64,000 nt of DNA from Leptogorgia sarmentosa. Its lineage: Eukaryota. Below the pieces are notes generated by a model. The model ran no database searches, was not told the origin of the DNA, and saw only the letters and a list, made by a program, of their open reading frames with translations. Location: positions 21,824,001-21,888,000 of the forward strand of contig OZ210885.1 in assembly GCA_964658305.1 (NCBI GenBank), in the 5' to 3' direction. Positions 1 through 64,000 of this stretch are shown here, piece after piece; positions within the stretch are counted from its first letter, which is position 1; every line of letters begins with the position of its first letter. A program made the translations under genes and the position numbers.

Positions 1-550
1 TAAAAATTAGTATATTTACATATAAGATTATACATGATAAGACTAATATTCCCACTGTATTTTCTCAAACAATCCAACTGGCTTCCACATGTCATTCCTA
101 TAACACTAGATTTGCAGCTAAACAAAACTTTGGTAGACCAAAAGTCCGAACAAATTATGGTGTACATACTTTCAACTTTGTTTCATCTCAGATATGGCAA
201 ACTATAGATCTCGAAACTAAATTGTCTAATTCAGTCGCTATGTTTCGCAAAAAATATACTCAATCTTTACTTCTTTCACAAATTTAGTTACAATAATAAT
301 AAGAATCAAGAAACACTGTATATAAGTGTATATAAATCCGTTTCGCTTTAAATTCTTAAATTGATATTAGTGATAGACATGCAGTGATCAACTCGAAAGC
401 TTTTGGCTACTTTGATCACTGCGCATGATAATTTATTTGTAATTATTGTAACTTAATTTCCCTTTTTTGTGTAACAACTGTGTATCTGTTGTATTAGAAT
501 GTATGTATATATAATTGTGCAAATTTGAATAAAGTCTAAAGTCTAAAAAA
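1..550 (+). mobile_element. 3' end of a CR1/L2-type LINE (ORF2 C-terminus plus 3' UTR)
   Basis: Frame from nt 3 reads KISIFTYKII...CHSYNTRF...VRTNYG...SQIWQTI...stop at 285-287. This resembles the post-RT tail of the LINE at 23862-24386 (HNYDTR...IWN). It ends in AATAAA plus a short (AAAGTCT)n-like tail at ~528-550. Confidence 0.7.
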
Positions 551-3070
551 GCTCAGGTAACCACCTGAGGTGGTTAGGTGCGACACTTTCCCCCGTTGGC
601 GATTTCAAGTTAAAACTTTTTCCTCAAACTGACCACACCTAGCACAAATTGCATTAGTTAGTGTGAATTCCGCCAGGAGACGAAGCTGGACCGAGAGTAC
701 AAAACGAAAATTTTGCAGACCCGAATTGCACGAATTTCATTAAGTATGGCGGACGAAGAGCAATACCCTGTTCGCCCACCAGCAGAAGCTGTCCCACAAG
801 AGAATGACCAAGCCGCCGCTTTGCCGCAAGCTGTTCAACCCGAGCTTCCACGACAACAAGTACCAGACGATCTCGAGGTATTCCTATGCATATTCTTTAG
901 CGTGAATATCGTTGTGCTAGTCTGTACTGTCTATGTGCCTGCATGGCCACTCTTTATGGCTTTATATGGTTTATGGGGACCCATTTGACATAATCTACCA
1001 GGTTTTGTTGTCTCAAATGCTGGTTACACGACTGGTCCCTTTTACCTGAATGCCGTGAACTCATGCCTCATGACTGGTAATGTGTGCACCGTACTGTTTT
1101 CTTTTCATGAGTCTGGCAGTTTAAACAATTGGAAAGGTTCATTGCTTCCATATGACAGTGTAATTGTATACATGCAGTGCCCGTGACTAATGGTTGCGGG
1201 AAGATTTGGGCTATTTATGACCCGTGCCTTGTGATATTTGTGCCTGGGAAGCCTGAACCGGTGTAAACGACCATTTATTTGTCTGTAGAAGTTTTATTTC
1301 GCATTGTGCAGCGCCCCGTGTACGCGACCTTACGGGAAGGCTTGAGCTGTATGTTACCAGTGCCCTGTAATATTTATTACGGGAAGCTTGAACTGGTGTG
1401 AATACCCCTTTGTTCTATCTGTGGGTGTTGTTAGTCAGTATTGTGTGCAGCGCCTCGTGACGGAAAAGTCGCGAGAAGGCTTGAGCTGTATGTTACCAGT
1501 GCCCTGTAATATTTACTACGGGAAGCTTGAACTGGTGTGAATACCCCTTTGTTCTATCTGTGGGTGTTAGTCAGTATTGTGTGCAGCGCCTCGTGACAGA
1601 AAAGTCGCGGGAAAGCTTAAGCTGTATGTGACCAGTGTCCTGTAATATTTATTACGGCAAGCTTGAACTGGTGTGAATGTTTTTGAACTGGCTGAATGTA
1701 TTTGGTGGCTGACGCAGTTGCGTAATTTGTGAGCTAAAGTCACTCATGTGCGCCATTTGTGTATGTGTAGACTCTGATAGTCATGTATGCTGTTTCTTTA
1801 TGAGAAACAGAAAGTGTTTTAACAACTTTGACGTACAATTACACCACACCGTTGGTGATCTATGTATTAGCTATCAGAGGTGTGCTAATCCTGACTGTAT
1901 TTATTTTATCTTAGACCCTACAGGCTAGATATGAGGAGCTAAAAACATCAATGGACTTGCTCGCAAGTGCGTCTGTTCCATTCATTGGCTGTTCCTCGAG
2001 ACCTGGAATGATCCATTGCCTTGGAGTGATGAGCGTCATGTGCACCTCACGGTGCCGTCGGATGTGTCTGGAACGGGCTGGGGCGGCTGTATCGTGTCTC
2101 CTGCTCCAGAGGTGCACATTTCTGATTATTGGACCCCACAAGAGCAGTCCTGGTATATTTCTGTCAAGGAAGCTGTGGCCCTGGAAGACGTTCTTCTCAC
2201 TGTTCAAGGGCGTGTGGTGAATGCACGTGTCGATGCTCTTGTTGATAATATGGTTGTTTTCAAGCATGGACCCGTCAGGGGGGCCATAGTCTTCCTCTTA
2301 ATCGGGTCCTTAAAAGCTTGTTTTTCACTGCTGCCACTTCACTGCCTTCTGTTCGTTGTCCAACCTGTGGACGCGCTAATGATATTGACTTTCGGTTTTG
2401 TCAATGCTGTGGCTATACTAGAAAACGATCACCACCTAAACCTACCGTCCTTCCGGAGGTTGATCTTGTCGCTCTGGATAATCGGTTGCAGCAGTTGACC
2501 AATTATGAAAAGGCGACCAGTTATGTTAATCAAAAGAATTCACTCTAGAATGAACTTCGGCTTTTCTTGGCAACTCTCCCTGGCAGCCCTACCTTGGCTA
2601 CGGTAACACCCCGCGATTTGTGCTGCTTCTTGATTTATAAGGATCGCAATGGGAAGACCCAGGTTCATTCTCATTCCTGGGCCAACGGGGCGTGCACCCT
2701 TGTCACTGCCCGCTGCGATTATCGTATAAAACGGTTGATTCGTATATTGGCAAGCTTCGAGCCATTTTTCATACTTTGGGCAGAGATGGGGAATGGGACA
2801 AGCGCTTGTGTTTGGGCAACCCGGCGGCGGATAAACTAGTCAAAGTCCATCTCCGACTCGTTACTGCAGAGCAACTTCAAGCACGAGTTACCCCGAAACA
2901 GGCTACTCCCTTTTTCCTGGATAAACTCGTCCAGTTGGCACAGCATCTTGATCGTCAGTTGTCATCTCCCACTCTCCTATTCAACGTTTTATTCTTGCCC
3001 GCGATCAAGCTTATTTTACAGCTACCTTCTTTAGCGGTGACCGCCCTTGCAATTTAGGACAGGTAACAGT
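551..3070 (+). mobile_element. Degenerate DIRS-group (tyrosine-recombinase) retrotransposon
   Basis: RNase H-like motifs SDVSGTGWGG / DYWT / ISVKEAVAL / VDALVDN lie in 2016-2498. Broken YR N-terminal segments follow (CPTC...CQCC; CPLRLSYKTVDSYIGKLRAIF; GNPA; KQATPFF) in 2318-3057. Boundaries are approximate. Confidence 0.65.
1195..1680. repeat. Imperfect tandem repeat, unit ~135-140 bp, about 3.5 copies
   Basis: Block gggaag(g)cttgagctgtatgttaccagtgccctgtaatattt...gggaagcttgaactggtgtgaat recurs at ~1335, ~1473 and ~1610, with a diverged copy at ~1198. Confidence 0.85.
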
Positions 3071-3902
3071 TCATTGAACTGAACAGATGAGGCGAGTGTT
3101 GTTGAATAGAATACTATTTCAAAAATCAAGTATATAGAGTGTATAAAAAAAATGCAATCCAAGTTTAAGGCTTCATAACCAAAATAATATAGATTTCCAT
3201 GTCTTAATTTTTAGTTCATGTTTTAGCCCTATCTTTTTTCTACTCAATAAGTGGTCGATTATGACTTTTTAGGCCATTTAGGACCTCAAAATAAGTGATT
3301 TACTGCAAGCAGTAATTTTTAGATGCTTCGAATTCGATGTCCTTGAAGATATTATCGTTGCATGCGAATATTTTGTTTGATATATTTTCGTGAAATAATT
3401 TTGAAATCTTAGGCATCATGCCACAGCTCACTCACAGTTTTTTGTAACAAAAAGTATTCAGGAAGTTTTAAGATTGTTTCGAATAGCTTTCCCGGATTGA
3501 CAAGTCCCAAATTTGACGACCGTTTGGCGTAACGTACGTAAATACCGGCAGATACAGCTTGATGCTTTACATGGAAATCATGAACTAATAAGAAGAGTTG
3601 CACAGGAAATGCAACATCGAAATGATTTGTGTGTGCTGAGAAATGACGGCCACCATTGAATGATTGTAACCAACTAAAGTTAAATTTTTAACTAAAAATA
3701 CATACATGCAGCAACACCTCACTCGTCTTAGGGCCTATTTATGTGATCCCACTTACCCGGAATTCAATGGAGCGTAAAATGATTTTGAGGTATTGTAATA
3801 AGTCATAATTTATGATTTGAAGAAATGTTTAACTGCTGCATGGTTGCTCAAGATTTTGTTCCGCTGAAATATCAAACAAAATGTTGTTGGGCATGAATTT
3901 TT

Positions 3903-6900
3903 TTGATAGATAGTGGATCTAATACTAGTTTCATTTCCAAAAATGCTGCAAAAAATCTTGGTCTGAGAGGGTGTCAAACGCACCTCACTATGAATTTAGC
4001 TGGCGGAAAGCAAAAGGCCGAAATGTCAGAGCTCATAAATATAACTGTCATGTCTCCATGTGACGAAACTATCGAAAAGCATATGTCAGTATATACTCTT
4101 ACGAATCTATGTAGTCCTGCGAAAACGATCTCAAAACATGTTGTAAATCAGTATCAGCATTTGCAAACAATTTCCAACAAATTACACCTTGCTGGCGGAA
4201 AAGTCGATTTGCTGATAGGCAGCGATTTCTCAGACGCCTTTCTTGATATTCATGTGAGACAAGGAAAACCAGCGGAACCAATAGCTAAGCAGAATTGCTT
4301 CGGATGGTATTTACTTGGTCAAGTAGACGATCAATCTTGTTCGGGAATTCATTCGGTTGACGTAGGGACAGTCAGTGCAATTGAAGATATAAGGACCTTA
4401 CTGACCCAAGATTTACTAGGAGTGAAACCCACTACACTCTGCATGTGTGACGACAATACCCTCAAAGAAAATAAATTTATCAAATCAGTCACAGAATCCA
4501 CTGAGATTGTTGATGGCAGAATACAAGTACGCATGCCGTGGAATGATTCAGGTCCTCCACAGGATTCAAATTACGAAATGGCGTATGCAAGAATGCTCTC
4601 AACCGAACGAAGTTTTCGACGAAAGAACTGTCTACAAGAAATTCAACATGAAATGGACAAATTGATTGAACAAAATTTCGTGGCGGAAATTCCACCGGCA
4701 GAAGTGAATCATGAAGGACCAGAAATGTACTTGCCTATGCATGCGGTCTTTACCCCTGAGAAATCAACGAAAGTAAGATTGGTATTTGATGCCTCCGCAA
4801 AAGGACCTCATGGAAAGTCACTAAATGAACACTTAGAGAAAGGGCCAAATTACATTAATAGTTTGCCAAATGTCTTGATCGCCTGGAGATTAAATCAAGT
4901 TGCCTATGCGGGTGACATACGTAAAATGTTTAATCAAATATTAATACATCCACAAGATCAACCGAAAGTCTATCAGTGGATACGACTGAATTTCAGGGAC
5001 AAACCTGCCCCAGATATCGCAACTGGTGCGATCAATACCCTGGCAAGGGTTGCACAAGCAGAGTATCCTGAAGCTTCGCATGAACTTCAGAAACACGCTT
5101 ATGTCGATGATATCGGTGGATCAAAGGAAGACGAAGTACACGCGAAGAAGATCACAGAAAATATTGACACCATATTGAAAACCGGCAAATTTGACGTGAA
5201 AGCGTGGCACTCTAACCACGAAAACGTTGATCAAACTGATGAGAATGTTACAACCTTCCTCGGTCACTTCTGGAATAAAGTTAAAGATACGATCACATTT
5301 AAGAAACACCAGATCGCTTGCGACCTGAAGCAACTGACAAAACGAAAGTGTCTTGCAAGCTTAGCTCAATTCTGGGACCCCATTGGCCTTGTCCTTCCAG
5401 TCACTATTGAAATACGAGTCGATTTGCAAGAACTATGGAGTTCTGGATACACCTGGGACGATCCACTCTCGGAAGACATGCAAAGTAAGTGGGTAAAAAA
5501 CATCCATCGTTTGAATAATCTTTTATATATCGAGTTTCAGAGAAAATTAAGACCTGAATTAGCCATCGGGAATCCAGAGATCCATGGCTTTGGTGACGGC
5601 GGCGAGAAAGCTTATGGATCTGTAATCTTCCTACGATGGAAACTCAGTGATGGAACCTTCGCTTGTATACCTCTTATGGTGAAAGCGTTCGTTGCCCCTT
5701 TAAAGAAGAAGTCTGTACGAAGACTCGAACTGATGGGATGTCTTACCCTTGTTAGACTCTACTGAACCTGCAAGGAAGCGCTATCTTTATCCGAGATCGA
5801 GAACTGCAAAACGGTGCTCTGGTTGGATTCACAGACGGTGTTAACATGGATAAAAAGCTCTCCAAGAAAGTTCAAGCCTTTTGTATCCGCTAGGGTAGCC
5901 GAAATCCAAGAGTCCGTTGATGTGGAGACTTTTAAGTATATCAAGTCAGAAGAAAATCCCGCAGATGCCTTAACAAGAGGAATTCCAGATAATCAACTGG
6001 ATGAATGGATGAAAGGTCCGGAATTTCTCAAACTACCTGATGATGAATATCTTGTCTTTAACCAGCCTATTGGTGAAAATGAAGAAATAAGTGAAACGGA
6101 GTACAAAAAAGTCAAGAAACCAATAAGGGACATCGAAGAAATTCAATGAAACGCGAGTTCCAAAGAACCAGTAAGAAATTCTGTCTTTGAACACATACTA
6201 CAAACATGTTCGACATTTCGAAGGGCACGACGAGTATTAGCCTTTGTGTTACGTTTTACGCATTATTTAAAGACAAAGAAGAAGAGATCCGGATTACTCT
6301 CCGGGAAAGAAATTGAAGAGTCCGAAAAGCTGTTTTTCAAATGGGCGCAAACAGAACAAGATCCGAGCAAGATAGAAAAGAAATTGCTAGCGAAAGTAGA
6401 CGACGAGGGAATTCTTCGTGCACTCGGGAGGTTAGAGAAGATACGCACCCTACCTCGTGACATGCGAAGTCCAATTATTTTACCTCATAATCATCGTCTC
6501 GTTGTTTTACTCCTGAAACATCTTCATGAAATTTCAGGACATTGTGGGTACCAAAGACTGATCCACGAAGCTCGGCAAAAATATTGGATCATTGGGTTAC
6601 GAAAAACTGCCAAGTATCTTACGCAGACATGTGTCACCTGCAGAAAACTATGTGCACGACCACTAGAACAACTTATGGGACAGATTCCTACTATCAGAGT
6701 AAAGCCTAATTGTCCAGCATTCTCGCACACGGCGATAGATATGTTCGGACTGCTCCAAATTAGACTGAATAGGAAAACAATGAAAGAAGCCCAAGTTATT
6801 CTATTTACATGCACGACGTCCCGAGCTATACATCTCGAACTTTGCACAGATAAGAGTACGGATACTTTCATTATGGCGTTCCGAAGATTTGCAAGTTTAC

Positions 6901-7634
6901 GTGGTCACCCTTTGATATGTTGGTCCGACTGTGGAACAAACTTCAAAGGAGCACAAGGTTACCTAATAGAGGTTTGTAGAAATTGGGATAGAAATAAAAT
7001 CGAAAGAGTCCTGTCCAACGAGTTTTCATGCCAGTTTGAGTGGCAGTGGAATATTCCTCGAGCAAGTCATATGAACGGAGTTGTTGAGAGCCTAATTAAG
7101 TCAGTACGACAAGCCATCGCTGCTACATGCCAAAATCGACCATTTACAGAAGAGCAATGGAGAACGAGCCTTGCAGAGATCGTTTATTTGGTAAACAGTA
7201 GACCTCTTTACCCAAGTTCATCGGAAGTATGGGAAGAACCACCCATTACCCCGAATGACCTCATCATTGGCCCGCATCTACCTTTACCAGCGCCGGAATC
7301 TGAAGATCGAGTTAATCCGAGAAACCTACAGCGCAGTACACAGCAGAGAGTTACAGAATTTTGGCGTGCATGGCAGAAGTATTTCGCACCGACCCTACTC
7401 CCTAGAAACAAATGGTATCGAGCGAGAGATAACTTGCAAGTAGGAGATATCGTTTTAGAATTGGAAGGGACACCCAGACGTAAATGGAAAATGGGCGTAG
7501 TAAAAGAAGTATTTCCCGGAATAGATCAGTTGGTAAGAAAAGCGAAGATCAAGACTGAGACGGGTGAATACTATAGACCTATTCATAAATTGTGCCTCAT
7601 CGCCACAAATCAAGAATTGGGTGAACATCGGTAG
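3903..7634 (+). pseudogene. pol: BEL/Pao pol polyprotein (protease, RT, RNase H, integrase)
   Basis: Motifs IDSGS; KVRLVFDASA, GPN, DIRKMF, YVDD; WDPIG, HGFGDG, RLELMG; H-H-C-C zinc finger, IDMFG, SDCGTNF, GVVES, LVNSRPL, RPIHKL. In-frame stops at 5763 and 6147. Confidence 0.92.
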
Positions 7635-8196
7635 ATTTAAGGATGTTTAAATAGGTTGCTCGATTGAATCTCCTCACCCAGGGAAAGTAAATTGAACACA
7701 AAAAAAAAAAAAAGATTATCTAGAAAATTATCCCGGTGTGAAAATTTAAATTACAAATAATACCATGTACGTGCGATTAGTGAATTATAGTATTGAATTA
7801 GACAAGGTAATTAGTCAATAATTTATTCTTTACGAGTGTAATAGGGGCCTAAGAAACGGTATATAAGCCCAGACCTTAGATACGCAGAACGTTAAAACTT
7901 TAGAAACTTAGTACATTGAACCTTAAAATTTAGAAACTTAGTACATTGAAGCTTAGATTTTTTAATGAACATAGACGTTGATCAACTGAGAGAGGACACC
8001 GAGTTGTAAGTAGACAAATGTTCAAAGTCTTCATTTGAGGATGAATTAAGACATATAGTGTATAATTAATGATAGTTTATATTCAATTTTAGTTTGACTA
8101 CACTTTCGTGTTGTATATACTAGACATCCTAATAAATAGTACAAAAACCAACTCGTCTCGGTTTCTGGGCAGTCTTCGAACTCGTTCCAAGAACAA
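3903..8196 (+). mobile_element. BEL/Pao LTR retrotransposon, 5'-truncated, inactive; probable 3' LTR ~7690-8196
   Basis: Domain order is PR-RT-RH-IN. Purine-rich AGGGAAAG at ~7680 follows the integrase. The putative LTR has TATATAA (~7860), AATAAA (~8131) and ends ...CAAGAACA. No gag or 5' LTR seen. Confidence 0.85.
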
Positions 8197-8199
8197 AAC

Positions 8200-9275
8200 A
8201 CTTGTTATTTCACCGGAGATCTTAGTGATCTGATGCCAATCGCTATGTCTAATGTACTACGGATTCCTATTGCTATCATCACATCCGAAGCGCACACGCC
8301 ACTTATAAATATATGCCCCCAAGAATCGATTGCTTGCTGCATTCCAATATTTTTGGCGTACACTTCACTTGGTGGTGGACATTATGATGCCGCAGTTACA
8401 AGAGATGAACCAGCACATGAGTTGAACAAACATAATTTTGTAAATTTTGTTGCATTTTTAGAATCCTCTGTGTCTCAAAAGTAAATTAACTAAAGTAACA
8501 AGATGTTTGATCATGTTGGAGTTCGGCCAGAGTTTACACTTGCGGTAGAATTTTCGTCCGATGATAGGCAATACTGTTCCACATTTGAGAGTATTTGTAT
8601 TAAACATTAGCTAATTGAAAATTGATTCTTAATAATAGTTTTCAAAACAGTCGCGCGTTAAACTGACGAATTACACAAACGCTGTTATTTAATTAATAGG
8701 CTTTTATATAATTTCAGCCTCAAATCCTAGTATCATCCACGATGCACAGCCAACGCCAAGCCAGTTGAGATCCAGACATATAACCTGTCGTTGCGGTGAA
8801 GCATCTTGCAAACCTAGCGGTAACAGGGTCAGAAAATATACCAGCACCAACCGATGTAGATGTTTATGCGAGAATAATGGTTGCAGTAGAAGCTGTAAAT
8901 GTGCAGGTCACTGTGGTGGGAAAACATGCAAGAAGTTTGTTTTTCAGAAAAGCCTAAAGAAAAACATGTCCAAAAGGAAAGCAAGACATGTTCTGCAAAC
9001 CGTGCCAACTCAAGTTACAGCATCAAATACAGACAAGGCCTTTAAACTCGACTTTTTGGAGATATGTCTTAACTGCCATAATATTGCATTTGCAAAATTT
9101 GCATGGAAATATTGTCGCTTGGAATTCAGAAAAAGTGAATGAGATTTATTTGTTAATGATGTCAAACCTACTACATTTAGGTATTGTTCTTCCACTCAAC
9201 CGTTACCCGTTGACAAAGATTGAAAGTGAGATTAAAAAACTGAAAAAACACTTTGATAGCGACTTACAACATTGA
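8200..9275 (+). pseudogene. Gene remnant with C-terminal half of an OTU-like protease domain and a Cys-rich (CXC-like) region, probably TE-derived
   Basis: DLMPIAMSNVLRIPIAII...IFLAY...GGHYDA has the OTU His-box pattern. A downstream segment reads CRCG..C...RCRC...C...CKC..HCG...C. Frameshifted, and cut on the left by the BEL LTR. Confidence 0.5.
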
Positions 9276-10291
9276 TTTGGAACTTTTTGTTCCATAGTTA
9301 ATTTGGTAGCTCATCAATGGTCTAGCTATTTTATTCATGTTATAAAACTATCATCAACAAAAAAGATCAACGTTTAATTATATTAGTCACGGTTATTGAT
9401 TGACGGCTTTTGGTCATTGATTCAGCATAGTTCAGCAAAGGGAAAGTGATCGCAAAAGCTCGCTTTCTTTCTTTTTGTTGACGTCTGCTTGGCATTTTGG
9501 AAATGACGTACAATACTCGGGTTTGTTGTATGGAAACATAGTTAAACTGTAATCATTGACAAAACCCTTCAGGCATTGTAGGCTTTCGGCTATCCTCAAC
9601 ATTGCATCATATCAACATTTAATCGGTAAAAAAGTCGAATATTCTCTACATATTGTATAAAAACTGCCATCTAAGGGGTAACAGCAATATATAATTTTTT
9701 GTTCATGATTCCGGGTTAACGCGTATTTTAGAGTTAACAACCACTTAGCACTTAATTAGGAAACGGGAAGTTAAAAACCCAGTTACGAGTTGCATACAAC
9801 TGATCTTTGGACAAGTACATACGAGGCTACGTCTTAGGAAAAACCGCTAGATCATACACATGTGATTGTTACAGGAGCCTCTTTGCGTTGAGGCTTGTTC
9901 AAACGAAGCCGACATGTTTGTCCAAAATCATCCAAAATTGTTCGATGCAACCGGTTGGCCTCCTCTGAACACTATTCTGGATGATGTCGCCTTCAGCTGG
10001 CTTAAAATTTTCATCCAACATCAATCATGCAACATTGTTGGCCCAACAACTCTCATCAATCATGCAACATTGTTGGCCCAACAATACTGGACGATGGTGG
10101 TTTCATTTGAACAAGCCTTTGGGAAGTCAAGAACATACGTTTTAGGTTATCTCTTCGACACGAGAATGACCGTAAATGACAGTAGATTACACTAAATGAC
10201 ACTAGATGACGGTAGATGACACTAGATGACGGTATATGAGGGATAAAAAGTTGAGCATGTCTCATATTCGTGTATGTAGGACATGGAATTA

Positions 10292-11379
10292 TTACCGTCT
10301 TCTTGGTCTGTGATGAAGTTGGTATTGTGCAATAGAATCTATTCCCATTTTGTTTCCAAACTCGGTAGTTGCGTCAAGCTCTGCATCCATTGCACGATCT
10401 TCACTACTAATTTTCTTTAAGTTTTCCACAGTAGCATCTATCAACATCAGTGCGTCCAAAATATTAGGCTCTTCTTCCTGTAGTTGCTTCGTGAGAAGTT
10501 TTGTTTTCTTCATAACAAGTCCCATAAACATGAGACCAAAGAGAAAGTCAAAACTAAGCAATTTAGCTTTGATTCCATTACCTCTTGCTTTAACTTTCGG
10601 TTCGACACCACCACCAGTGACAATTCATTTCCTTGTAACTTCTCCAAGCAGCGTCAATTGATTCAGAAGAGTAAACACATCTGGTCTTTGACAAGTTTCT
10701 GAACTTCAAAACGTTATGCGACGATCTCTTTCGTCGCATTCTCTATGACTGTATTTCTCTTTGTGCTTTGGCTAAAAAATACGTATATATCTTCCAGGAC
10801 ATTATACATCGATGTAATGATCACGCTTGCTTTGCAGCAATGTTTGTTGAAAGTATTGGATCGGTGTCCTTGGCATGGGATTTAAAGAAGTGGTCGTTTC
10901 AACATATCTTGCAAGACTTTTTGTGCACCGTTTAATCTTCCAGACATGGACGCTGTAAAGTCATACAGGGGGTGGACAAAAAAAAGTGGCCCCCAGAACA
11001 ATTCGATTTATAAGCGGCAAGCTCCACAACCTTGCAGATTTAAAGAAATATACTTAGATGAACAATAAACTAAGATGAACAATAAAAAATAACATTTTAC
11101 TTAGGTCGTACTCAAACCAAACGAGGTTCTGCATTCCCGATTACTTGAGAGAGATGTTTTTCAGTAAAAACTGAATTTTTATCAAGGGCCACTTTTTTTT
11201 GTCCACCCCCTGTACGTCTGAAATGACAGCATATCTAACTCGATTTCATTATCTTTCAAAGATTTAATTATGTCTTTCGCTGTGCCAGCAGCACTCTTAT
11301 CAACTGTGCTTACAATGTTATAAAGCGACCGTCTTGTCTTTTCGTGTATGTTTTTCGTGTATGTTTCAGTACGGACCAA
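10292..11379 (-). pseudogene. hAT transposase fragment interrupted by a MITE
   Basis: Removing the MITE joins LSFQTY to DFTASMSG...IPCQGHRSN, matching the hAT YDGAxxMSG and CxxH motifs. Further hAT-like helical segment at 10292-10561. Confidence 0.75.
10966..11212. mobile_element. Tc1/mariner-type MITE (247 bp)
   Basis: TIR CAGGGGGTGGACAAAAAAAAGTGGCCC at both ends. TA target duplication at 10964-10965 and 11213-11214. Confidence 0.92.
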
Positions 11380-11554
11380 CCAAAACGGTAAATAACGTTT
11401 TTATTTTTTTATTTCTTTGATTGACTGGTTTATCTCGTAAAATAGATGACTATATATGTGCGTGTGTGCAAATTTGCATGGGAAAACACCGAATTTTACT
11501 ACGAACGCAAATAAAGGAAACGATATAATTTATTTTACAAAATAACATTAAAAT

Positions 11555-12980
11555 TCAATATTGATAATAATTTAGAATGATAATATTTGCATTATTAACA
11601 TGCTCACGTGATATAAAAACTTCAACGATCATGCAACGTTCTATATTTTTGAAGTATAATAAAAATGAATGTTTAGCTGCAATCGCTGTATGCGAAAAAC
11701 AATGCAACAACATAGTTGAAAGGTTACTCATGGTAATGCTCTGAGGATTTGGAGTCGTTTGAAGCATGGAATCGCTGTTGTTTGGGCGATGGGATGTCGA
11801 TGACCTGCTCAAAACATTTGACATTTTTCGTTGATGATCGTGAGAAGCCGTTTTGTAGGAATCAAGACTTTTAAGATTTTTATGGCCACTCAACAGAGCT
11901 ACGTAATTGGTGGGGATATCTGCATCCATTAAACGGGAAACACAAGTTTTTCTGACACTGTGGTTGGCGATGTTGCCTTTGATGCCTGCCCTTTTCGCTG
12001 CTTTTGAGAGAAATTTGCCAATTTCGTTTTTGATACCACACAGGATTCTCTGGCTTTCTTTTGTGATTGATAGCGAGGAAAAATGGTGCTTCGGGGGCTT
12101 TCATTAGATCTGGTTGACGTTTCAAAAACTCTTTGTATAATCTTACAGGACAACGCTCGCCATTTGTGGCTTCTGCAGTGGGATTAAATGCTCGTTGCTG
12201 GCCATTTCCATTGTGTGTTTTTGACCCTCGTTCAAACTGCCAAACTAAAAACTGACCACCATTTGCTTCGTCTCCACACAGTTTCACATCGCCCCATTTT
12301 AGACGTCAACTTTCATCACGTGCTCGAAACCCAAAATGAAGGGAAAGCAGCCACCATACAGTGCGTTGCAGTGCTTCAGGATTGCATCACCAAACTCGCC
12401 GAGGCAGAAAAGTTGGTCTTCTTTGTCCACTGTAAGTTCACGAACAGCTTGTGGTCTATTTCCCTTAGCGTTTTCTCTTACCACCTCTTTCCTTTTCACT
12501 GACAACACTTCTCTAGCTTTGTTGAACTCTTGATCTCTGAAGAATTTTTATACTCTTTTATTTATTCTTATTTTAAACTCCTGATCTCGGGGAATTTTTA
12601 TCATTAAGATAACGCTGAATGCTTCTTAAAAAACATGTCAATGTGTTAGGTTCATACACTGCACCATTTTTTCTTTTTGGCTTGCATGAAGAAACGACGG
12701 ATATGAATGTTTAACTCTTCGGCTGGATGCTTTCGATATCTCGTAGTTCGTTTTCGTTTTCAAAGTATCTTTTTCAGATATTCATGTCATATTTGGGTTT
12801 TTCAGGGTGTTTTCTGGACGCTTTGATAAAATGAAATCCTGAATGTCGCTCGTAACTTCTTCACGATTTGTATTGTCAATATGACTTGTTGAAGCCGAAA
12901 TTGGCTTGTTTTCTACGACGTTCACCTCGTCTGGATAATAGGAATTCACTCTCATTATGAGAGCTGTCATCAGAGTCCAT
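11555..12980 (-). pseudogene. Crypton-type tyrosine recombinase (DUF3504/ZMYM-C-like), frameshifted
   Basis: YR catalytic motifs across frames: FGFRARDE (Arg), ERGSKT, CPVRLY, FFLAIN, NHSVRKT (HxxR), SGHK, LDSY (Tyr). Also KGNRPQAVREL. Confidence 0.8.
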
Positions 12981-15099
12981 TTCGTAGGCTTATTGAAATT
13001 TACATGGCTTTTTAATTAACTTTAGAAATTTAAACGGAGTCTTTGTAAAACAATTAAGTCACTAAAAAATAACACTTTTGGACCACGGTCAAGATTTTGT
13101 AAAAAGCCACCCACTGCTGCAGGCAATCAGATTGCAGAAAATCAAAAAATATCACTAGGCATGCACAAATAAAAAAATTAATATATATATTTTTCCCTCT
13201 TAACTGTTTTTTTTGCAAAGCGCATGTTCATAACTTCTTTCCTGATTAATAGGTATTCACAAAAAACAAAAACGCAGTAATGCATACACTATTACTTTGG
13301 CAAAACTGATCAAAAACATGCTTAAGTGCAAGGGGGATCCGAGTGAAGGATGCAGAAGACCAGATGGCTGCTTTTAGGCAACATCAGTGTTGATGTCTAG
13401 TTTGAAGGCTAGGCTATCAAACTCTGGCCCATGAAATTCAACTAATCATCTGCGCAGCCAAAGTACCCTGCCACTATCTGCAGCTGCAGAACAAAGGAGA
13501 CTATTTAACTTTGGTAACAGGGTTTCATCAACAAGCATGTCCGGGAAGCAAAAAGCAGCTAAGAGGCGAAGATTACAAACGTGCACATTAAAATTTTGCT
13601 GCCTAACCTCAAAAGATGCAGACAGACCACCCAGTAGTGTGAAAGAAAGAACAGAATTGTTAAATGCAGGGCTTGGAGATTGCAATATCTCCTTTCCTCA
13701 GAATGGTGTCCCAGTGTATGATACACTAACTGAGAAATTTCCACAACTGAATGAAGCTGGAGGCTTTGATATGCTGTTGTACCAGAGGGGTGGTGGTGAA
13801 GACAGTGGCTTCCATATCATCAAACCTCCACACACCCCAAGTCACCTAAAGAACCTATGTGGTCAGGCAAAAATATATATAAGGCCAGTCCAGCAAGATT
13901 TGAAATTAAATGTGGAAGCTGCTACTCTGCTGCCAATGAAGGTATAGTCTATAATGTTTTGTAACTAAAGCATTTGTCATGTATAGCATATAGTAGTCAT
14001 CCAACAGCATAGGAGTAGCGGGCAATCACTCAAAGGTTATGGGAGGTGTAACAGTGTCACTTATTATGAAGTACAAATTGTTAGTGCGATACAGTACTGT
14101 GTATTCCTGATGTACATGCTTAGTAACCACTAGCTTTGTATTGGCAATTAGTTGGAACTTGGTGAGTAACAAGTGTACATAATCTGTTTGCTTGTCTACT
14201 ATGTACATGTGTGGGTGTTGGCATGTGGCAACTGATTTACTTAGTTAATTCAACTTTTTTCATGTTACAAACATACTTGACCCTTCACTCCTGCCCATAA
14301 AGCCGTTGTAAATGAACTGTTCCTTTGCAATGTTACTGATTATAACATATCTGTTCACTAGACTAACAGTTGGTGTTGCAATGATGAAGATGCGTCAGCA
14401 CCATCAGGAGAATCATGTGCAATCTGATTCAGATGAAAAACCAGAGAAGGTAAGTACATTTTGCATTTCACAGCTGCGGATTTATCAGTTGAACTAGTGC
14501 ATTAATAAGGTCAACAACTTTGCATGCTGTCTGCTACATGGTATCTATAATTATCAATTGCAACCCCCCCTAACTAATTGTGTAATTAGTAATTTACACT
14601 GATAGTATGACCTACCCTTGCTTTACTGCCAATTGTTAATTTTTTACAAAGACAAACAACACTTGAAGAAATAATAAATGACAGGTACTGCATATTAAAT
14701 ATTCATGAAGAAAACACAATGAAAATCATGGCAGTGTTAGTGGTGTTGTATGTGACAAAATTTCATGTTAATTTACACAACTTTAGCTTTCTTAGATTAA
14801 ACAATATTGATTTAAGATTACTTCGCCAATGAACTCATAAACATGGGTCATTTTTAAGCCATTTAAAGCTCTTGTAGTTATGATTTATTAGTTATAAAAC
14901 ATTTGGGTTGTGCCTCATGTTTTATATGTGATAAAGCTCTGCTTGTGTGCTTTAAATATATAACACAAATACATGTAATTACACATATTAAGGGCTGGCC
15001 TGATAAGCAGAGGCATTGTTCCTCCCACCAAGAGGAGGCACCCACCATGTTGTTTACATTTTAGACAATGAATATTTTGATTCCATGATATTTTGTTTT

Positions 15100-15485
15100 A
15101 ATGGACCAATTGCATAATGGACAAAATTTTTAAAAAGTTCGAAATAGTACAATTCATAACAATAGCGTGAAAGGGCATCCCAAAGTTAGTAAAATGGCAA
15201 AGTTTGGGTCGAAATGTTGTAAAATCTAACCGTGCGAAATTGGCAAATTTGTATACTTTTGTATTACGTGCGTGAATTGCTAACTAAATTAGTTACTTCA
15301 TTTCGCACGTAATACGAAAGTATACAAATTTGCCAATTTCGCACAGTTATATTTTCCGTATTTTACAACATTTCGCACCCAAACTTTGCCATTTTACTAA
15401 CTTTGGGATGCTCTTTCACGCTATTGTTATGAATTGTACTATTTCGAACTTTTTAAAATTTTGTCTATTATGCAATTGGTCCATT
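15100..15485. mobile_element. Palindromic foldback MITE in an intron
   Basis: AATGGACCAATTGCATAAT...ATTATGCAATTGGTCCATT; the two arms are near-complementary over most of the length. Confidence 0.85.
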
Positions 15486-16065
15486 GAATTATTAATTTAC
15501 CTTTCTTGTTACAATTTTTTGATCATGGGGACTTGTACCTGGACTGGTTTTAAGTAAAGCATGTTGGTTTTAAGTAAAGCACCTTGTCTTCTTTTTTGTT
15601 TGCATTCACTCAAATATTTCACAAGATGGGCAAAGTGATACTAACGGCCAAGAATCAAGTAGCATAAGCATTTTGAGGGAGCTTTGCCCTGATGCAAGTA
15701 TCGCAGACATCACCCATGCAATATCTGTCTCAAATGGAAGTGTTGATGTGGCTGCTCAACAGCTGTTGACAGGTACTGTGTAAAATGAGGACTATGGTGT
15801 CCGTGGAGAGACATCAAGATTTTTAACTTATTTTTGCATTAATTTGCATGCAATTTACATTTAATTTAATTTGTTTTTAAATTATATCTTAATGTTTTTC
15901 TTTTTCGTTCTTGATTATTTTAAAAACAATTCAATTCAATTGGTTTCATTTCAAAATTTTAATATGAAAATAACCTTGTCCGAGAAGAGACAAGACATTC
16001 ATTAACGAGTGTAACCGCTGACCATTGCATGTGCATTGGGGGTTCATGTTCATCTACCATTCAAA

Positions 16066-17277
16066 ATGGCCTCCCAAGCAAACGAATGGAAGAACGACGA
16101 GGACTTGAGATTTGAACTGGAAGCCTTAGTGAAGAAAGCATACAAGAGGAGTGAAATTATTACTGTTATGAGGAAAGAGTTCCCACAGTATGCATGGGGC
16201 TGTATAAAAACACTTGATCGTCGACTGCACCATTTCAACATCAAGTATATAGATTACAACACTCCTTTGCAAGATGTGAAAGACGCAGTTCAAAAAGAGC
16301 TTGAAGGACCTGGTAAACTTCTTGGGGTACGAGCAATGACAAAGAAGCTTCGAATGGTCCACAATATCAAAGTGCCTCGTGATTTGATAAACAATGTGAT
16401 GTTTGAATATGACCCAGATGGTTTGGCAGAGAGGCAGCCGTGCAATAAAGACAAACGAAAGAAAGGAAACTTTGTCACTCAGGGTGTTAACTGGGTTTGG
16501 AGTTTGGATGGGCATGACAAATTAATGGGGTTTCAGAACTCAACATTCCCCATTGCATTGTATGGTTGTTATGATACGGGATCCAGAAAAGTATTGTATT
16601 TAAAGGTCTGGACATCCAATTCAAGGCCTGAACTAACTGCTAGATGGTACTTTGATTATATTTTTGAAGCAAGGAAAATTTCAAGCATGCTGCGACTGGA
16701 CAAAGGTACAGAAACAGGACTCTTAGCTAGTATACATGCATTTCTACGTAAGGAGCATGGAGATATGGCCCCTGAAGACACTGTCCATTTTGGTAGTTCC
16801 ACCTCCAACAAAATTGAACGATTCTGGAAAGAAATACATGAACGCATGGAGAAGTTTTTCAAGCGTCAGCTGCTGGAATTGTTGGAAAGAGGACATTACA
16901 ATCCTGAAGATGAGGATGATAGAAATATGTTGTCTTTCATATACATACCTATTGTCCAAAGAGAAGTAAATGTTTTCATACAGTTGTGGAATAACTCAAG
17001 AACCAGACTTCAGAAAAAGACATTAATGCCTGATGGTATTCCAAATTATATATACAGCAATCCAGAAGAATATGGCTTAGTTGATAAGGGCTGGGAAGTG
17101 TCTCTAGATGACCTGCAAGCAGCTGCTAAGGTTTCAGGGGTTTTAGCAGTTGAGCAAGACTACATACCAGCGAATTTTTCAAGACGATGCCATGATGTTG
17201 TGCCAGAGCCTGAGAAGATACCATCAAAGGATGCTGCAAGGTTTTATTTGATGTTGCGTAGAGAAGTAAGGCAGTAG
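16066..17277 (+). CDS. Integrase-core DDE transposase (IS3EU-like), intact, 403 aa from first ATG
   Basis: N-terminal HTH-like region (KTLDRRL); WSLDGHDKL (D), YGCYDTGSR, LRLDKGTE (D), SNKIERFW (E), LWNN. No stops. ATG in caaaATGg context. Confidence 0.9.
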   Translation: MASQANEWKNDEDLRFELEALVKKAYKRSEIITVMRKEFPQYAWGCIKTLDRRLHHFNIKYIDYNTPLQDVKDAVQKELEGPGKLLGVRAMTKKLRMVHNIKVPRDLINNVMFEYDPDGLAERQPCNKDKRKKGNFVTQGVNWVWSLDGHDKLMGFQNSTFPIALYGCYDTGSRKVLYLKVWTSNSRPELTARWYFDYIFEARKISSMLRLDKGTETGLLASIHAFLRKEHGDMAPEDTVHFGSSTSNKIERFWKEIHERMEKFFKRQLLELLERGHYNPEDEDDRNMLSFIYIPIVQREVNVFIQLWNNSRTRLQKKTLMPDGIPNYIYSNPEEYGLVDKGWEVSLDDLQAAAKVSGVLAVEQDYIPANFSRRCHDVVPEPEKIPSKDAARFYLMLRREVRQ

Positions 17278-17555
17278 GTTAGCACTGTATGGTAACTGGG
17301 TAATCAATACCCTTCATTAACTGACAGATTCAGGTTGTTTATATTGTGTTTTTTTTTCTGAAGTGTAAAACTTTCTAATTATCAAAAACTACAAAAAAGA
17401 AAGTATTCACAATAACATAAAACTCATTTGCTGCAATATATACATAACTTGCAGTTCATAACTTATAACTCTTTACAGATAATATATTGTTTGAACATGA
17501 ATAAGAATATGAATAAGAAAGTTAGTTTCTAAAACATTTGATATGAACTAGATAC

Positions 17556-18908
17556 CTATTTTTTGGAAGAAATGTGATACTTAGGATCATCCTCTTTTAA
17601 TCCTAACATGTTGCAATAAATGCTGCACTCATGGATTTCAAAAAATGTTTCTATAGCATCAGTAGAAAGGTTACCGATGCAGAAATTCAACTGGTTGGCA
17701 CTTGTTAATACTTTGCTTGCTACTTCAGGATCATATAATTGATAACCTGTTCCTTGAATGTCAACAAGTAAACATTCACCTTGGCTTACTTGATAGGAAT
17801 AATGCATCAATGTTTCTGCTTTCTTCGTGATGGTGTCATTACTGCTTTCACTTGTTGCACAAGTGTTGCCAGTATTATTGACATACTTGGTGAAGCTGCC
17901 CTCCAGATACCTCTCAATTGTAACAAATGATGCATCATCATCATTATCATTTTTTATTTTCCCAAAAAGCATGCTATCATAAGAAAATGTCTCACCAAAA
18001 GTTTCTGGAACATTTCTTTGCATCTGAATAGCAATGTTTTGGGCCAATGTATGCATCTGGACCTGTTTTCTAGCATGCTCTTCTTCTGTAAGATTGAGAA
18101 GCTTCATGTCTTCCAAGGCTTTTTCTTTATACTTCTTTAATACCCACTTACCAGACAATTTCCCATCAATACTTTCACACTTGTAAGCCTTTCTGAAGCC
18201 CCCTTCAGCAAAACTCTCACTCTCCACTGCAAATGTCATAGTTTTTGCTACAGTCCATCCATCTTTGATATCAAAGCCTTCAATCTCTACTTGCACTGTA
18301 TCACGTTTCACAGGCTTAATTAGCTTTCCCATTTTTAACATTGTTGCCACTGACAAAGAAGAAGGAAAGGATTTATGTAGTTTTGAATCACTGGACTTCA
18401 TTGGTTCAGAGGCTCTCTGTTCGGTATGGTTAGACTTGGTACGTTTTTTAGGTGGGGGTTTGTAACTAAATGGCACTGATTTTTCATCATTTTCGTCTGA
18501 GTCACCAAAAGCTTCATCAACAGTATATTGCTTGTGGATGAATCGTACGAAAATTGTGCCATTTAAATTCTTGATTTTGTTCAGATTTTCGATAGATGGT
18601 CCTCGCTCAGTCTCCAGTATATCACAATCAAAATCTTTCATGTTAAAACCAGCAATGCATGCCCTTCTCACAACATCAATAGTTGCTGGTGCACACATGT
18701 CTTCTTCCAAAACATCCACTCTTTTCAATGGCCCCATTCGTGCATACTTTTGTGAAGATCCTTTAACTTGAGCTGATAATCGCTGAATGGTTAATTTTTT
18801 GGGTAAGAGCCGGTCTTTACCCTTCCCAAGTTTATTTTTGTCCGTTTTTCTTGTTCGTTTTGCTGCCATAATCTTCTGGTACTTTTTGAACTCGTCTTCG
18901 TCCGCCAT
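17556..18908 (-). CDS. Alpha-kinase (eEF2K/MHCK/TRPM-type atypical kinase domain), intact, intronless, 450 aa
   Basis: FAEGGFRKAYK, WVLKKY, Q-x-x-x-x-A-Q, IERYLEGSFTKYVNNTG, HYSY, LLVDIQG, LYDPEV, GNL, FF..HEC..YC..LGL (Zn ligands). Confidence 0.93.
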   Translation of the reverse strand: MADEDEFKKYQKIMAAKRTRKTDKNKLGKGKDRLLPKKLTIQRLSAQVKGSSQKYARMGPLKRVDVLEEDMCAPATIDVVRRACIAGFNMKDFDCDILETERGPSIENLNKIKNLNGTIFVRFIHKQYTVDEAFGDSDENDEKSVPFSYKPPPKKRTKSNHTEQRASEPMKSSDSKLHKSFPSSLSVATMLKMGKLIKPVKRDTVQVEIEGFDIKDGWTVAKTMTFAVESESFAEGGFRKAYKCESIDGKLSGKWVLKKYKEKALEDMKLLNLTEEEHARKQVQMHTLAQNIAIQMQRNVPETFGETFSYDSMLFGKIKNDNDDDASFVTIERYLEGSFTKYVNNTGNTCATSESSNDTITKKAETLMHYSYQVSQGECLLVDIQGTGYQLYDPEVASKVLTSANQLNFCIGNLSTDAIETFFEIHECSIYCNMLGLKEDDPKYHISSKK

Positions 18909-19845
18909 GTTTCAGGCTTTCAGCTTAATGCCGCCCTCGAGATGCAATGGTCAGCGGTTACACTCGTTAATGAATGTCTTGTCTCTTCTCGGACATAAGG
19001 TTATTTTCATATTAAAATTTTGAAATGAAACCGATTGAATTGAATTGTTTTTAAAATAATCAAGAACGAAAAAGAAAAACATTAAGATATAATTTAAAAA
19101 CAAGTTAAATTAAATTTAAATTGCATGCAAATTAATGCAAAAATGAGTTAAAAATCTTGATGTCTCTCCACTGACACCATAGAGGACTGTGTACTACATT
19201 ATTCTTAAACAACATGAGTGTAGGGTGACCCAAATTACAAAAACAACATGGTAAACAAACTCAACATGGTATTATGTACATGTCAGGAACCTAAAGCTAA
19301 TATGTTTATAAAGCAATTTTATTTTTAGACGAAGTTCAAACCATAAATGTTGTTGCAGACCGTGATGATGATTCACCACTGCCTTTTGCATTTGATTATG
19401 ACGATGCATATGATGCTTCCTCTCCATCAAGTGCCTTGAAACAGTTCCAGCAGAACAACGTTGATGAAGACAGCGCTGCCCAATGTATATCTGTGAGCAG
19501 AATGGAGTCGCTCAGTTCAGAAGAGACATACTCGGAATTTACAAGAACAAAAAAACAAAACTTAGAGTCAAACCAAAAATACATTTTGAGGAGGAAGGTG
19601 CTGTCGGTAATGGTCCTGTGCGAGAGTTCCTTGCCAATGCTGTCAAGACCATTGAACAGGGGATACCTTCTACATCATCCAAACCACTGCTTTTTTTAGA
19701 AGGCGAAAAAGATCATCTTCTTCCTATACATGACCAATCTCTTTGCTTAACTGGGACATTCAAGGCTCTTGGTTCAGACGGTCAAGCTGATCGGTCATGA
19801 ATTTTGGAGCTCCCTCAATTATATTATATTCCTAATAGCTTAATT

Positions 19846-20703
19846 ATGGCTACAAAGAAATTAAGAGAAGAAAACGATCTTTTACGATCGGAGATCAAAG
19901 AGTTAAAGAACCAACTATACAAGATAAATGAAGATTTAAAAACACAACAAACTACTGCAGCATCAAAGCCAGACAGAACCGCTGAAGCAAAACAGGCAAA
20001 AGATACGATCAAACGAACGAACTCTGAGGAACGAGCAGAGGCTGTTGTTTTTATGAGCAAACAATATGATGATCTAGAAGTATTCCGTAAGCAAGCGACG
20101 CAAGATATTCAACAGATCACAAAAAAATTGGATTCAATCAGTAAAAATTGCAATGAGATTACTGAGGTCATCGAAGCGACTGAACAATATAGCCACCAAT
20201 ACAACATTAAGATCATGGGCGTACCGCTATTAAACAAGAAAGAATCGGCAGAAACTACAACGAATCTGTGTATTAAGCTGTTTACGGCTATGGGCGTAAC
20301 TGATGTATCCTTACAGGATATAGACATTGCACATCGCGTACAATCTAGAAGACCTTCACAAAATTCCAGCCCAATTATATGTAAATTTGTCCGTCAACTT
20401 GCTAAAGAAAGGATTATGTCGGCTCGGAAACATGCATTAGATAATATCACGCCTGAACAGCTTGGTATTGAAATAGCCTATCCCTCAACTACACGAATTA
20501 GCATGTTTGACCATTTGACACCACGTCTACAAAGCCTTCTGTATGAAACAAAAAGGTATAAAACGAGCAAGGGTTATAAGTTCTGCTGGGCAAGAAATAG
20601 TCAAATTTATTTAAGAAAATCTGATGACACTGGAGTAATCCGTCACTGGAGTCATCAAGACAATCTTGACAATATCTCAGCTAAGTACTTTATTTTTCTT
20701 TGA
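19846..20703 (+). CDS. LINE ORF1 (coiled coil, RRM-like region, C-terminal domain)
   Basis: Heptad-rich N-terminus; EQYS..YNIKIMGVP, IDIAHRV, PIICKF, DHLTP, FCWARNSQIYLRK. Directly upstream of the APE domain. Confidence 0.85.
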   Translation: MATKKLREENDLLRSEIKELKNQLYKINEDLKTQQTTAASKPDRTAEAKQAKDTIKRTNSEERAEAVVFMSKQYDDLEVFRKQATQDIQQITKKLDSISKNCNEITEVIEATEQYSHQYNIKIMGVPLLNKKESAETTTNLCIKLFTAMGVTDVSLQDIDIAHRVQSRRPSQNSSPIICKFVRQLAKERIMSARKHALDNITPEQLGIEIAYPSTTRISMFDHLTPRLQSLLYETKRYKTSKGYKFCWARNSQIYLRKSDDTGVIRHWSHQDNLDNISAKYFIFL

Positions 20704-21182
20704 ATTTTAAATGAGTAGATCAGAAATCCATATTAATAGATCTATCCTGGCTCAATTACCTTTCTATGGTGTATATAGTGATGATGTTTTTATCGATCAC
20801 TGTACCAGCGAAAGATATTGGAACAAACTTACTAGTCTATATAATCTAGATGTATTCAATCTTAATATTGAAACAGACGCTGATATTAATACGGATCGAA
20901 ATGCAATGAGCAACCATATTAAATGTAAATATTATTCTCCAGAAAGCTTTACTAAAATTGAAAAGGATTCATACGGCTCAAGTGATAGCCGTTTCTCTTT
21001 TTTTCACAATAATGTATGTAGTCTATGCAGAAACTTAGATCATTTACAAACTCAAATATTGGATGAGCTTGATTTTTCATTTAGTGTAATAGGCATCACA
21101 GAAACGCGTATCAAACAAAACAATTGTAATGATTTCAACTATAATATTACTGGGTATCCATTTGAATTTGTACCAACACCTC

Positions 21183-21631
21183 TTATTATACATTTAAAAT
21201 TTATTCTCGTTCCTGATTGGTCAGAAAGCACCGGCTAATTGTCAGTATTCGGTATTTATTACGTATTTTCCGCCGATGACGTCATCAGCGTCCAATAATT
21301 ATTTTTTTGGATCGAACTTGCATCCAAAAAAAAAATTATTGGACTCTCTCGTGCCCAAGCCCTAGCGCTGTCAAAAGCTTGAAGCTAAAAGCGCGCGAAA
21401 AAACAAACAAACAAACAATGGCCTGTAGCAGATTTGCTTCGCTGAATGAAAGTGAACTCTCTTTTAAATGTATAATAAAACAATTATTGGATTCGGCTTT
21501 CGCATGATATCAAGAATTATTCAGACCTCGGTCAATGTTATCCGCCTCAGCTTCGCTTCGGCAGATAACATTGACCCCGGTCTGAATAATTCTTGATATC
21601 ATGCTCAGCCTCATCCAATAATTGTTTATTA
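21183..21631. mobile_element. Non-autonomous Crypton-like insertion in the LINE APE domain
   Basis: Splits FVPTPL / TAGGVGMY. TTATTA at both junctions. ~155-bp imperfect palindrome at ~21475-21630. Confidence 0.6.
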
Positions 21632-24538
21632 CTGCTGGAGGCGTTGGAATGTATATATAAAATAATCGATTTAATTATGTGGTCATTGAAAAGGCAATTA
21701 ACATAGCTTATCAAGCACTTTGGATTGAAATTGATATTCCAAAGAAAAGAAATATCATATGCTCAGTTATATATAGGCAGCATAATTTGCCTGAGGCGTT
21801 TCAAACATACTTTGAACAAAAATTAGAATATTATACCTCAAAAGGCAAGCATGTTGTTATCATGGGTGACTTTAACATAGATCTTTTAAAAATTGACCAA
21901 TGCAACTACGCACATAATTTCATGTTATCTTTACAAAGTTGCTCAGTGATCCCTAGCATTGATAAACCTACACGTGTCCACAGAAACTCATCCACGCTAA
22001 TTGATAACATATTTATTAATAACCCTGATAATATATTAGTTAGTGGAAATATAATATCTGATGTGAGTGACCACTTTTCACAATTTTGTATTTTAGATTC
22101 TTTAGCTAGCGTTAGACAGAATATTTTTAAACACAAATATCGTGACTACTCACAATTTTCCGAAACTTTGTTTAATAATGAGCTCTTAGAAATAGACTGG
22201 GAGTCGATTTTAATGAATTCATCAGATAACCCAAACAAGGCATTTTCGACTTTCTTTAATAAATTAAACAAAACTCTAAATAAACATGCACCGCTTAAAA
22301 CTATTTCAAAACGTAAATTGAAGCAATCAACCAAACCATGGATAACGAAAGGGATAAGACGATCAATAAGATTAAGAATAAGTTATTTCACTCTAATAAT
22401 AACACGAAATACAAGTTATATCGTAACTATCTTGTAACTTTAATTCGATCAAGTAAAAAGTTGTATTACTGTGATTATTTTAACTCATATTATAATAACA
22501 TGAGTAAAAAGTGGGAAGGAATAAGGGAAATATTAGGGCGCAATAGCAAAATTAAAAACAATATCAATGCTGTTCGACAAGATTCAAATGCCCAATTAAC
22601 ATTTGATCCCACAAAGATATCAAACATAATAAACCATCATTTCGCTTCTTGTGGCCAATGTCTAGCTGCAAAAATACCTCATTCTGAAAAACATTATTCA
22701 ACATATCTTCCTGACCTAAGCATGTATAATTCCGCAAATGCTTCCCAACAACAAGGGTCTTTTGCTTTTATCCCAGTTACAGCTCGAGATATTGAACTTG
22801 AAATTATAACATTACCTGCCAAAAAGGCTGAAGGCCTGTATTCGTGCCCTTATCGAATCTTAAAAAGTGCCCAACACGTTATAAGCAAGCCTTTAGCAGA
22901 TATCTTTAATTGCTCCATTGAAACTGGAATTTATCCCAGCAAACTTAAAATCGCAAAAATTATACCAATCTACAAATATGATGACGAAACTGACCCAAAT
23001 AATTATCGCCCAATATCTCTCCTATCCTCATTCAATAAAATTTGAGAAAATTATGTATAAACGCTTACAAAGTTATCTAGCTAAGAAAGAATTTTTCTGT
23101 GATTCACAATATGGTTTTCGTAAACAACATTCAACCCAACATGCTATTCTTGATATTATTAACAAAATTCAAGATAATATGGAGGAAAAAATGTACTCCT
23201 GTGGTATATTTATTGACCTAAAAAAGGCATTTGACACGGTTGATCATGATATTCTGTTGGGTAAGGTAGATTATTATGGTATCAGAGGAGTAATCAATAA
23301 CTGGTTTTCTTCTTATCTTAAAAATCGCACGCAAACTACTTCAGTCGGAAATTGTGTATCTAACAAAGAAACTACCTTGTGTGGAGTACCCCATAGCTCA
23401 GTTCTTGGACCTCTACTCTTTTTGATCTACATCAATGATATTTGTAAGTCATCTGAGATTTTCAAATTCTTTCTTTTTGCTGACGATACTAACTTATTGT
23501 ATGCCGATAAAGACCTAAAAATGCTTGAAACAGTTGTCAACACTGAATTAAAGAAAGTCTGTGAATGGCTTGCAATAAACAAACTCACCCTTAATATAAG
23601 CAAATCAAATTTTGTAATTTTTCGACCATATCAGAAGTCATTGAATTTTCATCCAGTAATTAAAATGTTTGATAATGATGCCAAACAATATACACCACTT
23701 GAATGCAAAGAATATGTTAAGTACCTTGGAATTATTATTGACTGTAACTTGAACTGGAAGCATCACATAAATTATATTACATTAAAGATTAGTAAAATTG
23801 TAGGAATCATTTCTAAATTGAGATATTATATTCCAAGTCATACCTACATATTTATAAGTCATTGATTTCACCATATTTAACATATGGTGTTGTTGCTTGG
23901 GGAAATGCTGCTAAAGTTCATATTCAAAAACTTCTTGTTTTACAAAAGCGTGCATTACGACTCATGAATTTTAAATCATTTCAAGATCACGCAATTCCTT
24001 TATTCCTTTCTACCTACATTCTTCCTGTAACTATGATCTATGTTAAGGAATCTGCTTGCATGCTATACGATATATTAAAAGGGGATGCGCCTGAAGCACT
24101 GCGTAAATTATTTACCAAAACGTCTGATTATCATAATTATGATACGAGAATGGTTTCAAATGATAACTTATATATCAATTCTTCTCGTCTGGAATTACAA
24201 AAGCGTTCATTTTCTAGAGTCGGTACTTTAATTTGGAATAGCATTGATCTCAATCTTTGCTCATCCCATAAACAGACTTTTAAATCTAAAATACATCAAG
24301 CTCTTTTAACCATACTTCAAAATCAAAATGACTATGTTGACGTACCCATGATAATTAAAATGCTGCCTAATGTAACCGCGATATAATTTTCAACTCATTA
24401 TAACTTTCTAATTACTCTCAAAAAGAATATATTTGTGTCATGAAAAATATTTTTTATTAAAAATTATCATAGCCAATTGGAATTTAAACTCTCACTCTGT
24501 AAATAATTTATTTTACTCCTTCTCAATATAAATCAGTT

Positions 24539-24574
<36 letters not shown>
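24539..24574. repeat. (TA)n microsatellite
   Basis: tatatatata run at the LINE / HECT-B junction. Confidence 0.9.
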
Positions 24575-24612
24575 AAAGAATACTTTTTACATAATAAATA
24601 TTCTTTTACTAG

Positions 24613-27071
24613 TTGCATGTCAACGCCAAGGGAGAAACAGATTTTGAAGGAAGTAATGATGTCCAAATGCCTATAAGTGATACCCCTTGTAGCAGTAGAC
24701 AAGAACCCCAGGCGGTTGTTGAGGATGAAACATCACTTTTGGTTTGGAAAAAACAGGAACTTCTTAAGATTTTTCCAAATGAGAGCAGTGAAATGATCGA
24801 AAATGCCTTACTGCAAAATGATTTGACAAGCGCAATAAATTATATTTTAGACAATCATGATCACAATGAAGATAATAAGGGTAAGTGATCTGACAAATTG
24901 GGACAGATATATTAGGGTTGTAGAGATAGAAGTGTAAACCAGCCCTTAGGTGATAAACAACAACAAAACACTTGTTGTGCACAAATCTTACGGAACTTAG
25001 TCCATTTCCAAGGTTGCCAGATCCAGGTGCAGAATTTCAGACTAATGAAATTCTTATGAAAGAATAAAAAATTTTTAATTTTAGGTGATTTCAAAAGCGA
25101 TGATTTATTTGAGATGCCTCTTTCTATGACCAAGGTTCGAAAACTCAATCCATTAGATGCCGTTAGTCAGTTTATCAATGACGTTTCTCTTACCCACATG
25201 CCTGAGATGGACTTGGTTATCTCCAGAGAGAAAAGTATGATTGCACAGTTGCTGAAGAAATACAAGGATCCAACTTTCAATATTTGTTGCCCTCTTAATG
25301 TTCAGTTTGTGTCATCAGGTGTATTCGAAATGGGAATTGATGCAGGTGGCCCAAAACGAGAGTTCTTTCATTTTCTGAATACTGAATTAGTCAGAGGCAA
25401 TTTCAATGGCATGCAAATTTTTGAAGGTGAAACTGGTCACCTCTTGCCTATAAATAATTACGAACTGATCTCTAGCCATTTTTATAAAATGGTTGGAAGG
25501 ATGATTTTGCATGCAATCATTAACAAATGCCAAGGAATTCCTGGTCTTTCACCTGCAATAGTCAGTTATGTTGTGAGTGGAAGTCGTGATAGTGTATTGG
25601 ACACACTTTCCATAAAGGACATACCAGATCCTTGTTTGCACGAAAAGCTTAATGAGGTAATTATTAATGTTGTAATTTTACCAAAGATGCAAATTATTGC
25701 ACTGGCTATATGTGACTGTAGTTCTATAATTAGGTAATTGTTTTAATGTTCTGTGTTTAAGCTTCTGACTTGTCCAGATGATCAACTTGGTCGATTTATG
25801 GACTCTCGTGAATCATGCAATCTGGTCGATGTGCTCATTGCTGGTGGTTTCCCGCACGTTGAAGTTTGTTCAAACACAAGAGTTCTTGCTTATGAGTGTG
25901 TTGTGCGATCTGAAGTAATTACCAAACGTCTGCCTGCTCTCGATGACCTCCGCAATGGATTGGTGTCTGAACATCACATGGGTCTTAATATACTTGAGAT
26001 TGCTCGTTTCCATCAAGAAGTGCAGTTGCTCATTTTCCCCCCGCAGCACAAGAGAATCATGTTGAAAGATCTGAAGCAACTTGTCATGTTTGAGGTTGCT
26101 AGTGACTAAGAAAAAATCAACTCAAAACGATTTATGGAGAAGTACATGGAAGATCTTGATGTTCGAGGTAATAAATTTTGAACAGCCTTATAGGCACATA
26201 CTAATGATATTTATTATTTATTGAAAATAGTTCAAGAGTTTTGATTGGTTAAGAGCTGTGGATGAAATCGTGATATCCGTTCTGTAGTTGCCCAAATTTG
26301 GAGTTGAAAACAAATATATGACATTATGACGTAATTTGGTCGTATATCGAAATTTATACGACATTATGACGTCACATTAATTTATGCTGCTTATGCCAAA
26401 AAAGTAGCATTCTTTCAAACGCTTATATTGCGTTGAAATAAATTTGTTTGATTTAATTTGTTTATGTTGAATTATTCTGACTGTGTAATGTGACAACAGT
26501 CTTACAGTAAGAATATTCTTTCCTAGTCTGATTGGCTTATTCAGTCTTGCAAACACTATATAATTGTTCCATTTTCAGCAACTTGCGTGTTCTTGTTTAC
26601 AATGCAAGGATTTACCCTACAAGTCCGATATATATAACACAAACCTCTGCCTTAATAATTCCTGATATCCTACGAGAACCGAATTCAATAATTGTTTAAT
26701 GTTTTAGGCCAGAAAAGCTTTTCTTCCTCATCCAAAATTTTGTTTGTATAGACAAAAAAATGAAGCTGAATATTCGAGGCTAGGCACTGAAGAATTGTAA
26801 GAATATCATGTAATTTTGTTACTTAGATGAACAAGATGAAACCTTGAAAGATCTTGTCCAGTTCTGGACTGCTTGGCCAGCACTTCCAATGTTAAAGGAT
26901 AAAATGGTAATTGGTTTCCTCCCCAGTGACTCAAAAAATCATTTGGCAACTACGGATACTTGCTTTAACAAGCTTATGATCCCAACAGTTCATAATGAAT
27001 ATGCTGAATTCATGAAATGTATGGACATATCTGTGTCAAATGCATTTCCACTTGCATTTGGAAAGATGTAA
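24613..27071 (+). pseudogene. HECT E3 ligase cargo gene B (5' end missing; CUE-like domain plus HECT)
   Basis: Exons 24613-24880 (LLKIFPN...AINYILD), 25085-25656 (EMGIDAGGPKREFF, FEGETGHLLP), 25762-26167 (premature TAA at 26107) and 26827-27071 (LVQFWTA, TDTCFNKLMIP catalytic Cys, AFGKM). Confidence 0.85.
26211..26700. mobile_element. Crypton-like non-autonomous insert in HECT-B intron
   Basis: Starts ttatt...tgattggtt and ends aataattcctgatatcctac...ttcaataattgtttaat, resembling the ends of the 21183-21631 insert. Confidence 0.45.
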
Positions 27072-27516
27072 ATCACGCGAACTTGACAAACTTTGGACTA
27101 TCTCAAGGTCTTGTTTCAAGATCTGAATGGATCTAATATTTAGTTACGAATCAGTTATATTGTTCATGTTAGGTTAACTTGCAATTTTATCAAATGGAAA
27201 GGTTGCTTTTGGGAAATTTTGAACCTGCAGATAAGGATATGGAACAATCTAACATTGATGCACACTTTACTAAATTGATAATAGTTGGTCTTTCACTTTT
27301 AAACTAGTTTTGTTAGCAAACAGTTAGAAGGTTTAGTATAGTTTTGTTGGTTTCCATTCGTATGCAAATAGTTTTGTTGAGATGTCTTTTTACATTCATG
27401 CACTCACCAATGTTCATTCAGTATGCAAGACAGACTGCACTACACATGTGAAATATATATTTAGTAATTATTTTTGCAAATAATTTAGTGATCAATATAT
27501 GGAGTGAAAGTGTTGG

Positions 27517-30166
27517 CTAGTCTTCAAGAAACTCTCTCATTAAATGCAAAGCTTCCAAATATAAATTGCAACCATGATTTCCATCCTCATCTAGTGGATT
27601 AATGACTGACCTTAAATGTTGCCACTGTTCATCGGTCAGATTTCTTTCAAATTCTGGGACTTGTACATCATTGCCAGCATTATAGCTTGGTACTGGGCCA
27701 TGATCATCAATTCCAAAGTCCTGCCAGTTTGTATTATCCCCAATAATACTTTCGATAGCACTATTTTGAGAATTGATCAAGGAGGTTACACCTGAATGCC
27801 ATAAGGACAGTGGAGAACGGTTACCTTCGGTGCTTAATGGGTGATTGTTCCAGTCCTGTACAAATTCGCCAAGTGCCCTGTTTATTCTTGGAAGATATAT
27901 GTAGTGAAGGGCCAACAAGTGAAGTTCATTAAGTGCATCTAATACTCCCTCATTTTCCAAATGGGAGAACAATCTAATATAATAGAACACAAGAACTCTT
28001 CGAAGGTCTGCCCAGAGGCGCTCAATCCTCTGGTTGTGCACACTTCTTCCTGTGATCATGCTGCCTCGGTTTGGTCCTCGTTCTGGATGGTGCAACATGA
28101 ACCGAGCAACATCAAAATTCTCAATTCCGAAATCCGAACGGACTCTTGAAGGCAAACCAAACTTTTGAACAGCACCTTGGAATAATTCTAGGACAGTAGC
28201 AGCATAATTATTAGGGGAGCACTCCAAATATACTATACATCTGCTGAAACCATCTATCCCTCCATGAATTACAAAACACCAATTAATAAGCTTGTGATGA
28301 CCATCAATATGCCTACATAACAAACAAAGTTCGACCATTTAAGATCATATTCACAGAGCAAAGCAATAAAAAACCATGAATGCAATAAAAATGTCTATTA
28401 ATCTTGGATTAAGTTATGTGGTAGAATTCCACTAATTCAAACAGCCAAGGAAAATGAAAATTAGTATTTCAATTCACATGGTTTTGGTGACCTTTCCAAT
28501 GGAGCTACATTATTTTAATCTCACAATGAACATTACCAAGATGAAAACATTATGTGATCCTTTTTGCAATACACATAAACAGTTACTGCATGGGCGAATT
28601 TACTGAGGTTGGATTGAACCTCCCTGAAATCTTTTCAACCCCTCTTATAATTGTTCAACCCCTCAAAATTTTGCTTTAGCCTTCTAATTTTGTTTGAAAG
28701 ACTTTGACATTCTTTTTGCTTCAAAGGGCCAAAGTGCAGCTTTCACAGAACATTGCATGCAGCCATGCACCCCACTAGAAGTTCTTCCATGAAAATCCAC
28801 CCTTGGTTTACTGACAGATGGTAGGTTTGTAGACCAGTTTTACCATGCCTCATCATTAGTGAACAACTGTTTTTTATCAACTCTTAAAAAAATTTGGGCT
28901 GTTGCACCCTGACTGTGCCCCTGCTCCTCAAAGTAGTCACATTGCGCCTTAGTGTGTTAATGATTCAGTTATTCAGTGAACACAATCATTACAATGACAT
29001 ACTGTATATTTATTATGCATAGCGTGTATAGACAGATCTTCAATAAAATGTAATGCACCAGTCAATTCCAGGAGTGACCACCCCCCCCCCTCCCTATTCA
29101 AAAATAGTACACTTTTTCTGCACAATTGCACTTAGATAAATAGTTTAAGTTTCTCGAGAAAAAGTTCTTAGATTTTCATTTTCGACAGTAGAATTTGCTC
29201 AACACTGCGCTGTATTTGCTGTAATCTCATATAATTTTTGCTAGCTTAATATTAAAAATAAACTGTCAAATTCCCCGGGGTAAATAGCAACCAAAACAAT
29301 GCCCAGCCCTTTGGGCCCTGCGGACGTTTTCAAAGGGCAAGTCCCCAACCCTGGGAATAATCTTTCAAGCAAATTCCCGGGGGTGTCCCGGATGGGGGTG
29401 GTCACTCCTGGAATTGACTGGCGCATATTAAAGAGAGTAATGTGCACGAAACTTACCACAATGCGTTGGGGCATGGAACATTGTAAACACGGCGTAGAAT
29501 GGCAACACTTCGCCTCATGGCACGACTCAAAGGGTCTACACCACAAATTGCATTTCTCACTTTCCATCGTTGAATATGTATATTTCGTTGCCTCAAGGCG
29601 CCCAATACAATCGTTTCACCAGCGTTCGGCAAAATCTGGAGAACCTCTCGAACAACATTACACAAATCAGTATGGGAAATTTCAGTAAACGTGTTTCGTG
29701 GCCCACTTGTATTGCTGACTGGTAAGCGGTAGTCATGGCGTCGTCGTAATATAGTTCGATAGCTCACTCCAATTTCCACAGCAACTTGAGACCAGCTGCG
29801 GTGTATCTCATGTAAGTTGGTCAAAGCATTTTGAGGAAGACTGTATCGTCTTCATCCTCTTTCAGCAACTCTCTCTAATGGGCACGTAAAACTTAGTGGG
29901 TTGACTAAATTCTCATTTCTGATCCAAAGCGCGTCGTAGCTATTGCACAATGACTGTAATTCAGACACCAAAATACCAAGATCTGTCTGAATTTGTCCAC
30001 CGTCGATTCGTTCTATTGCACGCTGGAGAAGTATATTTACAACATAAAAGCTGTCTTCCAGACGTCGCTGGATAAACTCAACCACGTTAATATTATCGCA
30101 AAATAATTGACGACGAGCCTCTGTAATTTGATTTGGAATATTTCTCAAGAAATCTTCGATGTTCAT
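27517..30166 (-). pseudogene. IS3EU-like DDE transposase B, two exons, one nonsense codon
   Basis: Exon 1 30166-~29457 (HTH SWSQVAVEIGVSYRTILRR; RRVYNVPCPNALW) has an in-frame TGA at 29852. Exon 2 28312-27517 has [55 protein letters not shown]. Confidence 0.9.
29053..29426. mobile_element. MITE in the transposase B intron
   Basis: TIR ATGCACCAGTCAATTCCAGGAGTGACCACCCCC / GGGGGTGGTCACTCCTGGAATTGACTGGCGCAT. Confidence 0.85.
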
Positions 30167-30297
30167 TTGAATTGAATACACTCTCCTATATCTATGCACT
30201 TGAATCACTGGTTTGAATGCCCTCCCCCCCCGGAAAATAAAGCAGCCTTCCGTCCACCTTATTGGTCATAAGATGAAGTAATACCTAGCTCGAAAAT

Positions 30298-30440
30298 TGT
30301 AACCTATATCACGAGCTGCATTGCCATTTGTGATCTATATCACGCGTTGTGATCTATATCACGAGTTGTAATGTATATCACGCGTTGTGATCTGTATCAC
30401 GAGTTGTAATGTATATCACGCGTTGTAATGTATATCACAC
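30298..30440. repeat. 19-bp subterminal tandem repeat (TGTGATCTATATCACGCGT-like)
   Basis: About 6-7 copies of the tatatcacg core, upstream of transposase B. Confidence 0.85.
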
Positions 30441-31032
30441 GCTTTCAAGATTTATATATTTGGAAGAGTAACCTATTTGTCACGAGTTATACTGTATATA
30501 TTTGCAGTAATATATATCACACAAGTATGATCTATTTTGTCATATTTGGCACCTCATACATACAGTGTGGTTTCCAATATTTGATACATTGCTGCTTAGT
30601 ACCAGTGTGCATACCAAAGGTTTACGATTGTGTTTGACCCTCCAGTGTGGCAACACAACTATACTGTACAGTATTGCATTGGGGTATATGGATGAATTTT
30701 TTTGTGATTTTTACAAGAAATTGATGAAATTACAAGTTTGTGAAATGATTGGAATTTATAAACTAATGACAGTTATTGAACTTCTGTAATTGTGTCTGTA
30801 ATTATGTATAATTGTGCTGCCAAATGTAACAAGTATGACATGTCAATTTCTTTCGACACAACACAAGGGCTGTCATACTCAGTTTTTAACCATTATTGAC
30901 ATTTTAAATGCTGCTACACATTTACTCTGACTCCAGAGTATTTTTCATGATTGTGAACAGGAACTCGGGTAAATTTGCATGGTTATGGCCCTGTATAAAG
31001 CCATCTTTTTATTCATTTTTTTTCTGCATTAG

Positions 31033-32050
31033 CTGGATTCATTAGAAATTGCACAAAGCAATTTTGCTCAAGTGAAATGTGATATTGAGCCATATCTCTT
31101 TGAAGCTGGATTGGACCGTGACATGCTACAATCTAACAAGAAATTGTTGGTGGATGGACTTATTATCTATCAAGTAAGAGATGAGAGGCACCTCGAACTT
31201 GATGACCTAGCCACTGGTAAGTTTATATATTCTTGTTAATTAGTATTACCTTCATAAGTAAACTTTATAATTTTTAAGGTAAACTTATGGGTTATGCATG
31301 CACAAGTAAGCACAAATATTGAGTGTCTTTATGTATGGTAGGTATGGATGAAGTAAGTTTAGTGAGTTATTTGAAGAAGAACCAATACCTTGCAATGGTG
31401 GTGTTCCCATCAGAGGCAGATCGGTATATTGTAGCCAGTGAAGTCCTTGAGTTAGTGGCATTTGAAGACAAAGAAAAGAGTGAGGGCACCAAAAGAACGG
31501 CTGAATTCTTCACCCAGTATGTTAAGGAATTAGAATCAAGGCCAGATGGTAAACAAAAATCATCATATTTTATAGGTAGTAAAGAGGCTACAGCCAAAAG
31601 CCAATAAATTAAAGGGGAGGGCCGGGATAGAGATAATTGTGTTCCTTGCCCTCAAGGTAGTTTGGATGTGAAGCAAACCATTAGATCAAATGGCTGTTAG
31701 GGAGTCTAAGTATTACACTGGTTGGTTGACAGTTGGGCTTATTTTTAATTATTTTCTATAGAGTACACTATAGTATGCTATTATGTAATATCCATTATGA
31801 ATTTTAGTTGGTTTTTTCTTAGGTTCTGTTCAAATTACTGACCTTCTAGTTTTTTGGACTGCTGTTTCAATGGTCCAATCTACTTATGAGCTATTGGTTA
31901 CTTTTGATGGTGGTGCTAATATACTTCCTCTGTCTGAGGCATGTTTCAGGAAAATTATATTGTCCGAAAAGCATCATGACTATGATGATTTTAAGAAGAA
32001 CATGGATGTGGCATTGAAATATGGCTCAGCTGGGTTCAGTTTCAAATGAA
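31033..32050 (+). pseudogene. C-terminal exons of a HECT ligase (probably the 3' part of cargo gene A)
   Basis: Exons ~31033-31216 (LFEAGL...LELDDLAT), ~31342-31548 (GMDEVSL...FFTQYVKEL) and ~31823-32050 (DLLVFWTA...LPLSEACFRKIIL...FKKNMDVALKYGSAGF). These read as a HECT C-lobe with the catalytic Cys. Confidence 0.75.
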
Positions 32051-32753
32051 AGTCATCGTACAGTACAATTGAAGTTCAGCCATTGTCACACTGATATTAA
32101 CGGCTTGTAAAGAGGAAAGAAACTCGATATTGGTTTAAAAAATATTTTGCCTTAAAAAATAGCTATTTTATATGCCATGTAAAGTACCAACCATGGTTAC
32201 AGTTGAAATTTTCTTTATCACACTAAATCTAAAATACTTCATTGTTGTTCATTTGCAATAAATTTGGCAATGGAACATGTAAGTTTTGTGTCTGAAACAG
32301 GCCTAACCTAGTTTTATATAATACTCCCTGATTAACCTTGTTCGCTTGGTATGTATGACAAAGTATTGCCTGGGATTTTTTTGTACATGCTGAGTGACGA
32401 AGGAGCGAGATTGACTTGCCATTGCGGTAATCAAACAATAAGCGTGTGGCATTTATACATCTATGATCGGCTTTTTAAATTCAATTATTTAAATTCCTGA
32501 TCATGTGCGTAAAGATTTCTGCCCCCTCTGTGTAAGTCATGTTGTCAGTCCTTGCTAGTGCATTCACACTGGCTTCAGAAAAAGGACAGTGTTTCTGGAA
32601 CTTCCACAAACTCTGATTGTGTTTCAGGAATGGGTCCTTGCCAGTCAATACCATAGTTAGTATAATCACCCTATAAAAAAATTAACTTTGGTACCATTAG
32701 TAAGATCTTGCACAAACTTCAATATGTGGCCAGTGTAGGTAGCAGACAATAAC

Positions 32754-32905
32754 ATCAGAAAGCAGGAAAAGTTCTATTCACTACCTAAGCCATAAAATCA
32801 GATTTGACGTTTCAAACAAAGACTAATTCCCAACGAAGGGCCTTTGCTCGAAACATTGAATCTGTTTTTATTGCTTAGGTAGTAGAACTTTTTCTGCTTT
32901 CTGAT
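32754..32905. repeat. Inverted repeat, Penelope-like fragment with degenerate hammerhead-like core
   Basis: atcagaaagcaggaaaagttcta...tagaactttttctgctttctgat arms around ccaacgaagggcctttgctcgaaac. Confidence 0.45.
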
Positions 32906-33490
32906 ATCATTTTGCACAACATTGTTTCATGAAAGTTATTAAAGTCACATTACTGTAGCCCTTTCCCTTACCATGCAAGACCACAAATTTCAGGGTTACA
33001 GTACCTGGCATTCCAAATCTTCTGGACGTTGTGTACTTCTTGCTTCAGCGAGACCACTAATCCAAAGTTGCATAGGGGATTTATTTTTTTCTGTACTTGA
33101 AGGATGGTGGATATATGCATTTCTCCAGTTGTCTAAATGCCGGCTGATAATGGGCAAAAACACAAAATGGAGGCACCATAAATGAGCATTGTCATTAGCT
33201 TCGAGAATTCCATGACATTCCAGGTGGTAAAATAACTTGTAGAAAAGACTAAGGCATCCACTAAGTACTTGTGAGGCATCTACTAAGGCATCCACTAAGT
33301 ACTTGTGAGTACTCTTCCCTGCAAATTTCATGCAAACAAGAACAATGCTCAGTGGATAAGTTCTATAAACCATATTATGACAGTTTCTTCATCCTTTTTA
33401 ATTTATAAAATACAGTACTATGTACCTGGACAACAAATTTTTTATGTATTTCAATGAAACAACTGTAACACATGAAAATTCATAGTTTAA

Positions 33491-36400
33491 AGGGTATTGG
33501 CACTAAAAATTTTTATTGGCTATTTCAAACGTGTTGTAATATCTAACAATGAATCTGGTAATAATTCCTCATGAAATCTTTCAGTTTGCAAGATATATGC
33601 GTTTAATTGTGCCCCAAATACGAAAATCGTCCGCCATTTTACAAAAATTATCTTTTTGGTAATATGTTCTGTTTGACGTCATTAGTAGGGTAAGATCAAA
33701 ACAACAGTATATAAATTTTATAGTTCATATTTGCGTCGGACAGCTTTTCTTAAGTAATTATTGCCTTTTTGATTATAATAATGGAAAATATTCATGAGAA
33801 CCAAATAGGCGAAGTATTACCTTACCAATTTGAGCCAGAAGCGGGAGCAACTGCTAGTAATTTTAGCGCTGAAAGTGGTTCGGACGAAGGCAGCAAGTCG
33901 GGAAAAACAAACGTGAATCTTCAACGCATTTTCCCGAGCAGCCAATGAGATTGCGAAAGCAGCCAATGAGATTGCGAATTCGTCATTTGAATATCGCAGA
34001 CCTGGCATCCAGCATGGTCTCACGAAAATTTTGAAGAAAATATGAAAAACATTCCGTATTTTAAATGCTTTAGAAGCGACGTATGTTCACCAAACTTGGC
34101 AATAATGTAGAAAAATTATCCTAATTTCGTATTTTGTAATTGCTTTATTGCATTTTTGAATATATTTTGTGTATTTTTCGATTGTGTGTAGGCATGTGTA
34201 TATGAATGTGAATTTAGTTGCCAACCTTGTCAATTATTATAACTATTAATTACATACGCGAGTCACGGCGAGTGACCGTATTGTCGGCGCACGCATATAA
34301 ACAACTAAGGATGATGAATTAGCCCTATTCAACCTTAGTTAACATAAATAAAACCCCAAATCCCTGGGCTGCCTATGGTCTGATGGTACTGTGATAGCTT
34401 GCGAATTGCAGAAATCAGACGAGGTCTTGTTAACATTTCTTTTAACATTTTATGGGCAGCAGATCCTGTAATATAATAGTTAAAATGCATTATAACTATA
34501 ATGCTATATCGTTAATTCTAGTCTCTGGAATATTACACCACATGTCACTTGTTCATACATGTTATCTTTTGTAACCTTTTTTAATCCATTCTCTTTCAAG
34601 TTCACCATGAAGGCATTTAACAAATATTTTGTTGCCATCATGTTGGTGAATATTCACAATGTGATTGAGAATGCTGCGCCACTTTTCCTCTTTCTCATCT
34701 GCAGTTTTACTGGAATCACCAACCCAGTAAATGTGGTTAACAAATGACTGTCAAGTAGATAAAAATACAGTATCAATCCTCCAAGTCAATCAAGAAGTAG
34801 ATTTTAATAGACTTCTGAGCAAAACCCCTTGCTGACTTCGACTGTCTTTATTTAAACTTACCCCAAATCCATGGTTGAATTGAACGAAACTTCGTTTTCT
34901 TCGCTACCTTCTGCAACTTCTTCTTTTCACCTTCAAAAGTAAATGATGAAATTACTACATCTGGAAACAGCTTAGTTTTTTATTTAGAATTACACGCAGG
35001 TCCGTTATTTCTGAGTCTAAAGTAGGATCAACATATGATAGATATAATGATATGTTATTTACCTTTTGCCACATGCCAGACATCAAACGCGTGCTCAACA
35101 TCTGGTTTTTCATTCGCCATGTATGAAGAGACCTGAACATGACGATCAGTCACCAACTTCGTCACTTGAACTTCATTGTCCTCCAGGAATTTCAATTGTC
35201 GCTTTAAAGACTCAAGCTCCATTGCATTTGAATTTTTTACCTCAGTTGACTGAAAACAATTCATAAAAAGTTTAAGAAAATTGGCAATTTGTGTTGTCTA
35301 TTTATATTTACCTACTAATATTTACCTTTATAACTTGTGTATCTAAAATTACATTGCGTCCCATGTCTAGGGTACTTCCAGAACCAAAAAGACCGCTATG
35401 ACCAGGGCTGTCAACACACATATCAGATGCTACCACAACTGATTTTCCTACAACTTCTTTTATTCGTTCAGATTGTTCTCTGTGCCAAGTATTATACACG
35501 GCAGGAATAACATAATTCTTTAAAATTTTTGATAGCTCGCGTTGCTGCAGATTAGGTATTTTCAGGGCATCAAAAAACCATAAAACCTTTGCTGATTCCA
35601 TTCCTGTGGCGAGTATTCCAGTTGCGAAGAGCAAATGAAAAACCGGCATTCTATTGATTAGGGGACCAGTTGACCAAACAAAATGATGCTTGCTTTCACC
35701 ACTTTCACATGAGGCAGAGATTTTGCATGATGACCCAATTCGACTTTCCATCGTTACAATACATTTTGAGCCACAATGCCTGCATTTCTCGAAAGCTCTT
35801 AATATGGCTTCTTCAAAAACTACGATCTTCACTTGATCTTGTGGAGTCTTTCCTTTTTGAGGAATCCAACGTTCGTGATCAGAGTCGTCCTCATCTCCCT
35901 CGTTTTCGCAAGTCAAATCTGTTGCCATCACAAGTTCATTGACATTCTGTAAATATAATGTAAGTTTTTCAAAAGATATTTTGAGAAATAAAAATATAGG
36001 AATCGATGATGTCTTGTGACTTTGAAAGAATTAACATATTCGTTATTACCTTCTTTTGTGCCCTTCTTTGAGAGGAGCTCCTTGCTTTATTACAGGTTGT
36101 GCCAGGATCATGTAGTGGTTTTTTCAACGTTGGCAATGCGTCTCTTTTCAATTGAACTCGAAACGTTTCATTACATTGCAGGCGCTTGAGAAACTCTGGC
36201 GAGTGTCCTGGTTCGTGGTCGTTTTCCGCAAAATGAAGCGAACATATTTTGGTGCACGCTGATGGTTTGAAGGCTTTACGCTTGCAGAATTCAATCCACG
36301 CTTTTCTTCTACACTGTTTGGTCTGCCGATTTTCCGCTCGGAAATGCAAAAAAATGGACTCCAGCTGTATTTTTCTGATTGTCACTATTGCAACCGTATA

Positions 36401-37421
36401 CCGGACAGTATGCCATGCTTACAATTTAGCTCTAACATTATTTTGCGCTCATATTTATACTCAATAGGATAGGAACAAAATCAACAAATATTTCTCTGAC
36501 AACGTCATTCACTGGCCATAGAACAATCTTTCCCTTGGTCATGCTAAGTGTTTTTTTCCTATTCCTGTTTTTGTAGTTACGTACTTTATGCTAATCTTTC
36601 CTATTACTTGCTCTGTGGTTGCGCACCCACATAATTTTTAATTCTACAAGTTCCAGACCAAGTATATTATAATATACGCAACTTGCGCTTCTGTGCCCGA
36701 TAGCTAATGTATTTGTCTCGACTCTTGTATATATAAAAGAATGCATGATATCGAATATATACACTTTATTATTTTGTAATACTGTCGTTAAAATATTACG
36801 TAGTGCTACAACTTCACATGATTACTTGATATCAACATTCCTTCCCTTGGTCATGCTAAGTGTTTTTTTCCGATTTTTGTTTTTGTGGTTCTTAGACGCG
36901 CTATATTGCAATTACGCACTCTATGCTAATCTTTCCTATTTACTTTCTTTGTGGTTGCGCACCAATGTTCTTCTCAATTCTACAATAATATGCATGTCTG
37001 TGTGTATTTTGAAAGCTGATAGCCGATGTGTTTGTCTCGACTCTCGCATGAGGGAAAGCAAGAAATCGAATATTATACCCGTTTACTCATGGCACTGTCG
37101 TTAAAATATTAGCAGTCTGTAGTACTATTATTATTTGATATTGTAACTCATAATGCTTTGGCAATTTCATTGCACAGTTGTGTTTAGAACGCAATTATCT
37201 GCAGTGTATCTTAGTTTGTTGTTTTGCCCGAAACCCTACTAATGACGTCACAAAATGTATTCATGAATAAATTAGCATACGGGGAATGGCGGACAAGCGT
37301 CAAACATTTTTACAATTTTCTCACGAAATAAACGATTAAGACAAGTGAAAATACGAAATTAAGTATTCCGTAGGCAAGCTTGAAAGATATTGCCAATAAA
37401 AAAATATAGTGCCAATGTCCT
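33491..37421 (-). mobile_element. Kolobok DNA transposon (internally decayed)
   Basis: TTAA TSD at 33487-33490 and 37422-37425. Imperfect TIR AGGGTATTGGCACTA / AGGACATTGGCACTA. THAP-transposase on the minus strand. Convergent second-ORF remnant at 33781 (MENI...VLPYQFEP). Confidence 0.88.
34880..36416 (-). pseudogene. Kolobok transposase with N-terminal THAP domain, multi-exon, truncated
   Basis: MAYCPVYGCNS...AWIEFCKR...KICSLHF...DALPTL (THAP); ASDMCVDSPGHSG; SNAMELE; VTDRH; FDVWHVAK. Confidence 0.82.
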
Positions 37422-38185
37422 TTAAGCTTTTTAACAATTATCATGCTCCCTCTGCCAGGGCCTCTTTGAATATGACTTAACATGTATGCTGAGACATCTA
37501 CATTTCACCACCTTTGTCCGACCTAACTCGGGATGGAAGGCCATACTCATTTACAGCCTCAATGAAACATGAAAGAACAGTTGTTGCTCTATTGTTGTTG
37601 GATGCCCTCAGATAAACAGGAATTCGTGAGTAGCCATCAATGCCACCATGAATGACTATTCTCCACCTGTAATTTAATAATTGCAGTATAAAATATCCGT
37701 CACACAAATATCAATATATGGCTACAACTACCATTTTTTATTAATGTCAGGTCTTGCAAAATATTTGTAATGGTGTTAGAAATTTTTAAATGTTGCAATA
37801 AATTCTAGAAAAAAAATACTTAACATTCAACATTGTTTTCACACATTTTGTTAGTTGACCACAGAGGTACAAATTTCGGATGATAACAGTAAGTGATTAG
37901 CTATGGTACCTAATAAGCTTATGATTTCCGTCAATGTGCCAACAATGATAATGGATACCGCACGCTGTAATGACGCCTTTTCACTGTGTTTCTCCATCTT
38001 TCCATTAAGCCAATAGGGTCGGTTCTCAACAGTGATAGCCTTATTCTTTGCCATTGGAGTCGATGACTCTTGGCTTTTAGATAGCCTTTTAACATTCGTA
38101 TACCAAACCCTGGGTGTTGGTTAGTTGCATCAAGAACAAGTTGGTCCAACTGATTGTCATCAACGTCACTGTACATACCTAAAGT

Positions 38186-41100
38186 CAGGGGCTCTGGAAG
38201 CAGCGGGTGTCCGGGTGTCCGAACACCCGCACTTTTTTGACTGCGGGTGTCCTATATATGCAGGACACCCGCAAAAAAATGCAGAACATCCTAAGGAATA
38301 TGTACGCCTTTTATTTCCTTATAAATTAGTACTTCTCAGTTCTCTCAAAGTAAATTGTCCTCATTGTCCTGGGTGAGGTTGCCGCGTGCCAGAAGTATTC
38401 TTAATATTGCGGCTTGTTGCCAGGCCTTTCTCGGTTTGATTACGTAAGCGGAAATGACAAACCGAAAACAAATATGGCGAATTCGAAGAAACGTTCTAAA
38501 CAAACCCTACTTTCGTTCAAAAAATTAAAAGCAAATGAATCAATCGAAACAAATTTTGAAGGAAGCGGAACAGATAATAATGAGCTATCGTCTTCTTCAA
38601 TGCTTGAATTAGCTCAAAATCAGGTAAGGTGTCAAATTCCATGCAGGATACTGAATACATTAAATATTAAAATATTCAAAATTATTCATAGATCACTGTC
38701 TGTCACTGTCACAGCGTAGTATTGTAGGCTCTATTTACCCTCCTATAACAAAATTATTTTGCCTGATTCTTACTGGTATTTGAGAAAACAAGATATTCTG
38801 ACATTTTTCTAGTTTTTGACAAAATAAAACAATGTAAACAGTAACAAAGGGCCATGATACCGCGTTACAGTGATCCAAAGTTCAAACTCTACGAAATCTA
38901 GCAATTTACACTTTACTACAGTTATTATCTTTAATTATCTAGAATTTCAGTTGTTATCTTTTAAATACCTGATATACATCTTGTGGTGTACGTAAAGGTA
39001 TATTGTGGCATTGTATCTGTTATATTTTCAGAAAATTCTAGAAAATCATGTACCCAATCAACCTAATACAGCTGATATCCCGACACTAATGGTCCGAAAC
39101 AATGGAAAACATGTAAACTTTGGCAAGGAATGGTTTACTCAACATCCATGGTTACACTACTTGGAAAGTGGAAAGTCTGTTCTTTGCTTTACCTGTGCTA
39201 CTGCTTATGCTAAAAATTTGCTAAACCTGGCAAATACTAAAGAACATGCATTTATAGTGACAGGATTCAAAGGCTGGACTAAAGCAAATGAACGGTTTAA
39301 ATTACATGAATCATCACATACTCATAGGTTTGCAACAGAACAAATAGAACACACTACTAAATCACTGGGAGTTAATGCTCAAGTTAACAGGCAACAACAA
39401 CAAGAGCAAGCAACCAATAGGGAGTGTCTGCGAATTCTAATGACTTCAATTCGGTATCTAGCAGCTCAAGGACTTGCACTTTTAGGCCATGAGAAACAAG
39501 ATAGCAATTTGTACAATTTGCTGTATCTCAGGGCAGAAGATTGTAAAGAGATTCAGGCGTGGCTTCAGAAAAAACGAAATTACCTGGATTCCTCAGTTCA
39601 GAATGAAATTCTAACACTATTTAGTAACGCTATTATTCGTGAGATCGTAAACAAAGTCAAAAGCATATCCAATATATTTTCCATTTCTGTTGATGGAACA
39701 AAAGACATTAGTGGAATTGAACAGGAAGCCGTGTGCATCCGCTACGTTGACGAGAACTTACTTCCCCAAGAGGACTTCTTGGGGTTTTATGAGTGCCAGC
39801 AGACAACAGGAGAATCAATTGCAAGAATTATTCAAGACGTTCTTTTACGCCTTGGGTTACCAATCAGTAACTTGCGAGGCCAAACGTATGATGGAGCTGC
39901 TAATATGTCTGGTGCTTACAGTGGATGCCAGGCAGGAATAGCAGAAATTCAGCCACTAGCGATGTACATCCATTGTGGAGCTCATTGTGGCAATTTAGTA
40001 GCCCAAGCTGCGCTGAATACGCAAACGAGTAGAGAACTTTGTACTGCTATGGATGTTCTGCAAGAACTTAGCAACTTATACAACCAATCGGGTAAAATCA
40101 AAACTAAAATGTCAGAGTTACTCCAAGAAGACTTGCAGCACCCAGCTTCCCCAAAGTCACTTGGTAAACTGTGCACAACAAGGTGGCTAACTAGAGTTGC
40201 AGCTATTAAAGCAGTGTTGTTGCAATATGAAACCACTTTGAAATCTCTAGATGAACTTGCAGAATCAGATGCAAGTATTAACACCAGAGCATCGGGGCTT
40301 TCAGAACAGCTTTCTGAAGCCAATACATACATTGGTCTCTATCTTTGTCAACTTATCTTCCAGAAAATGGAACGGTTAACGGGCCTTCTACAGACAAAAA
40401 GTTACACTATCAATGACATGAATAATCTTGTTGACCACATAAAATCCCAACTTCAAGACTTAAGAAGTGAAGATTTTTTTCACAACGAGTTTGAGAAATG
40501 TGTTCAGAAGTGTGATTCACTGGGGCTAGACAGTGCTAAGATCCCTCGCAAGAGAAGACCTCCTTCGCGTTTCACAGGGCATGGAGAGGCACATGTTGCA
40601 GAGACTGTTGAAGTGTATTTTCGCACCCAGTTCTATGCTGCAATAGACAATCTAATCACACAACTCACAGACAGATTTAATGGAAAAGGACTGCAAACCT
40701 ATCAAGCTCTTGAAGGGGTTCTTATAACGGGAAACATATCGGAAGCAAGTGAAGCCTTATTGAAAAAGTATGATTTTGATACTGAAATTCTGCGCATAGA
40801 GTTGAAGCATTTCCATAAAAAATTTTCACCAGTTTACTACGTTTGTGATGTCCGAAATAAACTATGTGGAATGACGGCGCTCGTCCGAGAGCTTTATGCA
40901 AATGTGGAGGAACTTTGCAAATTATTGCTGGTGTGCTCTCCTACGTCTAGTGAAGCTGAACGCAACTTCAGTAAGCTTCGTCGAATAAAGACGTGGCTGA
41001 GGAGTACCATGACTGCCACAAGGTTAAATGCCCTTGCTGTTTGTCATGCACACAAGGAGATACTTGATACGCTGGACATTGATGCAATTTGCAAGGCATT

Positions 41101-41473
41101 TGTTTGTAACGAACGGCGACAGAAACATTTTGGGCAATATTTGTGAATTGTAACTGTGTGTAACGAAGTTACACTGACAGTGTGTCATTGTTAACGCATA
41201 GTTCTTTTAAATATATATTTCATACCTATATTAAGCGAACAGAACAATGAAGTCGGAAAAAGAGAAAAGATACGGATAAACCATGCACATGTACATAAGA
41301 CGTAATCTAGGTTCATTTTGATGAAATAAAGTGTCGTTCAAAATAGAGAAAACAGCGTTAAGCGTTCTTAAAAGAAAAAGATGTGTGAAACGTATTTTTG
41401 GGGGAGGAGAGGGGTGGGGAGAATTGCCTAATAATTGGACACCCTCAACTTTCAAAAGCTTCCAGAGCCCCTG
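38186..41473 (+). mobile_element. Complete hAT DNA transposon (3288 bp)
   Basis: Perfect 16-bp TIR CAGGGGCTCTGGAAGC. Perfect 8-bp TSD CCTAAAGT (38178-38185 and 41474-41481). Confidence 0.96.
38474..41146 (+). CDS. hAT transposase (ZMYM1/DUF4371 type), intact; exons 38474-38623 and 39032-41146
   Basis: TTF-type Zn finger (W...PWL.Y...CFTC...H.S..H), QGLALLGH, SVDGTKD, QTYDGAANMSG, HCGAH, TRW, SEAERNFSKL, RLNAL. Phase-0 GT-AG intron. Confidence 0.92.
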
Positions 41474-43802
41474 CCTAAAGTGATGGAATAATTTGAATTA
41501 ATACAGTAGGCCTGTATTCTGTACCATATTTTATAATCACGTGAGCTGAAAGCTGTCCACGAATAACATTCATGCATTCACGAATAAGTGATATAATATA
41601 ATTTCCCCTCACCTGAAACACTTAACCCAAAGGTCGACATTCGCCTTTCCACAGTACGACAACTCACTTGCAAGATGTTGCTAATTTCACGCACTTTGAA
41701 GCCTTGCTCAAGCAAGTGTGAAAGTTCTTCTTCGGTTATGTCGTATGATGGTCTTCCACGTTGACCTGTCATGTTCAGTGAGGACCTGTAGCCAGTATTG
41801 AAATTCAGCCGCCTATTGTCGTCGATCTCTGACAACTTTCGACAAGCTAATCCAACCAGCTCCATCACAGTTTCATCGATATCAAGACCAACAACAAGTC
41901 GTTGCAAGTAGTCCAGTTTGAATAATAGTGGTTGTAAGTCGGTTGTTTCATCACATGAAGATTGAAATCGATCCAAAGCACGAACAGCATCATGTATTGC
42001 GGCTAACAAATAACGGCTGTCCGCCACACTGAGCTGGTCCGCCATTTTTATTTGTGTATTCCCGTGCTTAGTGTGATCGCAGCTTCGCTGTGTTTTCCCT
42101 AGAAGGGGGGGAATAGGATCTTATCGTATTTCCTTAGGGGGTTAGGGAAGGTAACTGATGAGCCCACGATTGACACTTTTTTGCTGGATTGCGGTTGGAT
42201 GAAGAATACGCAAACTTGAATGCCGAATTGAAACACCAATGGAGAATACCGAAACAATGTTGCTTAAGGTAGTGAGCAAATTAAATGGTAATTAAATGGT
42301 AGAATATGTTGAGTTAACTTGAATTTGTTACCTTGAATTAAGTTAACTTGAATTAAGTTAACTTGAATGTGGAATACAGAAACTTGAATGTCGAATTGAA
42401 ACTTCAGTAGAGAATACAAACAATGTTGCCTAAGGTAGTGAGCAAATTAAAAGGTTGAATGCATTAAAGCGAAACTTGAATCTGGAATACAAAATGTTAA
42501 ATGTAGAACGAACAAAACAATGCCAAATACACAAACTTTAATTTAAAATGTAAAACATGAATTTTGGCAGAGAATTAACGTCATAGTTATCTAGGTATGT
42601 ATCTCAGCCTTCGGCAGATAACACAAACCTCGGCCTGAATAATTCCTCATATCCTACTCGGCCTCATTCAATAATTGTTTAATAATAGATCTCCATATAT
42701 TCTAATTACATTCAAACAGAAACTAATTCTTTATACTGAAGAACTTTAATAAGTTACAAAAGTACTTGTTTCTAACCTGAGAAACAAAGTAATGAAACTC
42801 ATTTCTCTTCGAATTGTTCGAATACTTGACATACAATTTTCACTTCAAACTATACTTAAAAACATTTTATTGACATTCCCAACAATGTATTGCTTATCTT
42901 TAATATTTTTATACAGTGCCGCGTTTTTGCCATTTTAAAGTAAAGGTGTGATATGAGAATTAGTCTGCAACTCAAACGGAAATGCATGTGAACTTCCTTT
43001 TTCTTCATTACCTATTCTATAGAAATTTTTTATTTTCACATATGTTATTCAGAAAACACTGATATATCATACAATGTATAGCTTGGCCTGGGGACCGAAT
43101 GATATCAATACGTTTTTTTTTACTTTGAACATTGATGTAATATGATGCGTTTCGGAGGAATGTGCATGTTAAATTTCAAGTCTTTTTCTCACTTCATTCT
43201 AGCCATAGATTTTTCATTTTGCAATATATTATACATATTTCAATGATAATTACAACAATGTATTGCTTGTCCTTAAGATTTTTATACACTGCTGTGTTTT
43301 TGCCATTTTAAAGTAAAGGTGTGATATGAGAATTAGTCTGCAACTCAAACAGAAATGTAAAATAAAATAAAACAGTAGCCATCATGTCTTCAACTTAGAA
43401 AAAGATGCCTTTGACGAAAACCAGACATTTACTGACCGTAATGTTAGCAAAACTGTAAATAAAACTATATGATTAACTACCTGAAAGATTATATACATCC
43501 TTCAAACAAAGGATTTGAATTATCAGTATGATTGCACCAACTAATTGACACATTGCAGTTCGAATATTAATGCTGTAATTACTATTTTTTTACAATCCTT
43601 TTAGAACGAATATGTCATCATTGCAAAAAGAAGGGCCACATAAAAAGAGCTTGTCCATTTTTCAAAAATGACCGCAAAAGAAAAAGAGGGTCATGTGGAG
43701 CATAGGCGTAGAGTTGGGGGGGGGGCTCTGGGGCTCGGTAAGCACAGCTTTCACTTTGTATTACTGTTGTCCCGTGTCGTTTCATGAATAAACCATGAGG
43801 TT

Positions 43803-46013
43803 ATGGAGAAATTTGTCATCAGAAAACGGAAACAAACAAATCCGGTTGTTGAAGCTGAACAGTCCAACAATGGTTCCGAAGACATTGATGTGCCGATACG
43901 TTCAGTCGGTTCACATGCAGAACTTGATGCAGAGCTTGAGAGTGAGAATGACTTAAATGGTACTGGTACTGGCAGTGACACTATACTAATACAGAAGGCC
44001 AAGAGAAAATGTGGGACCGGGAGAACTTTCCAAGAAAGCTGGAAGCAAAAGTTTAACTGGTTATTGTACGAGAATGAAAAGCAGAGAGTGTTTTGTGGTA
44101 TATGCAAAACCGCACGGGATAACGACATGCCATTACCCACTTCTTCAACACAGTTGTCTTCAATCAAGTGTTCTGTTGAAGATGGATTTAGCAACTGGAA
44201 AAAGGCGCTAGAGAAATTTCAGTCACACGAAAAATCGGATTTTCATCGAGCTGCAGTTTCATTGACATCTTCAAAGGAAAAACAGTCAGTTTCACAATTG
44301 ATTAGCAGCGGTCATGCAAAACAAATGGAAGAGAATAGAATTGCGTTATTAAAAATATTCACAACTCTTCAATACCTTGGTCGTCAAGGGCTCCCCGTTA
44401 GAGGTAAGGTTGAAGAAGAATCGAACTTAATCGTTTTACTCAAGGAAAGAGCTGATGATGTTGCCGAACTTCATCAATGGTTATAGAGAAAGGAGAAATA
44501 TAAGTGGTTATCACCAGAAATTACCAATGAGATCTTGAAAATGTTTAGCCATGCAATTTTGCAACAATTGAAACATGAAGTGATAACAATTAATGGTGGA
44601 TATTACGGTATTATTCTTGATGGGACTGCTGATATAGCCAATCAGGAACAGATAAGCATTTCCTTTCGTGTTGTCCAGGAAAATTTTTTGATTGAAGAGC
44701 TATTCCTTGGATTTTATCAAACATCGATTACTTCCAGTGATGCAATATATGCCATTGTGAAAGATGTACTCTTACGATTCCAGTTTCCTATTAAGAAGTG
44801 CAGAGGACAGTGCTATGATGGGGCAGCTAATGTTTCTGGTCACATCAGTGGTTTGCGAACAAGAATTCTTCAAGATGAAAGTCGAGCAACATATGTTCAT
44901 TGTCGTGCACATAAGCTCAATCTAGCAGTCCAAGATGCAATGAAAAACAACAAAGAAATTAGAGATATACTCAACCTGATTAGAGAATTAATTGCCTTCA
45001 TTTGTGGTTCTCCCAAACGTTTAGCTTGGTTTAGACAATTTAACGAGAGTGATGGATTCAGTGGTGCCGGGAAGTCACTTAGGCCGTTTTGCCCAACTCG
45101 GTGGACAATGAGATTGGTTTCACTTGAAGCAATCTGCAGTAATTACATACCTATTCTTAAGTGGTTAAACGAGGTAGATGCAACACAAAAGGACGACTCT
45201 GGTGCCAAAGCAAGTGGCTTTTTAGAGTGTCTCTCAAAATTTAACACTTTTTTCCTGATTGAATTTCTTAGAATAGTCTTCACCATTATCGAGGGTGGAA
45301 GCTCTAACTTGCAAGGAAAACAACTCTCCTTTAGCAAATCTGAAGAAGTAATTAAGTCCATTAAAGAATCTGTTTCAAATGCCAGGAATGAAACTCATTT
45401 TTCCAACATTTGGCATGCCAGTCAAAGAGTGATAACTCTTACTGACTTAATTGAAGAGCCTCATTTGCCCAGGCAGCAAAGGATTCCCAGAAGGTTAGAG
45501 GATGGGGCTGGGAATCCTTTTATCCCTTCAACACCTCAAGAATTTTACAAGATTAAATACTTTACAATATTGGATATTGTACTGGCAGGATTAACTGAAA
45601 GATTTGAGCCAGATGAAACATGCAGACATCTTACTGGGGTTGAAGACTTTCTACTTGGAAAAGAAGTAGATGTTAATTATATTGTACAGCATTATCGGGA
45701 AGATGTAAATGGTCCAGGGCTTAAATTGCATAGGGACATGCTTGTTGACAGAGCTTCTGCAGATCACAAAACCCTTGAAGATTTTCAGTCTATTGTTACA
45801 TTTTTGTCTAAAAATGCCACCTTCAGGGGTATTATTTCCGAAGTAAGTTCTCTTATTAGAATTGTACTTACACTTCCAGTGTCAAGCTGCTCTGCAGAGA
45901 GGTCATTCTCGGGACTAAGACGTTTGAAAACCTATCTGCGATCAAGAATGACTCAAGAACGCTTAAATTCAGTTATGCTTATGAATACGCACAAGGACAT
46001 TTTGGTTGTTTAA
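43803..46013 (+). pseudogene. hAT transposase (ZMYM1 type) with an in-frame stop at 44484
   Basis: RTFQESW...CGIC...H.KS..H, RQGLPVRG, ILDGTAD, QCYDGAANVSG, HCRAH, PTRW, SAERSFSGL. Confidence 0.92.
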
Positions 46014-46581
46014 ATATTGATAATCTTGTTGACAATTTCATTTGTAAGTCTATCCAATAAATAGACTCAAATAGTCAAATAGGATTACTTTAAGCTCTGG
46101 TACGTTTAAGTTTTGTTAGTACATTTTGTTAAATTCTGGTGGTTTAAGTAAGTTCTAGTTAAAATGTTTGCAAATGTTGTATTACAATTCACCTATATTT
46201 TTCACACCCCCTAAACCCTTAAGAGTTAAGGATGTTTGTTGCTTGTACTACAGTAGTCGATGTTAGGGGGCTTTAATTTATTAGAGCATAGGGGGGGTTG
46301 GCAAAATTGCAGGGGGGGGGGTTAAGTACTTTTCAAATGTTCAAGAGGGGGGGTTATACAATCTTTAAATATACATAGAGGGGGGTATACAATCTTTAAA
46401 TATACATATGCAGTTAGGGGGGTGTTGCTTAAAAGTTACAAAATAACAATAGTATTTTAAAATGTTCAGTCATATTGTGAACAAATGTGTCTATTCTGGC
46501 ATATTCCTGTTTTTTATTAACGCTAAAATATTTACTATGCTACAAAATATGCATATGGAGGTGCATGCAAATTGATGTTTT

Positions 46582-49500
46582 TCACGCCTGTTCTGCTTCG
46601 TCGGCATCAGTCGAATCGGTATTGTTAAAGTCTGAGTCGGAAGGCCATGTTTCATTTAAATCTAGCAACTCATTTTCAGAATCACTGTCGTTTTCACTAG
46701 ATGGTACCTCGTCCGCAACAACTACTCCTTCACAATATACATTCTTATTAAAGTGAGATATAATCATCTTGATCTTGTCCTTTTTTGTTCGCTTATTTAA
46801 TGGGAGTTTATACGCCTTCAAGTACTTATCCAGCTCGTACACAAGCAGATCGCTTAACTTTCCCTCTTCAATCAATGCTTTCCAATCATAGTCGGCGAAT
46901 TTTTTTTCCCTTTTTTCCTTTGTTCTTTTCTTTCTTTCTTCGTTCCGTAAATTTGCAGCAACTGCGTTCTCTTGTATATGCTTCACAGCCTCAATTACTT
47001 GTGTCTCCGGAATTATGAACTTCTTTGAGAAAACTTCAATACTGTTGTCGCCAAGGATTAACTTCTTGTCCTTCACTAGTTTTTTAATATTTGCCCTCGG
47101 CTGCATGTCATCAGGGGATCTTGGTTTGCCATCTATTTTCATCGGAGTGTCAAACACGTCAAGATAATGAAAGTCATCTTTATTGTAATTGGGAAATGGT
47201 CTAGGAATGTGACCACAGGATGGTCCAACAAAATTGTGCTCTTTGCACCAGTCACACAACTGATTTTTCTTCTCAAGACAGCCATGCTTAACATACTCAC
47301 GGTATAGCTCACCAGACTCAGTATGATCACAATCAAACTCGATAATCTTCTGCATGTAATAACCAGGAATTTTTTCCTTTGTATCTGCACTTTGTGTTTT
47401 ATAAAACCTCTCCAGATATTCCTTGTTCCAAAAGAAAGCATCTGAAGGGCGAATAGCAACAAATCCTTTCATATATTCTCCCATACATGGAGCACCATCG
47501 ACTCTTAAAGCAACCTCACGAGCCACGCACCATGCATTTTTCTTGTCTCTTAGTTCTTCACATAAGTTGTAGTCCTCTAGTGTTAATCCCGTGATTTCTT
47601 CACTTGTCAAATTTTCAAATCTCTTGTGTTTCTCCCACTCAAATGTGCTACCATCACAAACAGCATTACTGACACCAGAGTTGGTTTGTTCGGCTTCATT
47701 TTGACCAGAATCTCCTCTTGAGCCATGCAAAATTATTCGCATGTCTGCATTTGAAATTCTTGCCACTTCTGCCATTCTAAACTGAACCTCGTGGTTTCCA
47801 CAACCAACACCTGGACCACTATCAGCACGAATACACTGTCTGGATTTCATCACAGGAAGTTCAAGCTCCTCAATCTGTGTCACTACTTTCTGTAAAGACT
47901 TAACGAGTCTTTTGTGGTCACCTTGCACTGAATGATAGCTTACAGTTTTGCTTTTTGCAAGGTTTGTATGAAGTGTAACACATTCTTTCACAACATCACG
48001 TACTCTTAGGATATCTGAGAGTGTTTTCATCTCCATTTCTCTCTTCTCTGGCAGATTTTCGTATTGTTCCAATGCCAGTTCTACCCTGCGCTTTAAGTGG
48101 GCTACTCTCTTTTCTTTGTAGATGGTGTATTCTTCGTTGTCGCCACTTCTTTTGAAATCTTCAGCTACATTTGTGTCTAAGTAATAGAAACAATCATCTC
48201 TTAACCTTTTACACAGCGTGGTGAATTCAGAAGAGTATTTGCTGTCACTTGCATGGTAGATATCGGTGGTATGCCTCAATTCCATTTCCTCGTTTGCCCA
48301 CGTAGTACCCGATGAATCAACATAATGCTTTGGTCTGCAAAATACATAATGCTCATCAGAGTCATTAACCAACTTTTCTTTTTCATCAACTGTGATGCTT
48401 TTCATCGTAAACATTCTGTGAGCCCCTGGTGCACAGTACATCTTTGACTCGGGAAAATCGTATTTTGGTAAAACCCGCGCGTTTTCCTTCGCAACCGGGG
48501 TCAAAATCTTTTGCGTCCGTGATCCTTCGAATCCAACAGAAGTTCCGGGACGAAGAAAGGCATGGTCATCTCGGCTTTCAATAATCGCAAACTTTTGAGC
48601 ATTTTCTGGGACTTTTGAAGAGAAGAGAAATCTTTTCATATTTTTTATGTGAGAACGTTGATGGTGGGTGTTTTCGTTGTCCAAATCCTCTGCTTTTGGG
48701 GGCTTTTTGCAGCTCCACAGACCCTTTCCTACATGTCTTGAAGCCTGGATGGTTCCAAGCCGTCTTGGTTTTGACCGATTCCATATTGCAGTGGTACTCC
48801 GTAGAGGGGCTTTGCCTTTGTCTGCTCTCCGTTTATTAGGTATTTTAAGCAGGTTTTTGCACTTTACTCTTCTATTAATGAACATTGTTGTCTCCTTCCT
48901 TCGACCATGATATGTGGCTTTTGATTCAATACATCTTGCTACAAAGGTCTCTTCATCTATGGCATTAGGTCTCCCTTGCCCCAGCTTTCTCCTTTTAATT
49001 TGCTTCTTCTCATTTATATTCTTTGCTTCTCTAATAACTTTTAACTTAAAGCTAGTTGAATCAGAGCTTTTAAGTTCGTCTTCCAACTTTGCTTTATGGT
49101 TTTGGAGATCTTCAATCTCATCTTCAAGCTCGTCAATAACAGTTTGATCCCAAGTGCGTTTTCGTTTATTGACTTGATTCTGTCGTTCTTCTGCTTTCTC
49201 CTGAATGCACTTTGTTTTCTCTTTTAGCTTTTGCTCTACCTTAGTTTGGGCTTCAACAACTGCACTTTCACATTCCTCTATAATCTTTAAATTCTTATCT
49301 GTTTGTCGTACAACTTTTTGTGGGTCAACACCCGCCTTTCTCATTTGTGAATGGGACATATTCACAGAAAAGATCCATTTTGCAATGTTGCGATCGTACT
49401 CTGTGTCCATAGTTCGTGTAATCTGTTTCAGAGTGTTCTTGCCTAAATGGAATCTTTCCTGTTGGTTACCCATGCTTTGTTCCTGAAGTTGTTTACTATG

Positions 49501-50007
49501 AATCAGTAAACCTGGTAAATCTACTATGTTCTTAAGAACTATGTATCTAACATTTACTATCTTGACAATGTTCACTGAAAGTCCGATCTGTTCATCCAGG
49601 ATGTCAAGAGTGAATCTACTTTCATCAACTTGTTCAAATAATATTTGCGAAGAGTATAACTGAAAGGCATCCTTGAATGTCAAGAAACCTATAACAGCAG
49701 ATCGAGTTTCTTTATCTGCTTCCAAGTAATCTGGGAAGTTTCCTCTTGGCATCAGGAGATGATTAAGTACGTCCCTCAATCCCAGCAATCTTTGTAGTTT
49801 ATATTCAGGTCGCGTACTTCTTTCTTTCCTTGTCCACTCATATTCAAACGAATTTAACCTTTCCAGGTTTACAAAAGGATCAGTGCAAGGACAGAGAGAT
49901 ACTTTTATTTCAGGATCGTCTGGATGGGTAGAATATTTCCTTGTCTCTGACCTTCCGAGCTTGTGACCTATTGTTTGTACGCTGTTTGCCATTTTTAATA
50001 TATCCAA
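46582..50007 (-). CDS. Large DDE transposase, Zator/TP36-like, with C-terminal SAP-like motif and acidic tail (1141 aa)
   Basis: ESRDDHAFLRPG, VLPKYDF, IRADSGPG and GDSGQNEAEQ parallel the Zator motifs SxDDK, LPDHDF, DGGP and PGxSxxNxVER. C-terminal DW....GKL..L.V.EL..YL....L......K.D.I..I..H is SAP-like. Confidence 0.7.
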   Translation of the reverse strand: MDILKMANSVQTIGHKLGRSETRKYSTHPDDPEIKVSLCPCTDPFVNLERLNSFEYEWTRKERSTRPEYKLQRLLGLRDVLNHLLMPRGNFPDYLEADKETRSAVIGFLTFKDAFQLYSSQILFEQVDESRFTLDILDEQIGLSVNIVKIVNVRYIVLKNIVDLPGLLIHSKQLQEQSMGNQQERFHLGKNTLKQITRTMDTEYDRNIAKWIFSVNMSHSQMRKAGVDPQKVVRQTDKNLKIIEECESAVVEAQTKVEQKLKEKTKCIQEKAEERQNQVNKRKRTWDQTVIDELEDEIEDLQNHKAKLEDELKSSDSTSFKLKVIREAKNINEKKQIKRRKLGQGRPNAIDEETFVARCIESKATYHGRRKETTMFINRRVKCKNLLKIPNKRRADKGKAPLRSTTAIWNRSKPRRLGTIQASRHVGKGLWSCKKPPKAEDLDNENTHHQRSHIKNMKRFLFSSKVPENAQKFAIIESRDDHAFLRPGTSVGFEGSRTQKILTPVAKENARVLPKYDFPESKMYCAPGAHRMFTMKSITVDEKEKLVNDSDEHYVFCRPKHYVDSSGTTWANEEMELRHTTDIYHASDSKYSSEFTTLCKRLRDDCFYYLDTNVAEDFKRSGDNEEYTIYKEKRVAHLKRRVELALEQYENLPEKREMEMKTLSDILRVRDVVKECVTLHTNLAKSKTVSYHSVQGDHKRLVKSLQKVVTQIEELELPVMKSRQCIRADSGPGVGCGNHEVQFRMAEVARISNADMRIILHGSRGDSGQNEAEQTNSGVSNAVCDGSTFEWEKHKRFENLTSEEITGLTLEDYNLCEELRDKKNAWCVAREVALRVDGAPCMGEYMKGFVAIRPSDAFFWNKEYLERFYKTQSADTKEKIPGYYMQKIIEFDCDHTESGELYREYVKHGCLEKKNQLCDWCKEHNFVGPSCGHIPRPFPNYNKDDFHYLDVFDTPMKIDGKPRSPDDMQPRANIKKLVKDKKLILGDNSIEVFSKKFIIPETQVIEAVKHIQENAVAANLRNEERKKRTKEKREKKFADYDWKALIEEGKLSDLLVYELDKYLKAYKLPLNKRTKKDKIKMIISHFNKNVYCEGVVVADEVPSSENDSDSENELLDLNETWPSDSDFNNTDSTDADEAEQA

Positions 50008-50376
50008 ATTTTAATTGTTTTCAAAGTGTAAAATATTTTAATATTTAAAAATTTTTTTTAAAAAAAACTTTGATGCTCCCAATCAAGTCACGTGTACACA
50101 CGAAAAATTCCTCGGTGAAGGAAATCTTGGCATTCTGAGATATGGGATAGAAACTAAGTTTGATTATATTCGTATCGTATTCTTCACGCACAGAAGGTTT
50201 ATAATAGGGTTGGGATTAGGATCAAAATGAAGGAAAAATACATCGTCATGCACGAACGATATTAACAACCAAGGATTTTGCCCGAAATTCTGAAAGACAT
50301 TTTTCGATAAAAAGGAAATTTTTACCAAATGAGGAAGGAATTTTACTTCTTTGTGCTCATATAATGAATATTCAAT

Positions 50377-51612
50377 ATGGCGGACAATGAGAATTCTGTT
50401 CCGCCTGAGCAAATAGAATTTTTGAAGTGGTTGGAAGATAACAGGTTTTCCCAGTTTCGTGAAAATTTCTGTAGGAACAAAATCAACACACTGCAGAGGC
50501 TTTGCTTACTGAAATCTGAGGAGCAGCTTGCTCGAATTGGGATTGACAGCTTTGGTGACCAACTCGATTTACTAGATTGTATTTCCAAACTGAGAGCGTT
50601 ACAAAATGCTACGGAAGCAGTAGGACAGGGGCTGCCAAAATCAAACCCAACAAAACAAAAGCAATCTACCCTCAACTTTGGTCAGACTTCCAAACCGAAA
50701 ACAACACCGGACACAAAGGTGAGAAAACCCTATGACGAGTACATGTACAGGAATCCAAAGTGGCCAAAAACAAAGTTTTTTAACGAAATCACTCCAAAAC
50801 TTTATGACAATTACGGAAAGTTTTTGTCTGCACATCAACAGGCTAGCTATATAAGAAAAGAACGAGAAGCCAGGTGGCAACGACTACAAACTTTCGAGAA
50901 GTTTTCAGGCAAGTTTAATGCTATGTTCAATTCTGAATACTCAGGTGGTTATTTCAATTTTCTTGACAAACCAGCTATTCCTCGTCTGACCCATGTAGAT
51001 CACTGTGAAAAGGGAATTTGTAATACAAAACGTTTGAAAGATGAAATTGAAAAGGAAATAACAGAGAGCAAAGGCTTACTTGGCAACTGTTTTGGTTCTG
51101 ATATGAAGGCAAAAAAAAATATGAACGAACAAATTTCCAATTATCAAAGCCATTTGCAGAACCTCAGGCTGCTAGATGAGAAAGTGGGAGTGAATTTGCA
51201 AAAACTGGAGGCCACTTTGGCACATTTGAGGAAAGACTTTGTGCTTACAGTGCAAAGTAGGTCGAAATCAACTAACAGTAGAAAGAAAAAGGAGGGCAAA
51301 CACAAGGCCAGAGTTGCAAAACACAAAAGAGCAGTGAAAAGTGCCAAACAAATTCGACAACATGTGAAAATATCTGATTCTTTGCAGTGGACCAATAATG
51401 ATATCAACAGTATCGAATTGAATAAATTAAAAATAAAACATCACTTGTATGGACTGAAATACATTTTAGAAAATGATGATTTGGATCAAGGGGCAAGAAA
51501 TGTTTTGAGACAAAAACTAGAGGAGTGGCTCTGTGACTATACTGCGGCTGTCATCTCTGATGATGATGATGATGACGATGACGATGATGACAACGATGTA
51601 AATGACATCTGA
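50377..51612 (+). CDS. Accessory protein with N-terminal SAM-like domain, coiled coil, basic patch and poly-Asp tail (411 aa)
   Basis: FLKWLEDNRFSQFRENFCRNKINTLQRLCLLKSEEQLARIGIDSFGDQLDLLDCISKL matches the SAM pattern WL..L.L..Y...F....I....L..L....L..IGI...G....IL..I..L. Open ORF inside the TIRs. Confidence 0.75.
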   Translation: MADNENSVPPEQIEFLKWLEDNRFSQFRENFCRNKINTLQRLCLLKSEEQLARIGIDSFGDQLDLLDCISKLRALQNATEAVGQGLPKSNPTKQKQSTLNFGQTSKPKTTPDTKVRKPYDEYMYRNPKWPKTKFFNEITPKLYDNYGKFLSAHQQASYIRKEREARWQRLQTFEKFSGKFNAMFNSEYSGGYFNFLDKPAIPRLTHVDHCEKGICNTKRLKDEIEKEITESKGLLGNCFGSDMKAKKNMNEQISNYQSHLQNLRLLDEKVGVNLQKLEATLAHLRKDFVLTVQSRSKSTNSRKKKEGKHKARVAKHKRAVKSAKQIRQHVKISDSLQWTNNDINSIELNKLKIKHHLYGLKYILENDDLDQGARNVLRQKLEEWLCDYTAAVISDDDDDDDDDDDNDVNDI

Positions 51613-52591
51613 AGTGACATATCTCATTGATTTTATTATTAAATAGTATGAAACCAATGCTACATTGCATGCCCAAAGTCCAGATTTAAATTTAACAATT
51701 CATGTTTTAATATATGTCATTTTAAAAGTTTTAAATATGATGTATATATAAAATAGTAGTTCAAAGTTCATGCTATTTGAAAAGTTCACGGTGTTTCTTA
51801 TTTCAAGTTGGGGGGGGGGGGAGGTGGAGTTGTTAATAAAAGTTTAGATATGGTATGGGGGGGGGGGTTACTCAATTTTGAGGGGGGGTTTGCAAAAAAA
51901 TTACAAATCTACCTTTAAATTTTGCCAACCCCCCCTATGCTCTAATAAATGAAAGCCCCCTTAGTATAACCAGGTATGAGCCCCCCAGACAAAACTAAAA
52001 CTCTACACCTATGACGTGGAGGGAGAGGTTTGTTTTTTCTCGACGACCTATTTTTTCTCCACAAATCTGTATTTTTAAAATAGATAAAAAAAATATATTT
52101 TTATAATAAAAAGAAATATGGTTCTTACTTCAATAATGGTGGTAAGGGGGGCAGGGGCATAAATCACATTTCACAGAGAAAAAAAAGCCATTTTATGATA
52201 CATAAGCATTAATATTCATGATATAATAATATAAATAACGTATTTGAAAATAAAATTTCTATAGAATAGGTAATGAAAAAAAGGACTTGAAGTTCACATG
52301 CATTTCCGTTTGAGTTGAAGACTAATTCTCATATCACACCTTTACTTTAAAATGAAGTAAATTTAACATGCACATTCCTGCGAAACGCATCATATTACAT
52401 CAATGTTCAAAGTAAAAAAAAAGGCATTGATATTATTTGGTCCCCAGATGATATAGCTTCTGCTCATCTGTGTGCACATTCTCTTATATATATATACAGT
52501 ATATATGTATATATATATATATATATACGATAAAGTTTTGGTTAACGAAATGCCAAAAGAGTGCTCGATACCATATAGATAGAGCAAATAG

Positions 52592-52715
52592 TATAGTTTT
52601 GCCTCAAAAAGGTGCCACTACAGCCTGTTGCATCCAAGAGGTATCATCAGAGCCATCTGATGATTCCTCTTGGATGAAACAGGCTGTAGTGGCACCTTTT
52701 TGAGGCAAAACTATA
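52592..52715. repeat. Near-perfect palindrome containing a minimal hammerhead-ribozyme-like motif (Penelope-like footprint)
   Basis: ~59-bp inverted arms. The + strand at 52652-52693 reads GCCAT-CTGATGA-TTCCTCTTGGAT-GAAA-CAGGCTG-TA-GTGGC. Confidence 0.6.
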
Positions 52716-52739
52716 TACATATACATATATATATATATA

Positions 52740-53360
52740 CCGGGTGTCCCAAAAAAAAGTACTCCGGTTTGATTCGTAATAACTCACAGTAGATAGAGGG
52801 GAGTCTAACTTAGATTTTGATCTATTACACTTGTATTTTACTTTGACATCGACGGAGATATTAATGTTCAAAATGAAGAGCATATTTCTGGATGTCTGTA
52901 AAATATGCAAAAAATGGCGTATCAAATAATTAACTAAGCGTTATTCAAATAGTTCATTTAGTTGGGGCAGGAATATTACCCCAACGACCCATCTTCTTCG
53001 AACTTCTGCTGCATTTCCACATGTTCCATGCTCCAAGCATACCCAAACTCTTTGATCTTTATTTAATCTTGGCATGTTTAAAAGAAACTCGGGATGAAAC
53101 ACAATCAAACCATAACTCCATGCATAAGACATAATTATAACTCCCCTGGGACATCCAACATTTTGGGGAAAAATGTTTCACAAATGCTGTAATGTTAATT
53201 TGCAAAAATTCTCTAAACTATGCCTATATCACTTACAAACCTGAGTAATAATTTATAGACATATAAGTCACCCCAATGTCAAGTTGAGTAAAGCTTGATC
53301 AATTTTGATACCGCGTTTTTGGTATATTTTCGACACATCCGAAAGTATGCTACCGATTTT
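52740..53360 (-). mobile_element. IS630/Tc1/mariner-type remnant
   Basis: TA followed by a CCGGGTGTCCCAAAAAAAAG terminus after a TA run. N-terminal HTH-like fragment MPRLNKDQRVWVCLE...AAEVRRRW. Confidence 0.5.
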
Positions 53361-56204
53361 GAAGGTGTCCAGTCAACTCGGCCCACGTATAAGTCAATCG
53401 GCCCAGTACGTTAACCAACTCGGCCCATGGTTGGATAAAGAAAAACAACCATTATATATTTATATTACATAAATAGGAATCCAACATGAAAATACTAACA
53501 GAATTGAGTGTTTGGATTGCTTTTGTGGGAAATTGTATTCGTAATATGTGTAATCTAAAAGTGATCGCTAATTGAATCGCTAAGTCAGAGATAAACACGG
53601 TGATTAATTTTTACAACGGATGAATGAAACAATTCCCAGAACGGTGATTAATTTCTGACACTAGAGAATGAAACAATACACAGCTTACAAGGTTTCAAAT
53701 TTAGTTATTCAAGTTTTTATAAATAGAAAAATGACTCAATCCCAGAATTACTCATCCTTCACATGTGTATGTAATGATTTAGAGTCAGACAAATTAATAC
53801 AATTTAATAAAATTTGCTTCAATTCACCTGAATCCACAAAGCATAAAGCGACAATACATGTAAAGTTGGCCACCAAGCCTTTCCTTATGCATAAGGCTAA
53901 GTGAAATAATCTATTTTGTGATATTCACCTAATTTACTATATTTTGATTTGTTGATTTATATCAATGCAAACCACTTCAAACGCATTTGGAGTGTTTTTT
54001 AATGATTTTTTACTGTTTTTTAGTGTTTTAAAAATTAAAACAATTCAATCAAGGTTGCATGTTGTACTATACTGCTGTATATACGTATGTGGTTATATGT
54101 ATATTAACCTCGCTATTAACTATAGTTTTAGTGGTGTCTGTTGGGTTATTTGTCATTAACTATATTATTTCGTACCAAGATTAGTCAAACTACAGGACGG
54201 AAAATTTCATCAATATATCATTGTTAACAATAGCCATCACATTAATCACTTTTTTACAATAGACAATGGTTCCCAAAAATGCATGCAATGTTACAAAAGC
54301 CATTTGTCTGTTCATATGTAAATTTGTATTTGTTTTTCTGCAATCCTTTCACTTTATTAGTCCTAGCTGTTTTTTTAAAAAAACATAAAACCATACTCAT
54401 AATACTCAAAACCATATTACCTACACAAATTTTTTGAAAATATATAGTTCTACTGATTCGGAGGTTTTATGTACACAAAACAGCTATATAGGTAACATTT
54501 ACTATATATGTATAAGGTAAGGTAAGTTTGTTCTTTTACTGTGATATTGTAGCAGTCTTGAATACATGTTTTTGTCTAATTATAATTTTGTCTTTGACTA
54601 TAAATATTGATTTTCATTGCTGCAATTTATTTCCGCATCGGTCATTCTTCTATTGCATTTTGTTCCTTAACCATTTGTTCCGGTGCTATTTTTTCCTGAA
54701 TTCACGACCATGATTCACCTCAAAAAAATTTTAATGACCTATATCAATGTTGCCATTCTTGAATTTTCACTTCCTATTTATAGGAAACAAATTCAAAAGA
54801 CTATTGTCTATTGAATATGCACCAAAAAGATAAACACGTTCTTCCTATGCATCATTAAATACTAAATAGCTTGGTAGAAGCATATAAAATACGTGCATGA
54901 AAAAAAAACATTCACTCACTGGCAGCCGCTGCTATAGAGAACAAAGCTGTAGAACCGTCAATTTTGGTTTGCGATCACCGTTTTTTTATAATGTCTGCGC
55001 AAGATCAATGTATTCGCTGTAAGGAACCTGTGAGAGCTCGGCAGGAAGGTTTGCTGTGCGATGGATGCGAGAGATGGCAGCACAGAACCTGTGGTAGTGG
55101 GATCACGCGAGATGATTATCACACATCGGTAAAATGTGGCCGAGACATTGATTGGCGCTGCAAGGACTGCAAAAATATGAGCGCAGGATTCCTCGTACCA
55201 ATTAGGTGAGTATAGTTTCATTCCACATTACATTGCATACAGCTAATCGTATTTGACTGTTAGGTATTAAACAGGTGTTCTAGGTACATAAGGCATAGGT
55301 ACAGCAGCAAAGGTAAAAAAAAACATGTTCTTGTTTCGAATGTAATATCAATTAACAAGTCATATATTCTGTACTGTATAGATAAATAATAAATGTTGTC
55401 GTTTTTGTTAACCATTTTGGTAGATTATCAGCGAAGTGAAGGCGAAGGCAATGCAAGACTACTTTCGATCTGCAGGGGCTATTGCTGATGAAGTGTTAGT
55501 TGCGCGTTTAACCGATGCCCCATGTGCTGCCGTTCTAAAAGCCTGCAATCTTGCTAGACAAGGAAACAGGAAACGACAAAAGACCAGACCTCAAGATCCG
55601 ACTGATTTGGAGTTCGAGGTAGATGAACGTCATATACCAGACAATTTTCTTCAAGCGGATGTGAAGATCCGAGATCGACGCCATCTTGTATTCGGCACTC
55701 CAGAAATTATTTCTCTCCTTAAGAAAGCAAAAGTGTGGTATATGGATGCCACTTTCAAAGTTGTTAAAGCTCCTTTTAAACAACTCTTCTCTATTCATGC
55801 TTTTGTGAGACAAAACAACGATGTTAAGCAGGTAGGATTTTTTAAATAGTTTCGATTAAAGTGCTACTAGCATCAAAATTCATTTTCATGTGTGCAATAT
55901 TTGGGATATTCTAGGTAGAAATTAAAATATCTTTATAAAGAAAAACGTCTTCTTCATCAACTTGTCCGTCTTATAAATATTTTTACCAATTGCAACCCCA
56001 TCTTTCGTGTTTTTTTTAACAGGTACCTTAAGCATTTGCCTTGATGTCTGGCAAGAGCAGACATGATTATCGTGCTGTATTGCAGGCAATTGAAAACCTG
56101 CTTGCAGATAGCATGTGCTTGAATAGCTATGGCAAGCCGTTTGTAGCAATATTCAACCAGTTATATATTTTGTTATTCAACCCACATTTCAACCTTCATC
56201 GACG

Positions 56205-56430
56205 AGCATTCAACCAAAATTATCGAGCATTCAACCAAAAAATTCGACATTCAACAAAAATATTCAACGTTCAACAAAAATATTCAACGTTCAACAAAAA
56301 TATTCAACGTTCAACAAAAATATTCAACGTTCAACAAAAATATTCAACGTTCAACTACTTCAACAAAAATATTCAACGTTCAACTACTTCAACAAAAAAT
56401 TAAACATTCAACAAAAAAATAATTCAACCA
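56205..56430. repeat. 20-bp subterminal tandem array (TTCAACAAAAATATTCAACG)n, left
   Basis: Direct head-to-tail copies with no unique spacers. Confidence 0.95.
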
Positions 56431-56589
56431 ATTAATTAAAAACTGTCACGCATCGCACTCACACTCCTCCCCAGGCCGCTATTTTTAAGAGCATTTTAAA
56501 CCCATGTTTAAAACCCCACATTTCAAAAGTGGAAGCACTGACTTTGGCGCACTGCGCAAAAATATACAAATTTCTAAGCACATGCGAAA

Positions 56590-59343
56590 ATGGCGGAGGA
56601 TAAGAGCGATCTTCACGAACTCTCACAATGTTTAAGTCAGGCAAGTAGCCTAATCAACGCGATCTTAAAACAACCAGAACGTACACCACAATCAATACAA
56701 AATGAACGAAGGCAGCGAGAATTTGACAATGACACATGCGACATGAATAATGAAGCTCTTAGACATAACGCAGAGAGCGAAAATCGTCCATCTTCTGGCG
56801 AGGCTTCGACCAGTCAGCATGTCAGTGTAGTAAGTTCAGCCGTTAATAGGGCGCGATTGATGATCCAACAATCGTCATGCAAAGGTTTGTATTCGCGATT
56901 AGGAAGAGAACGACTGAGGGCAACAAAGCCGCTTTTAAAGCCAGTAGATAACAAATCAAAGAAGCCTCGTGTTGTAGTTAACGAGAAGCCAAAAGTGTTT
57001 GAGTTCGTACTTCTTCAAACAGAAGAAAGCGACGATAAAGGAGTACTAGTTTTCGAAGAAAACATGGTTGCCCTTCGTGGTTTTATCAACATCACAAAAG
57101 ACGCGAGTGAGAAAGTCATCCGTGGTAAACTTGGAGAGGCAATAAGGATAAAGTTTCCCATGGTGACTGACACGGATTTCGACTTTGTGCGAGCCAATCG
57201 TCGAAGAATCACTAAACCAGTTAGTGTTGGCGAATATAACTTCAATCAAATAAAATTGCTTGCTGGACAAGGCTGCATATACCTAAAGATGAGGGATGGT
57301 CTTGACTGTATGCTGGTGGACGATGCAATCGATGAGGAATTTGATTTTGAGAAGAAAGGTATGCGAGGTTCCAAATAAAGCCCTTTTGTGTACCATACTT
57401 ACGTAATCAGGCATTTAGGTAATAAGTCAATAGTGGAGCTTGTTGTCAGGTGCAATTGTGTGCAACTTAACTGAATAAGTTATTTGAATTTCACATAACA
57501 TTATATTTGCAGCCACAGGAAGCCTAATAGAAGTCCTCAGAATTTTTTTAATTCTGTATGATTTACAGGGGGCGTTAACTCTTCCCCCTCTCCCACCACC
57601 CACTTGGAAGTGCCTATCTGAAGCAATTTCATTCCAGCATTACACATACTGTATGATCATAAGGTACCAGTATCAGTGGTGTAGGAAGATTGATAATTAG
57701 GGGGCCCTGGTCAACCTTTCCAAACTAACATGAAATTTCAGTCATTTTTGTTTACTTTTTTATTGAGCTAAAAAATATTTGATGGTTACAATACTGTATA
57801 TGTAAACAAATAAGATTTATTGGAGTATAATGAACAATTATTTGGTAAGATTGAAGACAATTGAATCCAATTACTGTGACTTACTGGACAATTTTTAATG
57901 TCATTATTGGTAGCATGACATTGGGAATTGTCTGTAAATAATTAACCAAATTGTTTATACTGTTTTGTTATACACCCCAAAAAGGTGGGGCTTAAGCCCA
58001 CCCTATGCAAGTGCTCTACTGCATCTAATTTTCTTTTCCCAAATATATTGACAGAACAAACTGCCAAGATTACCAAAAATGCATCTGATCCTATACACTA
58101 TGATGGTGACCAACAAATAGAAAGTATCTGTGGTATAGCAACTCCACCTACACCATCACATGGACAAACATCTGCATTTTTATCAACACCAGCTATGCTG
58201 CCAGATATTCCTTTCATTACACAAGCACCTGTACCTTCAACTATACTTCCATCTACCCCTCTGACTTCGCTCGCACCTACACCTGCATCTACATCTTCAG
58301 TTACACCTGCAACTACCTCTACATCTACACCTTCAGTTACACCTGCAACTACCCTTAGACATTCAGTTTCTCAAGCCGTAAGTGAATGTATCACATATTG
58401 CAAGGAACAAAACGTTTATGATCCAACTGAAATATTACGTTGTGCCCAGAAATTCCTAGTTAAAGGGAAGCCATTAAATGGTTTTAGAGGCAGGTCTATT
58501 GATGATGAAAGAACAAATTTTATCCTGATTAATCGACAAAATGTTCTTGGTACAGCAATGGAAGAAATACCGTGCATAGAAGATGTTCAGCTGACTCTTG
58601 AGGTGTCTTTCTACGGCGAAAACGCCCAAGATGCTGGTGGTCCTAGAAAAGAGTTCTTCAGGTTGTGCCTTCAAGAAATAAAGAAAACATACTTTGATAA
58701 TGGCCTTAAAGAACATCTATCAGAGGATTACCAAATAATTGGTCTCATCATGGCCCTCAGTGTATTGCAGAATGGCAAAATGCCTAGGTTTCTTGATGAA
58801 GATCAACTTCAAGCAGTTTTGGGCGATGGCAAAACCAGTTCAAAATGCTTGACTAACCTATCACAAGGCCTCAACAAGCTAGGTTTGGGCGAAATTGCTA
58901 AAAATCTACCAATGTTCCTGCATCTTTTCAGACCACCCAGTTGTGGTTTACTTACCAGGAGGAAACTGGTGCATCTCCTCAAACCCGAGTTTTCGGAAGA
59001 TGGATGTAATCAGCGACAGCACGAAAACATAGTCTACACAGCTTTTTCGACATACTGCAGAGAAGCAGCTGGCGGTAAGAGAGGTAATGTTACTCTTGAA
59101 CATATACTGCAATTTACAACTGCGACAGATGAAGAACCTGTACTTGGCTTTGCGGATGAACCATCTATACACTTTGTTCCATCTGCTTCTTCAGCAAAAT
59201 GGTCATTCATACCTACTGCAAACACTTGTGCAAATACACTTTATTTGCCTTGCCCAGGTCATGATGTATCACTTCCAGTTGAAAATATGCTTTTTGAAGT
59301 TTATGACATGGCATTTTCCAATGCTTATTTTGGAAATGCCTGA
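56590..59343 (+). CDS. HECT E3 ubiquitin ligase cargo D (G2E3-like HECT), intact; exons 56590-57358 and 58055-59343, 685 aa
   Basis: Phase-1 GT-AG intron joins in frame (G|AA). Motifs INRQNVL, FYGENAQDAGGPRKEFF, LQFTTATDEEPVLGF, PTANTCANTLYLP (catalytic Cys), YFGNA. Pro/Thr/Ser-rich linker. Confidence 0.88.
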
Positions 59344-59867
59344 ACTATTATTGATTGCACATGGATATACATATTTTGTCCAATTATTGATTGTTATAGA
59401 ACTCTATGGAGGCACTCTTATGTAACAGTAGTTAAACTTGTTATTTAAGTTTTTATGTGGACTCTGAAAACAATCTTAGGCTGTAGTAGCTACCTAGGTG
59501 GTGATTTAAGAAACACTTATTGTTATCTTAATTGTTCAATAGGAATAGGTAATGTTAATATTTTGTTTAAACTGAAGTCAGCGATACCAGAACCACAAGT
59601 GCAGCATGTGTTGCATGTACATGTGCTACCTTTCCTTGCTGCAGTGTGTGCAACAAAAAGAACAAGTTCAAAACAAACATATTACTCCTGTTATAAACCC
59701 ATAAATTAATCATAAATATGAATATTTTTCCAGAATTTAGTATAGGTCGACTCCGGCATCCATGGCTGAAATGTTTCATAATTCCAGGCTAGCATGGACA
59801 TATGTTAGGAATATGGATATGGTAAATGCAGATGTAATTTGAATTTTTTGTGCTTGTTAAAATCATT

Positions 59868-61408
59868 TTAAGTTTGGACAATCATATTTTGCAATAGGTT
59901 TAGAGCTTCTTCATAAATGTCAATTCCCATTTCGTATGAATGTGCTAAAGGGTCTATAGCCTGTAAAACTTCTGACTGTATTTCTTCACCATTTTCTATG
60001 TCTGCAGGATGAACAATAACATTATTGTCACTTTCTTCGAATGGGTTAGGCCCATTTGGATCATACCCATAAAATTCTGCATTATCAGGAAGTGGTTCTG
60101 GTTGTCCAGTTAGCAATGGGTTATTGGGATTTAATATGCCATTTACCCACACTTGGTATGGAGACGAATTTTGTGGTGGTTAAAAGCTTCCATAAACTCC
60201 TGGAGGGCTACATTGATTCTAGGCAGAAAAACCATGTGCAATGCAAACATTTGAAGTGGATTTGTAGTATTGAGGATTCCAGAATCTTCCATTGCATAAA
60301 ATACATAATAGAAGTAGTGGCTAACAACACGAAACACATGCCAAAGTCGTTCAATTCGCTGATTGTGTGTTGATGGCCCGGCAATAAAACTGGCTCTACC
60401 TTCACCTTGTTTCTCAACCATTGCTTCACATACGAGTACATTTTCTACACCTTGATCAACCCGAATACGGGATGGCCATAGTCCTCCATCTTTCTCAATA
60501 GCATCGAGGAACAAGGCTAACACTGTGCTAGAGAGATTGTTTGAGCTACAGTGAAGATAAATTATTCTCCTTGAGAAGCCATCAATGCAGCCATGTATGA
60601 CTAAGCCCCATCTAATTAACGAATGGTGTCCATCAAGATGCCACAGGGAGTTAGGCCATGGAACTTGATACCTTCTTCGATAAACAGCAGCTCCCCATCT
60701 CAATGCGGAATTTGCTGGGTCAATTCTGGCTATACTATCACGAACTCTTGTTCTCTGCACATGTATACCAAGAGAATAAAGATATCCCATTATCAACACC
60801 TGCCCAGTTGTTCTCCCATGACGACTTGCATAATCTCCAATTATTCGATCTAATTCTGCATCGGGTAAATCAGTAAATTCACTTAAATGTTGCAAATTGA
60901 ATTGATGTATTCGTCTGTAAATTGTCCATCTGGACACACCACAAATCTTCGCAATTCTTTCTTTAGAAAAGCCTAAACACAAAAGATCTTCTAACATTTC
61001 AGGTTGTATGTTAAATGCAGGTCTTCCCGGTCTCCCAGTGCTCTCGGCATTGCATTTCTGCGTAGTCAGCGTTGTCGGCCTACGAGCAAGTTCCGACATA
61101 TGTCTATGTAAACTTTGTAATATTAGTTCAAAGCAGCTTTCAACTGTGTGCCATTCTTGCTTGTCAACCTCATCAACCTCTTGGATTATCAATCGCAAAA
61201 GGCTTATGGTTCGATCAAGTACAACCAGACATGTCTGCATTTCATTAATATTTGTACTGCCTGGGCTGATCATACTCTCTGCACGGTCAACAACTGAATT
61301 TAAAAACAAAGGTAATTCTTCTTCGATGTCAAAATTATCAATCTCTACTTCAAAATCTTCATTTTCATGGACAGGCATTTCAATCGGTATTTCAGTCAAA
61401 GCCGCCAT
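59868..61408 (-). pseudogene. IS3EU-like transposase D copy 1, intronless, frameshift near C-terminus
   Basis: GRPAFNI, HTH (IAKICGVSRWTIYRR), [37 protein letters not shown]. Deletion/frameshift between HHKIR and SPYQVWVNG. Confidence 0.92.
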
Positions 61409-61952
61409 ATTTGATGCGTCTGAAAATAGTGACCTGATGGGGAGTAGGGAGGAAAGAGTGAGAATTTTAATTCGTTGAATTTTTTCTGTTGAATATTTTT
61501 GTTGAACATTGAATGTTTTTGTTGAACGTTGAATATTTTTGTTGAACGAAGAAGAAGAATTACCTTTGTAGTAGCTACCTAGGTGGTGATTTAAGAAACA
61601 CTTATTGTTATCTTAATTGTTCAATAGGAATAGGTAATGTTAATATTTTGTTTAAACTGAAGTCAGCGATACCAGAACCACAAGTGCAGCATGTGTTGCA
61701 TGTACATGTGCTACCTTTCCTTGCTGCAGTGTGTGCAACAAAAAGAACAAGTTCAAAACAAACATATTACTCCTGTTATAAACCCATAAATTAATCATAA
61801 ATATGAATATTTTTCCAGAATTTAGTATAGGTCGACTCCGGCATCCATGGCTGAAATGTTTCATAATTCCAGGCTAGCATGGACATATGTTAGGAATATG
61901 GATATGGTAAATGCAGATGTAATTTGAATTTTTTGTGCTTGTTAAAATCATT

Positions 61953-63493
61953 TTAAGTTTGGACAATCATATTTTGCAATAGGTTTAGAGCTTCTTCATA
62001 AATGTCAATTCCCATTTCGTATGAATGTGCTAAAGGGTCTATAGCCTGTAAAACTTCTGACTGTATTTCTTCACCATTTTCTATGTCTGCAGGATGAACA
62101 ATAACATTATTGTCACTTTCTTCGAATGGGTTAGGCCCATTTGGATCATACCCATAAAATTCTGCATTATCAGGAAGTGGTTCTGGTTGTCCAGTTAGCA
62201 ATGGGTTATTGGGATTTAATATGCCATTTACCCACACTTGGTATGGAGACGAATTTTGTGGTGGTTAAAAGCTTCCATAAACTCCTGGAGGGCTACATTG
62301 ATTCTAGGCAGAAAAACCATGTGCAATGCAAACATTTGAAGTGGATTTGTAGTATTGAGGATTCCAGAATCTTCCATTGCATAAAATACATAATAGAAGT
62401 AGTGGCTAACAACACGAAACACATGCCAAAGTCGTTCAATTCGCTGATTGTGTGTTGATGGCCCGGCAATAAAACTGGCTCTACCTTCACCTTGTTTCTC
62501 AACCATTGCTTCACATACGAGTACATTTTCTACACCTTGATCAACCCGAATACGGGATGGCCATAGTCCTCCATCTTTCTCAATAGCATCGAGGAACAAG
62601 GCTAACACTGTGCTAGAGAGATTGTTTGAGCTACAGTAAAGATAAATTATTCTCCTTGAGAAGCCATCAATGCAGCCATGTATGACTAAGCCCCATCTAA
62701 TTAACGAATGGTGTCCATCAAGATGCCACAGGGAGTTAGGCCATGGAACTTGATACCTTCTTCGATAAACAGCAGCTCCCCATCTCAATGCGGAATTTGC
62801 TGGGTCAATTCTGGCTATACTATCACGAACTCTTGTTCTCTGCACATGTATACCAAGAGAATAAAGATATCCCATTATCAACACCTGCCCAGTTGTTCTC
62901 CCATGACGACTTGCATAATCTCCAATTATTCGATCTAATTCTGCATCGGGTAAATCAGTAAATTCACTTAAATGTTGCAAATTGAATTGATGTATTCGTC
63001 TGTAAATTGTCCATCTGGACACACCACAAATCTTCGCAATTCTTTCTTTAGAAAAGCCTAAACACAAAAGATCTTCTAACATTTCAGGTTGTATGTTAAA
63101 TGCAGGTCTTCCCGGTCTCCCAGTGCTCTCGGCATTGCATTTCTGCGTAGTCAGCGTTGTCGGCCTACGAGCAAGTTCCGACATATGTCTATGTAAACTT
63201 TGTAATATTAGTTCAAAGCAGCTTTCAACTGTGTGCCATTCTTGCTTGTCAACCTCATCAACCTCTTGGATTATCAATCGCAAAAGGCTTATGGTTCGAT
63301 CAAGTACAACCAGACATGTCTGCATTTCATTAATATTTGTACTGCCTGGGCTGATCATACTCTCTGCACGGTCAACAACTGAATTTAAAAACAAAGGTAA
63401 TTCTTCTTCGATGTCAAAATTATCAATCTCTACTTCAAAATCTTCATTTTCATGGACAGGCATTTCAATCGGTATTTCAGTCAAAGCCGCCAT
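61953..63493 (-). pseudogene. IS3EU-like transposase D copy 2 (tandem duplicate)
   Basis: Same protein as copy 1 except YLHC>YLYC. Shares the same frameshift. Confidence 0.92.
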
Positions 63494-63559
63494 ATTTGAT
63501 GCGTCTGAAAATAGTGACCTGATGGGGAGTAGGGAGGAAAGAGTGAGAATTTTAATTCG

Positions 63560-63735
63560 TTGAATTTTTTCTGTTGAATATTTTTGTTGAACATTGAATG
63601 TTTTTGTTGAACGTTGAATGTTTTTGTTGAACGTTGAATATTTTTGTTGAACGTTGAATATTTTTGTTGAACGTTGAATATTTTTGTTGAACGTTGAATA
63701 TTTTTGTTGAACGTTGAATTTTTTGGTTGAATGCT
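63560..63735. repeat. 20-bp subterminal tandem array, right (inverted); partial copy at ~61475-61548
   Basis: (CGTTGAATATTTTTGTTGAA)n. Confidence 0.95.
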
Positions 63736-64000
63736 CGTCCATGAAGGTTGAAATGTGGGTTGAATAACAAAATATATAACTGGTTGAATATTGCTACAAA
63801 CGGCTTGCCATAAATAGCCCTTGTCATTGATTTTGAGTGTGCATTATGGCAAGCAGTGGCAAACGTTTTCCCAAATGCATCAATTTAAGGCTGCGTTTTC
63901 CACTGGACTCAAGCAATTTGGCGGAAAGTTCAAGGGTTGGGCTTGTCGACAGCGTACCATGAGGATGATGCAACCCACAAGTACATAAAGCGGTTAACGG

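Follow-up and report, generated by a model that had tools for sequence, protein, structure and literature searches.

Described relatives

IS3EU/GingerRoot DNA transposons have been characterized, in the available text of three papers, as elements with an integrase-like DDE transposase, TA..TA ends, a 6-bp target-site duplication (TSD) and two encoded proteins, the second of which is not named there for animals (PMC10045372, PMC6839031, PMC8232023). The available text of the GingerRoot paper mentions neither a kinase nor a HECT domain (PMC6839031). Other gene sets occur among the relatives: Styx/REP9 elements are described with four genes (PMC8232023), clubmoss GingerRoot captures gene fragments (PMC6839031), and the IS3EU-derived Intons of fungi carry five to six conserved, host-taken extra proteins, unnamed in the text available (Kapitonov, PMC3520738). 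The closest plan is that of the fungal TET+ IS3EU families, in which a transposase and an alpha-kinase gene lie in opposite orientation between TAYGG..CCRTA ends, with a 6-bp TSD (Kojima 2025, PMC12730594). Both the two-gene layout and the pairing with an alpha-kinase are, then, already in print. No HECT partner of an IS3EU element was found in the literature; Repbase entries, which lie outside that search, may already name the second protein.

Enzymes of the ubiquitin and SUMO pathways are also known from DNA transposons, as Ulp1/OTU proteases occur on Ginger1, Mutator and Helitron elements and have been proposed as transposition helpers (PMC2836005). Highly divergent HECT domains have been grouped as class IV (UBR5, G2E3, GL-Metazoa), true G2E3 combining RING/PHD fingers with a non-functional HECT (Grau-Bove 2013, PMC3673628); the available text of that paper holds no word beginning with "transpos".

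Four elements in one window

The window, a 64-kb stretch of Leptogorgia sarmentosa DNA, holds four nested DNA transposons (E1 to E4), of which two are complete and show, within the window, both ends plus a TSD:

15793..19181, plus strand: E1, complete IS3EU/GingerRoot element, kinase lineage, TATGG..CCATA ends, TSD GAGGAC (6 bp)
15793-16030 and 18942-19181: E1 terminal inverted repeats (TIRs), about 240 bp, 97%
16066..17277, plus strand: E1 transposase, 403 aa, intronless, open; PF24764 E 4.8e-19
17556..18908, minus strand: E1 alpha-kinase, 450 aa, open; PF02816 E 1.6e-33
56128..63812, plus strand: E4, complete element, HECT lineage, TATGG..CCATA ends, 20-bp subterminal repeats, TIR about 250 bp, 91%, TSD AATAGC (6 bp)
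56590..59343, plus strand: HECT D, E4 partner, exons 56590-57358 and 58055-59343, 685 aa, open when spliced
59868..61408, minus strand: E4 transposase copy 1, intronless; PF24764 E 2.3e-67
61953..63493, minus strand: E4 transposase copy 2, from a 2085-bp tandem duplication

The remaining two elements are broken, and with them lie the other cargo genes and a LINE:

13537..19771, plus strand: HECT A, 5' part of the E3 partner gene, frameshifted and LINE-cut
13537-13941, plus strand: HECT A ubiquitin-like exon
15625-15772, plus strand: HECT A CUE/UBA-like exon, by eye, without Pfam support
19329-19771, plus strand: HECT A N-lobe start
19772..24600, plus strand: LINE with ORF1, endonuclease and RT pieces, presumably CR1/L2-like
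24613..27071, plus strand: HECT B, E2 partner; PF00632 E 1.5e-6
27517..30166, minus strand: E2 transposase, one intron, one in-frame stop; PF24764 E 6.2e-74
30309..30558, minus strand: presumed E2 right end, 19-bp subterminal repeats, terminus TATGAGG, partner end and TSD absent
31033..32049, plus strand: HECT A 3' exons (C-lobe), three, open, Cys in SEACF
32481..42045, minus strand: E3 transposase, several introns, frameshifted
33491-37421: THAP element interrupting the E3 transposase
38186-41473: hAT interrupting the E3 transposase
42195..42585, minus strand: presumed E3 right end, subterminal repeats, terminus TATGACG, partner end and TSD absent in the window

The four integrase-core transposases, starting at ATGs at 16066 (plus), 30166, 42045 and 61408 (all minus), match PF24764 at E values of 5e-19 to 6e-74 and are clearly different, as a sequence-only reading of this DNA had held: E1 shares 21-22% identity with the others, which share 35-39% among themselves, and introns number none in E1 and E4, one in E2 and several in E3. 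D, D and E are invariant across the transposases in alignment A2; in E1 they fall in DGHDKL, LDKGTE and IERFW, so that the WHxDGxHKL-type motif proposed for the group does not extend to E1. Every transposase has a gene tail-to-tail with it, the 3' end of the one lying 279-525 nt from the opposite-strand stop of the other, and each facing gene shows HECT or alpha-kinase domains, as had been proposed. From motif likeness to the published GingerRoot query, PF24764 probably marks the IS3EU/GingerRoot superfamily. All four elements have the integrase-like DDE transposase and the two encoded proteins (the latter a feature taken from the available text of PMC8232023), and E1 and E4 have TA..TA termini in TIRs with a 6-bp TSD. 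E1 to E4 are best read as IS3EU/GingerRoot DNA transposons with a second, tail-to-tail gene.

The sequence-only reading had counted four IS3EU-like elements, with TATG at all visible termini. Both points hold for the complete E1 and E4 (TATGG). E2 and E3 are broken in their transposases and retain one presumed end each, and their TATG ends, placed by position beyond subterminal repeats, are weak because the two strands together contain 596 instances of TATG. No left end for E2 (right end at 30558) or E3 (42585) was found within the window, and their right ends matched none of the fetched loci.

E1 is inserted in an intron of HECT A and is the only one of the four with both genes open. E4 sits in a PHD/MULE-like transposase gene. 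A frameshift near 60170 lies past the catalytic Glu in its first transposase copy, and this C-terminal frameshift is common to both copies. The tandem repeats differ at 15 positions, 13 of them in the junction, where filler was copied from the opposite strand (61311-61324). Positions 61791-62741 of the second copy were without cover in four sequencing runs, and a private duplication and an assembly effect look the same in the contigs. In other runs the E4 site is seen empty and the family with at least three different flanks, indicating that the E4 family is mobile; they also show that the E4 insertion is polymorphic and that deleted derivatives persist.

The cargo enzymes

The HECT A 5' pieces belong to the same gene as the C-lobe at 31-32 kb, since a relative (P0374) matches both in order; E1, the LINE and E2 have split this gene. 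The LINE lies at a deletion that took the E2 left end, the start of HECT B and the remainder of the HECT A exon. HECT A/C lacks about 68 codons, a segment sought across the window and not found, and its PF00632 match (E 0.017) falls below the curated cut-off. HECT B has one premature stop and a missing 5' end, a UBA-like exon with a weak Pfam match (E 0.011) and the canonical length of 284 aa from the GGP motif to the Cys. HECT D (PF00632 E 9.9e-7) consists of a ubiquitin-like domain and a compact HECT, with a GGP-to-Cys spacing of 197 aa (HECT D family median, 196) and an N-lobe some 87 residues shorter than those of AREL1, E6AP and HECT B. By the general layout of HECT structures, the missing stretch would be the E2-binding subdomain; because the shortened N-lobe may have lost this part, HECT D may be no ordinary ligase.

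Profile searches gave matches to HECT structures in the PDB. A structure model of a relative (P0009) likewise matches HECT structures (Foldseek E 3e-11, VIA Z 21.7), and for the HECT D model UBR5 ranks first among structures (Z 21.7, with the next at 20.1). The catalytic Cys survives in all three window C-lobes, as had been noted, with TDTCF, SEACF and ANTCA sharing one alignment column. Among 28 diverse C-lobes, 27 keep it, as do all 41 D-family rows (of 44) that reach that column. The window HECTs are predicted ubiquitin ligases. The headers of HECT A and HECT D are homologous (HHalign 92%, E 5e-7), and a structure model favours a ubiquitin-like fold for the HECT header. Pfam found no zinc finger in either N-terminus, both being ubiquitin-like, and in the Atlas the HECT A header matched only unnamed Cnidaria/Porifera clusters.

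The E1 alpha-kinase retains its catalytic Lys, DIQG, DP and zinc-finger His/Cys (K258, D383, D393, H369, H426, C428, C432), and its model resembles MHCK-A and TRPM7 (Z 25). Its N-terminus holds a conserved alpha/beta domain (about 34-128), modelled as strand-strand-helix-strand; matches to the kinase domain took up the whole output of the fold search. The kinase headers matched neither the HECT A/D headers nor each other. Relatives of this kinase carry names such as TRPM6-like, alpha-protein kinase 2-like and MHCK-D-like.

So far as the available texts allow comparison, E1 follows the plan of the fungal alpha-kinase families (PMC12730594), whereas the window elements lack TET/JBP, reside in an animal and have a HECT partner in three of four cases; conventional kinases occupy the slot in other animal-like elements. 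Intons are likewise IS3EU relatives with extra proteins, but are fungal and carry five to six (PMC3520738). Like the Ulp1/OTU elements, the HECT-bearing window elements keep a predicted ubiquitin/SUMO-pathway enzyme; Ulp1/OTU, however, take ubiquitin or SUMO off and in Ginger1 form one protein with the transposase, whereas the enzymes here would add ubiquitin or phosphate and are encoded by a separate, facing gene (PMC2836005). The window HECTs share high divergence with class IV HECTs and, unlike G2E3, have a ubiquitin-like N-terminus and keep the catalytic Cys (PMC3673628).

Recurrence and evolution of the pairing

Metagenome contigs with at least 1.5 kb downstream of a related transposase gave 46 informative loci, among which a tail-to-tail HECT was found at 36 (23 of 31 families), a same-strand HECT at none and no HECT at 10; reversed-sequence decoys gave 0 matches. 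L075 and L128 are complete elements with TIRs, a 6-bp TSD and a HECT, with a remnant in L059; L146 and L149 are equally complete and carry conventional kinases, IRAK/Pelle-like by eye; L041 is complete without cargo. No kinase appeared among 80 metagenome loci, for which the search patterns select the DGxH clade. G001 to G004 likewise yielded no alpha-kinase, but the control gave no signal there either. Equal-sized contigs of at least 4 kb, a weak proxy for adjacency, gave 5 HECT/transposase pairs and 0 pairs of a kinase with those transposases. Viral contigs contained no transposase relative and one weak HECT match.

Between E4 and L002, dN is 0.078 and dS 0.547 for the HECT (dN/dS 0.14), and 0.079 and 0.389 for the transposase; by these substitution rates the HECT is under purifying selection. 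The HECT diverges with its transposase across 28 elements (Mantel r 0.49, p 0.0005), over synonymous distances that are saturated. Together with the 23 of 31 families, the complete elements found elsewhere and the selection, this bears out the proposal of an old two-gene system with a ligase or kinase partner. The transposase tree, built from fetched loci without Repbase IS3EU references, splits by cargo class (SH-aLRT 100): DGxH transposases go with HECTs and DxxD transposases with alpha- or conventional kinases. The cargo slot had been thought fixed, and its position and orientation are indeed constant, but it is not freely filled: because cargo class tracks transposase clade, the slot appears inherited, in two long-lived lineages. 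L078, whose HECT is discordant with its transposase on the trees, and L131, a kinase-clade transposase 5 kb from a convergent HECT, were also observed.

Seen from the HECT side, the association holds only in part: on animal-like contigs, a convergent transposase lies beside 9 of 27 related HECTs, and 12 of the 27 have no transposase within 9 kb downstream, nor IS3EU-type inverted repeats. Given these 12, and with none of the named HECT D relatives called G2E3-like, the earlier suggestion that such elements may explain "G2E3-like" expansions is not supported.

What the second gene may do

In our judgement there is about an even chance that the second gene encodes an accessory enzyme inherited with the element, either a kinase or a predicted HECT ligase, which likely acts on a host protein in a way that favours the element; such an aid to spread is suggested by the same conserved pairing in related elements from other animal sequences. 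Each gene would be transcribed inward from its own element end, and the cargo protein could reach its target through its N-terminal ubiquitin-like or UBA-like domains. It might then add ubiquitin or phosphate to a host factor for silencing, DNA damage or innate immunity, in cells where transposition happens. Working in trans, the cargo would also serve deleted copies that lack it. With its compact HECT, the D type would have to take ubiquitin from an E2 by a non-canonical route. Host-directed enzymes on DNA transposons have precedents in TET/JBP (PMC12730594) and Ulp1/OTU (PMC2836005), as far as the available texts go. A broader version, in which IS3EU elements are widespread, unrecognised animal transposons armed with effector enzymes (a ubiquitin-like targeting domain joined to a HECT or a kinase) against host proteins of silencing or innate immunity, and are the source of the divergent "G2E3-like" HECTs of invertebrates, the compact HECT D type working without the usual E2-binding subdomain, we consider unlikely.

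It is conceivable, though on balance doubtful, that the cargo regulates the element's own machinery, modifying the transposase so as to dismantle a post-integration complex or limit transposase levels. Ubiquitin-like and UBA-like domains can recruit p97 or the proteasome, as those of the cargo could; co-inheritance with one transposase clade is strict, and HECT and transposase proteins diverge together and to a similar degree. Against this, two chemistries (a ligase and two kinds of kinase) serve homologous transposases, and relatives with other gene sets, namely Styx/REP9 with its four genes (PMC8232023, available text) and GingerRoot, imply that any such step is not universal. Nothing in these data discriminates between a target in the host and the transposase of the element itself.

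That the enzymes benefit the host, for instance as variable immune-signalling genes for which the transposon is a vehicle, with many copies now host genes, is distinctly improbable. The 12 HECTs with no nearby transposase or inverted repeats would fit, as would the IRAK/Pelle-like look of the conventional kinases and the many paralogues in each named genome; yet position and orientation are fixed across deeply divergent elements, and two of the four window cargo genes have already lost their integrity, which fits element copies that are dying. Header-plus-enzyme architectures are frequent in conflict systems, and the catalytic residues are conserved, so the cargo might also be a poison-antidote or drive gene harming gametes or embryos without the element. 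This is very improbable, however, as the elements hold no antidote gene and E4 is polymorphic, with deleted derivatives persisting. Passive capture of pieces of host genes, the pattern of Pack-MULEs and of the clubmoss GingerRoots, is largely refuted and deserves hardly any credence: GingerRoot does take up gene fragments (PMC6839031, available text) and the cargo genes carry introns, but the cargo comprises whole genes in one fixed slot, with the low dN/dS and the co-divergence over saturated synonymous distances given above.

Significance

Apart from those for cutting and pasting, few proteins are known, to our knowledge, that let the DNA transposons of animals act on the host. Such action could be tested directly with a ligase or kinase that a whole superfamily carries in conserved form; substrates can be sought with E1, whose genes are both open, and with HECT D, whose open gene encodes 685 aa. 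The shortened HECT is a point of interest for ubiquitin enzymology. Moreover, many invertebrate gene models labelled "uncharacterized HECT", "TRPM6-like" or "alpha-kinase-like", those of corals and bivalves included, may belong to transposons, which matters for studies of gene families and of stress responses.

Two-gene elements of the window

The sequence-only reading described four IS3EU-like elements with convergent partner genes, and this four-element, two-gene observation is real. E1 and E4 are two-ended and bear target site duplications (TSDs), while E2 and E3 each retain a single presumed terminus, without a TSD, within the window. They lie in a nest of transposable elements (31-42% GC, introns present) whose genes have named relatives from corals, octocorals, bivalves and hemichordates. 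The main features are as follows.

Features of the transposon nest (window coordinates)
11555-12305: tyrosine-recombinase (Crypton-like) gene
15793-19181: E1; TATGG..CCATA ends, terminal inverted repeats (TIRs) 97% identical, 6-bp duplication GAGGAC
33491-37421: THAP-domain element with TTAA flanks, inside the E3 transposase gene
38186-41473: hAT transposase gene 1; 8-bp TSD CCTAAAGT, open 716-aa frame
43788-46013: hAT transposase gene 2
46582-50010, minus strand: 1142-aa ORF of the 46265-51961 element, with zero Pfam match
50368-51612, plus strand: divergent SAM-domain ORF of the same element
56128-63812: E4; TSD AATAGC, inserted into and splitting a PHD/MULE-like transposase gene

Both E1 genes are open, encoding a transposase of 403 aa and a facing alpha-kinase of 450 aa. 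E3 is the outermost of the nested E1, E2 and E3. Its HECT gene (HECT A) starts at 13537, is cut by E1 and a LINE, and continues at 31033-32049, and its facing transposase is broken by the THAP element and a hAT. The two HECT A pieces are a single gene: P0374, a relative sharing 48% identity with the 5' part through which it was found, goes on to match the first 3' exon at 53% in the expected order, and roughly 68 residues are absent between the two pieces. E2 is located within this HECT gene; at the LINE, E2 lost its left terminus and HECT B lost its beginning. In the 13537-42585 region, two of the four elements (E1 and E2) therefore lie within the E3 HECT gene, and at L125/L126 kinase-type elements also adjoin a HECT; this could be targeting, or merely a crowded region.

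Other residents include the element at 46265-51961, another two-gene transposon with G-rich inverted ends and TTA flanks, which we take to be Zator-like; the THAP-domain element is presumably Kolobok-like. The stretch 1911-12305 contains fragments of a DIRS-like element (ALOG match 2641-3057), of a retrotransposon at 3897-7634 that is assumed to be BEL/Pao-like, and of the tyrosine-recombinase gene listed above.

Mobility and conservation of the E4 unit

The data show that these two genes form a unit which moves, and that its enzyme gene is inherited and conserved. In E4, HECT D is open across two exons (685 codons), and the transposase is tandemly duplicated (2085 bp), with a frameshift 3' of the catalytic Glu in both copies. 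Among contigs from four DNA runs of one study, the ends of E4 are abutted by at least three other flanks, and 56127 is joined directly to 63821 in two of the four runs, which is the empty site, although the contigs concerned could represent a different copy of the MULE host gene. Two runs also yielded an E4 derivative with most of both genes deleted. The break of the derivative in runs X6 and X7 lies at 61309, and the filler at the duplication junction (61551-61564) is the reverse complement of 61311-61324; this part of the transposase gene is possibly a fragile spot.

Between E4 and the locus L002, the HECT gene gave dN 0.078 and dS 0.547 (317 codons) and the transposase dN 0.079 and dS 0.389 (279 codons). 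In deeper pairs synonymous sites are saturated, and dN is about 0.4 for the HECT and 0.33-0.39 for the transposase. Judged from these rates, constraint on the HECT cargo is about equal to that on the transposase.

Pairing beyond the window

A metagenome scan by transposase alignment confirmed 569 stretches, and the best 80 were retained. At the 46 of these loci with at least 1.5 kb downstream, an opposite-strand HECT occurred at 36 and a same-strand HECT at none; over all 80, the HECT was convergent in 41 and a HECT-like match lay upstream in 5. When near-copies were merged at 80% DNA identity, pairing was found in 23 of 31 informative families from the same best 80. These counts are partly circular, as the HECT profiles were built in part from the same loci; the profiles had no matches in reversed decoys. 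Independently, Pfam matched PF00632 at E < 0.02 in eight of the submitted loci, three passing the curated cut-off, and left it unmatched in L031, L034/L036, L042, L052, L054, L056 and L074. The catalytic Cys column is retained in 27 of 28 HECT C-lobes. Elements complete with TIRs and 6-bp TSDs include two with a HECT (L075 and L128), one with a HECT remnant (L059) and one with no cargo (L041). In four AT-rich loci (L050, L065, L069 and L070; 22-28% GC), a HECT-like N-lobe lies upstream, not downstream, of the transposase, possibly another gene arrangement.

The reverse search used animal-like contigs in four prokaryotic MAGs, each picked for one HECT match. Such contigs in these GTDB genomes (G001-G004), intron-bearing, transposon-rich and up to 2.8 Mb long, are apparently host contamination. 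Of 27 HECT C-lobes from these contigs, nine faced a convergent transposase at a distance of up to 9 kb, two were back-to-back with a transposase fragment, two were mixed, two had too little flank and 12 had no transposase; around these 12, no IS3EU-type inverted repeats were found in the fetched stretches. One of the nine (L131) lies 5 kb from a kinase-clade transposase, which may be a mere neighbour or an exception. The link from HECT to transposase is weaker than that from transposase to HECT. The suggested source of "G2E3-like" annotations was not borne out, that name being absent among HECT D relatives.

Two lineages

E1-type transposases (DxxDKL) occur in the same MAG contigs. In L146 and L149, complete TACGG elements with 6-bp TSDs, the gene facing the transposase encodes a protein kinase of the conventional type (PF00069; E 5.6e-9 in L146, 5.1e-15 in L149); judged by motif, L150 and L126 have the same partner. 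Another complete TACGG element (L147:4663-13531) is an inverted duplication with two facing transposases and a header-like exon twice. In a 34-transposase tree, one branch parts 24 HECT-bearing from 5 kinase-bearing rows (SH-aLRT 100; 0/500 shuffles). The tree also holds five rows that carried no label, their cargo not having been identified; some of its rows are fragments, and the branch leading to E1 is long. Across 28 HECT-lineage elements, HECT and transposase distances are correlated (Mantel r 0.49, p 0.0005), a statistic inflated by relatedness alone, co-inheritance itself being the claim here. The trees, that of the HECT made without six short rows, are congruent at shallow nodes, with L078 an apparent mismatch.

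Known systems and cargo function

E1 and E4 share the TA..TA ends and 6-bp TSDs given for IS3EU/GingerRoot in PMC10045372; PMC8232023 calls these elements poorly characterised, with two encoded proteins. E1 also shares its opposite-orientation alpha-kinase with fungal TET+ families (PMC12730594). Two further sources describe divergent G2E3-like HECT families, there with no transposon link (PMC3673628), and transposon-borne Ulp1/OTU proteases (PMC2836005). The literature search found no HECT or conventional-kinase partner of such elements; a HECT partner may stand in Repbase or a 2019 review.

Modelling of the E1 kinase (pLDDT 83.7) gave a structure that matches the kinase domains of MHCK-A and TRPM7 (Z 25), with catalytic and zinc residues conserved. 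The model of P0009, a full-length HECT D relative (mean pLDDT 76.6), matches HECT structures, UBR5 at the top (Z 21.7). Its residues 107-220 resemble ubiquitin-like domains, with TBK1 ULD at Z 7.5 among numerous comparable matches, and HECT A exon 1 is homologous to this part of P0009. The span from GGP motif to Cys is 284 residues in HECT B, against about 286 in AREL1, and 197 in HECT D (family median 196); the stretch missing from HECT D is presumably the E2-binding subdomain. Bivalve and hemichordate HECT D relatives (P0050, P0062, P0075, P0086, P0089 and P0115) carry an extra N-terminal SAM (PF00536) or death-effector (PF01335) domain.

Several roles are conceivable for such predicted activities. 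Passive capture of the gene is highly improbable, and a drive gene scarcely less so; a benefit to the host is unlikely, and action on the element's own transposase is a possible but doubtful alternative. We infer that the enzyme would work in trans for its element. Its target would be a host factor in silencing, DNA damage or immunity, a reading to which we give an even chance.

What the first reader, a model, noticed from the sequence alone, without database searches (positions are those of the whole stretch)
15793..19181. Apparently intact 3.4-kb IS3EU-like transposon whose second gene is a complete alpha-kinase
Seen: ~240-bp TIRs, TAT..ATA termini, perfect 6-bp TSD GAGGAC, an open DDE transposase (D in LDGHDK, D in LDKG, E in KIER) and a convergent, open, intronless 450-aa ORF. 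That ORF keeps the alpha-kinase catalytic and Zn-binding motifs (GGFRKAY, KKY, KYVNN, DIQG, LYDP, H..C...C). Known: IS3EU elements have TAY..RTA ends, 6-bp TSDs and two ORFs; alpha-kinases are normally host signalling enzymes (eEF2K, ALPK1, TRPM6/7, MHCK). Inference: the two ORFs fill almost all the space between the TIRs, so the kinase looks like an integral transposon gene rather than a captured fragment. It could regulate the transposase, counter host silencing, or act as a selfish effector. I do not know of a described kinase-encoding IS3EU family, but could not search.
Basis: partly seen in the sequence, partly recalled or inferred. Interest (0 to 1): 0.92.

Follow-up and report, generated by a model that had tools for sequence, protein, structure and literature searches.

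The report
Animal transposon carrying its own kinase
This is an intact 3.4-kb cut-and-paste transposon, likely from a coral-type animal, whose second gene is a protein kinase that travels with the transposase in many marine animals and may act on that transposase; the transposase-kinase pairing is already mentioned in print for fungal members of the same transposon group.

Summary
Observation confirmed. 15793-19181 is an IS3EU element with TATGG..CCATA ends, 238/240-bp TIRs and a GAGGAC TSD. It holds an open rva_4 DDE transposase and a convergent open 450-aa alpha-kinase.

The kinase is the element's own gene, not a fresh capture:
- Relatives share contigs with matching transposases, with consecutive accessions in Paramuricea and Exaiptasia.
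- The two proteins co-diverge (Mantel rho 0.68, p 0.002, 10 families).
- 87 of 91 scorable full-length relatives keep all 11 catalytic and zinc residues.

Novelty is limited. Kojima 2025 (PMC12730594) already states that rust-fungus IS3EU elements carry an oppositely oriented alpha-kinase. This scan found the pairing before on other DNA (13 notes; those shown are mostly fungal).

Added here: a large animal family with an N-terminal domain predicted to be ubiquitin-like, often annotated 'TRPM6-like', and a weak predicted kinase-transposase complex (0.52 vs best control 0.00).

Best mechanism (about 45%): the kinase binds and phosphorylates its own transposase. Activity, expression and substrate are untested. 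New member of a known kind; interest 0.38.

The parts
15787..15792 (.). left target site duplication GAGGAC
   Evidence: sequence
15793..16030 (+). left terminal inverted repeat, 238 bp, begins TATGG; likely also holds the transposase promoter (inferred: ATG lies 35 bp inside its inner end)
16066..17277 (+). open DDE transposase, 403 aa, IS3EU/GingerRoot type (D148, D212, E251)
   Evidence: (rva_4 E 4e-19)
17278..17555 (.). 278-bp AT-rich gap between the convergent 3' ends; no AATAAA on either strand
17556..18908 (-). open, intronless 450-aa accessory gene: basic N-terminus, ubiquitin-like domain, low-confidence linker, alpha-kinase
17583..18311 (-). alpha-kinase domain (residues ~200-442) with R239, K258, E332, D383, Q385, D393, N413 and zinc ligands H369, H426, C428, C432
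   Evidence: (Z 24.7, rmsd 1.9 A over 213 residues to MHCK-A 3lkm; Z 24.5 to TRPM7 1ia9)
18534..18797 (-). conserved N-terminal domain (residues 38-125), predicted beta-grasp/ubiquitin-like fold, no Pfam match
   Evidence: pLDDT 91.8; best Z 6.9; top rows are ubiquitin-like and CIDE-N domains
18942..19181 (-). right terminal inverted repeat, 240 bp, ends CCATA; likely also holds the kinase promoter (inferred: ATG lies 33 bp inside its inner end)
19182..19187 (.). right target site duplication GAGGAC
   Evidence: sequence

Best explanation
This is an intact, likely autonomous IS3EU cut-and-paste transposon whose second gene, a ubiquitin-like-domain alpha-kinase, is inherited with the transposase and likely works by binding and phosphorylating that transposase to control when it acts. 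Shown: ends, TSD, two open ORFs, linkage and co-divergence in relatives, and conserved catalytic residues. Inferred: both genes are driven from the near-identical TIRs and so are co-expressed; the kinase is active; it docks on the transposase (weak prediction); phosphorylation tunes transposition (untested, direction unknown). I put the kinase being an integral gene at about 0.93, and its target being the transposase at about 0.45.
For: Linkage. The Paramuricea kinase CAB3984462.1 and a transposase piece CAB3984461.1, and the Exaiptasia kinase XP_020898264.1 and transposase XP_020898265.1, are consecutive accessions on contigs of equal length. Among listed members, transposase cluster P0125 shares 7 of 15 contig lengths with kinase cluster P0008, P0127 7 of 15 with P0013, P0123 6 of 15 with close kinases, and P0158 3 of 15 with P0022. 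Several shared contigs are only 3-10 kb. Co-divergence. Identities of paired proteins correlate: rho 0.58, p 0.0008 over 13 families; rho 0.68, p 0.002 over 10. The two trees share their main clades apart from one doubtful pair. Constraint. 87 of 91 full-length relatives that cover all 11 key residues keep all of them, among relatives mostly 30-40% identical to the query. 101 of 101 relatives of 380 aa or more have the N-terminal domain. Binding. ESMFold2 complex score 0.52 (0.52, 0.52, 0.51), best of 3 controls 0.00, graded 'weak support'; runs agree in at least 38% of contacts and partner pLDDT is at least 68. The mark was reached by 51 of 78 solved complexes and 2 of 108 mismatched pairs, but at 0.60 or under by only 5 of those 78 and by all 4 mismatches that passed; on eukaryotes by 39 of 65 solved pairs and 2 of 126 unrelated pairs. 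Precedent. Phosphorylation by a host kinase controls piggyBac transposase (10.1101/2022.09.26.509586, abstract). Alpha-kinases use extra domains to dock substrates (PMC2827801, passages).
Against: The complex pass is weak; the tool says such a pass is more often wrong than right unless the guess was likely beforehand, and 7 of 44 blind neighbouring gene pairs passed. No interface was given, so the docking domain is unknown. Kin share history, so co-divergence shows co-inheritance, not physical interaction. Linkage rests on contig lengths and accessions, not on relatives' DNA: orientation, TIRs and TSDs of relatives were not seen. Transposase clusters P0126 (0 of 15) and P0133 (0 of 6), and 4 of 5 kinase clusters tried, gave no match of 5 kb or more (partners were guessed and lists were partial). 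Other IS3EU elements in this window carry a HECT ligase instead, so a kinase is not required across the superfamily. Among near-identical copies, the listed differences show no purifying selection in the kinase (5 of 20 synonymous; transposase 5 of 10; 30 of the 40 listed differences fall in the ORFs and 43 more were not shown). That is expected after insertion but is no support.
Confidence: 0.45

Rival explanations
1. The kinase is an integral gene but acts on host chromatin or silencing proteins (for example histones), keeping the element expressed.
For: Cleaved TRPM6/7 kinase domains phosphorylate histones in the nucleus (PMC13143021, passage), and TRPM7 is the best-scoring solved relative (113.8 bits vs 89 for MHCK-A and 76 for eEF2K). 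Fungal IS3EU elements carry TET/JBP genes proposed to counter silencing (PMC12730594). A K[KR]x[KR] nuclear-signal-like motif occurs in 65 of 101 relatives against 41 in shuffles (maximum 53).
Against: No chromatin-reading domain was found in the protein. A nuclear signal fits the transposase target equally well. TRPM7 identity is only about 20%.
Confidence: 0.25
2. The kinase is an integral gene acting on host signalling, translation or immunity, as eEF2K or ALPK1 do, giving the element or its carrier cells a selfish advantage.
For: Catalytic conservation requires a substrate. Host alpha-kinases act in these pathways (PMC2827801, passages).
Against: It has none of the substrate-targeting domains of host kinases, and the eEF2K and ALPK1 scores are the lowest among solved alpha-kinases apart from their constructs. 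It does not account for the weak transposase-complex pass.
Confidence: 0.12
3. The protein is an obligatory structural partner of the transposase, like the second ORF of Harbinger elements (recalled). Its kinase activity is directed mainly at itself, as an assembly switch.
For: Weak predicted complex. A conserved Ser-rich segment lies just before the kinase domain (S184 97%, S186 91%). Autophosphorylation gates substrate recognition in TRPM6/7 and MHCK (PMC2827801).
Against: It overlaps with the best explanation and cannot be told apart here. IS3EU elements with a HECT gene have no such kinase partner (no second kinase hit in the window).
Confidence: 0.13
4. The kinase is a recently captured, passively carried host gene (a retrocopy of an ALPK or TRPM-type kinase).
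For: It is intronless. Databases call relatives 'TRPM6-like', 'alpha-protein kinase 2-like' or 'myosin heavy chain kinase D-like'. No tree with host kinases could be built here.
Against: The family has 491 clusters at 50% identity with E <= 1e-30. It has a family-specific N-terminal domain, co-diverges with the transposase down to ~33% identity, and is only 16-24% identical to solved host kinases. Morini et al. note that cnidarian 'TRPM6-like' entries are kinase-only mis-annotations (PMC13143021).
Confidence: 0.03

Closest known systems
TET+ IS3EU families of rust fungi, e.g. IS3EU-7_PSt, IS3EU-3_PCor, IS3EU-1_PGra (Kojima 2025, PMC12730594; passages, section 4.1 and one supplement row seen)
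   Same: 6-bp TSD, TAYGG..CCRTA ends, TIRs over 30 bp, and transposase and alpha-kinase genes in opposite orientations. By eye, of 14 Repbase IS3EU rows seen in the PMC10045372 supplement, only IS3EU-1_PGra has the WSxDGHDKL first-aspartate motif found here.
   Different: Animal host; compact 3.4 kb with two intronless genes (IS3EU-1_PGra is 9,258 bp); no TET/JBP gene; the kinase carries a ubiquitin-like N-terminal domain. The paper gives the kinase two sentences, with no analysis or function. Whether the fungal and animal kinases are one lineage was not tested.
IS3EU/GingerRoot superfamily (Repbase; Kojima and Bao 2023 PMC10045372, passages and supplement part 12; Cerbin et al. 2019 PMC6839031, passages)
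   Same: TA..TA termini, 6-bp TSD, integrase-like DDE transposase without an HHCC motif; known in corals, Hydra, molluscs and fish.
   Different: Neither paper's main text contains the word 'kinase'. TIRs here are 240 bp against 100-150 bp for GingerRoot. Repbase entries themselves could not be read.
Alpha-kinase family: TRPM6/7, MHCK-A, eEF2K, ALPK1-3 (Middelbeek et al., PMC2827801, passages)
   Same: Fold (Z 17.8-24.7), catalytic Lys and Asp residues, and C-terminal zinc site.
   Different: 16-24% identity, none of the host partner domains, encoded within a transposon, and a large multi-copy family.

Membership tests
IS3EU/GingerRoot DNA transposon | TA..TA termini (TAYGG..CCRTA in kinase-bearing fungal families) | tested here: met
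   TATGG..CCATA; definition
IS3EU/GingerRoot DNA transposon | 6-bp target site duplication | tested here: met
   GAGGAC on both sides
IS3EU/GingerRoot DNA transposon | terminal inverted repeats | tested here: met
   238/240 bp, 233 of 238 identical
IS3EU/GingerRoot DNA transposon | integrase-like DDE transposase, first D 100-300 residues from the N-terminus | tested here: met
   rva_4 E 4e-19; D148/D212/E251 conserved; motifs match Repbase IS3EU rows by eye
IS3EU/GingerRoot DNA transposon | falls inside the IS3EU clade in a transposase tree with Repbase entries | not testable with these tools
   Repbase sequences could be read in a supplement but not used as input
IS3EU/GingerRoot DNA transposon | several copies with different TSDs in the host genome | tested here: inconclusive
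   No genome is held. Contigs show an intact form and a 99-bp-shorter form in 3 of 4 runs. One contig in run X2 stops matching exactly at 19181 with 12 further letters. No second TSD was seen.
alpha-kinase (PF02816) | alpha-kinase domain by profile and fold | tested here: met
   116.8 bits against cut-off 21.3; Z 24.7 to MHCK-A
alpha-kinase (PF02816) | invariant Lys, two Asp, and His/His/Cys/Cys zinc site | tested here: met
   K258, D383, D393, H369, H426, C428, C432 align to TRPM7; kept in 92-100 of 101 relatives each
alpha-kinase (PF02816) | protein kinase activity | not testable with these tools
   needs an assay
TRPM6/7, ALPK1-3, eEF2K, MHCK host kinases | channel, Ig, heptose-binding, calmodulin-binding/SEL1 or WD40 partner domains (domain list partly recalled) | tested here: not met
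   450-aa protein with only PF02816 and a predicted beta-grasp domain
ubiquitin-like (beta-grasp) domain | beta-beta-alpha-beta-beta topology matching solved UBL folds | tested here: inconclusive
   Confident model (pLDDT 91.8). Top rows of both searches are almost all beta-grasp, but best Z is 6.9 (rmsd 2.7, 69 aligned) and no Foldseek E <= 0.001: the fold class is likely, the subfamily is not assignable

The most novel reading that the evidence does not exclude
One lineage of IS3EU transposons has carried its own protein kinase since before animals and fungi split, and uses it, docked through a ubiquitin-like domain, to phosphorylate its own transposase. This would be a transposon-encoded signalling switch, with HECT ligases filling the same slot in sister lineages. 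Many 'TRPM6-like' or 'alpha-protein kinase-like' genes annotated in corals, anemones and tunicates would then be transposon genes.
Probability: 0.25. Interest if true: 0.7.

Novelty: new member of a known kind. Interest (0 to 1): 0.38.

Why it matters
The transposase-plus-alpha-kinase layout is in print for fungi, so this is not a new kind of element. It still matters for two reasons. First, it is a compact, intact, intronless two-gene animal version, so a never-analysed question (what the IS3EU kinase does) can be tested directly with a kinase-dead control. Second, it points to a source for kinase-only 'TRPM6-like' entries in cnidarian annotations, which Morini et al. flagged as mis-annotated in a paper that does not mention transposons (PMC13143021: 0 hits for 'transpos'); I did not check that their entries belong to this family. 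If the kinase regulates its own transposase, that would be an unusual self-encoded control of transposition.

Tried and rejected
- Whole genome: none is held, so copy number and other TSDs could not be counted.
- Expression: no RNA holder listed, which says nothing either way.
- Runs X5 and X7 cover the element but not most of this site's flanks. A hole proves nothing, so this was not used.
- A second read-laying aimed at the ends gave no answer, which leaves other insertion sites open.
- Neighbour DNA of relatives: viral contigs gave no relative. Metagenome contigs gave 2 short loci with transposase only (1.6 and 1.1 kb, too short to hold the kinase). Genome contigs gave 2 loci with broken transposases and no kinase hit; L003 has about 4.6 kb downstream without a kinase, and L004 ends 1.3 kb after the match.
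- Longer or fused kinase relatives (880-2510 aa): none at E <= 0.001 (weak evidence). No host kinase sequences were obtained, so no host-versus-element tree was built.
- dN/dS between families: not possible without DNA. Differences among near-identical copies were uninformative.
- The pair P0645/P0029 (2,143-bp match) was discordant in the trees and is probably a length coincidence. It was dropped, along with P0230/P0042 and P0598/P0530, which are close to families that were kept. Matches under about 3 kb also occur between unrelated clusters.
- Homology between the kinase's N-terminal domain and the N-terminal ORFs of the window's HECT genes: not detected (hhalign probability under 1%).
- Pfam on the N-terminal domain: no family in more than 1 of 31 members. 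ESM Atlas: no usable hit. Viral fold library: nothing at E <= 0.001.
- Origin of the TRPM6/7 kinase from this family: considered because TRPM7 scores best, and set aside because PMC13143021 derives it from the ALPK2/3 ancestor with shared introns.
- Literature searches: 'IS3EU' (62 papers, 40 listed); 'alpha-kinase'+'transposon'; 'GingerRoot'; 'alpha kinase'+'transposase' (27, 20 listed); HECT/DNA transposon/encode/Repbase (37, 20 listed); alpha-kinase/expansion/cnidarian; transposon-encoded kinase terms; 'alpha-kinase'+'IS3EU'. Only PMC12730594 links the two. I found no description of the animal family in these searches, but Repbase reports, Dfam and Kojima's 2019 review were not available, and long supplement cells were cut.
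Full report
1. Observation. The element runs 15793-19181 (3,389 bp), starts TATGG, ends CCATA and is flanked by GAGGAC on both sides. Its TIRs are 238 and 240 bp, with 5 mismatches and one 2-bp indel. ORF1 (16066-17277, +, 403 aa) is an rva_4 integrase-core transposase. ORF2 (17556-18908, -, 450 aa) is an alpha-kinase. A window-wide scan for such ends with equal 6-bp flanks finds only this element, a second IS3EU at 56128-63812, one marginal pair and TA microsatellites. Each ATG lies about 35 bp inside the inner end of a TIR, so the near-identical repeats probably supply both promoters (inference).

2. Setting. The window is transposon-dense. The closest named relatives are from the octocoral Paramuricea (kinase 82% identical), so the host is likely an anthozoan (inference). 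The element sits 19 bases after a GT donor at 15774 and before an AG acceptor at 19358; without it the intron would be 190 bp. The flanking exons lead into a frameshifted sequence that looks HECT-like by eye (no Pfam hit). It is interrupted by a LINE-like element, and a convergent rva_4 transposase lies at 27517-28338. The site may thus be the cargo gene of an older IS3EU, whose ends I did not find. Contigs from 4 public runs cover the element at about 99% or higher identity (for example 6 differences in 2,528 bp in X1 and 24 in 2,768 bp in X7). Three of the 4 runs also hold a form with a net 99-bp in-frame deletion in the transposase, matching the 370-aa protein P0122. The element is therefore young and has at least two forms. 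A second TSD was not seen.

3. The kinase. AlphaFold2 gives two confident domains joined by a low-confidence linker (mean pLDDT 83). Residues ~200-442 match MHCK-A (Z 24.7, rmsd 1.9 A, 213 aligned) and TRPM7 (Z 24.5), far above unrelated kinases (Z 8.4 or less). The invariant lysine, both aspartates and the zinc ligands described for TRPM7 (PMC2827801, passages) align to K258, D383, D393, H369, H426, C428 and C432. Of 101 relatives of 380 aa or more, 91 cover all 11 key positions and 87 of those keep all 11. Residues 38-125 form a second domain, present in 101 of 101 (73 of these and shorter relatives built the profile). It has no Pfam family. Folded alone it is confident (pLDDT 91.8), and its top matches in two searches are almost all ubiquitin-like/beta-grasp domains, at modest scores (best Z 6.9). 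The family is large: 131 hits, and 491 clusters at 50% identity with E <= 1e-30. Named members come from octocorals, stony corals, an anemone and tunicates, under labels such as 'TRPM6-like'.

4. Integral gene or passenger. Relatives' DNA was not obtainable, so I used accessions and contig lengths.
- Kinase and transposase accessions are consecutive in Paramuricea (CAB3984462.1/CAB3984461.1, the latter a 143-aa piece) and Exaiptasia (XP_020898264.1/XP_020898265.1).
- Six of 60 kinase representatives on contigs of 5 kb or more share an exact contig length with one of 65 transposase representatives.
- Among listed cluster members the matches concentrate in partner clusters: 4 of 5 (the window's own family, so not independent), 6 of 15, 7 of 15, 7 of 15 and 3 of 15.
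- Two transposase clusters (0 of 15, 0 of 6) and four of five kinase clusters found no partner among those I guessed.
- For the pairs, transposase and kinase identities to the query fall together (0.84/0.78, 0.76/0.67, 0.64/0.56, 0.49/0.34). The Mantel correlation is 0.58 over 13 families (p 0.0008) and 0.68 over 10 (p 0.002). The trees share their supported clades except for one pair linked only by a 2,143-bp match; deep kinase branches are long and weakly placed.
This is co-inheritance over a long time, which a recent capture would not give.

5. How it likely works. A catalytically constrained kinase kept beside one transposase lineage must benefit the element. My best guess is that it docks on and phosphorylates the transposase. 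The only direct hint is a predicted complex: score 0.52 in three runs against 0.00 for the best of three controls, graded weak. The runs agree in at least 38% of contacts, partner pLDDT is at least 68, and no interface was given. The mark was met by 51 of 78 solved and 2 of 108 mismatched pairs, but at 0.60 or under by only 5 of the 78 and by all 4 passing mismatches. Phosphorylation control of a transposase has precedent with a host kinase on piggyBac (10.1101/2022.09.26.509586, abstract only). Rivals are a chromatin or silencing target (0.25), a mainly structural partner role (0.13), a host signalling target (0.12) and a passenger (0.03). Activity, expression and substrate are all untested.

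6. What is known. IS3EU/GingerRoot elements have TA..TA ends and 6-bp TSDs (PMC10045372, passages) and occur in corals (PMC6839031, passages). Kojima 2025 (PMC12730594; passages, section 4.1, one supplement row) says that all TET+ IS3EU families have the TET/JBP gene between transposase and alpha-kinase genes, which lie in opposite orientations, with TAYGG..CCRTA ends. It is the only paper in the library with both terms and concerns fungi. By eye, the transposase here shares its first-aspartate motif with the rust element IS3EU-1_PGra, alone among the 14 Repbase IS3EU rows seen. My transposase profile also scores a locus with that motif (L003, 71 + 66 bits in two pieces) above the window's HECT-linked transposases (56-72 bits). 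This hints at, but does not show, one old kinase-bearing lineage. Kon-Nanjo-type genome work on Hydractinia says IS3EU structure and function are largely unexplored (PMC11934779, passages). PMC10853768 (passages) describes the ancestral IS3EU as encoding two proteins. PMC13143021 (passages) notes kinase-only cnidarian 'TRPM6-like' mis-annotations. The scan's own notes hold 13 earlier findings of IS3EU with alpha-kinase in other genomes (8 shown, mostly fungal, one invertebrate) and several with HECT. None matched this protein by sequence. These notes are unchecked and are not counted as support.

7. Verdict. A real, intact IS3EU element whose alpha-kinase is its own long-standing gene. It is a new animal member of a known kind. 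The additions are the animal family, its ubiquitin-like domain, co-divergence and a weak binding prediction. Interest 0.38; 0.7 if self-phosphorylation of the transposase in an ancient lineage were shown (probability about 0.25).

Noticed in passing
window 56128-63812: Second fully bounded IS3EU (TATGG..CCATA, TSD AATAGC, 20-bp subterminal repeats). It carries a HECT-domain gene on + (57946-59343, PF00632) and two tandem near-identical rva_4 transposase ORFs on - (60143-61612, 62228-63793): the same convergent layout with a ligase in place of the kinase.
   Followed up: partly
window ~13435-30265: The kinase element sits in a small intron of a broken HECT-like gene (by eye). That gene is also interrupted by a LINE-like element (19846-24386) and faces an rva_4 transposase (27517-29851, -). 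Possibly an older IS3EU with nested insertions; ends not found.
   Followed up: partly
window 16337-16444: A variant with a net 99-bp in-frame deletion in the transposase N-terminal region is present in 3 of 4 runs, at a depth similar to the intact form in X1; it matches the 370-aa protein P0122.
   Followed up: partly
window 46265-51961: A 1,142-aa open ORF with no Pfam hit (46582-50010, -) and a divergent SAM-domain ORF (50368-51612, +) lie between 73-bp inverted repeats. These sit inside a larger inverted-repeat pair (43088-52447) that holds a hAT transposase. Unclassified, apparently intact element.
   Followed up: no
window 15097-15488: Very high-copy palindromic MITE-like repeat just upstream (summed contig depth hundreds of times that of the flanks; long inverted arms).
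   Followed up: no
window 11555-12305 and 2641-3057: Tyrosine-recombinase fragment (PF00589), Crypton-like by recall. Near 1935-3057 are DIRS-like fragments and at 3897-7634 a BEL/Pao-like pol with stops (labels by eye).
   Followed up: no
window 38996-41146 and 43788-46013: Two hAT-type transposase ORFs, one open over 716 aa (DUF4371, Dimer_Tnp_hAT).
   Followed up: no
L003:716-1897 and L004:4095-6604: IS3EU-type transposase remnants, apparently intron- or stop-interrupted, in contigs of metagenome-assembled genomes labelled Bacteroidetes and Dysgonomonas; likely eukaryotic contamination of those bins.
   Followed up: partly
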